Shown: positions 1 through 56,146 of the stretch, one piece after another
Layout: the number at the start of each line of letters is the position of its first letter
Numbering within the stretch: the first letter of the stretch is position 1
NCBI GenBank assembly: GCA_023484085.1
Contig: JAMDAS010000025.1
Coordinates: forward strand, 1 to 56,146
Direction of reading: 5' to 3'
Length of the DNA stretch: 56,146 nucleotides
Source: Candidatus Omnitrophota bacterium
Lineage (GTDB): Bacteria > Ratteibacteria > UBA8468 > B48-G9 > DTJG01
The notes under the pieces: generated by a model
Told to the model about the DNA's origin: nothing
Database searches by the model: none
The model's input: only the letters and a program-made list of their open reading frames with translations
Translations under genes and position numbers: made by a program

Positions 1-2
1 CA

Positions 3-527
3 AGTGCTTTTGCAAAGCTTTTTGAAAGCAAGAAAGAAAATCCCGATTTAAAACTCCAAGAAGAGGAAGAAGGCAAGAAAAATCAGCAGGCAATTATGGA
101 TGCTTTAAAAACAATTGAAAATCACTTGTATAAAAACTGGGATGTATTTGAAGAAAAAGTAAAACAAGCATTAAAAAGATTTGATTTAAGCGAGAATTTT
201 ATTAAAAATATTATTCTTGCTTTATCTGAACATGATGACAATGCTGATTATGTTTTGGATGCCAAAGGAAAAAAAATTCCAGATCCAAATATAAGAGATT
301 CTGAAAAAATCTCATTAAAACAGGATATTGAAAAATATTTTGAAAAAGAAGTAAAGCCGTATTATCCAGATGCATGGATGGACAGAAAAAAGGATAAGAT
401 TGGCTATGAAATAAATTTTATGCAGTATTTTTACAAGTATATTCCTCCTCGTTCTCTGGATGATATTGAAAAAGATATAAATAAAGTTACAGCAGAGATA
501 CAAAAACTCTTAAAAGAGGAGTTATAA
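3..527 (+). CDS. hsdM: Type I restriction-modification methyltransferase HsdM, C-terminal part (5' end outside window)
   Basis: Frame is open from base 3. The C-terminus (PDPNIRDSEKISL...YFEKEVKPYYPDAW...IGYEINF..YFYKY.PPRSLDDIE) is typical of HsdM, and the gene lies directly upstream of hsdS. Confidence 0.88.
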   Translation, partial: SAFAKLFESKKENPDLKLQEEEEGKKNQQAIMDALKTIENHLYKNWDVFEEKVKQALKRFDLSENFIKNIILALSEHDDNADYVLDAKGKKIPDPNIRDSEKISLKQDIEKYFEKEVKPYYPDAWMDRKKDKIGYEINFMQYFYKYIPPRSLDDIEKDINKVTAEIQKLLKEEL

Positions 528-534
528 TATAAAA

Positions 535-1851
535 ATGAAACTTAAACTTTATCCAAAATACAAAGACTCTGGAGTTCAATGGATTGGAAAAATACCTGAA
601 GGATGGGGTTTATCTCGGGGAAAACATCAATATAAAATATTTGGAGGTTATGCTTTTTCAAGCGAAGATTTTATTGATGAAGGATCCATACTTATTCGAA
701 TTGGGGATATGCAAGAGGGATCTATAGACTTTTGTAATTGTAAAAGACTACCTTTAGAGTATGCAATCTCAAAGAAAGAATTTAGAATATCTTCTAAAGA
801 TGTTCTAATAGCGATGACTGGAGCTACAATAGGAAAGGTTAGTCAGGTTCAAGAAACCAGAGAAAAATTATTATTGAATCAAAGAGTGGGAAAAGTAAAA
901 ACTTCAAATTGTTTAGATTATATTAAATACATATTGAATTCTGATCTTATTCAAGAACAAATTCATCTTATCGCTGAAGGTGGGGCTCAGGAAAATATTA
1001 GTAGCGAACAATTAGAAAGTTTTATAATACCTTTACTGGATAATAAAATTCAGAAAAGAATTGTCTCTTTTTTAGATAAAAAAATTTCCGATATAAATAT
1101 TTTAATTGAGAAAGATAAATCTCTTATAGAACTTCTCAAAGAAAAAAGGGTTGCACTTATCAATCATGCTGTAACAAAAGGGCTTAATCCTAAAGTAAAA
1201 ATGAAAGATTCAGGCATTGATTGGATTGGAAAAATACCGGAAGGATGGGATATATGGAAGATAGAACATTTGGCAAGATTATATTCTGGTGGTACTCCTG
1301 ATAGAAGTAACGAGTCTTATTGGGATAATGGAGAAATCCCATGGATCGCTTCTGGTGAAGTCAATCAAATAGACATAATTCAACCAACCTCCTTAATCTC
1401 AAAAGAGGGTTTTATTAATTCCAGTGCTAAATGGATACCTAAAAATTCTTTAGTTATTGCTCTTGCAGGCCAAGGAAAGACAAAGGGCATGGTAGCTTAT
1501 TTAAGAATTAAAACAACTGGAAACCAATCCCTTGGTGTTATTGTCCCAATAAAAGTTAATAGCCGATATTTATTTTATTGGCTTAAAAGAAATTATTTTA
1601 ACATTCGAGGGTTGGCTGGGGAAGGAATTAGAGATGGATTGAGTTTGGATATGATAAAAGAAATTAGAGTACCTATGCCCCCAAAATCAGAACAAATTCA
1701 AATCGCAGAATATCTTGATAAAGCAACATCAAAAATAGACAAAACTATCCAAAAAATTGAAGAAAAAATAACTCTTTTAGAAGAATTTAAAAAATCACTT
1801 ATCTATCATGTTGTTACAGGTAAGGTAGATATTCAGGAGGCAATTGCATAA
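535..1851 (+). CDS. hsdS: Type I R-M specificity subunit HsdS
   Basis: Two repeats of the conserved block KDSG(V/I)xWIGKIPEGW, two TRDs, and the C-terminal KKSLIYHVVTGKVD. Confidence 0.95.
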   Translation: MKLKLYPKYKDSGVQWIGKIPEGWGLSRGKHQYKIFGGYAFSSEDFIDEGSILIRIGDMQEGSIDFCNCKRLPLEYAISKKEFRISSKDVLIAMTGATIGKVSQVQETREKLLLNQRVGKVKTSNCLDYIKYILNSDLIQEQIHLIAEGGAQENISSEQLESFIIPLLDNKIQKRIVSFLDKKISDINILIEKDKSLIELLKEKRVALINHAVTKGLNPKVKMKDSGIDWIGKIPEGWDIWKIEHLARLYSGGTPDRSNESYWDNGEIPWIASGEVNQIDIIQPTSLISKEGFINSSAKWIPKNSLVIALAGQGKTKGMVAYLRIKTTGNQSLGVIVPIKVNSRYLFYWLKRNYFNIRGLAGEGIRDGLSLDMIKEIRVPMPPKSEQIQIAEYLDKATSKIDKTIQKIEEKITLLEEFKKSLIYHVVTGKVDIQEAIA

Positions 1852-3650
1852 TGGAACTTGTTCAAAAATATTCGGTTAATAATTTCCCAGTAGCAATAAT
1901 CTTGAATTGGTATCTTTCAAAAGAAATAGCTATTCCAGAAATTCAAAGGCCTTTTGTTTGGGATTCTACTAAAGTTAGAAATTTATTAGATTCATTATAT
2001 CAAGGATATCCTATAGGGTATTTGATAGTTTGGAAAAATCCTAGTATTAAACTAAAAGATGGAAAAAGCTCTGAAGGAAAAAAGATATTAATAGATGGAC
2101 AACAAAGGGTAATGTCTCTAATTACTTCTATTCTTGGGCAGGAAGTTGTAAATAAGGAATATCAAAAACAAAAAATTATTGTCTCCTTTAATCCAATAAC
2201 AGAAAAATTTGAAGTTTTAAACTCTGCAATACAAAAAGATGTTGCTTGGATACATGATATAAGTTCTATAATAAAAGGAGAGTCTAGATTAAGCAAAGTA
2301 ATTACAGAATATTGTAAAAAAAACCAGTCTGTTAATAAAGATAAAATTGAAGATTCTCTTGAAAATCTTAAGAAAATAATGAGTAGACCTATAGGATTAA
2401 TAGAGTTAGAACATGATTTGGATATTGAAGTCGTAACTGAGATTTTTATAAGAATAAATTCTGAAGGCGTTCCCTTAAATCAAGCAGATTTCGCAATGTC
2501 TAAAGTAGCTTCAAATGAAACTTACAACGGAACAATCTTAAGGAAATGTGTTGACTTTTTTTGTCATCTTACTAGGGCTCCTGAATTTTTTGATTCTATT
2601 AAAGAAGGTGATAAAGAATTTGCTGATACCGATTTATTTCAAAAAATATCTTGGCTGAAAGATGAAAATGAAGATCTTTATGAACCAGGATATTCAGATT
2701 TATTGAGGGTCGCTTTTACGTCAGAATTTAATAGGGGTAAATTAGCCGATTTGGTTAGTTTACTTTCTGGAAGAAATTTTGAAACAAGATCGTATGAAGA
2801 AAAAATAGTTAAAGAATCTTTTGAAAAACTAAAAGAAGGGATTCTAAATTTTATTAATGAAACCAACTTTAAAAGATTTATCATGATCATAAAATCTGCC
2901 GGTTTTATTTCTTCAGATATGATTCGTTCTACTAACGCGCTAAATTTTGCTTACATATTATATTTAAAATTGCGGTCTCAGAATTATAACCCTGCAGAAA
3001 TTGAAAAATATGTTAGAAAATGGTTTGTTTTAAGTATTTTGACCGAAAGATATTCTAGTTCCCCAGAATCTCAATTTGATTTTGATATTAGAAATATATC
3101 CTCCAGAAAATTCGAAGAATTCTTAAAAGAAATTGAAAATGCTCAGCTTTCTGACGCTTTTTGGGATTCTGCCTTAATACAAAGTCTAAAAACTCCAGTA
3201 TCTAGTAGTCCTTATTTCAACGTCTTTCTTGCAGCACAGGTGAAATTCAATGAAAAAGGCTTTCTTTCAAAAGATATTACGGTAAAAGATTTAATATCTC
3301 AAAGAGGCGATATTCATCATATTTTCCCAAGAGATTATTTGAAATCTAAAGGATTTAAACGAAGTGATTATAATCAAATTGCAAATTATTCTTATACGCA
3401 ATCAGAGATAAATATCAAAATTGGTAAAAAGCCCCCAAAAGAATATCTTTTAGATGTGTTTAGACAATGTGAAGGCTCTGAATTAAAATATGGAGGAATA
3501 ACCGATAAACAGATATTATTAGAAAATTTCAGAGACAATTGTGTACCAGATGATACGAGAAATATGGAATTTGAACAATTTCAAGATTTTCTTGAAAAAA
3601 GGAGAAAATTAATGGCAAAAAAAATAAAAGATTATTATAATTCATTATAG
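1851..3650 (+). CDS. DUF262 (ParB/Srx-fold) plus C-terminal HNH-like protein, GmrSD type IV restriction family
   Basis: DUF262 motifs IPEIQRPFVW, LIDGQQR and FIRINSEG, plus C-terminal DIHHIFP...IAN. Start overlaps the hsdS stop (TAATG). Confidence 0.85.
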   Translation: MELVQKYSVNNFPVAIILNWYLSKEIAIPEIQRPFVWDSTKVRNLLDSLYQGYPIGYLIVWKNPSIKLKDGKSSEGKKILIDGQQRVMSLITSILGQEVVNKEYQKQKIIVSFNPITEKFEVLNSAIQKDVAWIHDISSIIKGESRLSKVITEYCKKNQSVNKDKIEDSLENLKKIMSRPIGLIELEHDLDIEVVTEIFIRINSEGVPLNQADFAMSKVASNETYNGTILRKCVDFFCHLTRAPEFFDSIKEGDKEFADTDLFQKISWLKDENEDLYEPGYSDLLRVAFTSEFNRGKLADLVSLLSGRNFETRSYEEKIVKESFEKLKEGILNFINETNFKRFIMIIKSAGFISSDMIRSTNALNFAYILYLKLRSQNYNPAEIEKYVRKWFVLSILTERYSSSPESQFDFDIRNISSRKFEEFLKEIENAQLSDAFWDSALIQSLKTPVSSSPYFNVFLAAQVKFNEKGFLSKDITVKDLISQRGDIHHIFPRDYLKSKGFKRSDYNQIANYSYTQSEINIKIGKKPPKEYLLDVFRQCEGSELKYGGITDKQILLENFRDNCVPDDTRNMEFEQFQDFLEKRRKLMAKKIKDYYNSL

Positions 3651-3659
3651 GGGCAGAAA

Positions 3660-6620
3660 ATGGCAACTGATACCCGAGAAAAAGTATTTCAAAACGATAT
3701 TATTGCTCACTTGATTAGCACTGGCTACCATAAAAGAGGAACTCATAACTATGATAAAACAATCTGTTTGGACCCAGAATTAACATTAAAGTTTATCCAG
3801 GATACCCAAGAAAAAGAATGGAAAAAATTCCAAAGGGTTTATGGAGATAAATCAAAACAAAAGTTTTTTTATAGACTTGTAACTGAAATTGATAAGAAAG
3901 GCACAATTAATATCTTAAGAAATGGCTTTAAAGATGTTGGATGTCAATTTCATCTTTTCTATCCAAAACCAAACAACAAGAAAAATCCTGATCTTTTTGA
4001 AAAATTTGAGAAAAATATTTTTTCAGTCATAGATGAACTGGAATATGAAAAAAAAGAACTAAGCAAAAGACTGGATTTAGTCATTTTTATCAATGGATTA
4101 CCAATAATTACCATAGAACTCAAAGATACATTTTCACAAGGGGTGGAAAAAGCAATAAAGCAGTATAAAGAAGACAGAGACTCAAGAGAAAAAATCTTTC
4201 AAAATTGTTTTGTCCATTTTGCCATGAGCGATGAAAAAATATTCATGACTACTAAATTAGAAGGATGGAAAACAAAATTTTTGCCTTTTAACAAAGCTTT
4301 GGAAAATCCGGAAGTTCAGAATGATTACAAAACTTCCTACTTATACAATGATATTTTACAAATAAACAAACTATCAAGACTTATTGCCAATTTTATTTAT
4401 ATGGAGACAGAAGAAGAGTTAAAACCAATTTTTCCAAGATATCATCAATTAGATTGTACAAACAAATTACTTGCAGATGCTACCCCAAGTAAAAATTATC
4501 TCATAGAACATAGTGGAGGAAGCGGAAAAACCAAAACTATTGCATGGCTTGCACATGGTTTAATCAATAAATTCAACAATGAAGATGAAAGAGTATATGA
4601 CATGGTTATTGTTATTTCTGACAGAAAAGTAATAGACAAGCAATTACAAAGACAGGTTCAAGCAATTGAAAAAGTAAAAGGAATTGTGGATGTAATTGAT
4701 GAGAAAAAGACATCACAAGATCTAAAAGAAGCTCTGAAAACAGGAAGCAATATTATTGTAACGACATTACAGAAATTTCCTTATATTTTAGAAGAAGTTA
4801 AGGATTTACCAAAGAGAAAATATGGAGTAATTATTGATGAAGCTCACTCTTCTCAAGCAGGTATTTTGGCAAGAAAGATGAAGCAGATTCTAAGCACAAG
4901 CAGTTTAGAAGAAGCAGAAGCAATGGAAAGGGATGTTGATGAAGAAATTGAAAATGAAATTCTCGAGGAAATTGAATCTTATAGAAATTTGAAAAACATA
5001 AGTTTCTTTGCATTTACTGCAACGCCCAAAAACAAAACCCTTGAAATGTTCGGAGTAAAAGATGAAAAAGGGGAATTCCATCCGTTTCATACATATTCAA
5101 TGAAACAAGCCATAGAAGAAGGATTTATTTTAGATGTATTAAAGTATTACTTAACGTATGCAACTTATTTCAAACTTGTTAAAAAGACACAAGAGGATCC
5201 AGAATATGATGAAAAAAAAGCAAAAAAGATTCTCAGGAATTTTGTAGAGAAACATCCCCATGCGATCATGAAAAAAACTGAAGTCATGCTTGACCATTTT
5301 ATGAATTCTACTATATATAAGATTCAAGGAAAAGCAAGGGCAATGGTTGTTACAAGGTCTAGATTACATGCTGTTTTATATAAGAAAGCGTTTGATAAAG
5401 TAATAAAAGAAAATAATTTGCCAATTAAAACATTGGTAGCCTTCACAGGTGTTGTAAAGCATGATGAACAGGAATATACAGAAAATTCAATGAATGACTT
5501 GCCTCCGAAAAAAACAATAGAGAATGCATTTGGAGAGGAAACATATAGCGGAAATCCATATAAAATTTTAATCGTGGCAAATAAATATCAAACTGGTTTT
5601 GATCAACCTCTACTACATACAATATACATTGATAAAATGCTTAATGGTATTACAGCAGTTCAGACATTATGCAGGGCAAATAGAATTCATCCTTACAAAA
5701 ACGATACTCTTATTTTGGATTTTGCCAATAAAACAGAAGTAATTCAAAAAGCATTCCAGCCATATTATGAAGCCACTTATTTAAAAGAAGGAACCGACCC
5801 TCACAAATTGTATGAATTAGAAGAAAAATTACTTGATTACCAGATTTTTGATCAGTCTGATATTGATGCTTTTATTAAATCGTTGAAAAAGGGAGAGCCA
5901 CAGCCAAAATTGCATAATCTTTTAAACCCAGTAATTGATGAATTTAGGGGAAAAAGTAAAAAAGAACAAGTAGAGTTTAAAAAAACACTGAAACGGTATC
6001 AAAGCATATATTCCTTTTTGTCTCAATTAATTCCATTCTCAGATGTTAATCTAGAAAAAATGTATGTGTTTAATAAATTCCTAAGCAAAAAATTGCCAAC
6101 AATAAATAACCCCTTACCATTCAATGTTTTGGAAGATGTTGATATAGATTCTTATAAGGTTGTTCATAAAGGATTGAAAGAGATTAAACTTCAATCTGAA
6201 GGTGAACTGATACCAATGTCTGATGGAGTTGGAAATTATGCACCGGATATTAATACAAAATTGTCAAAGATTCTTAAAGACCTTAACGATGCTTTCGGTA
6301 CGGACTTTACAGATGATGATAAGGTGTTTTTAAATAGAGTTAAAGATAATCTGCTGCAAAATAAAGAATTAGTTAATAAGATGGAATATAATTCTAAGGA
6401 AAATGTAAAAACTATTTTTGATAAATATTTTAATCAGGAGATAACAAAACTTCTCAATAGCAATATGAAATTTTATAAAAGATTGGTAGATAATGAAAAA
6501 TTAAAAACTCAGCTTAAATCCGCTTTATTCAATTTGGTGTATTTTGAATTCAACAAAAAAATCAAGCAAAAACCCGCTAATGAACAAAAATTATATAAGG
6601 ATATTAACTCTTCTGATTGA
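3660..6620 (+). CDS. hsdR: Type I restriction endonuclease subunit HsdR
   Basis: Nuclease motif DLVIFINGLPIITIELK, Walker A GSGKT, DEAH box, FTATPK and QTGFDQP. Confidence 0.95.
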   Translation: MATDTREKVFQNDIIAHLISTGYHKRGTHNYDKTICLDPELTLKFIQDTQEKEWKKFQRVYGDKSKQKFFYRLVTEIDKKGTINILRNGFKDVGCQFHLFYPKPNNKKNPDLFEKFEKNIFSVIDELEYEKKELSKRLDLVIFINGLPIITIELKDTFSQGVEKAIKQYKEDRDSREKIFQNCFVHFAMSDEKIFMTTKLEGWKTKFLPFNKALENPEVQNDYKTSYLYNDILQINKLSRLIANFIYMETEEELKPIFPRYHQLDCTNKLLADATPSKNYLIEHSGGSGKTKTIAWLAHGLINKFNNEDERVYDMVIVISDRKVIDKQLQRQVQAIEKVKGIVDVIDEKKTSQDLKEALKTGSNIIVTTLQKFPYILEEVKDLPKRKYGVIIDEAHSSQAGILARKMKQILSTSSLEEAEAMERDVDEEIENEILEEIESYRNLKNISFFAFTATPKNKTLEMFGVKDEKGEFHPFHTYSMKQAIEEGFILDVLKYYLTYATYFKLVKKTQEDPEYDEKKAKKILRNFVEKHPHAIMKKTEVMLDHFMNSTIYKIQGKARAMVVTRSRLHAVLYKKAFDKVIKENNLPIKTLVAFTGVVKHDEQEYTENSMNDLPPKKTIENAFGEETYSGNPYKILIVANKYQTGFDQPLLHTIYIDKMLNGITAVQTLCRANRIHPYKNDTLILDFANKTEVIQKAFQPYYEATYLKEGTDPHKLYELEEKLLDYQIFDQSDIDAFIKSLKKGEPQPKLHNLLNPVIDEFRGKSKKEQVEFKKTLKRYQSIYSFLSQLIPFSDVNLEKMYVFNKFLSKKLPTINNPLPFNVLEDVDIDSYKVVHKGLKEIKLQSEGELIPMSDGVGNYAPDINTKLSKILKDLNDAFGTDFTDDDKVFLNRVKDNLLQNKELVNKMEYNSKENVKTIFDKYFNQEITKLLNSNMKFYKRLVDNEKLKTQLKSALFNLVYFEFNKKIKQKPANEQKLYKDINSSD

Positions 6621-6663
6621 TAAATTTAAGTTTAACTACATTGATTAAGATTGTAGTTCACCT

Positions 6664-6885
6664 TTCATCGGAAGTGTGAACTCTTTAGAATGTATTTAGA
6701 ATAATACACTATATTTCCGTTGTCAAATTTTTTTTCTTTTCTATAAGAAACATATCTTTTGAAAATCATCAAAATTCCTTGTTTATCATGTTTCTTTTGT
6801 TTTTTCAGCTCCTGATAAATTCCGTCGAAAACCTTAAATACCCTGAATCTCTTGATTTTTCTATATGGTTCATCTTTCCGATGAA
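6664..6885. repeat. Imperfect 18-bp inverted repeat pair enclosing a promoter-like segment
   Basis: TTCATCGGAAGTGTGAAC (6664-6681) matches the reverse complement of 6868-6885 (TTCATCGGAAAGATGAAC) at 15/18. Confidence 0.55.
6698..6726 (-). promoter_or_regulatory. sigma70-type promoter facing leftward
   Basis: Minus strand TTGACA (6726-6721), 17-bp spacer, TATTCT (6703-6698). Confidence 0.5.
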
Positions 6886-6900
6886 CTATGAACAAGCAAA

Positions 6901-7008
6901 ATGACATATTCATGGATATTGGACGAAGAAAAATACCTCAAGATAGAGGAGGTGAAAATATTGAGAGAAACCTGCAGAAAATTAAAACGGCTGATTAACG
7001 ACAATTAG
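6901..7008 (+). pseudogene. 5' fragment of a putative tyrosine recombinase, truncated by IS21
   Basis: MTYSWILDEEKYLKIEEVKILRETCRKLKR resembles the KYLx.EEV..L entry into tyrosine-recombinase catalytic domains. The frame runs into the IS end at 6992 and stops at 7008. Confidence 0.45.
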
Positions 7009-7137
7009 AATTGTTCTTGACGACAATTAAAACTTGCCATTTGTCTTATTCTGTTTTTTTTCATTGTTTAAAAGTTGTTCTTGAAGACAATTATCGTATT
7101 GACTCATCATAAATGTTACCATACGTTGCCTGTTGCC

Positions 7138-7938
7138 TCACAATAAAGTTACTTTTCCCTCCTTTCGGCGTTCTGGTTTACCGCCTTTTTTCTTTGCCTG
7201 TTCCAACCGGTAACTGGGTATGTCCACCAGTTCCAGGATAATACTATGATGAACCAGCCGGTCAATTGCCGCTGCCGTGGTCATAGGATCTTTAAATATT
7301 TGTTCCCATTTTGAAAAAGGCAGATTACTTGTGAGCATCACACTACCCCGTTCATACCGTTCCGCCAGAAAAGTGAACAATACTTCCATTTCTTCACGGT
7401 TTTGTTGAACATAGCCAATATCGTCTATCACTACTGCCTGATATTTGGCAAGCCGTTTCAACACCCGTGCTAATTTCAAGTTCCGTTTTCCAATGAGCAG
7501 ATCCTGCACCAACAAACTACAGGTTGTAAAATAGACCGGCCTGCCGTGTTGAATCAGTTCTTGACCGATAGCACAAAGAAGATGAGTTTTACCGCTACCT
7601 GGATTTCCAAACGCCAGAATGTTTTCTTTCCGGTCAACAAAAGAACCATCCAAAAGATTGTTCACAATACATTGGACTGGAACCGGTATTCGTTTCAGGT
7701 CAAACGACCGGAATGTTTTTTCCAGAGGCAACCTGGATTCCCGCAATAATCGTTGAATCTTTCTTTGTTGTCGTTGTTCCGACTCCCGCTCGGTTAATGC
7801 CAGAAGATATTTAGGATATGACAACGATTCTTTTTCTGCGGTTTTGGCCAATTCCTCATACGATTCCCGAAATGCCGGCAGGTGCAAATCTCTGAGCAAC
7901 GTTATTAACCGAGAATTTATTGGCAGTGTATGGGTCAT
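7138..7938 (-). CDS. istB: IS21 helper AAA+ ATPase IstB
   Basis: GNPGSGKTHL, IDDIGY, RYERGS, TSNLPFSKW and AAIDRLVHH. ATGA overlap with istA. Confidence 0.95.
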   Translation of the reverse strand: MTHTLPINSRLITLLRDLHLPAFRESYEELAKTAEKESLSYPKYLLALTERESEQRQQRKIQRLLRESRLPLEKTFRSFDLKRIPVPVQCIVNNLLDGSFVDRKENILAFGNPGSGKTHLLCAIGQELIQHGRPVYFTTCSLLVQDLLIGKRNLKLARVLKRLAKYQAVVIDDIGYVQQNREEMEVLFTFLAERYERGSVMLTSNLPFSKWEQIFKDPMTTAAAIDRLVHHSIILELVDIPSYRLEQAKKKGGKPERRKEGKVTLL

Positions 7939-9416
7939 ATCAATACCTCCTGTTCTTGCAGGATTTCATCATACTCTGCCAAATTAATTGATATCGGTCC
8001 GATATCCGGAACAGGAGCCTGTACCTGTTTTTCTGCCAACGCTTGCCGGATATTTTCAACAGAGAGTTCTTTTCCATTCTCCATAAATATCCGAAGAATC
8101 TGCCCGACGCCTGACTCGCTCTCATGCGCTGCTAAATGCAGAATCGCCAGATAACGTTTATGAGCATTGGCCGGATGATTCCGTCGTAAAGAATCATAAG
8201 CCATTCTAAAGATGGTTGTCGGAAACAAAGATTCCCTGTACCTGTATTGTTCAAATGCTCCGGGTTTTCTTATCAACCAATCAATAATATGCCGGTACTG
8301 AATAGCATATTTATATTCACCCCGTAATCGTGGAAATGTGTCTACCTGCTTTTGTCCGTACCAAATAAACAAATAATCTGCTGTTGCCCGTACTTCAACC
8401 ATTTCTCCGATTAATCGGCTATCCACAGAATATGTGTTGTGTAAAACGCGGATGGTGCTACCAGGACCTACTTTTACTCTGATTCTTAAGCTATCATCCA
8501 ATCTGCGAGCCGGTAATGCTTTTAACACAGCGTATTCATCTTCCAACCGTTTCTGTCGGCCTGCGTTTAATTGAGCAAACAGATGTTGAAGAAAATCCTG
8601 ATAATCCGTTCTATCAACAAAATCCCTGCTGCCCCGAAATAAAAGAGCCTGATTCACTGCGTTCTTTAACCGATAATGTCGTTGTTCAACGTCTCCCTTC
8701 TCATGGGCTTTTCCGGCTTGTGTCGGTTTGGCCTGTATTCCATAATGCCTTAATAATCCTTCGTATCTAACTGTGAATTCTTCTCTGCTGCATTCTTTGT
8801 TGATGGCAGCTGATAATCGGTCTGTCCGATGATATTCGGGCACTCCGCCCAGTTCCCATACAGCATTCTGGAATCCCTCGCTTAAACTTTCATAACTTTC
8901 TCCAAAACATATCATTCCTGTTTCCCAGTTAGAATACGGTAAAACAAAGTGGTAAATAAGATGCGGAAATAATTCCTTGCCAATGGTTATCTCCAATTCA
9001 TTCATATTGGTAAAATCTGATTCGCCAATCTTGCCAGGAATATGTTCTTGAGGAAAAAAAACTTCTTTTTGCGGGCCTTCAGTTGCACGCCATATCTTTA
9101 TTTTCCGTTGTAATGTCCGAAGCTGACCGTCTTGAAAACGTCCAGGATACTTCCGTTGCAGATGCACAAATAAACTTTTACTCTCAAATCCGGCATCGGT
9201 TTTCAAATATTCCTTTACTTCTTCCCAAATATCGTCAAACGGACCTTTCCTTGTTCGCCAGGTATGCGGCACAGCACATTGGCTGGGTAATTTTTTAAGA
9301 TACTGATACTTGTGTGCTGTATTCCAACTCATCCCTGATTTCGCTGCTGCTATCGTCAAATTCTTATGTTTCTTCATTTCCTTCATTAGAACCTCCACCT
9401 GTTGGTTTGTTACCAT
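7935..9416 (-). CDS. istA: IS21 DDE transposase IstA
   Basis: N-terminal HTH, ESDFT, GGVPEYHRTD, EKGDVE and YSVDSRLIG. GGAGG RBS upstream. Confidence 0.95.
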   Translation of the reverse strand: MVTNQQVEVLMKEMKKHKNLTIAAAKSGMSWNTAHKYQYLKKLPSQCAVPHTWRTRKGPFDDIWEEVKEYLKTDAGFESKSLFVHLQRKYPGRFQDGQLRTLQRKIKIWRATEGPQKEVFFPQEHIPGKIGESDFTNMNELEITIGKELFPHLIYHFVLPYSNWETGMICFGESYESLSEGFQNAVWELGGVPEYHRTDRLSAAINKECSREEFTVRYEGLLRHYGIQAKPTQAGKAHEKGDVEQRHYRLKNAVNQALLFRGSRDFVDRTDYQDFLQHLFAQLNAGRQKRLEDEYAVLKALPARRLDDSLRIRVKVGPGSTIRVLHNTYSVDSRLIGEMVEVRATADYLFIWYGQKQVDTFPRLRGEYKYAIQYRHIIDWLIRKPGAFEQYRYRESLFPTTIFRMAYDSLRRNHPANAHKRYLAILHLAAHESESGVGQILRIFMENGKELSVENIRQALAEKQVQAPVPDIGPISINLAEYDEILQEQEVLI

Positions 9417-9482
9417 CCAGACCTCCTTTTTTATTATCTGGATAGTATACTTCTACTGGCTAATTCTAATTGTCGCTCATCA

Positions 9483-9912
9483 CTATGACCAAAACCATCC
9501 GGCATATTCATGCCCTGGACCTATTTCTGCTTATTCCTGGGCGAAAAAGGTTATGGAATACGCTATTTCAGTTATTCCCACAAAAAAACTTTATATGGGA
9601 CTGCCGACTTACGGTTATGATTGGGACCTTTCCGGCGAAGGTAAACATTTCGGTCGTAGTTTCCGGGAAATAGAAGAGATTTCCACAAAATATAAAATTA
9701 AGCCCATTTGGGATAAAGAACACTGCGAATTTCATTTTAACTATACTACCGATTGTGGTAAACCAAAAGAGATTTGGTTTTCTAATAAGGACAGTTTTTC
9801 TTGTTTATTAGACATTGTTTTGGAAAAAAACATATCTGGTATCTCAATATGGGTTTTGGCTGACGAAGACCCCGGTGTGTGGAATACAATCGTAGAAAAG
9901 TTAAAAACCTGA
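9483..9912 (+). pseudogene. 3' fragment of a GH18 (YaaH/YdhD-like) glycoside hydrolase
   Basis: YD...PGPIS..W..KVMEYAISVIPTKKLYMGLPTYGYDW...EIWF...GISIWVLADED is the C-terminal half of a GH18 barrel. It begins exactly at the IS end, and the DxxDxDxE motif is missing. Confidence 0.8.
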
Positions 9913-10026
9913 ATGTCTGTACGGACCTTATTGATTTACAACTACCGGAATTATTGAAATGAAAATTTGTAGAATTAAAAAAATATATAAAGAAAAATAT
10001 ATTTTATGATAAAATAATTCACTACA

Positions 10027-10653
10027 ATGCAAAAGAAAAAATTTATGCGGGTGTACCAGTTTAGAGTTACATTGAATGAAATCAATCCTTTGATTTGGCG
10101 TCAAATTCATGTTCCTGAATCCTATTCTTTCTGGGATTTGCATATTGCAATTCAGGATGTAATGCCATGGAAAGATTATCATCTTCACGAATTTAAGATA
10201 GTTAACCCTAAAACCAGCAATGTAGTGCGGATAGGTATTCCTGATGAAGAAGACCTAATAGAAGAAACGGAATGTCCCTTATTACCAGGATGGAATCTTA
10301 ATATTTTAGATTACTTTTCTCTGAATAACACAAAAGCCGATTATCTATATGATTTTGGTGATAACTGGCAACATACCATAATTTTGGAGAAAATATTGCC
10401 TAAAAAAGATGGAGTGAAATACCCTGTATGCATTGCTGGTGAAAGAGCCTGCCCACCTGAAGATTGTGGGGGAATAGGCGGATATTTTGAATTTTTGGAA
10501 GCCATCAATAATTCTTATCACGAACAACATGAAGAAATGCTTACATGGACAGGTGGAAAATTTGACCCTGAATATTTTGAACCACGCAAAGTCAAATTCT
10601 GGAATCCTCATATACGATTTAAGATTGCATTTGGAGATAAGAAAAGAATATAA
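10027..10653 (+). CDS. Plasmid pRiA4b ORF-3 family protein
   Basis: IWRQIHVP, LHIAIQDVMPW..YHLHEF, YLYDFGDNWQH and GERACPPEDCGGIGGY. Confidence 0.9.
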   Translation: MQKKKFMRVYQFRVTLNEINPLIWRQIHVPESYSFWDLHIAIQDVMPWKDYHLHEFKIVNPKTSNVVRIGIPDEEDLIEETECPLLPGWNLNILDYFSLNNTKADYLYDFGDNWQHTIILEKILPKKDGVKYPVCIAGERACPPEDCGGIGGYFEFLEAINNSYHEQHEEMLTWTGGKFDPEYFEPRKVKFWNPHIRFKIAFGDKKRI

Positions 10654-10901
10654 CATATCCAAGTAATTCTTTTTCATGATATATAAAAACAGGAAGAGAA
10701 CGAAATTTTGTAATAAAATAATATGTTATTGGACACCAGAGGCAATTTCAAAAAAGGATAAAACATCATACAAAATATGAATTAGAAAATGTTGCAAAAG
10801 CAATACTGATTTCTTCCGAACAGATAATGTTAATTTTGCTTAAATGATGAGGAATAAAAAGAATGATTGATGTAATTACAATTAAAAGATAAAATATAAA
10901 G

Positions 10902-12047
10902 ATGAATCGGGTTGAAATTAATCCTAATCTTATACGCTGGGCTTATGAACGTGCTGGGTATGTTGTTACTGATTTAGAACGCAAATTTCCAAAATTATTG
11001 GCTTGGGGACGTGGCGAAACATATCCAACCCTAAAACAGATTGAATCTTTTGCCAAAGCCACACACACGCCTGTGGGTTATTTCTTTCTTCAAGAACCAC
11101 CTGTTGAGAAAATACCAATTCCTGATTTTCGCACAATTGAAAAAAAAGGTTTCAGCCATCCATCTCCTGATTTGTTGGATACTATATATATCTGTCAGCA
11201 ACGTCAAGAATGGTACAGAGATTATGCCCGTTTTGCCGGTGAAAAACCATTGAGTCTTGTTGGTTCTATCCGTTTGGACGATAACATTATTTTGACAGCG
11301 ACAAAAATTCGTAACATACTAAACTTTGATGTAGAGGAACGGCACCAGATGTTAACATGGACAGATGCACTTCGGCATTTTATTGAGCAGGCAAATAATG
11401 TTGGTATTTTGGTAATGTGCAATAGTGTAGTTAATAACAATAACCATAGACACCTGGACCCTGAAGAATTTCATGGATTTGCCATAGCGGATAATCTTGC
11501 TCCATTAATATTTATCAATGGAGGAGATACCAAATCCGCACAGATGTTTACATTGGCACACGAACTTGCTCATATTTGGTTAGGCCAATCCGCAGTTTCC
11601 AATGCTCAACTCGATATTGTTCCAAATCAACATACAGAACGCTGGTGCAATCAAGTGGCTGCTGAATTATTGGTGCCACTTGATTTAATGAAACAAGAAT
11701 ACAAAAAAACTGCCGACCTGCAAAATGAGGTCAACCGATTGGCAAAATATTTCAAGGTCAGTACCCTAGTAATTTTACGTCGCATCTATGATGCAGGAAA
11801 ACTTACAGACGAAAAATTTCAGGATGCTTATCAACGAGAAATTAAACGCTTAGTCACAATTCCCCGGGGAACAGGCGGTGATTTTTATTTAACGTTGGGT
11901 ACACGTATGAGTAAACGTTTTACCAAAGCCCTAATCTCTAGTACATTAGAGGGGCGAACATCGTTTACTGAATCGTTTAGATTGCTTGGCGTAAAAAAAA
12001 TGGAGACCTTTAATCATCTTAGTCAAGATTTGGGGGTACATAAATAA
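10902..12047 (+). CDS. XRE-HTH plus ImmA/IrrE (DUF955) metallo-endopeptidase
   Basis: N-terminal HTH (PTLKQIESFAKA), FTLAHELAH zinc motif and ERWCNQVAAELLVP. Confidence 0.9.
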   Translation: MNRVEINPNLIRWAYERAGYVVTDLERKFPKLLAWGRGETYPTLKQIESFAKATHTPVGYFFLQEPPVEKIPIPDFRTIEKKGFSHPSPDLLDTIYICQQRQEWYRDYARFAGEKPLSLVGSIRLDDNIILTATKIRNILNFDVEERHQMLTWTDALRHFIEQANNVGILVMCNSVVNNNNHRHLDPEEFHGFAIADNLAPLIFINGGDTKSAQMFTLAHELAHIWLGQSAVSNAQLDIVPNQHTERWCNQVAAELLVPLDLMKQEYKKTADLQNEVNRLAKYFKVSTLVILRRIYDAGKLTDEKFQDAYQREIKRLVTIPRGTGGDFYLTLGTRMSKRFTKALISSTLEGRTSFTESFRLLGVKKMETFNHLSQDLGVHK

Positions 12048-12322
12048 TGGCATATATTCTCGATGCCGATGTTTTTATTAGCGCAAAAAATTTACACTAT
12101 GGGCTGGATTTTTGTCCGGCTTTTTGGAACTGGCTCATTAAAGAAAATGCAACTGGAAATTTATATAGTATTGAAAAAGTTGGTGATGAGGTTTTTGCAC
12201 TCGAAGATGATTTATCAAAATGGGCAAAAACTCTAAGTTCCAGTTTTTTTCTTAAACCTGATGCTAGCATAGTTGCAGCGTTAGCTGAAGTTAGTACTTG
12301 TATACTGTTCCCCATTAGTTGA
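12047..12322 (+). pseudogene. DUF4411-family PIN-like protein, C-terminally truncated
   Basis: YILDADVFISAKNLHYGLDFCPAFWNWL is the usual N-terminus of the partner of XRE-ImmA genes. Only 91 aa, lacking the later ADP..IA / KIP motifs. Confidence 0.7.
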
Positions 12323-12493
12323 GCAGGTAGAATAAGTGTAGAATTGCGTTGTGCCATAATAAATCTATCCCAAGAAAAATCATTGTATCAAAATTAATAT
12401 TCATTTCCATCAAATCTCTTGAAAATGCTATAATTAGTAAAATTTATTAAGATAAATATATTAAAAAGGGAAAATCCCATTAAGGAATAAAAC

Positions 12494-12940
12494 ATGAAAA
12501 TAGAATTTACCAAAGAACAATTTGAGATTTTATTAAAGGTGACATATTTCGGGAATTGGATGGCAAATGCTCATCGTACAGAGGAACAAATTAAAAAATA
12601 TGAGGAAATGGAAGATTATATTTTTTCTTTTGCTAAACAGTTTGGATTTGATAAATATGTTGATGATGAAGAAAGCGAAAAGAGAAAATTTTATCCAACA
12701 AGAATATTTGAAGAGGAAACTGACATACAAGAATTAATTGAAGAATATGATAAAGAAACTTTTTGGGATGAACTAATTAACCGTCTTGGCGAACGAGATT
12801 TTTACAAAAAATATGGAATAGAAAAAATCAAAAAAATGAACAGGGATGAGCGGTTTAAAAAATTAAATGAATGTATTAATGACTGGATAGATGAAATTAA
12901 CCAATATGGTATAGATAGGCTAAAAATTGTTAAAGATTAA
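12494..12940 (+). CDS. Hypothetical acidic protein
   Basis: 148-aa ORF with AAGGA RBS, upstream TGCTATAAT and host-like codon use. Confidence 0.7.
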   Translation: MKIEFTKEQFEILLKVTYFGNWMANAHRTEEQIKKYEEMEDYIFSFAKQFGFDKYVDDEESEKRKFYPTRIFEEETDIQELIEEYDKETFWDELINRLGERDFYKKYGIEKIKKMNRDERFKKLNECINDWIDEINQYGIDRLKIVKD

Positions 12941-12947
12941 ACAGCCT

Positions 12948-13030
12948 GGAGGGTTAGGCTAACGGTAAGTCAGCGGACTTGAAATCCGCCGTCCTTTTCG
13001 GACATGGGGGTTCAAATCCCTCACCCTCCG
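12948..13030 (+). tRNA. tRNA-Ser (TGA), CCA not encoded
   Basis: Acceptor stem GGAGGGT/ACCCTCC with G discriminator, anticodon arm GCGGA-CTTGAAA-TCCGC, long variable arm, and T arm GGGGG-TTCAAAT-CCCTC. Confidence 0.9.
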
Positions 13031-13196
13031 ATTAGTAATCTTCATTGAAAAGGGATTTGAACTTGAGCGAAGTAAGTGAATTGTGAGTAGGCGTAACAAT
13101 TCACAGCGCTTGTCCGACAAGTAGTGTGGCGGAAATGGCCGACCCCGAGCGTAGTGGGAGCGAGGGGCGCTCAAATCCCTCACCCTCCGATTAGTA
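13012..13196 (+). repeat. 26-bp direct repeat of the tRNA 3' end flanking a 133-bp structured insert
   Basis: TCAAATCCCTCACCCTCCGATTAGTA at 13012-13037 and 13171-13196. Inverted T-arm copy AGGGATTTGAAC at 13051-13062. Confidence 0.9.
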
Positions 13197-13251
13197 GGTA
13201 TATTCCGAGCACATTCTTAACACTTTTTTAAGGAATATTTTTTCAATTTAC

Positions 13252-13280
13252 TTGATACGTATGTATTTATGTTGTATAAT
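13252..13280 (+). promoter_or_regulatory. sigma70 promoter of the XRE gene
   Basis: TTGATA, 17-bp spacer, TATAAT. Confidence 0.65.
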
Positions 13281-13307
13281 TATCACAACAATACAAAAGG
13301 GGGAAAT

Positions 13308-13697
13308 ATGACTAAAATTCAGACAGATACGTTTGGACGATTTTTTGAATCCTTGCGGCAGCTAGAACATTTGACTTTGCGGGAATTTTGTCGAAAAGCT
13401 CATGCTGATCCGGCAAATATCAGCCGTATGGAACGAGGTGCAATATTTCCACCTAAAAATCACGAAATTCTTGAACGATATGCCATAGCTCTTGGTCTTC
13501 AGGAAGGCACAGATAATTGGTATAGATTTTTTGATCTCGCTGCAGTAGCACAAGGTATTGTGCCTAAAGATATACTTTCTGATCAAGAACTTAAAAAATC
13601 TTTGCCTGCATTTTTTCGTACATTGCGTGGCCAGAAACCTACACCTGAAGAAATGAAGCGCATTGCAGAAAAAATAAGAAAAGGCGGACATGATTAA
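13308..13697 (+). CDS. XRE-family HTH transcriptional regulator
   Basis: TFGRFFESLRQ...TLREFCRKAHADPANISRMERG. Start placed at ATG 13308 after the GGGGG RBS. Confidence 0.85.
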   Translation: MTKIQTDTFGRFFESLRQLEHLTLREFCRKAHADPANISRMERGAIFPPKNHEILERYAIALGLQEGTDNWYRFFDLAAVAQGIVPKDILSDQELKKSLPAFFRTLRGQKPTPEEMKRIAEKIRKGGHD

Positions 13698-14155
13698 TGG
13701 AGCTACAAAGTTTTAAGGCGCCATTTATTACTCCAGAGGAAGCATGGAATGAGGCTGATCGGGTTCGTTCTATTTCCTGGCCTTCGGGTAAAGTTCCAAT
13801 AGACATTGAAGAAATTCTTGGGCATTTTATCCTTCATAAAGATATTTATAAAAGTATTAATCATGCCTCTATTAAAGAATGGATTGAATTTGTTCAATTT
13901 ATGCCAGAAGACCAATATGCTTACATTGAGCAGCATGCCTATGAATTTGCCGGACGACTGCTTGTTCCAACTGACAGATTAAAGCAGGAATTGTATCAGG
14001 CATATAGAAAAGCTAAGGAAGCAGGTTTTATGGATTGGGAAAAATCCGGGGATGCGGCAAGGGAGTACATCGCAAGTTCCATATGTAGAGTTTTTGGAGT
14101 TTCGAGTGCCGTAATTGAGAAAAGAATAATTAGAGAACAACATAAATTAGAATAG
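13697..14155 (+). pseudogene. ImmA/IrrE-family peptidase with in-frame internal deletion
   Basis: VPIDIEEI is joined directly to LGHFILH (HExxH incomplete), followed by EQHAYEFAGRLLVP. Coupled to the XRE gene. Confidence 0.7.
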
Positions 14156-14214
14156 GATATTTTATATTTGCTAATATTATATATTACCAATATAATCATA
14201 GCATAACTGAAAAT

Positions 14215-14277
14215 AAACTCAAAGACCGCCTTTCATCTCCGCCCTGTCAGACCGGGGACTTCCCGGCGGTTGAGTTA
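14215..14277. repeat. GC-rich intergenic hairpin (REP- or IS200/IS605-end-like)
   Basis: AACTCAA..ACCGCC ... GGCGGT.TGAGTT outer stem in an AT-rich background. Confidence 0.5.
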
Positions 14278-14289
14278 AAGGAAATCAAT

Positions 14290-15390
14290 ATGAAATTCAA
14301 TGGTATTAATAACGGATTTGCCAATATAGCAAGGTTGTCAGATGCAGAAACAAGAATAATAACCGCAGAAAACGTTTATGGAGAAAAAGGCCTGGGTGGA
14401 ATGGCAGAAGTTTCAGATATACCCCAGGAGGAAGTTGTTAAAATAGGACAGAAGTGGGATGGACCTAATTCTTGTGCAAGAGACCTTGGAAAAAAATGGA
14501 AGGTCCGTCCCTGTATTACCCTTCCTTCAAAAAGCACCACGACAATTATGGATATTGACGGGCAGGGCTGTATCCAGCATATATGGATAACCGTTGACAG
14601 CAAGGTATACAGGGATTTGATAATCCGTATTTACTGGGATAATGAAAAAAATCCAAGTGTTGAAGTGCCCGTTGGGGATTTTTTTTGTAATGGCTTTAAT
14701 ACCAGGACTAACATACTTTCAATTCCAATCAACGTAAATCCTTCAGGAGGGTTTAATTGTTACTTCCCTATGCCATTTAAAAAACACGCCAAAATAACTG
14801 TTGAAAACAGGGCTCCTTTTGACCAGGGTGGATTCTTTTATGCAATAACGTATGCTTTAACCCAAATAGATAATGACGAAGCATATTTTCATGCTCAGTT
14901 TAGAAGAAAAAATCCTCTAATCTATATGGAGGATTACGTTATTCTTGACAACGTTAAGGGACAGGGCCACTATGTTGGAACAGGGATTGCCTGGCAGCAG
15001 AATAACAGCGGATGGTGGGGTGAAGGGGAAATAAAAATATTTTTGGATGGAGATAAGGAATTTCCCACAATCTGTGGAACAGGGACTGAAGACTATTTTG
15101 GAGGAGCATGGGGCTTTGGGCAGAATTTTAGTGCTCCATTTCTTGGATATCCCTCAGGCATCTGTGATGGAAAACCTGGTAACAGGCACATACTTTACAG
15201 GTTTCATATAATGGATCCTATCCGTTTCAAAAAAGACATCAAGGTAATCATCCAGGCAATTGGCTGGCGCAGTGGAGGCAGGTATCTTCCCTTGCAGGAT
15301 GACATATCCTCAGTAGCGTACTGGTACCAGACTGAACCGCATAATGAATTTCCGGCACTTGGCAGCCATGATGAGTTAGAGGTTATCTAA
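14290..15390 (+). CDS. DUF2961 / glycoside hydrolase family 172
   Basis: GCIQHIWIT, PSVEVPVGDFF, NCYFPMPF, WWGEGE, GTGTEDYFGGAW and SSVAYWYQ. Confidence 0.9.
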   Translation: MKFNGINNGFANIARLSDAETRIITAENVYGEKGLGGMAEVSDIPQEEVVKIGQKWDGPNSCARDLGKKWKVRPCITLPSKSTTTIMDIDGQGCIQHIWITVDSKVYRDLIIRIYWDNEKNPSVEVPVGDFFCNGFNTRTNILSIPINVNPSGGFNCYFPMPFKKHAKITVENRAPFDQGGFFYAITYALTQIDNDEAYFHAQFRRKNPLIYMEDYVILDNVKGQGHYVGTGIAWQQNNSGWWGEGEIKIFLDGDKEFPTICGTGTEDYFGGAWGFGQNFSAPFLGYPSGICDGKPGNRHILYRFHIMDPIRFKKDIKVIIQAIGWRSGGRYLPLQDDISSVAYWYQTEPHNEFPALGSHDELEVI

Positions 15391-16445
15391 ATTTTTTTTG
15401 AGACGCTGGCACTTTCAAAGGTCGCCATTTCATTAAGTATTTTCAGACTCACGTCGACAAAACCTATACCAAGAGCAGCACCTGTTCCTTCACCGAGTCT
15501 CATGTCAAGATTGAAAAGAGGCTTTAACCCAAGATAATCAAGTATTATTTTATGACCGGGTTCTACTGAATAGTGGCTTGCAATGATGAAATCCCTGACT
15601 TTTGGCTCAATAAGTGCTGCAAGCAGCGCTGCCGCGCCGGAAATAAATCCATCTATGACGATAGGAATCCTGAAGTAGGCGCCGGCAAGAATAATTCCTG
15701 TCATGCCGCCAATCTCAAATCCCCCTATTTTTGAAAGTATGTCAATACCATCTTTGGAATTTGGTTTTCTTTTTTTTAGTCCTTCCTTGATAACCCGTAT
15801 CTTGTTGTTTAGCAATGTATCATCAATGCCCGTGCCTCTTCCAGTGACAATTTTCACAGATTTGCCTGTCACAAATGCTGTAATTGCTGAAGACGGGGTT
15901 GTATTTCCTATTCCCATTTCTCCTGTTCCAACAATATCAAGTCCGTTTTTAATCTCGTCTTCCACAAGTTCAATGCCTGTCTCTATGGATTTTATTGCCT
16001 CCTGTTTTGTCATTGCATCTTCTTTAAAGAAATTTTTTGTTCCGAAATTTATTTTTTTGTCTTTAAAATTTGGACTGTCGCTTTTAATCTTTTCCTTTAC
16101 ACCTATGTCAACAACTATAACCTTGCAGCCTGTATATTTTGAAATGACATTTATTCCTGCACCGCCGCCAAGGAAGTTATAGACCATCTGGGGGGTTACT
16201 TCCTGGGGATATGCGCTGACGTTTTCTTCTACAATTCCATGGTCTCCTGCCAAAGTAAAAACAGTCTTTTTTTCAATTTTGGGATATTCTTTTTCTGTTA
16301 TCCCTGCTACCTGTTTTGCAATTTCTTCAAGCCTTCCAAGGCTTCCCTGGGGTTTGGTGAGGTTATCAAGATGTTTTTGTGTTTTTTCCATAACGGTTTT
16401 ATTTAATTCTCCTACCCCCTTTTTTATTTTTTCCATTTTTTCCAT
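15387..16445 (-). CDS. cobT: Nicotinate-nucleotide--dimethylbenzimidazole phosphoribosyltransferase
   Basis: LTKPQGSLGRLE, DHG, GEMGIGNTT, GGFEI and MRLGEGTGA. Confidence 0.96.
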   Translation of the reverse strand: MEKMEKIKKGVGELNKTVMEKTQKHLDNLTKPQGSLGRLEEIAKQVAGITEKEYPKIEKKTVFTLAGDHGIVEENVSAYPQEVTPQMVYNFLGGGAGINVISKYTGCKVIVVDIGVKEKIKSDSPNFKDKKINFGTKNFFKEDAMTKQEAIKSIETGIELVEDEIKNGLDIVGTGEMGIGNTTPSSAITAFVTGKSVKIVTGRGTGIDDTLLNNKIRVIKEGLKKRKPNSKDGIDILSKIGGFEIGGMTGIILAGAYFRIPIVIDGFISGAAALLAALIEPKVRDFIIASHYSVEPGHKIILDYLGLKPLFNLDMRLGEGTGAALGIGFVDVSLKILNEMATFESASVSKKI

Positions 16446-16484
16446 TTCTTTCTCCTTTTTAAAATAAGTTTGGACTGTCTTTAA

Positions 16485-17009
16485 TTATTTATTCTTAATT
16501 TTTACCGGTATGCCGGCAGTCATAAGATATACCTCATCACTTTTTTTTGCAATAGTCTGGTGAACCCTGCCCATTATATCCCTGAATTCTCTTGCAATTT
16601 TATTGGTTGGGACTATTCCGGAACCTACTTCTGTAGAAACGATTATCACGGAGGAATTTATTTTTTTGGCAGATTCCATTATTTTGTTCGCCTCTTCCAT
16701 TATGTTTTTTTCTTTGTACTTTTTCATCATCAGATTTGATACCCATAGAGTAAGACAATCAATAATGACAGATTTTGCAGAGGTGATTTTTTCCAAAGCC
16801 AATGAAAGATTATAATATTCCTCAATGGTTTTCCATTTTGCAGGCCTGATTTTTTTATGATTCAGGACTCTTTCTTTCATTTCCCTGTCCTGTGGATTAC
16901 ACGTTGCGATAAAGGAAACGTTTTTGGAAATTTTATTTGCCAGGGCAACCGCAAAACTGCTTTTTCCGCTTCGTGCCCCGCCTATAATAAAGATTATCTT
17001 TTTTTTCAT
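16485..17009 (-). CDS. cobU: Adenosylcobinamide kinase / cobinamide-phosphate guanylyltransferase
   Basis: GGARSGKS, DCLTLWVSN, EVGSGIVP, FRDIMG and AGIP. Confidence 0.95.
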   Translation of the reverse strand: MKKKIIFIIGGARSGKSSFAVALANKISKNVSFIATCNPQDREMKERVLNHKKIRPAKWKTIEEYYNLSLALEKITSAKSVIIDCLTLWVSNLMMKKYKEKNIMEEANKIMESAKKINSSVIIVSTEVGSGIVPTNKIAREFRDIMGRVHQTIAKKSDEVYLMTAGIPVKIKNK

Positions 17010-17012
17010 TTT

Positions 17013-19697
17013 TTTCTCCTTGCCTCTTCAGGGTTCTTATATTTTGATTGAAATAATTTCCCCTTTTCTAATCAATGCATCACACCAGGATACGTTATTT
17101 TTATCATACCACTCAATTTTAATTATTTTTCCATTCAGGGTTATTTCAGGTTTAACTGGCGAATGTATCTTCAGACTGGTATGAACGTCCTGTTTTACCG
17201 TAAAATAAATTTCTTTTTGTTTTGACGTAAAACTACAGATTTCCGCTCCAATCGCTTTAAGAAGTACCGGTGTTTTAAAATCTGCTGTTCCCCGTGTGAC
17301 CGCTAAAGAATGCGTTTTATCATCATTCAGATATTCAGACGGAATTTTCATTGTTCCATGAAACTGTTTACCATCAATGATAAATTTTGATACGTAACTG
17401 CCTTTTCCTTTTATATTGATGTTCCATTTACCTTTACGGAATTTAAAATTTGAAACGTTCATGCCTCCGGATATTGCACAAGGTACGTATTCAAATCCGC
17501 CAATGTCGCATTGAATACCAATCAGTGTTTCAAATATACCTGAATAAACCGCCCTTATTCCAAATGCCTGCCAGTTTGCTCGCTGGGTGATATCGCCTTC
17601 TGCATCCGTAAGATTAAGGCTTTCAATCTGTGCCTTGTTCTTGTTAAAATGGTAAAGATATACCTTCATCATCCTTTCTATTTCTTCTGAACAGCCGGCT
17701 GTTTGTTGTGTACGCATTTCATGTGCAGCGTGCTGAAGCATAATAACGTTTTTCCACATTTCATGTGCCTCATCCCAGTAAGGGATAGCGCTACGTCCCG
17801 CAGGATGATATAATTGTTCTGATTGAAACCTTGAGATTGTTTTTATGCACGGGTAAAGTAATCTTTCACCATAGGCAAAATCCATCCCGAGCGTGGCTGT
17901 ATTTTGAAAGGTTGAAATTTTTTGTCCTGTCCCTGCTTCTACTGATGAATACAAATATCCATGGTCAGGATTATAAAAGGTATTCAGATAATTCTTCTGA
18001 ATCAGTTGCCATTGTTTTTCTGCTTGTTGAGATATTTCTGTGTCCCCATTTCTTAATGCCAAGTTTTCCATGGCACGGCAGGCATCATACCACAGGGAAT
18101 TAAGGCAACATGGTAATACGTTACCATTAATTCCAATTTCAGCAGGGTCATCCACCCCGCAGGCTCCATCAGCACTAAGAAAACCATTTTGTCCGGAACG
18201 TGCCAAATATTCAATAAACAGACGTTTCAGGTGCCCATAAATTTCATTTTCAAAATTCCGGTCTGCAGAAATGGCAATGATATCCTCTGATATAAGAATT
18301 TCAAATAGAGCAAAATAGATAAATTCATATTTTTTTTCTTTCCCGCTTAAAAGTGATAATGGATATAGAATAAGCTTTTTGGCTGTTTCATAATCGCCCA
18401 TCAGCAAAAAAGCTTTTGCAGGCCACACCTGGTCCCAAAGATTAAAAAAACCGTACTTATGTGTAGCGGCCCTGATACATAATTCAGTCTGTGTTTCAGC
18501 AAGAAGCATTGATTTTAGAAATGATGGGGATGTTTTACTGAACGTATGAACGTCAGGGAAATCCAATGCTTTTAACGTAGTACTTTTTTCTGAATATGAA
18601 ATACTTTCCTGTATATGGGTTGAAAATATTTTATCAAAATCACTGAATACCTTTTTGCTACTAAATAATGCTTCTTGCCGTGTCCCGGCAATCGTCAGAC
18701 CCAGTCTGATTTTCTTTATATTATCCCAGGGAATAGTTAAAAAATATTTACATTTGTTCTCGGAAAAACTTATTGGAGCATTAGAAGTAAACAATATGGA
18801 TACAGGTTTTGTTCCATATAAAAACTTCATGCTGCCATCCATTACAAACCCATTACATTCATTGTCAAATCCGATAAAATTCCATTTTTGCTCATATTCA
18901 GGGTTTTCTTTAAAAGGAGGATTTTCCATGTTATCGCCACCCTCAGCCAATTGATGTTTCAATGTATAAGCTTTTCCCTGGAATATATGTGCCTTGTTAA
19001 TAGCAATAATAAGATTTTTCCGATTCGGGAATTGATTTGTAAATGCAAACAGGATGTCGGTTTTGATGACTGCCATGTCATAAGTGGTCCTGTGTCCAAA
19101 ACGAAATGATTGACTTGTGAATCCTGATGGATAAAGACGCAGACTATCCGGAACGTGGAAAATATTTCTTCCGGATTTTTCATCGTTTGATATAGTGGTG
19201 GATATAAACTGTACGGCAGGTCCATAAAGAACTCTTTTTTCATAAATTTTTTCTTCTTTCATAAAAATAATCGGAGTATATCCTCTATCCGGATACATTT
19301 TCCCATCCTTTTCCAAAATATCAAGGCAGCATAATGTATTGATACCACCGTTTTTTTCCACTACCATTGAAACCTGTCCATCAGTAAAGCAATAATAAAC
19401 GTCAGGAAATCCTTTTTTCAAATCAAAAAAACCCGCTTTGTTTATTTTTTCTCTTTTCATTTTTTCTCAACTTTTATGTAAATATTCAGTGAACCCCGTC
19501 TGTGCACTGTGCCCAAACATAAGGAAATTCACTTTTAATTTAGAAATAAATTTAGCATAAAACTTTATAAATTGGAAATATTCAAAAATGGTAAATATTC
19601 AGTAAACACCCTTGTACTAAATTAAAACTATTTATAGCCCCCTCAAGAATTTGTCGAATTTATTTTTTCCTTTTGAATTTCTCCTTGCCTCTTCAGG
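17013..19697. mobile_element. Inserted single-gene cassette bounded by exact 20-bp direct repeats
   Basis: TTTCTCCTTGCCTCTTCAGG at 17013-17032 and 19678-19697. Removing one repeat plus the insert restores a btuD...PEEARRKK*/cobU ATGA overlap. Confidence 0.8.
17037..19460 (-). CDS. Putative (alpha/alpha)6-barrel glycoside hydrolase-like protein, cytoplasmic
   Basis: Six-hairpin-like pattern (YGFFNLWDQVW, LLMGDYETAK, NSLWYDACRAM..LA...GD, NTFYNPDHGYL) with beta-rich ends. No signal peptide. Confidence 0.55.
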   Translation of the reverse strand: MKREKINKAGFFDLKKGFPDVYYCFTDGQVSMVVEKNGGINTLCCLDILEKDGKMYPDRGYTPIIFMKEEKIYEKRVLYGPAVQFISTTISNDEKSGRNIFHVPDSLRLYPSGFTSQSFRFGHRTTYDMAVIKTDILFAFTNQFPNRKNLIIAINKAHIFQGKAYTLKHQLAEGGDNMENPPFKENPEYEQKWNFIGFDNECNGFVMDGSMKFLYGTKPVSILFTSNAPISFSENKCKYFLTIPWDNIKKIRLGLTIAGTRQEALFSSKKVFSDFDKIFSTHIQESISYSEKSTTLKALDFPDVHTFSKTSPSFLKSMLLAETQTELCIRAATHKYGFFNLWDQVWPAKAFLLMGDYETAKKLILYPLSLLSGKEKKYEFIYFALFEILISEDIIAISADRNFENEIYGHLKRLFIEYLARSGQNGFLSADGACGVDDPAEIGINGNVLPCCLNSLWYDACRAMENLALRNGDTEISQQAEKQWQLIQKNYLNTFYNPDHGYLYSSVEAGTGQKISTFQNTATLGMDFAYGERLLYPCIKTISRFQSEQLYHPAGRSAIPYWDEAHEMWKNVIMLQHAAHEMRTQQTAGCSEEIERMMKVYLYHFNKNKAQIESLNLTDAEGDITQRANWQAFGIRAVYSGIFETLIGIQCDIGGFEYVPCAISGGMNVSNFKFRKGKWNINIKGKGSYVSKFIIDGKQFHGTMKIPSEYLNDDKTHSLAVTRGTADFKTPVLLKAIGAEICSFTSKQKEIYFTVKQDVHTSLKIHSPVKPEITLNGKIIKIEWYDKNNVSWCDALIRKGEIISIKI

Positions 19698-20495
19698 AAC
19701 AATCAAAACAAAAGGTTTATTGGAAATAGGATTTTTTTCCACTACCACGATGGTTTTATAAACGTCCTCTATAGCCTGGTACTGCAGGACTTCTTCAGGC
19801 GTGCCTGTTTTATATACCTGCCCATTGTTGAACATTGCGAGCCTCTGACTATACTCCCCGGCAAGATTTAAATCATGCAGGACCATTATCACGGTTAAGT
19901 GAAAGTCCCTGTTCAGTCTTTTTACCATGTCCAGGACTTTTATCTGGTGCGTTATGTCCAGGTGGCTTGTTGGCTCGTCCAATAGGAGCAGTTTTGGCTC
20001 CTGTGCCAGGGCTTTTGCGATAAACACAAGCTGCCTCTCACCACCACTCATTTCTTCCATGGAGCGGTCTCTAAATGTTATTGTATCAGTTAGTTCCATA
20101 CACCTGTATGCTATGGCAATATCTTCTTTTGCCTCAATAAACTGGAATCTTTTATAATAGGGAAGTCTTCCAAGCAGGACAAAGTCCTCTACGCTCATAC
20201 TGACGGATTCAATCTGCTGGGAAACAACGGATACTTTCCGGGATAATTGTTTATAGTCCATTTCCCATATGTTCCGTCTTTCCAATAGTATTTCACCCTT
20301 GACAGGTTTGATTAATTTTGTAAGAGCGCGGATAAGGGTTGTTTTGCCTGAGCCATTCGGGCCGATAATTCCTATGATTTCACCCTCATTAACAGTTAAA
20401 TTTATGCCATTTAACACAATTTTGTTTCCATATCCGCAGGTCAGGGCATTTATCTCAAGTAAAATTTTTTCCATATTTTTCTGAAATTCTGACAT
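19632..20495 (-). CDS. btuD: Cobalamin/Fe-siderophore ABC transporter ATP-binding subunit (BtuD/FepC-like)
   Basis: GPNGSGKTT, MSGGERQ, LLLDEPT and VLHDLNLA, in cob-operon context. True start may be the second Met (MEKILL). Confidence 0.85.
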   Translation of the reverse strand: MSEFQKNMEKILLEINALTCGYGNKIVLNGINLTVNEGEIIGIIGPNGSGKTTLIRALTKLIKPVKGEILLERRNIWEMDYKQLSRKVSVVSQQIESVSMSVEDFVLLGRLPYYKRFQFIEAKEDIAIAYRCMELTDTITFRDRSMEEMSGGERQLVFIAKALAQEPKLLLLDEPTSHLDITHQIKVLDMVKRLNRDFHLTVIMVLHDLNLAGEYSQRLAMFNNGQVYKTGTPEEVLQYQAIEDVYKTIVVVEKNPISNKPFVLIVPEEARRNSKGKNKFDKFLRGL

Positions 20496-20554
20496 AAGAA
20501 GAATCTTTTAAATTTAACTCTATCGCCGAGAAGAGCAATCCAGAACTTATTTTA

Positions 20555-21574
20555 TTATATTGATGGTTTTTTTGAAAGAAAATAAACAAACAGGCTTCCC
20601 CCTAAGATTCCCGTAATGACGCCAACTGGAAGCTCCATTGGCGCTATAATCGTTCTTGCAATCGTATCACATATTATCAAGAACCCGGCGCCGCAAAGAA
20701 AAGAGGATGCAAGTAATATTCTATGGTCAGAGCCTACAAATCTGCGGACAAAATGCGGAACAGCCAATCCTACAAAACCAATAATACCTGAAACTGAGAC
20801 CGCGACTCCTGTCAGTAAGGAAGAAAGTATGAAAAGAAATTTTTTTGTTCTTTCAGTATCTACGCCGAGGTGATGGGCTTCTTCCTCTCCGAGAGAAAAA
20901 GCATTAAGATTAACGGAAAAAAGATACGAGACGAATAATCCGATGAGAGATATAAAAACCATTGTTTTTATAAGCAGCCAGTGGGGCTGTTCCAGGGAAC
21001 CCATTGTCCAGAAAATAATTCCCTGAAGATTGGTTACGTTTGAAACAGCCATAACAAGCATGATTAAAGAAGAGGAAATAAAACTAATCATAACGCCTGT
21101 AAGTAAAAGCCCCTGGATTTTTAATATGCCCTTTTTTATACTCAGAAAGTACACAAGAAGAATGACAAGTATGGCGCCTGAAAATCCACATAGCGGCAAG
21201 GAAATATATCCTATTTTTTGTATTAATCCAAGGACAATTCCCAGACAAACACCAAGGGCTCCGCCTCCTGAAATGCCCAGAGTATACGGTTCAACAAGAG
21301 GGTTTTTAAACATTCCCTGTAAAATTACTCCGGCAAGAGATAACGCCCCGCCAACAGCAAAACCAAGAATTATCCGGGGGAGTCTGATGTCAAAAATAAT
21401 ATCATAATTAATAGAGCTTTTTCCGCTTTTAAGAGCCGCAATAATATCCTTTATTGGTATAAACGTGGGCCCTATTGAGAGACAAATCAAGCCAATAGCC
21501 ATGACTATTAAAAATAAACCCGCAATGTATATAATCCACCTTATCAGTTTTTTGTTTGTCATAATGTCTGCCAT
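20555..21574 (-). CDS. btuC: Cobalamin ABC transporter permease (BtuC/FecCD family)
   Basis: IRLPRI, NPLVEPYTLGISGG, GEEEAHHLG, IGFVGLAVPH and ELPVGVIT. Confidence 0.88.
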   Translation of the reverse strand: MADIMTNKKLIRWIIYIAGLFLIVMAIGLICLSIGPTFIPIKDIIAALKSGKSSINYDIIFDIRLPRIILGFAVGGALSLAGVILQGMFKNPLVEPYTLGISGGGALGVCLGIVLGLIQKIGYISLPLCGFSGAILVILLVYFLSIKKGILKIQGLLLTGVMISFISSSLIMLVMAVSNVTNLQGIIFWTMGSLEQPHWLLIKTMVFISLIGLFVSYLFSVNLNAFSLGEEEAHHLGVDTERTKKFLFILSSLLTGVAVSVSGIIGFVGLAVPHFVRRFVGSDHRILLASSFLCGAGFLIICDTIARTIIAPMELPVGVITGILGGSLFVYFLSKKPSI

Positions 21575-23076
21575 GAATTAATGACCCGATAAATATAATC
21601 AACGTCCAAATTCTCTCTTAAAATTTCTGCAAGCCTGTCATACTCTTTATCAAGGTCAAACGTGTTTTTCTGTTTCAGCGGAGAAATCCCTTTCTTTCTT
21701 CTTATGAGATTTAAAAATTCTTTTCTGAATTCATCTGCATCAAAAACACCATGTACGTACGTCCCGTAAACGTTTTTGGATATTGCTCCATCCGCGTAAT
21801 CAACCTTTTTCCCGTTTTTTTCAAAAACAGATGAAAAACTCCTGGATTTTTTATGATAAATGGTTCTTCCATGGTGTATTTCATAGCCGGTAATATTACT
21901 TCCCATGAAACTTCTGGCTTTTGTTCTGGACAGATTTTTTTCTTTTTCCATGGTTGTTTCCAGAGGCAGGAGTCCCAGCCCGTTAATTTCGCCTTCAGGT
22001 GATTCAATGAAATGCTTATCGTATATTTTTTCCCCGAGCATCTGGAACCCTCCGCAAATTCCCAAAATAACAGTATCTCCTGCTCCATAAAAAGACATTA
22101 TTTTATCGGCAATCCCTGATTCTCTGAGAAATTTAAGGTCTGAAATCGTGCTTTTTGTCCCGGGAATGATTATGACATCAGGGTGAACAACGTCTTCCGC
22201 GGTTTTTACGTATCTTACCTGAACGTCTTTTTCAGAAGAAAGGGCATCAAAATCAGTAAAGTTTGATATACGGGGTAACAAAACCACGTCAATTTGAATT
22301 TTTTTATCAGACGTTTCATCAGGATTTTTATGGTTTTCAAAATATACGGAATCTTCCTCGGGTATTTTTACGTCCTTAAAATACGGGACAACCCCCAAAA
22401 CTTTTATTCCTGTTTTTTTTTCAAGAAAATCAATTCCGCTGTCAAGAAGTTTTTTATCCCCTCTGAACTTGTTTATGATAATCCCTTTTACTCTTTGTCT
22501 CTCTTTTTTTGTCAGGAGTTGCAACGTTCCGATGAGCCATGCAAAAACCCCGCCTTTATCAATGTCACCCACAAGTATTACAGGTGCGCCTGCATATTCA
22601 GCCATTTTCATGTTTACGATGTCGTGGGATTTAAGATTTATTTCTGCGGGACTTCCTGCACCTTCAATGACGATTATTTCATAATTTTCCTTTAGCCTGT
22701 CAAAAGCCTTTCGGACTTCCTTTTTGAGTCTTTTTTTTAAATTTATGTACTCTACTGCATCGGTATTTCCTATGGGTTTTCCAAGAAGTATGACCTGGGA
22801 GCCTGTATCGCTGTTTGGTTTAAGGAGTATGGGATTCATGTCCACGTCCGGTTCTACGTCGCAGGCAAAAGCCTGGTTTGCCTGGGACCTTCCGATTTCC
22901 CCGCCTTCTTTTGTGACAAAAGAATTAAGGGCCATGTTCTGTGCCTTGAACGGGCTTACTTTATGCCCATCTTTGAAGAAAATTCTGCATAGTCCTGCAA
23001 CAATTACACTTTTTCCCACACCCGAGCCTGTTCCACAAACCTGTATTGTTTTTCCCATTTTTTTTAACAAAGGCAT
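21559..23076 (-). CDS. cobQ: Cobyric acid synthase
   Basis: GTGSGVGKS, PFKAQNMALNS, EGAGSPAEINL, RISNFTDFD, GICGGFQMLG and GTYVHG. Confidence 0.96.
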   Translation of the reverse strand: MPLLKKMGKTIQVCGTGSGVGKSVIVAGLCRIFFKDGHKVSPFKAQNMALNSFVTKEGGEIGRSQANQAFACDVEPDVDMNPILLKPNSDTGSQVILLGKPIGNTDAVEYINLKKRLKKEVRKAFDRLKENYEIIVIEGAGSPAEINLKSHDIVNMKMAEYAGAPVILVGDIDKGGVFAWLIGTLQLLTKKERQRVKGIIINKFRGDKKLLDSGIDFLEKKTGIKVLGVVPYFKDVKIPEEDSVYFENHKNPDETSDKKIQIDVVLLPRISNFTDFDALSSEKDVQVRYVKTAEDVVHPDVIIIPGTKSTISDLKFLRESGIADKIMSFYGAGDTVILGICGGFQMLGEKIYDKHFIESPEGEINGLGLLPLETTMEKEKNLSRTKARSFMGSNITGYEIHHGRTIYHKKSRSFSSVFEKNGKKVDYADGAISKNVYGTYVHGVFDADEFRKEFLNLIRRKKGISPLKQKNTFDLDKEYDRLAEILRENLDVDYIYRVINSWQTL

Positions 23077-23103
23077 TTTTATTGTTTTTTTTCAGAATAG
23101 TTC

Positions 23104-23691
23104 TTAAAGGCTGTTTATATTTACAATTTTTCTTAATTTTTTATCAATTCTCAGATATACTGTTAAATCAAAAACTTCTTGTTTCTCTTTTTTGCTCATT
23201 AATTGAAACAAATCATTAATGTCGAGGATATCCTTTAAACCACCTGCTTTTAATTTCATGGCAATAAGATATTTTTTAGGTAAGACAGGGATTGGAATGT
23301 TTTTTACTTTAATGGATTCCTTTATGCTTTCTATTTCCCATTTATAATTTGCAAAAATAATATCAATAATCGGGTAAATGTTTTTTTTATGCTGTAATCT
23401 TATAAAATCATGTTTCAAAGAATCTTCTATATCGGTTCCCCTATGAAATTTTATGTTAAAATCTGGTAATTCCTTTAAAAGAAAATCTGTAAATTTTTTA
23501 CCATCAATGTAATTATTTTTATTATCCATTATAACCATACATATATCTATGTCCAAAGATGTTCTTGGAATTCCATAAGAAATAATCGCTTGACCGCCAA
23601 TAAGAGAAGATTTTATATCATATTGAGTATCTGTAGAAAATCTATGGATTTCCTTTGCGATTAATTTTAAGGTAGCATTGATAGATTTCAT
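23104..23691 (-). CDS. Pol-beta-superfamily nucleotidyltransferase (AbiEii/DUF6036-like putative toxin)
   Basis: LIGGQAI..YGIPRTSLDIDI and LIAMKLKAGGLKDILDI. Confidence 0.75.
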   Translation of the reverse strand: MKSINATLKLIAKEIHRFSTDTQYDIKSSLIGGQAIISYGIPRTSLDIDICMVIMDNKNNYIDGKKFTDFLLKELPDFNIKFHRGTDIEDSLKHDFIRLQHKKNIYPIIDIIFANYKWEIESIKESIKVKNIPIPVLPKKYLIAMKLKAGGLKDILDINDLFQLMSKKEKQEVFDLTVYLRIDKKLRKIVNINSL

Positions 23692-23830
23692 ATTCTGTTT
23701 TACCTGTATTGACAGACATTATTTTAATATGTTCCCGCAGAAGTTTGTTCATTGTGTTAATTCGTTCTGAAGGGTTTAATTTTAAAAACTGCTTTACACT
23801 CATTATTTTTTTCTGGATTCTATATTCCAT
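23642..23830 (-). CDS. Small basic protein, putative antitoxin
   Basis: 62 aa, overlapping the start of the nucleotidyltransferase. FLKLNPSERI motif. Confidence 0.55.
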   Translation of the reverse strand: MEYRIQKKIMSVKQFLKLNPSERINTMNKLLREHIKIMSVNTGKTEYEIYQCYLKINRKGNP

Positions 23831-23929
23831 AATTTATTATATCATGAATTATCTTTCACACGTACATAGCGTTTTTTCAGATTTTTGATACAAAAGGTTG
23901 CAAAATATAAGACAATCTATAAATCTATG

Positions 23930-24751
23930 TTATAGGAGGGGGGTTAAGAATTTTTTTGCTTTAAGAATATCTGTTTTTTGCTGTGGTCCTGAAATTTCAC
24001 GTTCAATTGTTAACGCCCCCTTGTAATTAAAATTCTTAAGCTTCTTTATCAGTTCAGAAAAATTCACCCTGCCTTCCCCAACGGGTTTTTCCCTGCCGAT
24101 GTTAACCCCATCTGTAGGATATTCTCCATCCTTTATGTGTACGCCTCTTACGTATTTACCGAGTAAATCAAGAGCATCCACAGGATTTGCCTTGCCATAA
24201 AGCACAAGATTTGCCGGGTCAAGATTAATCCCAACGTTGTTGAGCCCCATCTCCTGAATATCATGGATGGTTCTAAAAAGCGTTGTTGGTGTTTCCTGTC
24301 CGGTTTCAAAATTGAAAAATTGGTTGTTATTTTTTAAATAGCCCACTATGTCGCATAAAACAGGAATTAAACTTCTGTAAAGAAAATTATCCGGGTTTTC
24401 CGGTATAAAACCAACATGTGTTATAACGTCCTGAACGTTTAGGGTTTTTGCAAACCCGGAAGCTTTTTTCAATGTTTCTGCCCTGACGTAACGATATTCC
24501 AGGGGAACGAGTCCAAGAGTCAATGGTCCTTCAAAAAAATTCCATACCGCAGGTCCCGGCCAGCCAGCCCATATTGCCGTTATCTGGACGCCTGATTTTT
24601 CCGCTTTTTCCCTGAGGACAGAGGCATTTTCTTCAGTATATATTTCCGGGTTCCAGCATGAAATCTGGCACGTTTCAAATCCGAGCTCTTTCATCCCGTC
24701 AAAATTTTCCACGTGTTCAAAACTGATTATAACTCCAAGTTTTAATTTCAT
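23930..24751 (-). CDS. Sugar phosphate isomerase/epimerase (xylose isomerase-like TIM barrel)
   Basis: THVGFIP, FETGQE, NLDPANL, VHIKDG and TIEREI. Confidence 0.9.
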   Translation of the reverse strand: MKLKLGVIISFEHVENFDGMKELGFETCQISCWNPEIYTEENASVLREKAEKSGVQITAIWAGWPGPAVWNFFEGPLTLGLVPLEYRYVRAETLKKASGFAKTLNVQDVITHVGFIPENPDNFLYRSLIPVLCDIVGYLKNNNQFFNFETGQETPTTLFRTIHDIQEMGLNNVGINLDPANLVLYGKANPVDALDLLGKYVRGVHIKDGEYPTDGVNIGREKPVGEGRVNFSELIKKLKNFNYKGALTIEREISGPQQKTDILKAKKFLTPLL

Positions 24752-24756
24752 TTATA

Positions 24757-25782
24757 CTATACTATTTTAATCACTTTCCTTTTTTTTATTGAAGTTTTTT
24801 CATAATGGACCAATTTTACTGCTTCAAGAGAGGTTTCCGGCCGGACCTCTTCCACGTTTTTATTTTCTTCTACGCAACCTAAAAAATACTCTATTTCCTT
24901 TTGATAGGCATTTTCAACAGGCATTGAAGGATATAAAGGCTGTTTGTCTTTTTCATATAAACAAAGCGTGGGTTTATTCCGGGAATCGTATAAAATAACA
25001 CCGTTTTCAAACGTTGCTAAAAATCCCATCGTAAATGGAAAATCCCCTTCAGCTATCCATCCTCCCTCTATTGTGCAGACAGGTCCATTTTCATAGAGAT
25101 AATTTGCGACAACGTAATTTATTCCATTGCCTATGGATTTTTTTATTTTACCCCGGGCAAATACAGAGGCAGGTTTTCCCAATAGCCATAGAGCGGTATC
25201 CACGTCATGGATATGGAGGTCAAGAATTGCCTCTCCGCCAAGTTTTGGGTCTGATATCCAACTGTTCCATGCCCATTTGGGAGCAGATGAAAGTCTTGTA
25301 AATACTATGGAAAGAAGATTTCCATATTTTCCTGATTGAATGGCATTTTTCAAAAAAAGATATTCCCCCCAGAACCTCAATACGTGCCCTATCATAAGTT
25401 TCGTACCGTTAGATTTACAGGCATCTATCATTTGTTGAGCCTCTTTCAGATTCCGTGCCATTGGCTTTTCACAGAGAACGTGTTTACCTGATTCTGCCGC
25501 TTTTATCGTATGTTTGCAGTGTAAAAACGTGGGGACACATAAATCCACCATTTGTATTTCAGACTCTTTGAAAATTTCATCTGAAATTGCGGTCGTTTTT
25601 ACGCTGGAAAAATCCATAATGTTCTGTCCAACGTTTATGTTTCCCTGAATATCCTTTCCATTTTTTAATCTTTCAACGTCTCCGTCACATATTGAAAAAA
25701 CTCTAACGTTTGAAAGGTTGTTATAGCACGAATAATGTGTTCTCCCCATAAATCCAAAACCTATTAATCCGACGTTAATCAT
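24757..25782 (-). CDS. Gfo/Idh/MocA oxidoreductase
   Basis: Start MINVGLIGFGFMG after a GGGGGG RBS. GKHVLCEKPM and DLHIHDVD motifs. Confidence 0.92.
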   Translation of the reverse strand: MINVGLIGFGFMGRTHYSCYNNLSNVRVFSICDGDVERLKNGKDIQGNINVGQNIMDFSSVKTTAISDEIFKESEIQMVDLCVPTFLHCKHTIKAAESGKHVLCEKPMARNLKEAQQMIDACKSNGTKLMIGHVLRFWGEYLFLKNAIQSGKYGNLLSIVFTRLSSAPKWAWNSWISDPKLGGEAILDLHIHDVDTALWLLGKPASVFARGKIKKSIGNGINYVVANYLYENGPVCTIEGGWIAEGDFPFTMGFLATFENGVILYDSRNKPTLCLYEKDKQPLYPSMPVENAYQKEIEYFLGCVEENKNVEEVRPETSLEAVKLVHYEKTSIKKRKVIKIV

Positions 25783-25880
25783 TTTCCCCCCTACCAGATA
25801 TTTGATTATTATACCACACAAAATTTTGTCATAAAACAAGAAATTCAGTATGGAAAATACGACAATATATTTGTAAAGTA

Positions 25881-25894
25881 TTTGTAAATACAAA
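25881..25894. promoter_or_regulatory. Candidate GntR/AraR-type operator in the divergent promoter region
   Basis: Palindrome TTTGTA-AA-TACAAA, resembling the AraR box, just upstream of TTGACA (25902-25907). Confidence 0.5.
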
Positions 25895-25938
25895 AAAATA
25901 CTTGACAAATAAAAAATGGTATGATATTTTATTATTAT

Positions 25939-27117
25939 ATGAAACATAAAAAGCAGGAAAATTTCATAGCGCCCTATCTTGAAGTAAAAGAGGACTTGCA
26001 AAAGAAAATAAAAAAGGGAAAAGGTGTATATGCAACTGGTGAAAGGATTCCCTCTGAGATGGAGTTATCACGGCACTATCATGTAAGCAGACCAACACTG
26101 AAGAAGGCTCTTTCCCTTCTTGTATCCGAGGGATACATATTCCAGATTCCGGGCCGCGGAACTTTCATTAATTCCCCGGACAATGAAATCTTTCAGCGGC
26201 AGATTGAATCACGCCGCCAGTTCAAACGGATGAACAAGGGGATTGGGGTTTTGGTTCCATGTATTACTGAATCGCTTTATCCCGGAATTCTGCGCGGTAT
26301 AGAGGATTTCTGCAAGAAAAAAGGTTATCACGTAATCCTCGGGAATTCAGATGCAACATCTGAAAAAGAACAGGAGTATATGATAATGTTCACGGAACGC
26401 GGAGTATCAGGTTTAATCATAGCTGTTTCCTATCAGTCCCATTTAAATCCCTATTATGCCACGTTGAAGAAGTGCAGGATTCCCTTTGTTCTTGTAGACG
26501 TTTCAATTGCCGGGATAGAAGCAGACCTTGTTGCGACCGATAATACAATGGGTGCTTATCTTGGAACAAGACGTCTTATAGAAAAGGGCTGTAAAAACAT
26601 TGCATTCATCTGCGGATGGAAGGAAGTATCAAGTTCTGTGGAAAGATTGGAGGGGTACCAGAAAGCCCTTGCAGAAGCCGGTCTTCCATTTCAAAGACAG
26701 ATTGTAAGACATGGTGAGTTTTCCCGGGAATTTGGCTATAATGCAGCCATGGACGTACTCGCTAAAAATTCCATAGACAGTATATTTTCTGCAAACGAGC
26801 CAATTACGCTTGGTGTATTCAGAGCTGTAGGTGAACTTAGTTCTCAAATTTCTCAAAAAATAAACATAGTGTCTTTTGACGAACCAGACGTTCCTCCATG
26901 GTTAAACAATCCTGTTGTTTTAGTTAGTCAGCCGCGATATGAAATAGGGCAAACTGCTGCGCAACTGCTTTTAGAGAGAATTTCAAAAAAGAATGTTTCA
27001 ATCACAAATTCTTACAAAAGAATTCTTCTTAGTCCGCTGCTACATAACGTAAATACAAAGGAACATAAAGTGGTTTTCTCCTCGCCATTCTTGCGGCAAT
27101 GTTACTACCGGCATTAG
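25939..27117 (+). CDS. GntR-HTH plus LacI-type sugar-binding regulator (AraR-like)
   Basis: IPSEMELSRHYHVSRPTLKKAL..L...G.I...PGRGTF followed by a periplasmic-binding-fold domain (VATDN, QPRYEIGQTAA). The C-terminal tail overlaps the next gene. Confidence 0.92.
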   Translation: MKHKKQENFIAPYLEVKEDLQKKIKKGKGVYATGERIPSEMELSRHYHVSRPTLKKALSLLVSEGYIFQIPGRGTFINSPDNEIFQRQIESRRQFKRMNKGIGVLVPCITESLYPGILRGIEDFCKKKGYHVILGNSDATSEKEQEYMIMFTERGVSGLIIAVSYQSHLNPYYATLKKCRIPFVLVDVSIAGIEADLVATDNTMGAYLGTRRLIEKGCKNIAFICGWKEVSSSVERLEGYQKALAEAGLPFQRQIVRHGEFSREFGYNAAMDVLAKNSIDSIFSANEPITLGVFRAVGELSSQISQKINIVSFDEPDVPPWLNNPVVLVSQPRYEIGQTAAQLLLERISKKNVSITNSYKRILLSPLLHNVNTKEHKVVFSSPFLRQCYYRH

Positions 27118-27740
27118 CAGCTGCAAGGGAAAAGGCAAGACAGAGTGTTTGTCTGAATAATCTGCATCAAATTGGACTTGCTTGCTTAATGTATGCCCAG
27201 GATTACCACACTTTTTATGGAGCAGGGGCTTTCCCCTACTATGGGGCTTATGGTACATGGTCTCCTGTTGCAAATCTTAATCTTTTATATGGTCCATATA
27301 TAAAATCATCTGCTACATTTGTATGTCCGGATGCCGTAATAAAAGGTCTTGACCATGTTGCAACAGGAACATCTCTTACTTCTCTTGGGCCCGGGGAGAC
27401 ATGGCAGGAGATTGGTGGTTGGCCTGACTACGGGGAATATCATGTTTCTTATGCATATTATGGTATACAGTATGGTTCTGCTCTCACAGATGCTGCTAAT
27501 CCTGATTCAGTTTTAGCCGCTGATCAGTCAGCAAAGTATATCTATGGGAAAAATAGTCCGTGGTTTTTTTATTTTGTTGATAACAATGGATATTTTAATA
27601 CTTCCGCTGTTCCAAATCATTCTGGAGGAGCTAATGCCTTATATGTTAGTGGTAACGTAAAATGGGTTCCGAATGGTGACCTGAGAAAAGATATTCAGGA
27701 AACGGATGTAAGTGGATATCATACATTATCCAATCCTTAA
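27099..27740 (+). pseudogene. DUF1559/H-X9-DG prepilin-like protein lacking its leader and methylation motif
   Basis: In frame, [32 protein letters not shown], so [12 protein letters not shown] is missing. C-terminal NHSGGANALYVSG. Confidence 0.75.
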
Positions 27741-27758
27741 AAAGGGGGGGTGAAAAAA

Positions 27759-28637
27759 ATGCGAAATGTAATGCAATGGAATGAAGTCCGCCAGTCCGCC
27801 AATCTTTTTGGAGGACGCCAATCCTTATGGCGGAAAGAAGTGAATAGCAACGGAAGAGCCGCCTTTTCCTTAATAGAGCTCCTGGTTGTCATAGCAATCA
27901 TAGCCATTCTTGCGGCTATGTTGCTGCCGGCACTGGAGGCTGCAAGGCAGAAAGCCAGAGCGGATGTCTGCTTGAATAATCTGAAAGAAATAGGTCTTGC
28001 TTTTTCAATGTATCTGAATGACTGGAATGAACAATATCCGCCTCTTGTGGAAGAAAATGCAGGCTTAGGGCCAAGTTATAAAGAAATAGGTTGGATAGAA
28101 CTCCTTCAGCCCTATCTTCATTTTCAGATTCAATATCTTGCACCAGGTGCCAATGGATTTGGGAGTCCAGGGCAACTTGCTGTTTGCCCGCAACTATTCA
28201 TATGTCCTGCAGTAATGGCAAATTATACTACTGATTGGACAGCCTATTTTGATATCGGTTCTATTTATGGATATTCCGATGCAATAAGTTCGGGTATTGG
28301 CTGGCCTTCTTGGCTCCCTATTAAAGAATCAGTTATAAAAAGTCCTTCAAACCAGGTGGTTGTGGCTGAAGATATATATGGCTGGAGATTTTATTACTGG
28401 AACCAATTTATTGCTGGACATGGACTTGGAATAACTGATGCATATAGTTCCCCACAACAACAACAAACCAGTACAGAAGAAGGTAGTGTATTAATGGCTG
28501 ATGGGCATGTAGAATCCCATCCATATAGCTGGGCCATAGCCACAAAGGGGAATTGGAATGGATATAATTTAAATGCAAATCCAGGTGCTGCATATATGGG
28601 TCCCTGGGATACTTTCTATCATATCCCCGGCACTTGA
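27759..28637 (+). CDS. Prepilin-type N-terminal cleavage/methylation protein, DUF1559/H-X-DG family
   Basis: [34 protein letters not shown] and C-terminal H-X26-DGHVE. SD GGGGGTGA. Confidence 0.9.
27793..27815 (+). repeat. 23-bp REP-like hairpin, copy 1, nested in a related TCCGCCA..TGGCGGA hairpin
   Basis: AGTCCGCCAATCTTTTTGGAGGA is 22/23 identical to the reverse complement of 46393-46415. Confidence 0.7.
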
Positions 28638-28662
28638 TAAAAAAGAGGGTTCATTAAGATGA

Positions 28663-28691
28663 TTTGTAAATACTCAGTGAATATTTACAAA
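28663..28691. repeat. Intergenic palindrome GTAAATACTCA-G-TGAATATTTAC
   Basis: Near-perfect dyad. Half-sites recur at 19478, 19591 and 46371. Confidence 0.6.
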
Positions 28692-28707
28692 ATAGGAGGA
28701 TAGAAGA

Positions 28708-30081
28708 ATGATGAAAAAAAATTTGAATATTGGTATAATTGTGAGCTTTTTGATTTTTATTACTTCAGGGAACGTCTTCGCCCAATTAAACGGACAGTCA
28801 TCTTTAAATGAAAATACAAATTTTGGGAAAGCATATAATCAGTTTATTTCCGCACCTGTAAAAAGTTATGATTTTTCCCCTTGTATATCTTCATTTAACA
28901 CAATTGCCGCTGAAACCAGCAGCAAAAAAACAAAAACGTCTGCGCGGTTTTTTCTTCTACTCTCCTATTTTTGTTCCACAAATTTTGATAAGGCTTATAA
29001 TGAAATAAAAACCATATATACAAGAAAACTTTATCCGGAAAATAAAACAACCACTGTTTTGCTTCCAAAGGTAATGAACGAATATGAAGTAGGTCATTCG
29101 TCATTTCAGAGATTATTAATAAACAATTCATTGATAAAGGTTATTATGCCCGGAGAAAATGTCAGTGATCTTGTCGGGATTGAAAAAACCATAAAAATTT
29201 TTGATACCCAAAAAGAATTATCCCTTATGCAACCCACTACGGTATATAAAAACGCCCGGGAAAAAATAAATAAATTAGAAAAAGAAACAACAACTGATAA
29301 ACAGAAAAAGATAATGGACATGATGAAAAAAAACGTTGATATGATGAAGATGCCCTCTACAAGAAACTTTTACAAGATGACTGATGTGCTCTCCATTCTT
29401 ATAGAAGATAGCAGTTTTAATGGTATGAGAAACTCTATAACAAAGACAATAGGACTTTCCATATGCGCTCAAAATCTGCGACAAATAGGCATAGCATTTC
29501 ATCTATATCTGCTTGACCATAATGACTATTTTCCACCTCTTACCGTGAAGGACCGGGTACCTAATGGTACGCCAGACCAGGCTGGTAAAGGATGGATCCA
29601 ATTATTAGAGCCATATCTTGGTCTGAAAAACGTCATAGTAAAAGCAGGTGGCTGGGATAATGGATATATCCCCTTAGTTCCATCCTTATTTGACTGTCCG
29701 ACAAGACAACATTCCTGGACAATGTATGCAACCGGTGAGTATGGATATAATGATTATGTAAGCAGAGGCGGTCCTACGCCTGGATGGCCATTTTACAAGT
29801 GGTGTAAATTTTCATATGTTCCAAAACCTGATATTCAGGTGGTTGTTGCGGAGTCGTTATATGGCTCTCGTTTGTATGGTAATCATCAATTTGTAGCTCC
29901 GCATGGTCATATTCAAGTTGATGGGAATAGTTCTGTGGATTTGCAAAAAACCAGTACTTCTTTAGGAAACGTTTTATATGCAGATGGACATGTGGAAGCA
30001 CATCCGTTTAGTTGGGCAATAAGTTGGCCATATGGATATTTAAAAGGTGGAAACGACCCCTGGGATACGATGACTAAATAA
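28708..30081 (+). CDS. Sec-secreted protein with unknown N-terminal domain fused to a DUF1559/H-X-DG domain
   Basis: Signal peptide ending VFA. C-terminal CAQNLRQIGIAFHLY...YFPP...H-X26-DGHVE closely parallels 27759-28637. Confidence 0.8.
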   Translation: MMKKNLNIGIIVSFLIFITSGNVFAQLNGQSSLNENTNFGKAYNQFISAPVKSYDFSPCISSFNTIAAETSSKKTKTSARFFLLLSYFCSTNFDKAYNEIKTIYTRKLYPENKTTTVLLPKVMNEYEVGHSSFQRLLINNSLIKVIMPGENVSDLVGIEKTIKIFDTQKELSLMQPTTVYKNAREKINKLEKETTTDKQKKIMDMMKKNVDMMKMPSTRNFYKMTDVLSILIEDSSFNGMRNSITKTIGLSICAQNLRQIGIAFHLYLLDHNDYFPPLTVKDRVPNGTPDQAGKGWIQLLEPYLGLKNVIVKAGGWDNGYIPLVPSLFDCPTRQHSWTMYATGEYGYNDYVSRGGPTPGWPFYKWCKFSYVPKPDIQVVVAESLYGSRLYGNHQFVAPHGHIQVDGNSSVDLQKTSTSLGNVLYADGHVEAHPFSWAISWPYGYLKGGNDPWDTMTK

Positions 30082-30148
30082 TTTTTTTTAAAGAATGTTA
30101 TAACCATTAACAAAATGAATAAACAGAAAATAATAGGGGGAAATATTT

Positions 30149-33100
30149 ATGAAAAAAGAAATTAGAAAAATTTTGGGCTCTATTATGTTTACCGCATCAT
30201 TTACACTGATTTTTTGTTTTTCAGCAAAAGCAGAACATACGCTTCCACAATTATATTATAAATTATCTACAAGTATTGTAACACCTCATATTTCATGGGC
30301 AAATCCTTATTATAAGGGACCATTGCATATACTTGTTATAGCCCCGAGATGGCGGCAGAGAGATACAGTAGAGCTGATGGAACGCCTGGATGCGAAGGTT
30401 ACACCGGTTTTTTGTTTTAATGACAGCAGTCTTTATTTAAATGGATGGGATTGGGGTTTTGAGAAAGCAAAGGGAATCCAGAAACAGGCAGTTGAAAAAT
30501 CCCTGGATGATGCTTTAATAAGAAATTATGACGTAATTATCCTTGCCTATGCACCTATACAAACCTTTCCCAAATCTGCAGTTGAAAGCATTTTAAGAAA
30601 AGTTGAAGCAGGTACAGGACTTGTATACATTTATCCAGGGAACACAATTCCCAATAACCCTTTTGTTAAAGAACTGACACTAACGTCATTATCAGGAGTA
30701 GAGCAATCTGCAGTATCAGGAATTCCTGTTGAATGTTTACAGCTCAGGAATTATACAGGTCCTCCTAAAAGTGAAAAAGAATTGAAAAATTTTCTTTCTT
30801 TTTATAGATATGGAAATGGAAAAGTGGCTATGGTTAATTTAAACAGTACAGGTTTTCTTGCTTATCCTGCAGGTAATGATTTGGACTTTGAAACGTATAC
30901 TGCATACATGATAAACGTAATACTTGGGGTAAGCAAAAAACAAAGTCAGATACAATATACTACTTATCAACCATTTTTAAGTTCAGATGCAGGCAAGCCG
31001 TTCAATTATAAATTATCCCTGGATAATACGGGAAATTCCTTGAGAGCAAATATTACAATATCTGTCCATCCATTTAAGCAATTGTTTGTTCCCAAAGAAC
31101 CGGAAGTAAACCAGGGAATAAATAATGCGTCAGGATATATTGCTTCATACTGGAAAGAAAAGAAAAATATATCTTTACCTGCAGGACAATCTAACGTTTC
31201 TTTTGCAATTCCAGGACTTGCTGCCGGAAATTATTATATTTTTGTACAGGTTTTATCTGGAGGAAAAAAGGTATCATTTTGTATTCAAAAACTTACAGTT
31301 AAATCCGGGATTAAAATAGAAAAAGTTCAGATAACACCTTCAGCCATGGATTTAAATAATTCAAACAGGAATATTAAGGTTGAATTAGATTTAAGTGCTC
31401 CTGCACCATCAAATTCATCTTTATCCGCTGTTTTACTTGATAATTATGACAGGATTCTTGATGCCAAAACTTTTGAAATAAAACAAAATAGTAATAACGA
31501 ACAATTCAATCTTTCAGTTAACCATATTTTTTCAACCCTTGGAAAAGTTAGGGTAATACTTTCTATAAACAAAAAAATAATGTCTGTAAAAACCGGCTAT
31601 TTTACGGTTTATCACAGAAAATGGCCCAATTTTACGTTTTTTGCCTGGGGAGGAGAAACAGGTTCTTATGATTATGATATGATGAGAAAAATTGAAGTTT
31701 CAATGGGAGTAGATGCTTTTAGAGGTGGGGACTCCATAGAAACGCTTAGGATTGCAGATGATAGATGTATTCCTGATATGTATAGACTTCTTGCAGGCGT
31801 AAAAAATGGGAAAGTAGAACCTTCTTATGTTAACCCTGATAATCGCATTGAAAGGGCAAAACAAATTTTTTCTGCTGTTAAAGATACCATGCCATTTGAC
31901 CCGTATGCCTATCTTCAGGGTGATGAGTTTGGTTTTATTAATGGTGGTTTACCTGGTGCATCCAAAGGGAAAAACTCTATAGAAGATTTCAGGAGATACT
32001 TAAAAGCTAAATATAAAACTATTGATAATCTTAATAAACAGTGGGGATTTAATTATGATTCTTTTTATCAGATAGAGCCGGTTACAACAGGAAGTAAGGT
32101 TGATGCCGCCAGGAAAGCCCTTGATTTTTCATATCTTATTGACCAGTGGACGTATAACTGGTATGTCTTTGGAGATTCCGTCAGGTTTTATCATGATGCA
32201 TTAAAGGATATAGACCCTACGGCAAAACTTGGATTATCCACACCTCTATGGAATTATTATTACCGTGCCTATGACTGGCCTGTTCTTATGAAATATATTG
32301 AATTTTTTACACCATATAATGATTTTGGCGGTGATGCCCATTATGACATTGCCCGGTGTTTTGCAAAACCAGGTACAGTATTAAGTCAGCACTATGGTTC
32401 TTACTCTAATGTTTTAAACAATCTTCCTTACTACAAGGTAATGCCCTATGCATTGCTACTTGATGGCTGCCAAAATCTTTTCTGGTATAACTTGGGTTTT
32501 GGTGATGAATCAGGAATTTCACCTTCAATGACCCCATACCCGGGTTTTGAAACGACTTCCCTTGAAGTAAAAAAAATTAAAAGCGGGATTGGAAATCTAT
32601 TTGTTCATTCCAGCAGGATAAAAGGCAGGATTGGCATAGAATACAATGAACCTTCTTTCCTTTTTTCTTTTCTTGTTTCTTCTCCAAACGTTCCATGGAC
32701 GTATAATGAATTGAGGACTTGTCTTTCAAACCTTGGTTATGACTATCAATTTATCTCAGACAGTCAGATTTTAAAAGGAGGGCTTTCATCTTATAAGATT
32801 CTTTTTTTACCTGTTTCTCAATGTATCAGTTCAAGACTGTCAAAAAAATTAAAAGAATTTGTTGAAGGTGGAGGTCTTCTTATTGCAGTCGTAAAACCTG
32901 GTCTTTTTGACGGACATGGAAAATATTATGGAAAATCAAGTCCGAGCAGCAGAATTTTTGGGCTTGAGTGGAAAAATCCTTTACAACAACTTGGGCTTGG
33001 ATGGAAAAAGCCTTTACAACAATCCTCACCTGGAAAAATTCATCAGATAACGGGCAAATATAAAAATGAAAAATTTCAATGGACGTTTAAGTCGGATGAA

Positions 33101-33862
33101 CAGATTTCTGTTGATACATCTGTAATTCTTGATGGTGCAACTCCAATATCAATGTTTAAAGGAGCACCGCTGGTTACGTACAACAATGTTGGAAAGGGGG
33201 TTGCAATTTGTTTAAATTTTATTTCATACGGTCAGAATATTAACGCTAATATTATTTCTGCAATCCTTTCTGCACAGGGTATATATCCGCCTGTTGACAT
33301 TGCACCTGATCCGGCTAAAGGCAGTCCTGGCAAATGGATAAAGAATTTTAGATTTACAAGGTTTTCAGATGGCAGTGCTCTATACTGCGGATTTTCCCGC
33401 CTGGAAGGCAAAAAACCTGTTTCAATTACAATAAAATTTAAAAATAAAGGCTATGTATATGACGTTCTTACAGGTAAATATCTTGGAGAACATAAAACAT
33501 TGAGGACAATAGTTAACCCTTATGATGCAGGAATATATGCAATTTTGCAATATAAAATTACAGGATTATCAGGCAGTCTTGAAACACAAAGTCTGCCCCG
33601 GGGTGAAGAAGTAAAAGGGGACGTCCAGATTAATGTTTCAGGGAAAATTCCAGGTTATCAGGTAATCCATTTAGATGTTATCAGACCCGATGGAAAAGAG
33701 CCGGTGTATTTACGACAAAACCTTGTATCAATAAATGGCGTGCCGGCAAAATTTTCTGTTCCAATGGCTCTTAATGAATTGACAGGGATATGGAAACTGA
33801 AATTTACTGAACCTGTATCTCAAAAATCAACAACTTTAAGTTTCACACTTACTAAAAAATAG
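30149..33862 (+). CDS. Large secreted GH42-like glycoside hydrolase with beta-galactosidase trimerisation domain
   Basis: Signal peptide, QGDE, FRRYLKAKYKTIDNLNKQWG, and trimerisation-like YKILFLP..LKEFVEGGG. Ig-like C-terminus. Confidence 0.7.
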   Translation: MKKEIRKILGSIMFTASFTLIFCFSAKAEHTLPQLYYKLSTSIVTPHISWANPYYKGPLHILVIAPRWRQRDTVELMERLDAKVTPVFCFNDSSLYLNGWDWGFEKAKGIQKQAVEKSLDDALIRNYDVIILAYAPIQTFPKSAVESILRKVEAGTGLVYIYPGNTIPNNPFVKELTLTSLSGVEQSAVSGIPVECLQLRNYTGPPKSEKELKNFLSFYRYGNGKVAMVNLNSTGFLAYPAGNDLDFETYTAYMINVILGVSKKQSQIQYTTYQPFLSSDAGKPFNYKLSLDNTGNSLRANITISVHPFKQLFVPKEPEVNQGINNASGYIASYWKEKKNISLPAGQSNVSFAIPGLAAGNYYIFVQVLSGGKKVSFCIQKLTVKSGIKIEKVQITPSAMDLNNSNRNIKVELDLSAPAPSNSSLSAVLLDNYDRILDAKTFEIKQNSNNEQFNLSVNHIFSTLGKVRVILSINKKIMSVKTGYFTVYHRKWPNFTFFAWGGETGSYDYDMMRKIEVSMGVDAFRGGDSIETLRIADDRCIPDMYRLLAGVKNGKVEPSYVNPDNRIERAKQIFSAVKDTMPFDPYAYLQGDEFGFINGGLPGASKGKNSIEDFRRYLKAKYKTIDNLNKQWGFNYDSFYQIEPVTTGSKVDAARKALDFSYLIDQWTYNWYVFGDSVRFYHDALKDIDPTAKLGLSTPLWNYYYRAYDWPVLMKYIEFFTPYNDFGGDAHYDIARCFAKPGTVLSQHYGSYSNVLNNLPYYKVMPYALLLDGCQNLFWYNLGFGDESGISPSMTPYPGFETTSLEVKKIKSGIGNLFVHSSRIKGRIGIEYNEPSFLFSFLVSSPNVPWTYNELRTCLSNLGYDYQFISDSQILKGGLSSYKILFLPVSQCISSRLSKKLKEFVEGGGLLIAVVKPGLFDGHGKYYGKSSPSSRIFGLEWKNPLQQLGLGWKKPLQQSSPGKIHQITGKYKNEKFQWTFKSDEQISVDTSVILDGATPISMFKGAPLVTYNNVGKGVAICLNFISYGQNINANIISAILSAQGIYPPVDIAPDPAKGSPGKWIKNFRFTRFSDGSALYCGFSRLEGKKPVSITIKFKNKGYVYDVLTGKYLGEHKTLRTIVNPYDAGIYAILQYKITGLSGSLETQSLPRGEEVKGDVQINVSGKIPGYQVIHLDVIRPDGKEPVYLRQNLVSINGVPAKFSVPMALNELTGIWKLKFTEPVSQKSTTLSFTLTKK
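32958..33022 (+). repeat. 33-bp in-frame tandem duplication
   Basis: Encodes GLEWKNPLQQL / GLGWKKPLQQ. Confidence 0.8.
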
Positions 33863-33907
33863 AACTGAAAAAAAGAAATCTTAACAAAATAAACATAGGG
33901 GGGAATT

Positions 33908-36900
33908 ATGCCAAAATTGAAGACGTATTTGTTCCTGTCTTTTTTTATACTTTTGTTCCTGTCTTTTTCCGGTTACAGCCAGCAGACTCACCCATCAAAA
34001 ATAAGTCATGGTACTCCATACTGGTGGAATAGCGGTGCAAAATGGAAAGAACCTCAAATTTTAAGAAAGGCATACTGGATATGGAACCGTAAAGACATGC
34101 TGGCTGATATGGATAAAGGCAACACTTTTGTATTTTCAAAAAAAATAGAAGTTCCATCAGATATTTCTAAAGCCTTTATTCTTATTTCTGCACAGGGTTA
34201 TTATAAATTTTATGTAAATGGTAAAGAGGTGGGGAGTGATACTGACGTAGTAACGCTTGACAGGTATGACGTAAAAAATTTTCTGAAGCATGGGGAAAAC
34301 AGCCTTATGATTGAATCAAAAAGTGATACCTGGTATGCAGGATTGTTCGTTGCAGGAACTGTTTCCCTGAAAAACGGGAAAAAACTGAAAATTCTAAGTA
34401 ACAATTCATGGAATATAGCCCAAAAGGGACAGTTACAAACAAAACCGGCCGCTGAACTCGTTCGCGGGGTTAATGGCGGATTTTGGAATAATGTTGGCAG
34501 AAAAATGGTCATGCCCTCTTTATGGTATAAGTTAAATACAAAACTTAATGTTCCTGGTATCGGGTGGGCAAACCCCTATTATGCAGGAGGAAAAATAAAA
34601 GTATTGGTGATTCAGCCGAGGGCACAACAAAGGGATACAGTGGAATTGGTTGACGATACGAATTTTAACGTATCCACAGTGTTTTCTGATGCAAACCAAT
34701 TTAATGAGCAACATTCAGGTGCGCCATTTTTTGAAGTTATGAAGGGGATGTCTGTCCAAACAATAGAAGCAAACATAAAAAAAGCACTGAGAACAGAACC
34801 GGACGTAATTATTCTCGGTGGATTTGGATATGACACTGACAGGATTTTCAAAACCACACTGGAGGATTTTCTAAAAACATATCTAATTAATGGAGGTGGT
34901 CTGATTTATCTGGAAGGTGCAATTCCTGATAAAACGTTTGAAAAAGAAATCACTGCAAACATTGTTAAACAGATACCGGATTTTTTAAATACAGGTTTTC
35001 CTTATAAAGACCTTCCTGGCTTTAAAAGTTTTCAAAATACGGCAAGCTTGTTTACTTTCGGGAAAGGCCGTATAGTATGCCTGAACAACAACGTTTTTGG
35101 AGGTTATGGTCTATTTGCCAACGTTCCTTCAGATACAAGTGACCTTGATTATCAGTATTACATGTTATCTGCCATAAAAGAAATCTTATGGACGTCTCAC
35201 GATGAACCGGCTACGACTTTTAAAAATTTCCCTGAAGACATAGATTCAAATGGAAAGAACAAACAAATAACGTTCACACTTTTACACGTTGCCAGACCTA
35301 TGACCGTTACCATGGAGGTTATGTCAAAAAAAATACTTTTTAATCTGCCTGAACAGCCAATAACAAACCAGGGGGAGAAAAGAGGGGGATTTTCACTGTT
35401 TCCTGTGTATAAATCTTCCCAAAGAATAAAACAGGGGAAAGAGGTTTTTTGTTCCTTTAACGTTCCTTTTCTTCCTTCCGGGAAATATTATGCAAACATA
35501 ATCTTGTCTGAAAATGGTAAATACGTGAATTGGGCGACGGCGTTTTTATCTGTCAATCATGAGTTTGCCATATCTCAAATTAAACTTTCAAAAAAATATA
35601 TAGACGTTGCAGATGGGAGAAAAGACAGTATAGGGGCTACCGTAACATTTACAAAACCTGCACCAGAAAATACAGTAGTTGAATTTTCACTGATAGATAA
35701 TTATTACAGGATTTTAGCCACAAAAAGAATAATCATTAAACCCGGCTCAACGCATGTGAACGTTTTATTTCCTGTTTCAGGGTTTATCACCACCCTTGGT
35801 AAAATTCATGCGGCTCTTCATGTAAACAATAATCTTGTGTCAGTAAAAACGGCTGATTTTACTGCCATACGCAGAGACTGGAACAGGTTTACGTTTTTTG
35901 CCTGGACAGCAGGAGATTCCGGGCACCAGGGCAATGTTTATCTGAGAGAGCTTGCGAATCTCGGGCTGGATGCTTCCCGTGGTGCAAAAATTAATATCAA
36001 ATGGCTTGAGGCGGCAGATATGGTAGCACTTCCGGCTTATCCCATATTAAGTACCACAGAACCTATGGAAAAGATAAAAAAAGAATATAGCTCGTATGCT
36101 GCTGAAATAATAAACAGTCAATTAAGATTTGACCCTATTGTATTCAATGCAGGAGATGAATTTTATTATCCCGGAGGAGATGAATCCCCTGCAATGGTCA
36201 TGGAATTCAGGAAATACCTTGAAAACAAGTATAAAACTATTCAGACTCTCAATAACGACTGGGGAACTAATTATTCAACCTTTGAGGATATATATCCATT
36301 GACAATGAAGGATACTAAAACTCTTACTCCTGCAGGTGCTTTTGAAAGTGTGGATAACTTCTTAAAAAAAGCCAATTCGGATAAAAACTATAGCCGATAC
36401 CTTGACCAGTGGCTAAATGATTATAACGTATACTTTAATATTTTTAAGTCTGCACGCCAGGCATTAAAAAAAGTATACCCATATGCAAGAGTGGGAGTGG
36501 ACTGTCCTATGTGGCCGGATGCATATTCAGGACATGACTGGTTTAGATTTATGCAGGACTTTGACTATTTTGCGCCATATGGAAGGAATGGTGAAATCAT
36601 TCCTGAAAAAGAAGCGCGTTCCTATAAAAAACAGGGCCAGTTTATCGGACTGGAATATGGCGGGTATAATTATATGGCTTTCAACAGAAAAGAAGAACTC
36701 ACGGATACTGCCTGGCAGCATTGGAGAATCTGGAATGGTTTGTTGAATGGGTTTACGAGTATCTGGTGGTATCAATTAACTCCTCCCGGCAATGAATGTA
36801 ATTTAAGTCCCGGTTTTCTTCCTTATTCTACATTGAAAACGGCAGCAGACGATATATCTAAAATCAGGGATGGCTACTATACCCTTTTTAACGGTAGAAA

Positions 36901-38167
36901 TATAAAAAGAATTTATGGCCCTGTCGCCATATATGATTCCATCAGAAGCCGTCTTGTGGATACATGGCTGCCGTCGGAATTTGGCTCAGGGACTTTAGGT
37001 AATAATATGGACGTTCATGTGTTAATGCATATTCTTCAGCATTTTTGCGGGATGCCGTACACTTTCATATCTTCCCGGCAAATACTTAATGGAGAGTTGG
37101 GTAAATATAAAGTTCTTATGATGCCTGAATCTGTTTCAATAAAAAATAATGTAGCAAAAGAGTTAATCCGTTTTGTAAAAAATGGAGGTATTCTTATTGC
37201 GGATGTAAGACCTGGTATTTTTAACGGTAAAGGTGAATGGAACGATACGATTCCCTCTCTTTTTGGAATATCATACAAAAAAGAATTGAAACGTGAAAAA
37301 GTACAGGGAAACATTAATGGAATATTATTGGAAAAAAAGATAGATATTTCTTCTTTGGAACCTTTTCCTGCAGATGCATCTCTTCAGCTAAATGGAGCAA
37401 AACCCGTTAGTGAAATAAACAATATTCCACTGCTTATAGTAAACCAAATTGGTAAAGGCAAGTCCATATGTTTAAATATCCCGTTTAATTATTATAGAGG
37501 CACTATCATGCCTGATTCTCTATATGCATACTGGGGGGATAAAAAACAGAATATATTAATTGCCTCTATTCTAAATATGTTATTCAGAACGCTCAATATT
37601 CATAAGCCTGTCAGAATAGAAACAGAAAATGGGAAATGGCCCATCAGAATGGCAGTAACATACCTCAAAGATGGACAGGCGCAATATATCGGCATAACCA
37701 GGCAAAGAAACAGCGATTCAGAAAAATCCGTTAAAATAACCATATATCCTCCGGTAGCCGGTTATGTCTATAACGTGCTTACCGGAAAATACATTGGAAA
37801 AAAGTCCTCGTTTACAACCTTAGTTCATCCTGTTGACGTCGGGATTTTTTCAGTGCTTCCCTACAAATTAAAAGGAATAGCGATAAGTTCTTCTGAAAAA
37901 GTAAGAAGAGGCGAAACTCTCAAAGGTGAGATTTTTCTGCAGACTGATGAAAAAACTCCGGCGAACTGCAGACATGTTATTCATCTTTCCGTGATAAGAC
38001 CTGATGGGAAAAACGTTTCTTACCTTTCCACCAATTTACAAACGGATAATGGTAAGGCTGATTTTTCTATTCCTTTTGTTCTTAATGAACCAAAAGGAAA
38101 ATGGAAATTACAGTTTACGGATGTAGCTACCGGGATATTAAAATCATTCATAATGGATGTTTATTAA
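33908..38167 (+). CDS. Large secreted GH42-like paralogue with extra N-terminal beta-sandwich
   Basis: Shares WANPYY, QRDTVEL, FTFFAW, GDEF, FRKYL..KYKTI..LN..WG and HL.VIRPDGK with 30149-33862. The N-terminal domain resembles rhamnosidase/CBM67-like modules (YWIW...ISAQGYYKFYVNG). Confidence 0.7.
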   Translation: MPKLKTYLFLSFFILLFLSFSGYSQQTHPSKISHGTPYWWNSGAKWKEPQILRKAYWIWNRKDMLADMDKGNTFVFSKKIEVPSDISKAFILISAQGYYKFYVNGKEVGSDTDVVTLDRYDVKNFLKHGENSLMIESKSDTWYAGLFVAGTVSLKNGKKLKILSNNSWNIAQKGQLQTKPAAELVRGVNGGFWNNVGRKMVMPSLWYKLNTKLNVPGIGWANPYYAGGKIKVLVIQPRAQQRDTVELVDDTNFNVSTVFSDANQFNEQHSGAPFFEVMKGMSVQTIEANIKKALRTEPDVIILGGFGYDTDRIFKTTLEDFLKTYLINGGGLIYLEGAIPDKTFEKEITANIVKQIPDFLNTGFPYKDLPGFKSFQNTASLFTFGKGRIVCLNNNVFGGYGLFANVPSDTSDLDYQYYMLSAIKEILWTSHDEPATTFKNFPEDIDSNGKNKQITFTLLHVARPMTVTMEVMSKKILFNLPEQPITNQGEKRGGFSLFPVYKSSQRIKQGKEVFCSFNVPFLPSGKYYANIILSENGKYVNWATAFLSVNHEFAISQIKLSKKYIDVADGRKDSIGATVTFTKPAPENTVVEFSLIDNYYRILATKRIIIKPGSTHVNVLFPVSGFITTLGKIHAALHVNNNLVSVKTADFTAIRRDWNRFTFFAWTAGDSGHQGNVYLRELANLGLDASRGAKINIKWLEAADMVALPAYPILSTTEPMEKIKKEYSSYAAEIINSQLRFDPIVFNAGDEFYYPGGDESPAMVMEFRKYLENKYKTIQTLNNDWGTNYSTFEDIYPLTMKDTKTLTPAGAFESVDNFLKKANSDKNYSRYLDQWLNDYNVYFNIFKSARQALKKVYPYARVGVDCPMWPDAYSGHDWFRFMQDFDYFAPYGRNGEIIPEKEARSYKKQGQFIGLEYGGYNYMAFNRKEELTDTAWQHWRIWNGLLNGFTSIWWYQLTPPGNECNLSPGFLPYSTLKTAADDISKIRDGYYTLFNGRNIKRIYGPVAIYDSIRSRLVDTWLPSEFGSGTLGNNMDVHVLMHILQHFCGMPYTFISSRQILNGELGKYKVLMMPESVSIKNNVAKELIRFVKNGGILIADVRPGIFNGKGEWNDTIPSLFGISYKKELKREKVQGNINGILLEKKIDISSLEPFPADASLQLNGAKPVSEINNIPLLIVNQIGKGKSICLNIPFNYYRGTIMPDSLYAYWGDKKQNILIASILNMLFRTLNIHKPVRIETENGKWPIRMAVTYLKDGQAQYIGITRQRNSDSEKSVKITIYPPVAGYVYNVLTGKYIGKKSSFTTLVHPVDVGIFSVLPYKLKGIAISSSEKVRRGETLKGEIFLQTDEKTPANCRHVIHLSVIRPDGKNVSYLSTNLQTDNGKADFSIPFVLNEPKGKWKLQFTDVATGILKSFIMDVY

Positions 38168-38281
38168 TCTAAGAAAGCATGAGACAATATGTCAAGGTAG
38201 GTGCAAGTGTTCCTGTAGGGGTGGAGGGGGTAAGATTACTTATAAAATTGAAACAATGTATTACATACGAGGAGGAATTAA

Positions 38282-39292
38282 ATGGGTGAAAAAATTAGAA
38301 TTGCTGTTATTGGATGTGGAACAGTTGTTGGGTACGGGCATTTGCCAGATATTGAAGCGTTACAGGAAGAAGATGTGGAACTAACAGGTTTTGTCGATAC
38401 AGACCCCGTGCGGCTTGAAGAACTTTCCCGCAGATTTCCGAAGGTACGGCAATATTCGAATTATCAGGAAATGCTTGCCAGTGATACAACAGACATTGTT
38501 GTCATTGCCACCCTCTCATCAACTCATTATCAGATTGCGCTTGATGCCATGAACGCGGGCAAGCACGTTTTGGTGGAAAAACCACCGTCTCTTTCTCCAG
38601 ATGAATGTTTTTTGATGGAAGAGAAAGCGAAGGAAACAAATCTAATATGTGCCGTAGATTTTATTTTACGGTATCAGAAGTCATTTTTGGTGATGCGGGA
38701 AATGCTGGAGGAAGGGGTAATCGGGAAATTGTTTGCCGTGCGGACAGTTAATGATTGGGCCGGAGCCGACCATCGTGGCATGTTTACAGGTCGTCAAAAA
38801 AGAATTATAGAGGGCGGTTCTTCTATGTTTCACGAAGGCATTCACTTTGTGGACATGATACGATGGATAAGTCATTGTGAGTTCAAGGATATTTATGGCG
38901 CCGGCGTTAGTATTCAAGGCAAAGTCAAGGGATACGATAACAATGACCATTGCGTGATGCTCTCGCGTCTTGATAATGGCGTGTTAGTCAACATGGAAGA
39001 AAGCCACAGTTTTGGTTTTTCCTCAAAAGACGAAGTCTCGGATCGCCAGTTTGTATTAATGGGAACAGATGGCGTTATTATCTGGACTGAAGGTAAAGGA
39101 TGCGTGAAAATGTTCGGCAGGAATGAGACGCGTGTTGTAGAAGTGTCGGACAATAAAGATTTTATTTCGTTATATCGTGATTTCCTTTCCAGCGTAAAAA
39201 CAGGAAGGTTCGTCGGAAACATTCCGACTATTCATGACGGGTATGAAGCATTGAAGGTCGTGTGGAAGTTTGACTCTGAAAGAACGTATTGA
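38282..39292 (+). CDS. Gfo/Idh/MocA oxidoreductase
   Basis: IAVIGCG, GKHVLVEKP and GIHFVD. GGAGG RBS. Confidence 0.92.
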   Translation: MGEKIRIAVIGCGTVVGYGHLPDIEALQEEDVELTGFVDTDPVRLEELSRRFPKVRQYSNYQEMLASDTTDIVVIATLSSTHYQIALDAMNAGKHVLVEKPPSLSPDECFLMEEKAKETNLICAVDFILRYQKSFLVMREMLEEGVIGKLFAVRTVNDWAGADHRGMFTGRQKRIIEGGSSMFHEGIHFVDMIRWISHCEFKDIYGAGVSIQGKVKGYDNNDHCVMLSRLDNGVLVNMEESHSFGFSSKDEVSDRQFVLMGTDGVIIWTEGKGCVKMFGRNETRVVEVSDNKDFISLYRDFLSSVKTGRFVGNIPTIHDGYEALKVVWKFDSERTY

Positions 39293-39309
39293 AGGAGGTT
39301 CTCTTGCAT

Positions 39310-39470
39310 TTTACTATTTTTTATCAATTCTCAGATATACTGTTAAATCAATGTTCCCGCAGAAGTTTGTGCATTGTGTTAATTCGTTCTGAAGGGTTTA
39401 ATTTCATTTAAGACGTTTTAATCACTTTCCCCCCTACCTGATATTTGGTTATTATACCACACGAATTTTT
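39310..39470 (-). pseudogene. Collapsed remnant of the 23.1-25.8 kb four-gene arm
   Basis: Colinear blocks: 39316-39351=23136-23171, 39351-39404=23729-23782, 39397-39410=24741-24754, 39416-39430=24765-24779 and 39426-39462=25783-25819. Confidence 0.92.
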
Positions 39471-39557
39471 ATCAGGGTAAATGGAATTTGAACTTTATAA
39501 ATTTATGGTATAATAATTGTAATCTATTAGCCCAACTTCCACATTTTTGAGAAGGAA

Positions 39558-40130
39558 ATGGAGAGAACAGTGATAAAAAATTTACCCGAAGAGTTCAACG
39601 TTCTTAAAAAAATAGAAAATCCTTTTAAAAAACGACTTTATTTTGTTGGGATACTGACAAAATATCTTTCCTATAAAAATATTAAACCCGTAATTGTTGG
39701 TGGACATGCTGTTGAATTCTATACGCTTGGTTCTTATACAACTGGTGACATAGATTTGATTTGTGAAGGATATGACTTTATAAAAGAATTACTTAAAGAA
39801 TGGAAATTCAAGAAACAAGGAAGATTATGGATTTTGCCTGAAGAAGACATAGAAATTGATATTGTAAGTAGCTATTTGAAAGATGATGACCCATCAAAAA
39901 TTTCTGAGGTAACCGTTGAAAACTTAAAAGTTTATATTATAGGTATAGAAGATTTGATTGTGGATAGATTAAATGCTTTTGTGTGGTGGAAATCGGAAGA
40001 AGATAAAAAATGGATAAGAATGATTGTAAAACTGCATTTTAAAGAAATAGACAAAGATTACATGGAAAAAAGAACAAAACAAGAAAAAACCTTTGGAGCA
40101 TGGGAAAAAATAAAAAATGAGAAAATATAA
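39558..40130 (+). CDS. DUF6036-like nucleotidyltransferase
   Basis: IVGGHAVEFYTLGSYTTGDIDL and IEDLIVDRL. Confidence 0.75.
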   Translation: MERTVIKNLPEEFNVLKKIENPFKKRLYFVGILTKYLSYKNIKPVIVGGHAVEFYTLGSYTTGDIDLICEGYDFIKELLKEWKFKKQGRLWILPEEDIEIDIVSSYLKDDDPSKISEVTVENLKVYIIGIEDLIVDRLNAFVWWKSEEDKKWIRMIVKLHFKEIDKDYMEKRTKQEKTFGAWEKIKNEKI

Positions 40131-40335
40131 TTTTGATGAATACTATAAACAAAATTCAGCTAAGTTTGCATTAAAGAGAGCCCAATTTTCATCAGTAAAA
40201 ACTTATAGAAAAAAACCAAGACCTGAAGAAGAATGGGAAGTTTTTTATGTTCTTACAAAAGAAAGAATGAAAAAGTGGATTAAGAAAGGGATGTTTAAAT
40301 CCACCGGAATAAGAAAATATTCCATTTATTTATAA
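40117..40335 (+). CDS. Small basic partner protein of the nucleotidyltransferase
   Basis: 72 aa, overlapping the upstream stop codon. Confidence 0.6.
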   Translation: MRKYNFDEYYKQNSAKFALKRAQFSSVKTYRKKPRPEEEWEVFYVLTKERMKKWIKKGMFKSTGIRKYSIYL

Positions 40336-40412
40336 AATTCACATTTTATTGTCCAAAATTCAAAAACACAATCTGAGCTGTAAATTTCATTATTTAACAA
40401 ACCAAAATAAAT

Positions 40413-40441
40413 TTGACATATCAATATATCATATTTATAAT
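40413..40441 (+). promoter_or_regulatory. Consensus sigma70 promoter for locus B
   Basis: TTGACA, 17-bp spacer, TATAAT. Confidence 0.8.
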
Positions 40442-40489
40442 AAAAACAGGATATAAAAATAAAAAGAATTTTTATCATGAGGAAATAAA

Positions 40490-41569
40490 ATGACGGTTAA
40501 AACGAAAAGATTATCAAAGGAAAATCAGCCGCTTCCATTATGGTGGCAGTTAAAGGAAAAAATAAAAGAGGAAATTGTAAATAATAAATTTCTGCCAGGG
40601 TATGAATTATCCACTGAAATGGAGTTAATGTCAGAATATGAAGTAAGCAGAATAACGGCAGTAAAAGCACTTTCCGAACTTACGTCTGAAGGACTAATAT
40701 ACCGTATCCAGGGTAAGGGGACATTTGTAAAGGACAACAAGCCTATATTTAATAATGAAGAAATTGTTGGTCTGGTTATGCCTACTACAGGACATCTATT
40801 TGACCATCTCTCAAAAAAAATTATACATGGACTTTCTGAACATCACTACTTTTGTATTGTTATTAATTATGCCTGTGAAAACAGGAAAAGTATAAAGAAA
40901 ATAAAGGATTTGATAGATAGACATCCGGCAATTCTCGTTATTCAGGGTATTTCTAAATTCCCATTCTATCTTCTTGACAATTATCCGGGTAAAGTTATTT
41001 TTTTTAATTGTTTTGAAGCAGAAAAAAAATTGGTTAGGGCAAGGTATATCCTGTCTGACTATTTTGAAGGAGGCAGGTTTGTGGCAGAACATTTTCTTTC
41101 TCTTGGTCATAAAAAAATCATTATCTATACCTATCCAATATTCCCTGACCAGAAAAGTCAGATAAATTTAATTGAAGGGGTAAAAAAGACGTTCAGAGAA
41201 AAAAACCTGTCGGAGAAAAATCTTATGATTATTACGGATGAGGACCGGATTTTAAAGGCATTGGAAACAGAAGAAAAACCTATGGCTGTATTTTGTGATG
41301 GAGATTTCAGGGCAAAATTGATTTATGAAACAGCAGAAAAACTAAATTTAAGAATCCCGGGTGACATTTCTGTTGTTGGATATAATAATACGCCGTGGTG
41401 TGAAATATTTCAGCCAAATCTTACGTCAGTATCTATCAGGGAAGAAGAACTTGCAGATTACGTGATAGAAGAGATAACAGACAAAAACAAGAATAAAGAA
41501 ATACTTATTCCACCAAAACTTATTATCAGAGAATCAACAATTGCTGTAGATAAACTACAGATTTATTAA
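40490..41569 (+). CDS. GntR-HTH plus LacI-type sugar-binding regulator
   Basis: TEMELMSEYEVSRITAVKAL..L...GLIYRIQGKGTFV and IPGDISVVGYNN...LTSV. Confidence 0.92.
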   Translation: MTVKTKRLSKENQPLPLWWQLKEKIKEEIVNNKFLPGYELSTEMELMSEYEVSRITAVKALSELTSEGLIYRIQGKGTFVKDNKPIFNNEEIVGLVMPTTGHLFDHLSKKIIHGLSEHHYFCIVINYACENRKSIKKIKDLIDRHPAILVIQGISKFPFYLLDNYPGKVIFFNCFEAEKKLVRARYILSDYFEGGRFVAEHFLSLGHKKIIIYTYPIFPDQKSQINLIEGVKKTFREKNLSEKNLMIITDEDRILKALETEEKPMAVFCDGDFRAKLIYETAEKLNLRIPGDISVVGYNNTPWCEIFQPNLTSVSIREEELADYVIEEITDKNKNKEILIPPKLIIRESTIAVDKLQIY

Positions 41570-41587
41570 GAGAGGAGGTGAAAACAG

Positions 41588-42514
41588 ATGCGAAATGTAA
41601 TGTACGGAGTGAAACGAAGCATCCGCCAATCCTTATGGCGGAAAGAAATAATAATCAGCAAAAACACCGAAAAGGAGGAAAATAAAATGTTTACAAAACA
41701 GACAGAAGCAAGGAAAGGAAACACAAAAACCGGCTTCACGTTAATAGAATTATTGGTTGTCATTGCCATCATTGCCATCCTTGCGGCAATGTTGCTGCCA
41801 GCGTTGGCAAAGGCACGGGAAAAAGCAAGACAGGCAGTATCTATCAGTAATATGAAGCAACTCGCACTTGCGATGGCAATGTATCTGAATGATTATAACC
41901 AGACCTATCCTCCTATGTATGTCAATTGGGACCCGTGGGGATTAGGGGCTCAGGAGGGAGTAGGGACATTTTGGGCATATCAATTATATCCATATGTGAA
42001 AAACTGGAAGGTTTACTATGACCCGGATGAGTCAGAGTATTATCAGGGATATAATCCTTCTTTAGGGTTGGGAAAACCAGGACTTGCAAATCAAAATGCC
42101 GAAGGACAGCCTGTGATGTGGAACTATATGGGCTATGGTTATAATGTAGGGTTTAGCAATGAATATGATATGGGACTTTGTGAAATATTCACTATGCCAA
42201 ATATGGCTATTACAAGCAACATGGTAACAACACCATCACAAACATTATTATTTGGTGAAAGTGCAGTCCCGACAAGTTCAACTCCATGGTGGGGTTATGG
42301 TCCTGATATGTTAAGCTGGCAGGGATGGCAGCTTGATACTTTCCAATATCGTCACAGTGGAGGAGCGGACATTGCTTTCTGTGATGGACATGTTCAGTGG
42401 TATCCAAAGTCTGACCTTGAAAACAGGGAGTATTATAACAATCAGACTCCCAATCCCAACTTTGTACCTGGCTGGCCCTGGACAAGGGATGGGAAAGGAG
42501 TACCAGGACCATAA
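41588..42514 (+). CDS. Prepilin-type cleavage/methylation protein, DUF1559/H-X9-DG (alternative start 41687)
   Basis: [25 protein letters not shown] and canonical [15 protein letters not shown]. Confidence 0.92.
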
Positions 42515-42582
42515 AGAAATTTTTAATTAATAGTTGATTTGTATAATATATATTTTATTTATCCATTATTTGGAGGAGAATT

Positions 42583-42795
42583 ATGCCTGAAAAAAAAAGT
42601 AATCCGGTGGCAATAGTGATTTTAATTATTATTATAGTGGCGGCTATTTTCTTTATTATTAAACAAACAACAAAAAAGCCGGCAGGAGCAATGCCAGCTC
42701 CGACAAAATTATTACCACAACCGCCTTTACCCAAATTGAAATCATCATCGTATTATATGAAAAAGTATCAACAAGAAAAAACAGTGAAGAAGTGA
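42583..42795 (+). CDS. Small single-pass membrane protein with Pro-rich tail
   Basis: GGAGG RBS, hydrophobic VAIVILIIIIVAAIFFII and PAPTKLLPQPPLP. Confidence 0.7.
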   Translation: MPEKKSNPVAIVILIIIIVAAIFFIIKQTTKKPAGAMPAPTKLLPQPPLPKLKSSSYYMKKYQQEKTVKK

Positions 42796-42927
42796 AGAGA
42801 TAAAGGTAACTTATTTATATCTATTATGGAAATATTTTAATGTGTGTATGTAGATATGAATCTTGCGTGGATATATTATAGAAAGTATTTATAAGTATAT
42901 TTTTGAACGAAAAAATGGGAGGATAAG

Positions 42928-45900
42928 ATGAAGAGAATTTTAGCAATAAGTATATTGTTGGGTTTATTTTCTATAGGATATGTATTTGGCAGTAGTATAA
43001 GCATTCAGAAAAAGCCGGCTGTTTTATTTGTCGGATATGGTGCTAATAATTATATTATTGCAAGAGATTTATATAAGGATGGATTTACACTCAATAATTT
43101 TACCCAATCTTTGTTGACATGGGATGAAGTAAGAAATTATAATGTAATAGTTCTTACAGGTACAGGTCTTGGTCCTTCAAACTCAGATTTCACATTAACA
43201 CAGATAAACAAACAGAATATATCAGTACTAAAAAAATTTTTATCAGCAGGTGGGGGTATTTTATATATTCCTTACTGGGGGGAAATGAATTCTGCGATTC
43301 CTCCTCAGGATGCATTTGGGAAAGATATTGGAATAAAACCTTTGTTTAGAGATGTCATATTTGATTCCGAGACACAGAAAATTGCAACTGCATGGGCACT
43401 TCCATTTGCATGGACAAATAACATTACTTCTTCTCCAATAACTGAAGATATCAAAAGTCTATGGTATCCATGTGCGACCCGTTCTGGTGGGATATTGCAT
43501 ACAATCACATTCATTCCGGATAGCCATTGGCATGTTGTAGTAAAAGGATTACCCTCATCTCATACAGAAAAATTTTCACTTTTACTTTATAGTTTTACAA
43601 GTGGAGGTAAAAAAGGCTTTTACTCAACAGAAGTTCCACTTGTAGCATGCCGGCAATTTAAGAAAGGAAGAATTGTGTGTTTATCAATTTCCTCAGATTA
43701 TTTATTTGGAACTTATGCCAATACCACGCTTGAAGGGATTGTTCTGAATAAAGGATTAGATGGAAAACCCTCAAATGGATATCAACTTATTCAGAATTCC
43801 CTTCAATGGTTGTCAGAACCATCGATGAAAAAAAACATTCTTGGTGGAGCAGGTATGGACGTGTCTTTACTTAAAAATCCATATAAGGTGCAATTTGCCA
43901 CTCCATATAATTGGAGTAGTCCACAAAGTATTCCGGCATCTCCGCACTGGTATAAAGGGGTCATAGGAGCGCAGGCGAGATATAATAATTGGACAGGAAA
44001 ATGGAATATAAAAGACTGGGTGGAAACAGCAAAAAAAGATGGATTATCATACATTGTTTTTCTTGAGCCGTTTTCCAGTCTTACAAAAGAACAGTTGGAG
44101 CAGCTAAAAGAAGAATGCAAAAAATATACAACCAATGATTTTACAGCAATACCAGGATTCACAATTAAAGATGAGCTCGGCAATCATTATTTTTATTTTG
44201 GTGAAAATACTCCATACCCGGCAAAAAAATATCTTTCTTCAAATGGGAAAGTATTTGTTTCTTATGACCCTCAGGTAGGAGGGAACCCATATCAGAAAGG
44301 ACAACTTGCAATGACAACACTTGATTATGCCTATACAGATGGTGGATTTAATCTTACAGCAGGCAACTACTTATTTTCAAAGAATCCCATACCATTTTAT
44401 AATTTTTATTCAGACTGGGATGCAATGGGAGTAATAACAAGCAAAAATAATAAGATAATAGATAATAGTATTCCCGGATATTTACAGCTTGTTGATTTTG
44501 GACAGGACCCATTACCAATGGCAATAGATTTAATGAACAATCCCAACTTACTGAAAAAAGCACAATGGTTTACAATGGTAAGTGCACCGAATATATCAAA
44601 TTATTTTAGTTCATGGCATTTTTGGCCTGTAGGTGGTAATAGTATGTATATTACAAATGGACCAAAGATAGAATTTTATAATTATTTAGGCCCTCGTGAT
44701 TATGACCAGTACAGCAATGGTAATTTTATATGGCAGAATTACAGATGGTTATACCATGGGGAAGTAACATCAAAAGCAGGGCTGAAAGAAATAACAATAT
44801 ATGATGGGACAAAGCTTTTCAGACGATTTTTGGCTCATGGGAAGAAACAATTTCAATTTACATTAGACCTGACACATGATAAACAGCACTATCTTGTTTT
44901 AGTTGCTACTGATATTTATGGCAGACAGGCAATATCCAGAGACATTATTGACAGAAACCAAAAATTTGAATTATTCCAGTGCTCTGACAGAAATAATCAG
45001 CTGACTTATAGCCGTTTAATAAGAAAGGATGGTACATGGGTAAGTGGGAATGGAGGGGATACTCCGAATAAACGGCTTGGCGCAAAGCAAATAAACCCTG
45101 CAGGAAATTTTTATAATGACCCACGGCTTGGAGCACCTGCATTTGATGGTTCAGCAGGTGGAGACCCTGTCTTTTTCTCCCCTGTTATCTGTAATTCTAT
45201 GAAAGGACAGATTCAATCTCCAAATGTGGTAGATGCATTAAGTTTACTTGCAGAAGGAAATGTGCAGATAGGACAAGGAATATGGAAATGGAATTTTGCT
45301 GATAACATCAATGTATATAATGTATGGCATACACTATGGAGAACACAACCAGCAAAAGAATTTACCATGACAAAAACAAACTATTCCTTTAATTTAGACC
45401 CGAATAGTCCCATTGCAGTATATTTGTGGGATATTCACATCAGACTTTTAAAAGACATACCAAACAATGGATTCATTATTGGATTTATAAGTCCATCTGA
45501 ATCAACAACCTGGGCAATAAAAAGCGGAAATAATCTTTATTCAGGGATATATAATAAAGGACAACAAAAAAATATCACTGAACCATTTAACAAAGGGGAT
45601 TATGTTGCGGATTTGAATTCTCCATTGGGAGGTATGGCAATATATCCTTTAACAAATGGGCTACAGGTATCAACAACAGTGCCGCAGAGAAATTATATAT
45701 ACATCAATCTGCCAAAACAAAACTCACCGCAGAAAAAAGGACAGACAAAGGATATAAAACTATTGTTTATCGGAATTCCAAGAAACACACCCCTTACAAG
45801 AACCTTTTATCCATCTCCGTTAAATAAAGTGGTAAAGAAATTTCAGGAACAGTTCGGGCTTGGTTCTGATGGAAAAACAGGATATAACCTGAATATAAAA

Positions 45901-46350
45901 ACAGGGAAGATTATAAATAAAAGATATGTGCTTGATATTGAGGCTGGAAAATACAAATGCTTCTCAGGTAGTATCACCGGCAATTTAATCTCAACGCTGC
46001 CAATAGTAGTATCAAACCTTGGCAACAGGGATTCAGTGTATTTATATGACAGTGGGCTGAAAAAAGCAAGACCACTTGGGATTTTTGATAAGAAAGCATA
46101 TTCAGTCATAACATTACATGGTAGCAGGAATATCTTTATAGGGGAGCCCATTATCTGCGGCAATCCCAAAATATTTGCTCATGTAACCCAGACAGGGGAA
46201 AACACATGGAATATTGAATTTAATAATCCGACAAATAAAACAATAACAACCTCTGTCCAAATAAATCCATACTTTGACCCGCTGAAAGGGAAAACCATAA
46301 AAGAGGAAATTACAATAGCGCCCGGCGCTTCTATATCCAAAACAATATAA
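42928..46350 (+). CDS. Large secreted protein with GATase-like N-domain and degenerate PHP-like domain
   Basis: Signal peptide, YNVIVL..KFLSAGGG and KGVIG...AKKDGLSYIVFLE. Paralogue of 46449-49988. Confidence 0.65.
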   Translation: MKRILAISILLGLFSIGYVFGSSISIQKKPAVLFVGYGANNYIIARDLYKDGFTLNNFTQSLLTWDEVRNYNVIVLTGTGLGPSNSDFTLTQINKQNISVLKKFLSAGGGILYIPYWGEMNSAIPPQDAFGKDIGIKPLFRDVIFDSETQKIATAWALPFAWTNNITSSPITEDIKSLWYPCATRSGGILHTITFIPDSHWHVVVKGLPSSHTEKFSLLLYSFTSGGKKGFYSTEVPLVACRQFKKGRIVCLSISSDYLFGTYANTTLEGIVLNKGLDGKPSNGYQLIQNSLQWLSEPSMKKNILGGAGMDVSLLKNPYKVQFATPYNWSSPQSIPASPHWYKGVIGAQARYNNWTGKWNIKDWVETAKKDGLSYIVFLEPFSSLTKEQLEQLKEECKKYTTNDFTAIPGFTIKDELGNHYFYFGENTPYPAKKYLSSNGKVFVSYDPQVGGNPYQKGQLAMTTLDYAYTDGGFNLTAGNYLFSKNPIPFYNFYSDWDAMGVITSKNNKIIDNSIPGYLQLVDFGQDPLPMAIDLMNNPNLLKKAQWFTMVSAPNISNYFSSWHFWPVGGNSMYITNGPKIEFYNYLGPRDYDQYSNGNFIWQNYRWLYHGEVTSKAGLKEITIYDGTKLFRRFLAHGKKQFQFTLDLTHDKQHYLVLVATDIYGRQAISRDIIDRNQKFELFQCSDRNNQLTYSRLIRKDGTWVSGNGGDTPNKRLGAKQINPAGNFYNDPRLGAPAFDGSAGGDPVFFSPVICNSMKGQIQSPNVVDALSLLAEGNVQIGQGIWKWNFADNINVYNVWHTLWRTQPAKEFTMTKTNYSFNLDPNSPIAVYLWDIHIRLLKDIPNNGFIIGFISPSESTTWAIKSGNNLYSGIYNKGQQKNITEPFNKGDYVADLNSPLGGMAIYPLTNGLQVSTTVPQRNYIYINLPKQNSPQKKGQTKDIKLLFIGIPRNTPLTRTFYPSPLNKVVKKFQEQFGLGSDGKTGYNLNIKTGKIINKRYVLDIEAGKYKCFSGSITGNLISTLPIVVSNLGNRDSVYLYDSGLKKARPLGIFDKKAYSVITLHGSRNIFIGEPIICGNPKIFAHVTQTGENTWNIEFNNPTNKTITTSVQINPYFDPLKGKTIKEEITIAPGASISKTI

Positions 46351-46392
46351 CAAACAATATGTTTTACTCTTAAATACTCAGCTAACGGTGTT

Positions 46393-46415
46393 TCCTCCAA
46401 AAATATTGGCGGACT
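46393..46415 (-). repeat. 23-bp REP-like hairpin, copy 2
   Basis: Minus strand (GT)AGTCCGCCAATATTTTTGGAGGA. Confidence 0.7.
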
Positions 46416-46448
46416 ACCGGACTGAAGGTACAAAATTTGGAGGATAAA

Positions 46449-49400
46449 ATGAAGAGAATTTTAGCAATAGGGATTTTGTTGTGTTTATTTTCTATAGGTT
46501 ATGTATTTGGCAGTAATATAAGCAGTCAGAAAAAGCCATCAATATTATTTTGTGCTCCACAGGCAGGGTATGGCTGGGTGGATTTAGGATACTTAAGACA
46601 ACTTACACAGAAAGGATTTGAGGTGGATTATACCACGGACCTGTCTCAGGTTACATGGAACAGAATCAAACACTACAACGTTCTGGTAATTTATGTAACG
46701 CCTGATGCATTTGCAATATCTGACCAGGGGCAAAGGTCATTCCCGGAAGAAAAGGAAAAATCTTTTGTCAATCTAATAAAGAAATATCTTTCTCATGGTG
46801 GTGGTGTATTTCTTTTTCCAAGTGAAACAAATATTACATGGGGACAACATACAAAACAACAGGTATCAGACCTGACAAATTTTTTGGGAGCAAAAGTACC
46901 GGTAGACCTGATTGTAGAAAAAAACCCTGCTGATGTTTCTGCGATAAGTCACATGTCATACGGTGTTTCTGTGGCTTGGACAGATAACGTTTTTCCAACA
47001 TCTGTCAGCCAGGGGGTAAAAGGTATCTGGTACCCGACTCAACCGGCGTATTTTGCGCAGATGACATCTCCATTATGGGTCAACAAAGACTGGCAGGTAG
47101 TTATAAGGGCGTCAAAGACAGCCTATCTTCAGCCGGTAAATTTTAATAATGCCACTGATGTCATTAAGCATCCGTTTATTCTGCCGGCAGAGACGCCGGA
47201 ACCCGTATTATTTGCAATCCGCTCATATAAAACCGGCAGGATTGCATTTATGGACCAGTGGAGACAATTTTCTATCGGCGCAGGGACAAAATGGCTATAC
47301 AACAATGAGGTTTTAAGCAAAGGATTTAAAGGCAGACCCAGTGATTTTGGCAGGCTATTGGATAATACGTTCAAATGGTTGGCAGAGCCATCTCTAAAAA
47401 ATCATACTCTTGGTGGATATACGACTTTAATGGATAAACTGATACCCCCCAATTATCTTTCCGGCGTAAAAAAGCAATATAATGGATTTAACAGCCATTT
47501 TGTCAAAAACTGGGTATCCCGGCCAAATTTTTTAAATTATGGAAGAAGTTCAGTTCCTCCTCATCTATATCGTGGTTTGATTGGAGTAAAAACCACTTTC
47601 AGTACAGGAAAAAACACTGTCCGGCAGTATGCACAGGAAGCGCAAAAATTAGGATTGAATTTTCTTGTATTCATGGATAATTTTTCTCAACTGACACCGG
47701 TAAAGTTTAAGCAACTAAAAGAGGAATGTAAAAAATATTCAAACGATAAACTTAAGTTATTTGCAGGATTTAGTATAAAAAACAACATAGGAAACCACAT
47801 GCTGTTTTTTGGACCTCATCCTGCATGGCCCCCGGATAATGTTTTAACCGGACACCATAAAGACATTATTTATATTCAGCAGGAGAATAAAAAAGGGCAG
47901 TATACTTACCCGGGAGTTACTCCTTTCATTGACTGGGTATTGAATAATTATTCCCAGTATAATCAGGTGGCATATTATGATTTTTCCGGGAGTAAAGAAG
48001 GTATGAAGATGCATGACCTGAGGCTATATGGAATGGCAGGATTGATGTATTATAAAAATGGCAGACTTGTAGAAAACGATACAAAAGATTATCTTACCAC
48101 TGTACAGGGTGCCATGCCGTCTGTCCCTGCCAGTATAGATGAGGTTGATTCAGTCAGACAGTTATCCAATGCCGTAAAAGAAAACCATTACCTTACCTAT
48201 GTTAATGCTGATTCTCTGGATAACATGTTCATGAGTGGGTTACGCTGGAACAATCAATATGATGGATTTGATGATTTCATATCAAACGGTCCCAAAATTC
48301 TTGCATGGCCGGCATGTTGGAGAGTAATTACTTATGGCGGGGAACAATTTATTACTGCACCCAATGTTATGCCTTCCCATATCCTTGTTACCTCAAAAAT
48401 CGGGTTAAAGGAGATTGACATATACAATGGTCAGCATCTTTTCCGCAGGATTTTTCTTCATGGGGAAAAAGAGTTTAACAAGGATTTGATTTTAAATGCA
48501 ACAATCCAGAAAAATTTAGTGCTTATTGCAAAGGACATTGCAGGACACAAAGCAATAAGTTTTCCCAGAATATCCCGGTTTGAAGGAGACTTGGCACCGG
48601 TCTTTTGTTCTGACCATGAAAATTCTTATGCAGGTGCATTACTGTTTTCCCATGGACCGGCATGGTTTCCATTAGTCCGTATACCACCTCTTCCAAACGC
48701 AGGAGATACCTGGGATGGAGGACCGCTTGCTGTATCTCCATTAACAGGGAATCAGAGTACAGTTCCTGTTCTTGACAGCAGTATGGGAAAAGAGGATGGT
48801 GGAAGATTTAACCAGATTCCTTTGCTGAATTTTTCAGATGAAGGAGCTGTTGGTATGGAAGGAGTTCATAAAGATGTGTTTGATAATAGACTTCTTGCTG
48901 TAGCGAATACATGGAATACATGTGGGCCTATTGCAGGGCCATCAAAACTTTTTAAATACAGCCAGTATTACAGGGAATGGTTCAGACCTACGGTTGATGT
49001 CCCACATACTGGTTGGGCAGGTCCACAGGTAGGAGCAGGAACAACTGTGTCATTATTCAGAGAGGTTATCACATTCAGAAAAAATTTAAAAGTCAAATCT
49101 TTATTGCTCGGTTACAACACGGGAAACCAAACCAATCATGGTTTTCTTGTTATTGGAACGAACAAAGGAATGGAACAGGTTGATTTATCCAAACCGGGAA
49201 ATTATAAAACTTTTCATCTGAAAAAAGGTGATTGGTTTGGGTATTACAACAAACAAAAACAGCCTGCCAATAGTGCTTTATTTATTAACCGTGGTGGACC
49301 AATATATTTACAAAATAATGCACCATACGTTTTTATCTATGCAGATATAAATAATAAACAGGTGAAGAAAGGGGATATTTTTATTTATGAACTCAGCACC

Positions 49401-49988
49401 CTGGGATTTCCAGTGAACGTTGAAATACATAAAGTATCCCAACTTCTACGGTATATAAATGAGTTAAAGACACCTGGTGGATTATTGGTGGCACGGGGGA
49501 CAAAAGTCCAAAGTTCGGGTATTGAGGAATTTATTCCTGAAAACCATGCAGTGGAACTGTACATCCAGAAGCCGTTTACATCCCTGCCTTTGACGCTCCC
49601 TGTAAGAATTCAGGGTCTTAATCCACGGTGGTCAGCAGGATTGTTCCTGATAAAAGGGTATGGAGATTTTGGCACAGGAGAGAATCTATATCGTCCATTG
49701 GCAGTGAGCCGAACCGGGCATGCGTATATTCCAATGTATGTGGACTGGTCTACGGCAACATGGCTTGTTGCCGGCCAGCCGATAGTTGCGGGTAAACATG
49801 GAAAAAAACTTTTTATCCAGGTTACACGTCTCCAGGCTCACCCGGGAAAATGGTATGTTGCCGTTAATAACCCTACAAATAAAACAATTACCACTATTTT
49901 ACACCCGACAATGGATTTACCCGGCCTTGTATTTCATACTCAATTTATTACCTTGAAACCCGGGGAATATAGAGTGCTTCAACATTAA
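46449..49988 (+). CDS. Large secreted paralogue of 42928-46350
   Basis: Shared LKEECKKY, GF.IK...GNH..FFG, I.NGPKI, CSD and NNPTNKTITT motifs. Confidence 0.65.
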   Translation: MKRILAIGILLCLFSIGYVFGSNISSQKKPSILFCAPQAGYGWVDLGYLRQLTQKGFEVDYTTDLSQVTWNRIKHYNVLVIYVTPDAFAISDQGQRSFPEEKEKSFVNLIKKYLSHGGGVFLFPSETNITWGQHTKQQVSDLTNFLGAKVPVDLIVEKNPADVSAISHMSYGVSVAWTDNVFPTSVSQGVKGIWYPTQPAYFAQMTSPLWVNKDWQVVIRASKTAYLQPVNFNNATDVIKHPFILPAETPEPVLFAIRSYKTGRIAFMDQWRQFSIGAGTKWLYNNEVLSKGFKGRPSDFGRLLDNTFKWLAEPSLKNHTLGGYTTLMDKLIPPNYLSGVKKQYNGFNSHFVKNWVSRPNFLNYGRSSVPPHLYRGLIGVKTTFSTGKNTVRQYAQEAQKLGLNFLVFMDNFSQLTPVKFKQLKEECKKYSNDKLKLFAGFSIKNNIGNHMLFFGPHPAWPPDNVLTGHHKDIIYIQQENKKGQYTYPGVTPFIDWVLNNYSQYNQVAYYDFSGSKEGMKMHDLRLYGMAGLMYYKNGRLVENDTKDYLTTVQGAMPSVPASIDEVDSVRQLSNAVKENHYLTYVNADSLDNMFMSGLRWNNQYDGFDDFISNGPKILAWPACWRVITYGGEQFITAPNVMPSHILVTSKIGLKEIDIYNGQHLFRRIFLHGEKEFNKDLILNATIQKNLVLIAKDIAGHKAISFPRISRFEGDLAPVFCSDHENSYAGALLFSHGPAWFPLVRIPPLPNAGDTWDGGPLAVSPLTGNQSTVPVLDSSMGKEDGGRFNQIPLLNFSDEGAVGMEGVHKDVFDNRLLAVANTWNTCGPIAGPSKLFKYSQYYREWFRPTVDVPHTGWAGPQVGAGTTVSLFREVITFRKNLKVKSLLLGYNTGNQTNHGFLVIGTNKGMEQVDLSKPGNYKTFHLKKGDWFGYYNKQKQPANSALFINRGGPIYLQNNAPYVFIYADINNKQVKKGDIFIYELSTLGFPVNVEIHKVSQLLRYINELKTPGGLLVARGTKVQSSGIEEFIPENHAVELYIQKPFTSLPLTLPVRIQGLNPRWSAGLFLIKGYGDFGTGENLYRPLAVSRTGHAYIPMYVDWSTATWLVAGQPIVAGKHGKKLFIQVTRLQAHPGKWYVAVNNPTNKTITTILHPTMDLPGLVFHTQFITLKPGEYRVLQH

Positions 49989-50001
49989 TAAAAGGAGGAA
50001 T

Positions 50002-51576
50002 ATGGATTTCAATAAAAAAATTATTTTTTTATTGTTGATATTTTTATCCTGTAGTTTTTCATTATTTGCAGCATCAGTAAAAATAATCACTGGCAGAAAT
50101 GGTGAAAAACTGATAATCATGCAAAATAATCTTCTCAGATTGCAGATTGACCCAAATCATGGTGCGCGTGTGGAAGGTTTTCAATATAAACCATGGGGAA
50201 AAATTAATATTATCCAGGATAAAAACGGACAGGGTCTTCTTGCAGACCATTTCTGGCAGGAAAGCTGGCCAGGTCAGTTCTGGAATGCAAAATATAATTA
50301 TAAAATTCTCTCCAGAGGGCCTGCAGAAGTATCAGTTGGATTTAGTTGCCTTTCTCAAAATAACGGTATTCCCCAGGTTGCAGGTATTTTATTGGAGAAA
50401 ACAATAACCCTAAAAGAAAATGACAGGGTAATCATGGTGACAATCAGTTTAACCAATAAGACGTCTACCGGGAAATATGTAGGTTATTGGCTGCAGAACG
50501 TATGCTGGCTTGGTGGTGAAAAACCCGATAACTATTATTTCAGACCGGGTAAAACCGGGATTAACATAACATCTTCCAATGAAGCAAATCCTCCTGACGG
50601 CGGATTTTTACGGCATCCACAGGCCGGGTGGCTCGCAGGGATTGATAAAAAAACTAAAACAGGGCTGATTTTTTTTATGAATTATAATGAACTGTGGTTT
50701 CTGTATAATTGTACGGCCGCCTCTACAATAGAATGGCAGTATCAGGCAGTCGTAATCTCACCAGGCAGAACATGGCGGACGCATATAACCATTGTTCCTG
50801 TATCTGAAGTAAAATCATTAAGCGGAAATTCCATAAAAAAAGTTGTTCAATCCTTATCCGTTTATTCCATCAAAAGCCAGAAAAAGTTCACATTAGTTCT
50901 CAGGCCTGAAAAAATTATACGTATCATAAAACCCCAGCCGCACGTTCTTTTTCTTAAGGGGCTTTTTTCTCCCCAGTATCATATTGGAGAGGTATTAAAA
51001 CAGGTCTCCTCTTCTGTTAAAATAAAGGAAGGATACGTTTATGATTCAGTTTTTGGTTCCCATCTGGATTATTTCCCGTATAATTATGATGAGCTGATGA
51101 GTTATAATCTTGTAATAATAGGAGACGTAAGTGCAGAGTCTCTTGGAAATGCCGGTATGGAAATGTTAAAAGACTATTGTAAGTATGGAGGCAACATCCT
51201 GGTTCTTGGAGGACCTTGTGCGTATGGTGATGGCGGATACCAGAACACTATTCTGAACAGGATATTGCCTGTAATCAGTCAACGCCCTTTTGATTTACGG
51301 CGCAGCAAAAAGCATGAAAAAATTATCCTGTCTCCCAAAATCAGGGACATGTTTTCCAATAAAATCCCTGAACCGCAATATATCCATGATGTAACAGTCA
51401 AACCTGGTGCTGAAGTGCTGATGAGATATGGTTCATTACCCGTAATTGTATCAGGGCATTATGGAGAAGGTAGGATATTCTGCATTACTGCACCACCAAT
51501 GGGAAGACACAATATCTATAAAAATGCACAATGGCATAAAATATTAGTATATTTACTTAAACAGGCAGGTATATAA
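50002..51576 (+). CDS. Secreted galactose-mutarotase-like beta-sandwich plus GATase1-like domain protein
   Basis: Signal peptide, MQNNLLRLQIDPNHGARV, and C-terminal YNLVIIGDV...GGNILVLGGP.AYG.GGY...ILPV...YGEGRI. Confidence 0.65.
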   Translation: MDFNKKIIFLLLIFLSCSFSLFAASVKIITGRNGEKLIIMQNNLLRLQIDPNHGARVEGFQYKPWGKINIIQDKNGQGLLADHFWQESWPGQFWNAKYNYKILSRGPAEVSVGFSCLSQNNGIPQVAGILLEKTITLKENDRVIMVTISLTNKTSTGKYVGYWLQNVCWLGGEKPDNYYFRPGKTGINITSSNEANPPDGGFLRHPQAGWLAGIDKKTKTGLIFFMNYNELWFLYNCTAASTIEWQYQAVVISPGRTWRTHITIVPVSEVKSLSGNSIKKVVQSLSVYSIKSQKKFTLVLRPEKIIRIIKPQPHVLFLKGLFSPQYHIGEVLKQVSSSVKIKEGYVYDSVFGSHLDYFPYNYDELMSYNLVIIGDVSAESLGNAGMEMLKDYCKYGGNILVLGGPCAYGDGGYQNTILNRILPVISQRPFDLRRSKKHEKIILSPKIRDMFSNKIPEPQYIHDVTVKPGAEVLMRYGSLPVIVSGHYGEGRIFCITAPPMGRHNIYKNAQWHKILVYLLKQAGI

Positions 51577-51608
51577 TAACAAATTTTTCTAAAGAACAGG
51601 AGGAGATT

Positions 51609-53819
51609 ATGAATATACATAAATTTAAAAGGCTATATTTAGGACTGATTTTGTTTGCATCATTTGTAACATTATGTTCAGCACAACAAAAAGAAATATC
51701 TTCACAACCAGGGCAGACGTCCATTTCAAAGGCAAACCTGGCTGCTGGCGCGTACAACATAATCTTCAGATTGAAGATAAACAAAGAACAACAGAGTGTT
51801 ACTCCCTTGGCAACCCTGACTGTCAGTTCACCTGAATATCCAAACATTCTCTATAAATCAATAACTCCTATCAGATTTGTATCTGTCAACACAACGACAA
51901 AATTTCAATTCTTGTTTGATAATTTCAAAACCCAGGATATTACGGCGTCTGTAAATTTTATGAACAACAAAGTTCCTGTCCCTGAATTAAGTGTGGAAAA
52001 AATCACCATTGCACCTGTGGATAATCTTTGTGTAGCAACGGTCTGGCCCGGAAAGATTCTTTATTATAGACATGAAAATGCCAGTGGATTTGTGATTGTG
52101 TATAATGGCACCCGCCAGTATAAAACAATTATTCTGAAGTGTTTTCTTGAAAGCGGTATTGATAATGTAAAACCTTTGAAAACACAAAAACTCACCTTAG
52201 AGCCCAGAGAACGTATGCAGGTTCCTGTGAAATGGAACACAGGAAACAAGGAATATGGATTTGCTCTTGTGGGCAGTATTTATAATTTGAAAGGGAAAAA
52301 ACTCAGTGAAAACAAACAATATTTCAGTGTGGCAGATAATCTATGGAAGGTGGGTATGTATCTGCGCGGGCGGGGGACAGAAGTGCCATTTGGAGTTGGA
52401 GCCAATCAATCCATGCCTGTCAAATGGGTAAAAGAGCAGGAAAAAGCCCTTTCCAGTGAGCTGGCAAAACCGTTTGCGCCTGTGTATTGGAACTATGGCA
52501 ACTATGTTGAATTCTATGCATGGTCCCCGGACGATTTCTTCAACCTGTCTCCTGATACCGATTACTGGTACAGCGGAACAGGGAATTACACCATCGGGAA
52601 AAAATGGCTTCAGCTCAGCATAAAATGGCTGCACCGCAGGGGAATGCGGGCAATTTCGTACCTTAATCCATTTTCCTGTGGTTATGGCGGGAACAAGGTT
52701 TTACAAAAACATCCTGATTGGTTTGTCTATGATAAAAATGGACAGGTGACAACAGGCGGTAGTTATTATGAAAAAAAACTTGAAGTTGGGGAAGAAAACG
52801 GACCAAAGCAGCCATGGTATTTACAGCTTTCCCCTTATGCTTTGACGCTTTCTCCGGACATATCAACCATGGCGCCGATAAAGGCGCAGGTGGAACAGAT
52901 TATAAAATCACAGAAAATGTTTGGCTGGGATGGGGTTAGATTTGATAATGAGGTTTACGGTTCTTCCGGATACGATTTTTATGGCCACAAAATAGCAGAA
53001 AACCCGAAACAGGCAAGTCAGATGGAAATAAAAGCATGGGAATACATGAAAAACTCTTTATGGAAAAAGCTTGGCCATAAGTTTGTTATCGGTGATAATT
53101 TTGACTATTATGCCCGGCATCAACAACCACCCGGTGTATGGGAGGAAACCTGTAAAGATGGGCAATTACTTATGTGTGAAATGCCCCGTGGGTCTTATGA
53201 CCCACAAAGTCCCTGGAATAAATGGTCTGATTTTCTGAGTTATTTCAATAATGTGGGCAATATAGTGGATAGATTAGGCGGGTATCCTTTAATAATCGGG
53301 TTTGACAACCAGTACCCTGTAGACCATCTTTATCTGAATATTTTTACTTACGCAGCAAGATTACATCCTTATTGCTACCAGTATCATCCTGATGACCTGC
53401 CTTTTGGAAACTATGCCCAATTTGTGACCCGCTATAGTGCCTTAATCTGGGATATACATAGAATTAAACCTTTATCTACGGATAAAATTATTGAAGTAAA
53501 AAGTAATAAGCCAATCTGGTGGAAGGGCCTTGCATACGTGAGATTATCAAGTAATGGTAAGTCCCGGTATATCATCAATCTTATCAATCCGCCTGTCCGG
53601 AAAAAAATTTATACGGACCCTACGAATAGTGTTCCTTTTCCAATAGATAATATTCAGGTTATCTTAAAAGAAAAACCAGGGGAAAAGATTTCCAATGCTT
53701 ATCTGTTATCAGCAGAACCTGTTACACACATGAAAAAATTACCTGTTACTTCTGGAAATGGTTATGTTTCAGTAACAATACCAAAGATTTATTTCTGGAG
53801 TATGGTAGTATTTGAATAG
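51609..53819 (+). CDS. Secreted TIM-barrel glycoside hydrolase, GH66-like
   Basis: Signal peptide, Ig-like N-terminus, WLHRRGMRAISY, FGWDGVRFD and C-terminal VTIPKIYFWSMVVFE. Confidence 0.55.
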   Translation: MNIHKFKRLYLGLILFASFVTLCSAQQKEISSQPGQTSISKANLAAGAYNIIFRLKINKEQQSVTPLATLTVSSPEYPNILYKSITPIRFVSVNTTTKFQFLFDNFKTQDITASVNFMNNKVPVPELSVEKITIAPVDNLCVATVWPGKILYYRHENASGFVIVYNGTRQYKTIILKCFLESGIDNVKPLKTQKLTLEPRERMQVPVKWNTGNKEYGFALVGSIYNLKGKKLSENKQYFSVADNLWKVGMYLRGRGTEVPFGVGANQSMPVKWVKEQEKALSSELAKPFAPVYWNYGNYVEFYAWSPDDFFNLSPDTDYWYSGTGNYTIGKKWLQLSIKWLHRRGMRAISYLNPFSCGYGGNKVLQKHPDWFVYDKNGQVTTGGSYYEKKLEVGEENGPKQPWYLQLSPYALTLSPDISTMAPIKAQVEQIIKSQKMFGWDGVRFDNEVYGSSGYDFYGHKIAENPKQASQMEIKAWEYMKNSLWKKLGHKFVIGDNFDYYARHQQPPGVWEETCKDGQLLMCEMPRGSYDPQSPWNKWSDFLSYFNNVGNIVDRLGGYPLIIGFDNQYPVDHLYLNIFTYAARLHPYCYQYHPDDLPFGNYAQFVTRYSALIWDIHRIKPLSTDKIIEVKSNKPIWWKGLAYVRLSSNGKSRYIINLINPPVRKKIYTDPTNSVPFPIDNIQVILKEKPGEKISNAYLLSAEPVTHMKKLPVTSGNGYVSVTIPKIYFWSMVVFE

Positions 53820-53833
53820 GAGGAAATAATATT

Positions 53834-54922
53834 ATGAGAAAGTTTAAATTATTAGTTTTTATAGCAGGAGTATTATTTATATCTTTTTCTTTTGTTCATG
53901 CAGATGTTCTCACACAAAATCTGCTGCAAAATGGTGATTTTGGAAAAGCAGGTATTCCATTACCAGGGTGGAGTATAAATCTTTCACCTGGAGAAAGTTA
54001 TAAACTGACATCTGATGTTGTGATAGGAAAAAAAGCCCTTGAAATAGATTTACCTGTTGCCGGAAATGCAGATGTGATTTCTGCACCATCTCCTGTATCT
54101 GGTGGTGCTTCTTATCTTCTAATATTCTGGTATCATGCAAATGGCATGAGCACTAAAGGATGGACTTACCAGGGATGTAATTCATATTGTTCTATTATAT
54201 GGCAGGATGCAGGTGGAAAAGAAATAAAGAATACAAATGCCGTGGTCGGGTTACCATACGGGTCTGTAAAATATTATCAGCCTGCTACATTTACAACTAC
54301 TGCTCCAGAAAGGGCTGTGAAAGTTATTGTATCATTTAATATTGGGGTTGGGAAAGAGTATAAAGGACCCCCAACGTCCATCTTTATAGACGATATTCGT
54401 TTGATGAAATTAACAAAAGTCTCCATACCTGTAAAACCTGAAAAATGGGTATATTTACATCGCAATCTTAGTGCAGGATTAAAAATGGTAGAGGATAAGA
54501 ATGCAGAACATGGTCAGGCAATTATGGCTGCTCCTGGTGTAACTCCAAAATATACAGGATTGACATGGGGACAATACACAAAGGACCAGCCTGTGGGTGA
54601 ATATTTGGCCGTTTTCCGTCTGAAAGTAAAAAACAATACAAAGAAAGAACCTGTTGCCCAACTGGACGTTAATGATTTTGGAAATCTTAATGGTGAGATT
54701 GCAGAAAAAACGCTGTTTGCCACAGATTTTAAACATCCAGGGGTTTACCAGGATTTTACTCTCAGATTTGTGCGACCGGAAGCAGGAGTGCTGGAATTCA
54801 GGGTAATGTATCTTGGTACAACATCTCTTTCATTTGATAAAACCACAGTTATACAGCTGAAATCTTTAAAAACGGATAAGGAACAATTTGCTATCTGGTT
54901 CGGAAAAGGTTCTGTCAAATAA
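53834..54922 (+). CDS. Secreted tandem CBM-like beta-sandwich protein
   Basis: Signal peptide (VHA), NLLQNGDF...PGW...IFIDDIRL (CBM4/9/16-like), and a second sandwich (WGQY...GEYLAVFRLK). Confidence 0.65.
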   Translation: MRKFKLLVFIAGVLFISFSFVHADVLTQNLLQNGDFGKAGIPLPGWSINLSPGESYKLTSDVVIGKKALEIDLPVAGNADVISAPSPVSGGASYLLIFWYHANGMSTKGWTYQGCNSYCSIIWQDAGGKEIKNTNAVVGLPYGSVKYYQPATFTTTAPERAVKVIVSFNIGVGKEYKGPPTSIFIDDIRLMKLTKVSIPVKPEKWVYLHRNLSAGLKMVEDKNAEHGQAIMAAPGVTPKYTGLTWGQYTKDQPVGEYLAVFRLKVKNNTKKEPVAQLDVNDFGNLNGEIAEKTLFATDFKHPGVYQDFTLRFVRPEAGVLEFRVMYLGTTSLSFDKTTVIQLKSLKTDKEQFAIWFGKGSVK

Positions 54923-55158
54923 GAAATGAAATAAATATACCTGATAGCGAATTGCACAGTCACAGGAACAAAACAAGAAGAAAAGCGTCAGCGTTCGTGC
55001 AATCAGACTTTAGTCTCTTTGCAAAAACATGTTTGAACTCGCTGGCCGCAGTAGTATGCGGACAGGAGTGAGTTGTTTTTGGCACGATTTCTTTGTAGTT
55101 TTATCTGTGACAGAGCACCTGAGCGGACAGGTATATTTATTTCATTTTTGACAGAACC
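54908..55158. mobile_element. 251-bp MITE with 8-bp target-site duplication
   Basis: Ends GGTTCTGTCAAA / TTTGACAGAACC and inner IR AAATGAAATAAATATACCTG. TSD TCGGAAAA at 54900-54907 and 55159-55166. Confidence 0.9.
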
Positions 55159-55181
55159 TCGGAAAAATTTAGGAGGGTAAA

Positions 55182-55937
55182 ATGAAAAATAAAACGTTGA
55201 TCCACTTTATATTGGTCAAAGCACTGATTTTTGGGTTTCTATTTACCACCTGTGTTTCAAGTTATGCTCATGCCCGGGATACAATTCTTGTCCTTGCAGG
55301 ATTGGGTAATAAAACCTATCTGCCCGTCAAACTTCTACATGAGACATTTACTTTTAAATATTCGTATTTGGCAAGTCTTCAGACAGGATTTGTTCTTGAT
55401 AAGCCTTTTCCCCAGAACTTTAAAAAGTTGAAAGGCATTAAAATCATTATTATGGCAGACGTTCCTGCCAGCGCCTTGAATGGTTTGTTGGGAAGAATGG
55501 CATTATGGGAGTTTGTAAAACATGGTGGTGGACTCTTATATTTTGGAGGTCCCTTTGCTTTTGGTAAAGGAGATATCAGGGATTCTTTATTAGAATCTGT
55601 CCTTCCTGTAACAACGACTGGCCCATGGGATATGATAAAATCTCCGGGACATGTTAAAACAACGGGCTATTCCTCAATAACTGCAGAATTGGATTGGAGT
55701 AAAAACCCATATATATTTTATGAACAGAAAGTTAAACCGAAATCCGGTTCAAATACACTTTTACGATGCAATGGAACACCGGTTTTGATAACGGGCAGAT
55801 ATGGAAAAGGAAAGGTGGCAGTATTTACCGGCACGTATTTTGGAAATCTTCAAAAAAATAAAAATCATGTGTTTTTCTATAAATGGCAGGACTATCCCGA
55901 ATTACTTACCAGGATACTCAACTGGCTGCGGAACTGA
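55182..55937 (+). CDS. Secreted GATase1-like (DUF1355-type) protein
   Basis: Signal peptide (AHA), IIIMADVPA, FVKHGGGLLYFGGPFAFGKG, VLPV and YGKGKV. Confidence 0.7.
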   Translation: MKNKTLIHFILVKALIFGFLFTTCVSSYAHARDTILVLAGLGNKTYLPVKLLHETFTFKYSYLASLQTGFVLDKPFPQNFKKLKGIKIIIMADVPASALNGLLGRMALWEFVKHGGGLLYFGGPFAFGKGDIRDSLLESVLPVTTTGPWDMIKSPGHVKTTGYSSITAELDWSKNPYIFYEQKVKPKSGSNTLLRCNGTPVLITGRYGKGKVAVFTGTYFGNLQKNKNHVFFYKWQDYPELLTRILNWLRN

Positions 55938-56063
55938 ATCTATTTTCTCTAAGCCTTCACATTTCTTGTGTTAAAAAAAGTATCCATTAAGCCTGCCCCA
56001 TTGTCTTAATTTCTATCCCGCAAAATACTTATATCAGAATTTCAGGTGACACAACGCGTTGAC

Positions 56064-56092
56064 TTGACAGGGAAAAAATTATCATTTATAAT
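56064..56092 (+). promoter_or_regulatory. Consensus sigma70 promoter for a gene starting near 56130
   Basis: TTGACA, 17-bp spacer, TATAAT. An ATG at 56130 runs off the window. Confidence 0.75.
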
Positions 56093-56146
56093 TTTATAAT
56101 ATGTAAATTTTTTACATTGGGATGTATTTATGAAAATTGACTGTTT

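Follow-up and report, generated by a model that had tools for sequence, protein, structure and literature searches.

Sugar-regulated operons with leading DUF1559 pilin-like genes in a Candidatus Omnitrophota bacterium

Why should genes for type IV pilin-like proteins follow a sugar-sensing regulator and precede large, carbohydrate-related secreted proteins? The question is raised by a 56,146-nucleotide stretch of DNA (the window) from a Candidatus Omnitrophota bacterium. A preliminary description had noted the same gene plan twice in it and proposed that the pilin-like proteins occupy the place of a glycan-capture pair, making this a distinct class of polysaccharide-utilisation locus.

Gene content of the two loci

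ORFs and Pfam matches confirmed that the plan occurs twice. Locus A (25.9-39.3 kb) and locus B (40.5-55.9 kb) are tandem neighbours, and each runs from a GntR-HTH/LacI-type regulator through one or more DUF1559 genes and two large signal-peptide paralogues to accessory proteins. Intergenic gaps are at most 414 bp, and the contig ends (56146) 209 bp past the last gene of locus B. The features are as follows.

23930..24751 (-): xylose isomerase-like TIM-barrel protein, sugar isomerase/epimerase type (Pfam AP_endonuc_2, E 2.5e-24)
24757..26001 (-): GFO/IDH/MocA oxidoreductase (Pfam E 1.1e-22)
25921..27117 (+): regulator A, GntR-type winged HTH with LacI/RbsR-type sugar-binding domain (GntR 9.6e-16, Peripla_BP_1 1.2e-22)
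27099..27740 (+): DUF1559 copy (Pfam PF07596 3.2e-10)
27750..28637 (+): DUF1559 prepilin-like protein (Pfam PF07596 and N_methyl; TIGR02532 above cut-off)
28708..30081 (+): secreted protein with DUF1559-type head (Pfam PF07596, 23.5 bits)
30149..33862 (+): large secreted paralogue A1, 1237 aa (weak Pfam matches to GH42M 1.3e-8 and GH42 7.3e-6)
33908..38167 (+): large secreted paralogue A2, 1419 aa (weak Pfam matches to GH42M, GH42, Bac_rhamnosid_N and GH2_N)
38282..39292 (+): GFO/IDH/MocA oxidoreductase of locus A (Pfam 1.3e-25)
40490..41569 (+): regulator B, GntR-type HTH with LacI-type sugar-binding domain (GntR 1.1e-15, Peripla_BP_3 2e-24; NCBIfam)
41588..42514 (+): DUF1559 prepilin (Pfam PF07596 2e-13 and N_methyl; TIGR02532 and TIGR04294 above cut-off)
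42583..42795 (+): small ORF of 70 aa; single membrane helix, preceded by a Shine-Dalgarno site (from the sequence)
42928..46350 (+): large secreted paralogue B1, 1140 aa (no Pfam match; structure model and Foldseek)
46437..49988 (+): large secreted paralogue B2, 1183 aa (no Pfam match; homology to B1)
50002..51576 (+): secreted protein with C-terminal GATase1_like domain (Pfam PF07090 3.6e-8)
51609..53819 (+): secreted 736-aa protein with GH66 C-terminal likeness (Pfam PF13199, profile positions 406-546 of 546)
53834..54922 (+): secreted 362-aa protein, CBM_4_9-like beta-sandwich as a lead only (Atlas; no Pfam match)
55182..55937 (+): secreted GATase1_like protein, last gene of the contig (Pfam PF07090 1.7e-14)

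Judged by their domain matches, both regulators are chimeras of a GntR HTH and a LacI-type sugar sensor and stand first in their operons, in agreement with the preliminary description. Regulator A matched Peripla_BP_1/3/4 besides the GntR HTH, and its NCBIfam match is an RbsR/PurR-like effector domain. AraR of Bacillus subtilis, which controls sugar-utilisation genes, is the same kind of chimera, its GntR-type HTH being joined to a sugar-binding domain of LacI/GalR type; it is not known to be paired with pilin genes. The oxidoreductase ORF at 24757..26001 opens as listed at TTG and has its Rossmann domain from residue 75 onward, and its true start is therefore probably near 25782. Its counterpart at 38282..39292 carries no signal peptide and is assigned on sequence to a cytoplasmic step. 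The product of 23930..24751, whose gene is divergent from locus A, also has no signal peptide.

All four genes described as DUF1559 pilin-like matched PF07596, but only two encode intact prepilins, and the H-X9-DG motif used to label them is complete in 41588..42514 alone. This protein displays G|FTLIELL and E5; translation likely begins at the ATG at 41687, where a separate Shine-Dalgarno site is found, and in a leader alignment the stretch ahead of this ATG is a conserved leader. The other intact prepilin, 27750..28637, has the class III signal A|FSLIELL and an H-X9-DG motif without its H. The copy at 27099..27740 overlaps the 3' end of the regulator A gene, with a stop codon immediately upstream, begins MLLPAL and is missing both the prepilin leader and the initial portion of the N-terminal helix; it is probably decayed or leaderless. 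The head of 28708..30081 is 41-43% identical to that of 27750..28637 (tblastn). An ordinary Sec signal peptide and a 240-aa N-terminal extension before the head rule this protein out as a prepilin or pilin, and the signal peptide makes entry into a filament by the usual route impossible. A small ORF like that 3' of the locus B pilin gene was found at no other of 61 pilin genes, one artefact match inside a pilin-like ORF being discounted.

A 25-residue stretch is almost invariant among the pilins, and the heads are variable. The noted richness of the heads in aromatic residues held, as W and Y make up 12.9% of 12 pilin heads in this genome versus 5.0% of the proteome. This richness may be a trait of the DUF1559 family without relation to sugars. 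The structure model of the locus B pilin head was poor (pLDDT 66); only the N-terminal helix matched solved pilins (gonococcal, Myxococcus), and comparison of the head model with solved structures gave no lectin-like or other fold match.

Every large protein of both loci begins, by inspection, with a Sec-type signal peptide. A1 and A2 are 31% identical over ~1264 aa, A2 having an extra N-terminal sugar-binding-type domain. The description of this pair as GH42-like stands in part: GH42 and GH42M matched both weakly, but the likeness is partial. A1, which matches PDB 9ta3_A (E 2.2e-8, residues 611-1050), appears distantly GH42-like in the second half of the barrel and a GATase1-like 'trimerisation' domain. 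B1 and B2 share 28% identity over about 1240 aa. With 112 homologues, B1 belongs to a conserved family without a Pfam model, whose names never go beyond 'hypothetical protein'. Its structure model (pLDDT 87.5) gave Foldseek matches to 2anu and 3e38 (E about 1e-4), which lends fold support to the PHP-like reading of the pair; the model suggests a GATase1-like/IFT52-like N-domain, a PHP-like middle and a beta-sandwich C-terminal half. Among the accessory proteins of locus B, the two GATase-like assignments were upheld by Pfam, and in a genome of the same genus (G001) the orthologue of 55182..55937 is followed by another B1-like gene. The GH66 assignment applies to the C-terminal domain, confined to the last 135 residues; the rest of GH66 is unmatched, and the NCBIfam endo-dextranase score is 15 bits, far below cut-off. 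For the presumed CBM protein, an Atlas feature score of 0.93 to CBM_4_9 clusters provides a lead, but Pfam gave no match.

Recurrence of the plan in the lineage

In four related genomes (G001, G002, G003 and G014), the next same-strand gene after a full-length regulator encodes DUF1559 in 24 of 35 cases, and DUF1559 lies within three genes of 28 of the 35. An ORF of at least 550 aa occurs within two genes downstream in 24 of these 28 loci. If DUF1559 accounts for ~2.3% of genes, at least 24 adjacencies in 35 would arise by chance with a probability of about 1e-31, a value that treats as independent loci that are not. Operons in the lineage have 1-4 DUF1559 genes after the regulator, with four in tandem in each of two loci (L034 and L038). 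Identity to regulator B is mostly 16-27% among the relatives' regulators, and identity to the locus B pilin is 32-40% among their pilins, indicating that the regulator-pilin adjacency is old and has been maintained. In the genome of the window itself (G000), each of the 12 DUF1559 genes stands ahead of an ORF of 800 aa or more, and DUF1559 lies at most three genes upstream of 10 of the 38 ORFs of this size versus 15 of the 833 others (odds ratio 19, p 1.5e-8). The recurrence of the plan thus far exceeds chance. Outside the window, 10 ORFs adjacent to pilin genes or upstream of them were scanned, and 9 had GH- or CBM-type Pfam domains; on such matches the large neighbours of the pilin genes are carbohydrate-related. 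We conclude that loci A and B are sugar-regulated operons and that their type recurs throughout the lineage, which is probably Lentisphaeria-like.

Among 80 DUF1559 loci of other lineages, none showed the module of regulator, pilin and giant enzyme. In a broad sample of DUF1559 genes, an ORF of 700 aa or more lay no further than three genes away in only 23 of the 69 that could be evaluated, close to the expectation from gene sizes alone, so that a glycan role, if real, may hold for this lineage only. A genome of a sibling family (G013, family f2) has 46 DUF1559 matches without GntR/LacI-type regulators, and the regulator-pilin link is thus not forced by copy number. Co-diversification of regulators and pilin heads was not detected (Mantel r -0.02; 1196 of 2000 permutations at least as high), both distances being near saturation. 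As a distinct class of locus, the plan does recur in the lineage, but it is lineage-restricted and a related Opitutales case is in print (PMC13274419).

Filament machinery and transporters

The pilus- or type II-like machinery that had been postulated is present. The genome of the window encodes a GspE/PilB-type ATPase, a PilT-like ATPase of 364 aa and a secretin, and has an operon of minor pilins; in each relative, full-length ATPases number 5-7 and secretins 3-4, with a single A24 peptidase (prepilin peptidase). In G000, at 62.6% completeness, no prepilin peptidase was found.

Pfam revealed no transporter family within 23.9-56.1 kb, and the sole window ORF with at least six predicted helices is a FecCD permease (20555-21574) in a cobalamin cluster. 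Sibling loci in relatives end with or adjoin DUF6785, a 12-helix OPT-like membrane protein: of 13 DUF6785 genes in relatives, 5 belong to or border on DUF1559 loci and 1 comes straight after a regulator. DUF6785 was likewise not found in G000. The reported absence of transporters is therefore correct for both loci, but is not a defining trait, since locus B is cut by the contig end and sibling loci have DUF6785. TonB-dependent receptors scored above cut-off in 1 of 21 related genomes; the lineage is almost devoid of these SusC-type receptors.

Possible roles of the pilins

We favour, with a probability of roughly 0.4, substrate-specific glycan capture by pilins on a shared filament, which we place ahead of a role in secretion or display. 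Each operon would supply its own subunit, whose near-invariant N-terminal helix would fit a common type IV machine of assembly ATPase, PilT-like ATPase, minor pilins, secretin and prepilin peptidase, and whose hypervariable, aromatic-rich head would bind the target glycan of that operon. The filament would catch the polymer at the cell surface, and its retraction may carry the polymer to the co-induced enzymes or via the secretin into the periplasm. Capture would thereby replace the SusC/SusD step, TonB-dependent receptors being nearly absent from the lineage. The freed sugar would cross the inner membrane via transporters encoded elsewhere (MFS, or the OPT-like DUF6785 of sibling loci) and lift repression by the regulator. 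The SusC/SusD loci of Bacteroidota likewise combine a sugar-responsive regulator with co-regulated secreted glycan-active proteins and place a non-enzymatic, highly diversified gene in the lead, whereas loci A and B lack the SusC/SusD pair and have a type IV pilin-like lead gene. In planctomycetes, a phylum rich in DUF1559 genes, dextran binds pili-like fibres, crateriform structures occur and the polymer is taken up whole; the accessible account neither names the fibre subunits nor gives an operon link (PMC5394234). A type IV-like pilus has also been proposed for attachment to complex glycans in another PVC bacterium, by the mucin utilisation locus MUL2 of Akkermansiaceae. As far as its available description goes, MUL2 is a single conserved locus, Amuc_1099-1102, that includes a PilM protein and whose pilin is of archaeal type, without a diversified DUF1559 gene heading each enzyme operon (PMC13174399).

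It is possible, though we consider it doubtful, that each operon instead brings its own secretion or display adaptor, a DUF1559 protein in a type II pseudopilus that recognises, expels or tethers the co-encoded giant enzymes. Large proteins with Sec signal peptides would need an outer-membrane route, there are several GspE-type ATPases and secretins per genome, and the four tandem pilins of some loci resemble a four-member minor-pseudopilin tip. DUF1559 pilins share the prepilin leader, E5 and hydrophobic helix with GspG-K, but their heads are twice as large, hypervariable and present in dozens of copies per genome. Among NCBIfam models, GspG matched the N-terminus of the locus B pilin best, at 38.5 bits far below the cut-off of 88.85. 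Against such a role, a single pseudopilin set serves all cargo in classical type II systems, and the PilT-like ATPases belong to retractile pili rather than to type II secretion. The data that fit glycan capture also fit a role in secretion or display. In Verruconatronum alginivorum (Opitutales), a pulG-like pseudopilin with 67 homologues in the genome lies, like the pilins here, inside a polysaccharide-degradation cluster; it was among the proteins over-expressed on alginate, and its authors proposed enzyme export (PMC13274419). That organism differs in its phylum-level lineage, lyase cargo and TonB-dependent system, and the accessible text describes no GntR/LacI regulator-pilin pairing (PMC13274419).

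It seems improbable that the pilin helix is anchored in the inner membrane or a short periplasmic pseudopilus, the protein there binding enzyme-released oligosaccharides and passing them to an inner-membrane transporter. In the Sulfolobus bindosome, sugar-binding proteins do have pilin-type (class III) signal peptides, and their role in sugar uptake depends on a pilus-type assembly system, but these are archaeal, classical ABC solute-binding proteins encoded with ABC transporters, as far as the accessible account goes (PMC3047682). Pfam's name for PF07596, 'SBP_bac_10', the leaderless and Sec-exported soluble copies of the head in locus A, and the DUF6785 genes at sibling loci are in line with this arrangement; the lack of a transporter in loci A and B and of DUF6785 in G000, and the failure to find fold likeness to solute-binding proteins, speak against it. 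Least probable is that the pilins have no glycan-specific role but function in adhesion, aggregation or envelope structure, and head these operons only through whole-module duplication: DUF1559 genes of other phyla mostly not lying beside regulators or giant enzymes and the absent Mantel signal would fit, but the adjacency is kept at low regulator identity and across two families of the order, the pilin comes first after the sugar-sensing regulator in most cases, and the f2 genome has many DUF1559 matches without such regulators.

Loci A and B vary on the glycan loci of PVC bacteria, with a 2026 precedent in Opitutales (PMC13274419). If glycan capture on a shared filament is their function, the large DUF1559 pilin family would thereby gain a testable role in glycan use.

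Gene content of the two loci

The preliminary description proposed two tandem glycan-utilisation loci sharing one plan at 23.9-55.9 kb of the window, which is one whole contig of a 906-kb draft genome (62.6% complete, ~36% G+C). An ORF listing combined with Pfam gave the same plan:

25921-27117, regulator of locus A: GntR winged HTH and LacI/RbsR-type sugar-binding domain
27099-27740, 27750-28637 and 28708-30081: three DUF1559 genes
30149-33862 and 33908-38167: A1 and A2, large paralogues (1237 and 1419 aa, 31% mutual identity) with weak GH42 and GH42M matches
after A2: cytoplasmic GFO/IDH/MocA oxidoreductase
upstream of locus A, divergent: a second oxidoreductase and a xylose-isomerase-like TIM-barrel gene
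40490-41569: regulator B
41588-42514: DUF1559 gene, the locus B pilin
42928-46350 and 46437-49988: B1 and B2, large paralogues (1140 and 1183 aa, 28% mutual identity)
after B2: four secreted accessory proteins

Both regulators were AraR-like chimeras of a GntR HTH and a LacI-type sensor, carrying an N-terminal GntR winged HTH and a C-terminal periplasmic-binding-protein-type domain on one chain. On inspection, every large protein started with a Sec-type signal peptide.

As to the surroundings, nucleotidyltransferase-type genes flank locus A, with a weak AbiEii-like match at 23104-23691 and a DUF6036 gene (39558-40130) that stands between the two loci. Positions 1-9416 make up a defence/mobile region, where genes for the specificity and R subunits of type I restriction and for a GmrSD-type endonuclease are followed by minus-strand genes of the IS21 type (IstB and transposase). 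At 14290-23076, a gene for a DUF2961 protein precedes a minus-strand cobalamin salvage cluster (CobT, CobU, an 807-aa protein without a Pfam match, an ABC ATPase, a FecCD permease and CobQ). The segment 40400-46400 was present in four public runs (X1-X4, from two studies) labelled as metagenomes from mine tailings or mine drainage, and the best of these runs may represent the source sample; none of the public sequencing runs listed as holding it was an RNA run.

All four DUF1559 genes reached the PF07596 gathering score of 23.3 bits (51.4, 40.9, 34.4 and 23.5 bits). They had been described collectively as pilin-like, and two of them proved to be intact prepilins whereas the other two did not. 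The products of 41588-42514 (G↓FTLIELL) and 27750-28637 (A↓FSLIELL) possess a class III signal peptide with the G(A)↓F-x-x-x-E motif and a hydrophobic helix, and exceeded the cut-offs of N_methyl and TIGR02532. This leader of type IV pilins and pseudopilins was absent from the other two: 27099-27740 has lost the prepilin leader and the start of the helix, and in 28708-30081 the DUF1559-type head is preceded by a signal peptide of the ordinary kind and an extension of 240 aa. Likewise, the H-X9-DG motif attributed to these genes was recognized by TIGR04294 in the locus B pilin (22.3 against 19 bits), but inspection revealed S or SG variants in the other three. We also considered whether these proteins belong to GspG, the major pseudopilin of type II secretion. 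The TIGR01710 scores (38.5 and 31.2 bits), from matches confined to the first 60 residues, are far below the cut-off of 88.85, and the DUF1559 proteins are therefore not GspG. The predicted structure of the locus B pilin was poor (mean pLDDT 66), with a helix at residues 52-102 and a small sheet, and the helix alone aligned to 1ay2, 8tj2 and 3sok (E 0.4-1). Among the pilin-type subunits the assembly helix is near-invariant, and the heads are hypervariable and rich in aromatic residues.

The enzyme-like proteins bore out the initial assignments to different degrees. In the pair described as GH42-like, the second half of the barrel and a GATase1-like domain do match, but the likeness stops there: only positions 148-210 of the 376 in the GH42 profile and the trimerisation domain were matched. 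In the alignment of A1 to the solved chain 9ta3_A, the LMEQ of the chain, whose E we take to be the GH42 nucleophile, lies opposite VLSQ. The protein called GH66-like matched the C-terminal domain (141 profile positions) but not the GH66 catalytic domain, and an endo-dextranase model gave 15 bits against a cut-off of 730. The label PHP-like for B1 and B2, a pair with no match in Pfam, stands, as the confident B1 model (pLDDT 87.5) displays a PHP-like middle domain between an N-terminal GATase1-like/IFT52-like domain and beta-sandwich domains. Foldseek with this predicted model aligned the middle domain to 2anu_C (E 8.6e-5, TM by target 0.57) and 3e38_A (E 9.6e-5). B1 belongs to a well-conserved family of ~1150-aa proteins that has no Pfam model. 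Its 112 homologues, mostly 42-47% identical, are named 'hypothetical protein' at most, and the few with a source label come from Planctomycetota, Armatimonadota, Limisphaerales, Kiritimatiellaeota and Victivallales. The CBM_4_9-like character of 53834-54922 is a lead only. A GATase1-like domain recurs in A1, A2, 50002-51576, 55182-55937 and several pilin-linked proteins elsewhere in the genome, and may be a common docking or sugar-binding module.

Recurrence of the regulator-pilin-giant enzyme module

Co-localisation of DUF1559 genes was examined in the window's own genome, in relatives of the same order and in named genomes. In the own genome, each of the 12 DUF1559 genes has an ORF of 800 aa or more among the next three genes. 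A pilin gene lies just upstream of 10 of the 38 ORFs of at least 800 aa, compared with 15 of the 833 other ORFs. Outside the window, nine of ten ORFs scanned beside or upstream of pilin genes contained GH- or CBM-type domains (GH42/GH42M, DUF4838 with GH2_N and CBM96, GH123_N, GHL6, CBM9, DUF6259, CBM_4_9 and GH2).

Five same-order relatives of 2.0-2.7 Mb contained 29-59 DUF1559 matches each. We surveyed all 46 GntR matches in the relatives, left out nine short or edge fragments, fetched the remaining 37 loci, called their ORFs, and marked pilins and regulators with purpose-built profiles. DUF1559 was the very next gene for 24 of the 35 distinct regulators of at least 340 aa, and lay within three genes for 28; fewer than one such adjacency is expected by chance. 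An ORF of at least 550 aa follows in 24 of those 28 loci. As the regulators of the relatives are mostly only 16-27% identical to regulator B, the arrangement is old. Distances between regulators and between pilin heads in 26 adjacent pairs gave no signal of co-diversification (Mantel r -0.02).

The pattern has limits. In a genome from another family of the same order (f2), DUF1559 was matched 46 times, and the one GntR match was short. None of the 80 DUF1559 loci sampled from named genomes (Verrucomicrobiota, Planctomycetota, Armatimonadota and others) showed the module, and a DUF1559-regulator link was rejected as a general rule. Partial echoes occurred only in loci labelled Lentisphaeria. 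A Lentisphaeria-like affiliation of the present lineage is suggested by how the closest loci are labelled, by Atlas taxa and by a single homologue with a Victivallales name. The regulator model matched seven ORFs in four loci of this sample (L051, L058, L059 and L114); only in L051 was the match, to the HTH part only, directly upstream of DUF1559 genes, and the full-length match in L114 lay 4.6 kb upstream. A giant ORF followed 23 of 69 evaluable pilin genes in the named-genome sample, about the number expected from gene sizes alone.

Several pilin genes also share a conserved leader ahead of the mature coding part (window 41588-41686 and 27750-27860; C9:42229, C11:38950, C17:12469 and C17:59578 on other contigs of the genome). 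The exact 15-mer ATGCGAAATGTAATG occurs six times in the genome, each time at a pilin gene. We considered the 'MRNVM...RQSLWRKE' stretch as a long prepilin leader peptide and rejected it, because frame and position differ among the copies: some are in frame, that on C9 is out of frame, and two lie upstream of a second Shine-Dalgarno sequence and ATG. The hairpin of this stretch, 20 bases of the TCCGCCAATCTTTTWGGNGG type with a 7-bp stem, is present in ~23 copies across the 906 kb (window 27795, 41622 and ~21 others), seven of which adjoin pilin genes, and looks like a dispersed REP-type repeat. The variable frame and the genome-wide hairpin point to an element acting at the nucleotide level rather than a conserved peptide, and the leader may be a regulatory 5' element. 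Rfam returned one tRNA in the window and nothing else. We discarded the idea that a small membrane ORF behind the locus B pilin is a conserved partner, since among the 61 pilin genes examined no other was followed by such an ORF, apart from one artefact hit inside a pilin-like ORF.

Filament machinery and candidate carriers

An ATPase of the GspE/PilB type and a PilT-like one of 364 aa are encoded in the genome, along with a secretin and a minor-pilin operon. The assembly ATPase and secretin looked for were thus present in the genome itself, but a prepilin peptidase (Peptidase_A24) was found only in the relatives, one in each of four, and not in this 62.6% complete assembly. The four relatives have five to seven full-length ATPases and three or four secretins, and share a conserved cluster in which a gene for a PilT-like ATPase of ~400 aa is flanked on either side by one for a full-length GspE/PilB-type ATPase (contig C56 of G001, C27 of G002, C2 of G003 and C89 of G014). 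In another fetched neighbourhood (L042), canonical 127-aa pilins lie beside a GspE/PilB-type ATPase. It therefore seems likely that the DUF1559 proteins supply accessory subunits rather than most of the filament.

Concerning transport, no transporter family was detected by Pfam in either locus, and the gaps are too short to hide one. The ABC system of the cobalamin cluster is the sole transporter in the window and is not sugar-related. Pfam families for a SusC-like TonB-dependent transporter and a SusD-like lipoprotein were absent from the window. Because this defining pair was searched for and not found, the loci are not Sus-type polysaccharide-utilisation loci. TonB-dependent receptors (PF00593, PF07715) exceeded the cut-off in one of 21 related genomes and in none of the contigs of the own genome. 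Sugar carriers were few in G001, G002, G003 and G014 (8-13 MFS_1 and 5-8 ABC permease-domain matches each, and one SSF match, in G014); the own genome, at 62.6% completeness, had two MFS_1, no ABC permease and no SSF matches.

The absence of a transporter holds for loci A and B but not for the class, as sibling regulator-pilin operons in G003 end with a gene for a 12-helix DUF6785/DUF6784 protein. These proteins have ~630-660 aa and 10-13 predicted helices. Among 13 DUF6785 genes in four relatives, five are in or beside pilin loci and one directly follows a regulator; the sites in G001 and G003 are L021:4869-6755, L030:2609-4510, L142, L144, L146 and L147. The Atlas model of DUF6785 resembles OPT-family carriers (TM 0.72 and 0.76), which makes it a candidate oligosaccharide carrier; searches returned neither a solved relative nor literature on DUF6785/DUF6784. 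Locus B itself ends 209 bp from the contig end, and in the same-genus genome G001 a further B1-like gene, which runs off the contig, comes after the orthologous genes B2-B5-B6-B7-B8.

Possible roles of the DUF1559 pilins

Besides sugar-sensor regulators and pilin-type subunits, the genome encodes glycan-active proteins that are exported and a filament machine that includes an ATPase of the retraction type. Taking these together, we infer that each regulon may contribute its own putative ligand-binding subunit to a shared filament, which would capture the target glycan and perhaps pass it on to the enzymes or bring it into the periplasm. We give this reading a probability of about 0.4. A complex prediction with residues 26-700 of B1 and the head of the locus B pilin (76-308) scored 0.01, uninformative either way.

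The same facts would also fit a DUF1559 pilin that serves as a cargo-specific adaptor for secretion or display, a somewhat less probable role. This is how the authors of the Verruconatronum study interpret their pulG-like pseudopilin, which has 67 homologues in that genome and lies inside an alginate-induced cluster (PMC13274419). Rather doubtful is the most far-reaching proposal, in which the pilins are the counterpart of SusC/SusD: the ligand-specific pilin of each sugar regulon would load onto a shared retractile type IV filament, polysaccharide would be reeled through the secretin into the periplasm, where the giant enzymes would act, and the OPT-like DUF6785 carrier would move oligosaccharides across the inner membrane. 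Membrane-anchored binding proteins resembling a bindosome are less likely still; the soluble and leaderless copies of the head would agree with them, and there is an archaeal precedent (PMC3047682). A role unrelated to glycans is improbable, being hard to reconcile with the maintained position behind sugar sensors.

Among described systems, those closest to the present loci are the Opitutales alginate cluster (PMC13274419), the Akkermansiaceae MUL2 pilus (PMC13174399), the dextran-binding fibres of planctomycetes (PMC5394234) and the Sulfolobus bindosome (PMC3047682). Part of the idea is already in print, and gene-level data in the supplements of PMC13274419 and others may bear on priority. 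The accessible literature on DUF1559 contained no link to glycan loci, and a study of laminarin use in Lentisphaerota mentions neither pilins nor GntR. The novelty lies in a module with a regular order of three parts (regulator, DUF1559 pilin, giant enzymes) that was counted at dozens of diverged loci of a lineage where TonB-dependent receptors are nearly absent, and that is accompanied by an OPT-like candidate carrier.

In PVC bacteria, DUF1559 ranks with the largest families of paralogues; Planctopirus limnophila has 68 copies, described as of unknown function (PMC10632474). The present lineage offers a clean handle on the family: each copy comes with a sugar-sensing regulator and with a definite set of glycan-active proteins, from which ligand, induction and phenotype can be predicted for each locus. 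The strength of the module pattern makes DUF1559 function directly testable, and the loci also point to an enzyme family without a model (B1) and to DUF6785 as a candidate carrier. If the pilins do capture or import glycans, they would represent a third route of polysaccharide uptake for bacteria with an outer membrane, besides TonB-dependent import and full external digestion, and would explain how these organisms feed without SusC-type receptors.

Follow-up and report, generated by a model that had tools for sequence, protein, structure and literature searches.

A 165-nt patchwork, the probable relic of a four-gene operon copy, in an uncultured Omnitrophota genome

Between an oxidoreductase gene and a nucleotidyltransferase gene of a Candidatus Omnitrophota genome lies a short stretch that repeats, in order, small pieces of an operon elsewhere on the same contig. 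How did so little of that operon come to lie here, and from which direction did the change proceed? We read positions 39100-39700 and 23000-26000 of the window (the whole 56,146-nt stretch of DNA that was analysed), compared the region with the window by BLASTN at word size 7 and with the whole assembly, and compared the window with itself. Together with global alignment, these comparisons identify 39310-39474 (165 nt) as a colinear, same-strand patchwork of 23120-25831 (2712 nt). The blocks are 89-100% identical to the source and, because their within-window BLASTN E-values are 4.7e-22, 2.2e-15 and 1.0e-13, a chance match is excluded. About 94% of the source length is gone, and the remaining 6% or so is about 95% identical to it.

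The matching blocks and the intact operon

Read on the minus strand, the relic presents an extended -10, a G-run ribosome-binding site and an oxidoreductase start, then an oxidoreductase stop, spacer and TIM-barrel start, then codons of the 62-aa ORF and finally the last codons of the 195-aa gene (Table 1). Block 1 contains a run of 36/36 identical positions (39316-39351 = 23136-23171), and in a global alignment homology continues leftward as far as 39310 = 23120, beyond the first block of the initial annotation; at this left end, 10 nt (23125-23135) have been lost between AATTTTT repeats. The TTTAATTT of block 3 overlaps block 2 and forms the microhomology of that junction. In block 5, 39426-39462 matches 25783-25819 at 35/37 positions, which BLAST widens to 39418-39474 = 25775-25831 (51/57).

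Table 1. Positions of the relic, its source, the missing segments and adjoining features
Feature	Position	Strand	Source position	Remarks
Source operon	23120-25831	(-)		Promoter and four genes; intact
Gfo/Idh/MocA oxidoreductase	24757-25791	(-)		Pfam match
Xylose-isomerase-like TIM barrel	23930-24751	(-)		Pfam match
62-aa ORF	23642-23830	(-)		
195-aa nucleotidyltransferase-like protein	23104-23691	(-)		
Second Gfo/Idh/MocA oxidoreductase	38282-39292	(+)		Left neighbour of relic; last gene of locus A right arm; 22% protein identity to the source oxidoreductase
Block 1	39310-39351	(-)	23120-23171	Remnant of final codons of 195-aa gene
Block 2	39351-39404	(-)	23729-23782	Codons about 17-34 of 62-aa ORF; 53/54 identical
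Block 3	39397-39410	(-)	24741-24754	Start codon and initial codons of TIM-barrel gene; 14/14
Ambiguous middle	39411-39430	(-)		Oxidoreductase stop region or first codons of oxidoreductase
Block 5	39426-39474	(-)	25783-25831	Oxidoreductase gene 5' end, G-run RBS, extended -10, remains of -35
Extended -10, TGGTATAAT	39451-39459	(-)		Intact
GGGGGG RBS relic	39429-39434	(-)		C-run on plus strand
19-codon ORF	39348-39407	(-)		TIM-barrel start fused in frame to middle of 62-aa ORF
DUF6036 nucleotidyltransferase	39558-40130	(+)		Right neighbour of relic; own TGGTATAAT at 39506-39514
Missing segment, 558 nt			23172-23729	1 nt common to junction; P for random breakpoints 0.47
Missing segment, 966 nt			23783-24748	8 nt (TTTAATTT) at junction; P for random breakpoints 3.9e-4
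Missing segment, 1008 nt			24780-25787	5 nt exact within 12/13 quasi-repeat; P for random breakpoints 0.010

The middle of the relic, 39405-39430, has no unique parse and may be read as part of four or of five blocks. With five, 39416-39430 is identical to 24765-24779 in the oxidoreductase stop region (block 4, 15/15), and a 10-nt spacer has to have been replaced by 6 other letters. With four, the TIM-barrel start is joined directly to the first codons of the oxidoreductase (from 25771), which costs an additional substitution and an insertion of 2 nt. Alignment scores are equal for the two (272 versus 272), and edit distances are 24 (five blocks) and 21 (four blocks). All five blocks of the initial annotation lie where it had placed them and keep the strand and order of the source, and the junction sequences that it had given, TTTAATTT, and TTAATCACTTTCC versus TTAATCATTTTCC, are present. 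Its five-block structure holds for the positions, but the 6 nt between blocks 3 and 4 (39411-39416) mismatch the source spacer and the four-block parse scores equally.

No further copy of relic or source was found in the 906-kb, 27-contig assembly (62.6% complete), in which the relic is the sole three-block compressed chain among 161 low-copy repeat hits. We rejected the idea that block 5 is a recurrent promoter module; elsewhere it has just one 26-nt match, at 92% identity (contig C18).

A gene for a CobQ-type amidotransferase follows the 195-aa gene, and a GntR-type regulator (25921-27117) is divergent from the operon. After this regulator come DUF1559/prepilin-like proteins, two very large glycoside-hydrolase-like proteins and the second Gfo/Idh/MocA gene. 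Beyond the DUF6036 gene on the other side of the relic lie a 72-aa ORF and a second GntR-type regulator. A "toxin" had been counted among the erased genes, but this label for the 195-aa gene is tentative, given that the predicted protein matches AbiEii (PF08843) at 16.4 bits (E = 0.009), below the gathering cut-off of 22.5. It has no NCBIfam match, and distant relatives (28-34% identity) occur in 6 of 51 other genomes of the order, none of them in its own family.

Several internal repeats were also observed (42911-43016/46432-46537 and 27084-27194/27903-28013/41774-41833, 78-91% identical). They lie at the 5' ends of neighbouring large and DUF1559/prepilin-like genes, and are probably common signal or N-terminal methylation segments.

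Junctions, divergence and the direction of change

When the source flanks of the 558-, 966- and 1008-nt losses are joined, the product differs from the relic by 1, 0 and 2 mismatches, respectively. The 966- and 1008-nt junctions and the 10-nt loss each lie at a short direct repeat, one copy of which is kept; the 558-nt junction shares 1 nt. The quasi-repeat of the third junction lies at the start and end of the oxidoreductase gene, in frame, and the outer boundaries of the relic show T-rich matches only, within chance. The earlier claim that the junctions fall on shared short sequences therefore applies to the 8-nt and 5-nt junctions but not to the first. Likewise, its count of at least three deletions agrees with the three large losses, which may have been separate events or a single one.

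All three large losses are multiples of 3 nt in length, which would occur by chance with a probability of about 1/27, from three events only. We considered a 3n bias in the spacing of microhomologies as the cause of these sizes, and found no support for it: of identical k-mer pairs 300-1500 nt apart in the source, 33-35% are spaced 3n, so that there is no 3n phase. Because the source k-mers have no such bias, the explanation of small 3n deletions in PMC6054270, as set out in the part of that paper on which we draw, is not obviously applicable here. We regard the sizes as an unexplained curiosity.

In global alignment, relic and source differ by 7-8 substitutions in 165 nt and by small indels, a divergence of about 4-5%. 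The substitutions are unevenly placed, with 1 in the 90-95 nt of blocks 1 and 2 and 5 in 44 nt of block 5 (Fisher p = 0.015). Since a single age predicts evenness, this pattern counts against one age for the whole relic, unless the noncoding promoter of the source evolves faster. The 10-nt loss, the altered spacer and the 7-8 substitutions indicate that more than one mutational step has acted; they show only that time passed. The initial annotation had proposed that the copy was erased much faster than point mutations accumulated. Loss of 94% of the length at 4-5% divergence fits this proposal, tempered by the 7-8 uneven substitutions in only 165 nt.

The direction of change is indicated by the nearest genome compared, a genus-mate with 80% DNA identity, in which orthologues of the oxidoreductase and TIM-barrel genes are adjacent (80% DNA identity). 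Because both enzymes match Pfam families and this orthologous adjacent pair exists, we conclude that the long form is ancestral. The opposite order of events, an ancestral relic into which genes were later inserted, was rejected on the ground that the missing segments comprise whole conserved enzyme genes. The direction assumed at the outset, from genes to relic, is borne out: the relic holds only the ends of real genes. In the genus-mate, neither the 62-aa/195-aa pair nor the regulator is present, and the flanks differ. As the relic contains pieces of that pair, the copying post-dates the lineage-specific four-gene arrangement, and the divergence of 4-5% between relic and source, compared with 20% to the genus-mate, places the copy well after the split of the two genomes.

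We searched more widely for the relic and for intermediate states. Of 40 related genomes of the order, none has a DNA match to the relic; seven matched, only inside the nucleotidyltransferase gene (39573-39885). The genus-mate has no counterpart of the relic site; it encodes four paralogues, 65-77% identical, of the 40490-41569 regulator, and the genes upstream of these are unrelated. No orthologue of 38282-39292 was found at E <= 1e-30 in five family genomes, and a metagenome scan with the protein returned three loci, at 25-26% identity only. No intermediate or empty-site allele appeared in the data searched, which comprise the contigs of four runs, 51 genomes from the order and a metagenome scan. 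These include no close relative, so that the missing intermediates are uninformative.

The seven genomes with matches to 39573-39885 belong to other families within the order; DNA identity is 67-75%, with a short second match at 96%, and no match was found in 14 genomes of the same family. This distribution suggests that the DUF6036 gene moves horizontally.

Explanations for the relic

We consider it rather probable, from the alignments and junctions, that the stretch is what remains of a recent duplicate within the genome, perhaps from a 16-kb tandem duplication, that collapsed by deletions at short repeats. A second copy of the four-gene operon would have arisen within this genome after the split from the nearest genus-mate, the likeliest route being tandem duplication of the whole 16.2-kb locus 23120-39309. 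This route puts a second left arm after the last gene of the right arm, in direct orientation, as the relic lies. Short direct repeats would then have allowed RecA-independent deletions, by replication slippage or microhomology end-joining, to remove the redundant copy piece by piece, with losses of 558, 966 and about 1008 nt and a 10-nt slip; the tandem route would add one loss of 13.5 kb. Of this history, only the end state is shown. Counter to the preferred reading, the 558-nt junction shares a single nucleotide, which random breakpoints reach 47% of the time; counter to the tandem route, there is no trace of the 13.5 kb of the second copy. The initial annotation had the left arm of locus A recently duplicated in front of locus B. 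That the stretch derives from the source, at 4-5% divergence, is upheld; the tandem route of the copy is only the likeliest one. We rejected homologous recombination between the two oxidoreductase genes, whose proteins are just 22% identical.

In the main rival reading, no full second copy ever existed. A polymerase repairing a stalled fork, or a break, between 39309 and 39475 could have copied short stretches of the operon 14-16 kb away, with three or four forward jumps at microhomologies (serial replication slippage or MMBIR/FoSTeS). Short colinear blocks with microhomology are a described signature of template-switch rearrangements, and the relic has colinear blocks of 14-57 nt with microhomology at two of three internal joints. 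The absence of 94% of the source at just 4-5% divergence and the lack of intermediates would also fit a single step. So would the middle of the relic, 39411-39430, which mixes letters of both ends of the oxidoreductase gene, as back-and-forth switching could yield. Counter to this, ordinary separate deletions predict the same junction signature, the later 10-nt slip, changed spacer and 7-8 substitutions imply time for several events, and absent intermediates say little without a close relative. We judge the one-step patchwork unlikely. We know of no documented natural bacterial case of a patchwork made by several switches in one step; the studies known to us concern mostly humans and other animals. 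Distinctly doubtful, in our estimate, is the bolder statement that the relic is a natural bacterial multi-template-switch insertion, four or five patches having been copied behind 38282-39292 with 0.5-1 kb skipped between them. If it were true, skips that are all 3n would hint at codon-phased template reading.

A further explanation, which we consider very improbable, is that the relic is a retained functional element, its blocks kept by selection. The promoter would drive an antisense or small RNA, or the 19-codon ORF, acting on the convergent 38282-39292 gene or elsewhere. As the initial annotation had it, the minus strand still carries an extended -10 and a GGGGGG ribosome-binding site, both directed at the 3' end of 38282-39292. 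In favour of function, TGGTATAAT is unchanged amid five surrounding substitutions, and the relic is identical in runs of two studies. In addition, 50 of 144 hits of TGNTATAAT fall in noncoding DNA, which by a crude ORF mask makes up about 10.6% of bases, an enrichment of about 3-fold. Because of this enrichment in the noncoding DNA of the genome, the TGNTATAAT motif is probably a working promoter element. Extended -10 promoters can function without a -35 element, and the surviving one may well be active; the -35-like hexamer of the relic is altered.

Arguing against a retained function, a consensus scan that found the source promoter detected no minus-strand -35/-10 pair in the relic, and a scan for terminator-like sites found none there. 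The 149-nt minus-strand RNA predicted from the orphan promoter folds no better than shuffled sequence (z = +0.82; 160 of 200 shuffles fold as well), and no Rfam family was matched (best 13 bits, E = 0.44). Conservation cannot be claimed for a sequence absent from 40 related genomes, and blocks 1 and 2 come from arbitrary points inside coding sequence rather than from regulatory sites. No RNA run contains the stretch; two metatranscriptome runs (study P2) have next to none of its words. The 19-codon ORF exists because the 966-nt loss fuses the TIM-barrel start in frame with the 62-aa ORF, and it is probably meaningless. Two 40-codon plus-strand ORFs also cross the relic, and neither they nor the 19-codon ORF have any support. 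Under the collapsed-duplicate reading, the remaining 165 nt would have no function of their own, and the intact extended -10 may still fire and incidentally produce antisense transcripts reaching into the 3' end of 38282-39292.

Close by, TGGTATAATAA on the minus strand (39449-39459) and again on the plus strand (39506-39516, in the nucleotidyltransferase promoter) form an 11-nt inverted repeat whose halves are 46 nt apart. The two sites make a back-to-back promoter pair.

Last, an assembly artefact, a chimeric path through the repeated words of the source region, is extremely improbable, even for a metagenome-assembled genome of 27 contigs that is 62.6% complete, as words missing from the reads could not occur in the run contigs. 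Four DNA runs from two studies contain the stretch, and their contigs were aligned over 22500-40500. In run X3, which belongs to the second study, a contig of 611 nt equals 39051-39661 with 0 differences and 0 gaps and crosses every junction. It is overlapped by a contig of run X2 (39316-40060) and by contigs of run X4 (39022-39323 and 39367-39592). Contigs of run X1 end at 39351 and begin at 23142; both positions are edges of the exact 36-nt repeat, where a word-graph assembler would be expected to break. No joints and no inserted or omitted letters were found at the relic in the run contigs; three joints occur elsewhere, with sides of just 21-24 nt. The run data are contigs, in which rare alleles would not show. 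For practical purposes an assembly chimera is excluded, in agreement with the initial annotation, which had taken the structure as real.

The runs also differ in depth. In X1, depth per contig is about 28 at 23753-27783, 49-79 at 27811-39351 and about 14 to the right of the relic; possible causes are co-occurring strains and a different copy number of the glycoside-hydrolase part of the locus. Depth in X3 is flat, at about 5-6. X4, whose cover is low and patchy, has none over much of the source region.

Known deletion processes and other repeats in the assembly

Deletion between short repeats is classically known from lacI of E. coli, and gene remnants are familiar from reduced genomes, as in the spacers of Rickettsia and Buchnera. 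The relic resembles such cases in that its losses of 0.5-1 kb end in 5-8-nt direct or quasi-repeats of which one copy is kept, with a 10-nt slip between AATTTTT repeats. It differs in that one junction has 1 nt and in that the events are deduced from a single end state rather than observed.

Deletions at short or quasi-repeats are established as "deletogenic replication slippage" in Ca. Sodalis pierantonius (PMC4948707); the repeats in the relic are A+T-rich, whereas the part of that account used here stresses G+C-rich ones. Microhomology-flanked deletions in pseudogenes (Danneels et al. 2018, PMC6054270) and the rapid removal of young pseudogenes in bacteria (Kuo & Ochman 2010, PMC2916853) are likewise established. 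As in the portions of these two papers that we cite, a redundant copy has here been cut to spacer fragments beside an intact working copy, with deletion exceeding insertion and running fast relative to substitution. Unlike those cases, as far as the same portions describe them, the copy was a whole duplicated four-gene operon with its promoter, and it was lost in a handful of large steps, not by many small deletions. Differently again from what is excerpted from PMC6054270, the 3n sizes are not accounted for by k-mer spacing in the source.

Tandem duplications that are later remodelled or collapse, as in Salmonella and E. coli, offer a second comparison. The relic is in direct orientation and follows immediately upon the final gene of the same locus, where the join of a duplication would lie. 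In contrast to such duplications, the other 13.5 kb have no second copy and the join point has no provable signature. A literature search on the remodelling of duplications returned nothing directly useful. In MMBIR/FoSTeS, as in the relic, several short pieces copied from a single nearby template are linked through microhomologies. This process is described mainly for eukaryotes and for stress-induced amplification in E. coli, and a single event here would be indistinguishable from serial deletions.

Taken with these parallels, the relic is a fresh example of an established deletion process, an ordinary genomic fossil, and neither a new mechanism nor a new system. It is notable for its cleanness and its compression, about 94% of the source having been lost at about 95% identity. 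It thereby offers a clean, datable snapshot of how redundant DNA is disposed of in a compact genome (estimated 1.5-2 Mb), and lets deletion be set against substitution in concrete figures for a lineage without cultured members. Relics of this type can retain orphan promoters aimed into neighbouring genes. They can also mislead annotation, as would the two 40-codon plus-strand ORFs and the one 19-codon minus-strand ORF in this one.

A second compressed pair was observed in the assembly, between C2:1-322, at a contig end, and C6:3320-4983. Its two blocks (132 nt at 92% and 155 nt at 89%) are 35 nt apart on C2 and 1376 nt apart on C6, where a 349-aa gene lies between them beside ParA-like and integrase-like genes (named by their first residues only). 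Either C2 has suffered a deletion or C6 has gained an insertion.

In the genome-wide hunt for further compressed relics, a multi-copy motif of 28-37 nt on C6 proved a false lead. It occurs at seven irregularly spaced places in C6:9037-15653, on both strands, and once at the start of C25 (C25:68-104), and could be a series of binding sites, or iterons belonging to a mobile element. When the assembly is compared with itself, the dominant matches come from a high-copy repeat family of about 100-180 nt with 88-99% identity (for example C4:3696-3871, C9:1-126, C11:17160-17260 and C20:10697-10850), which may be a small mobile repeat or the conserved 5' ends of DUF1559 genes.
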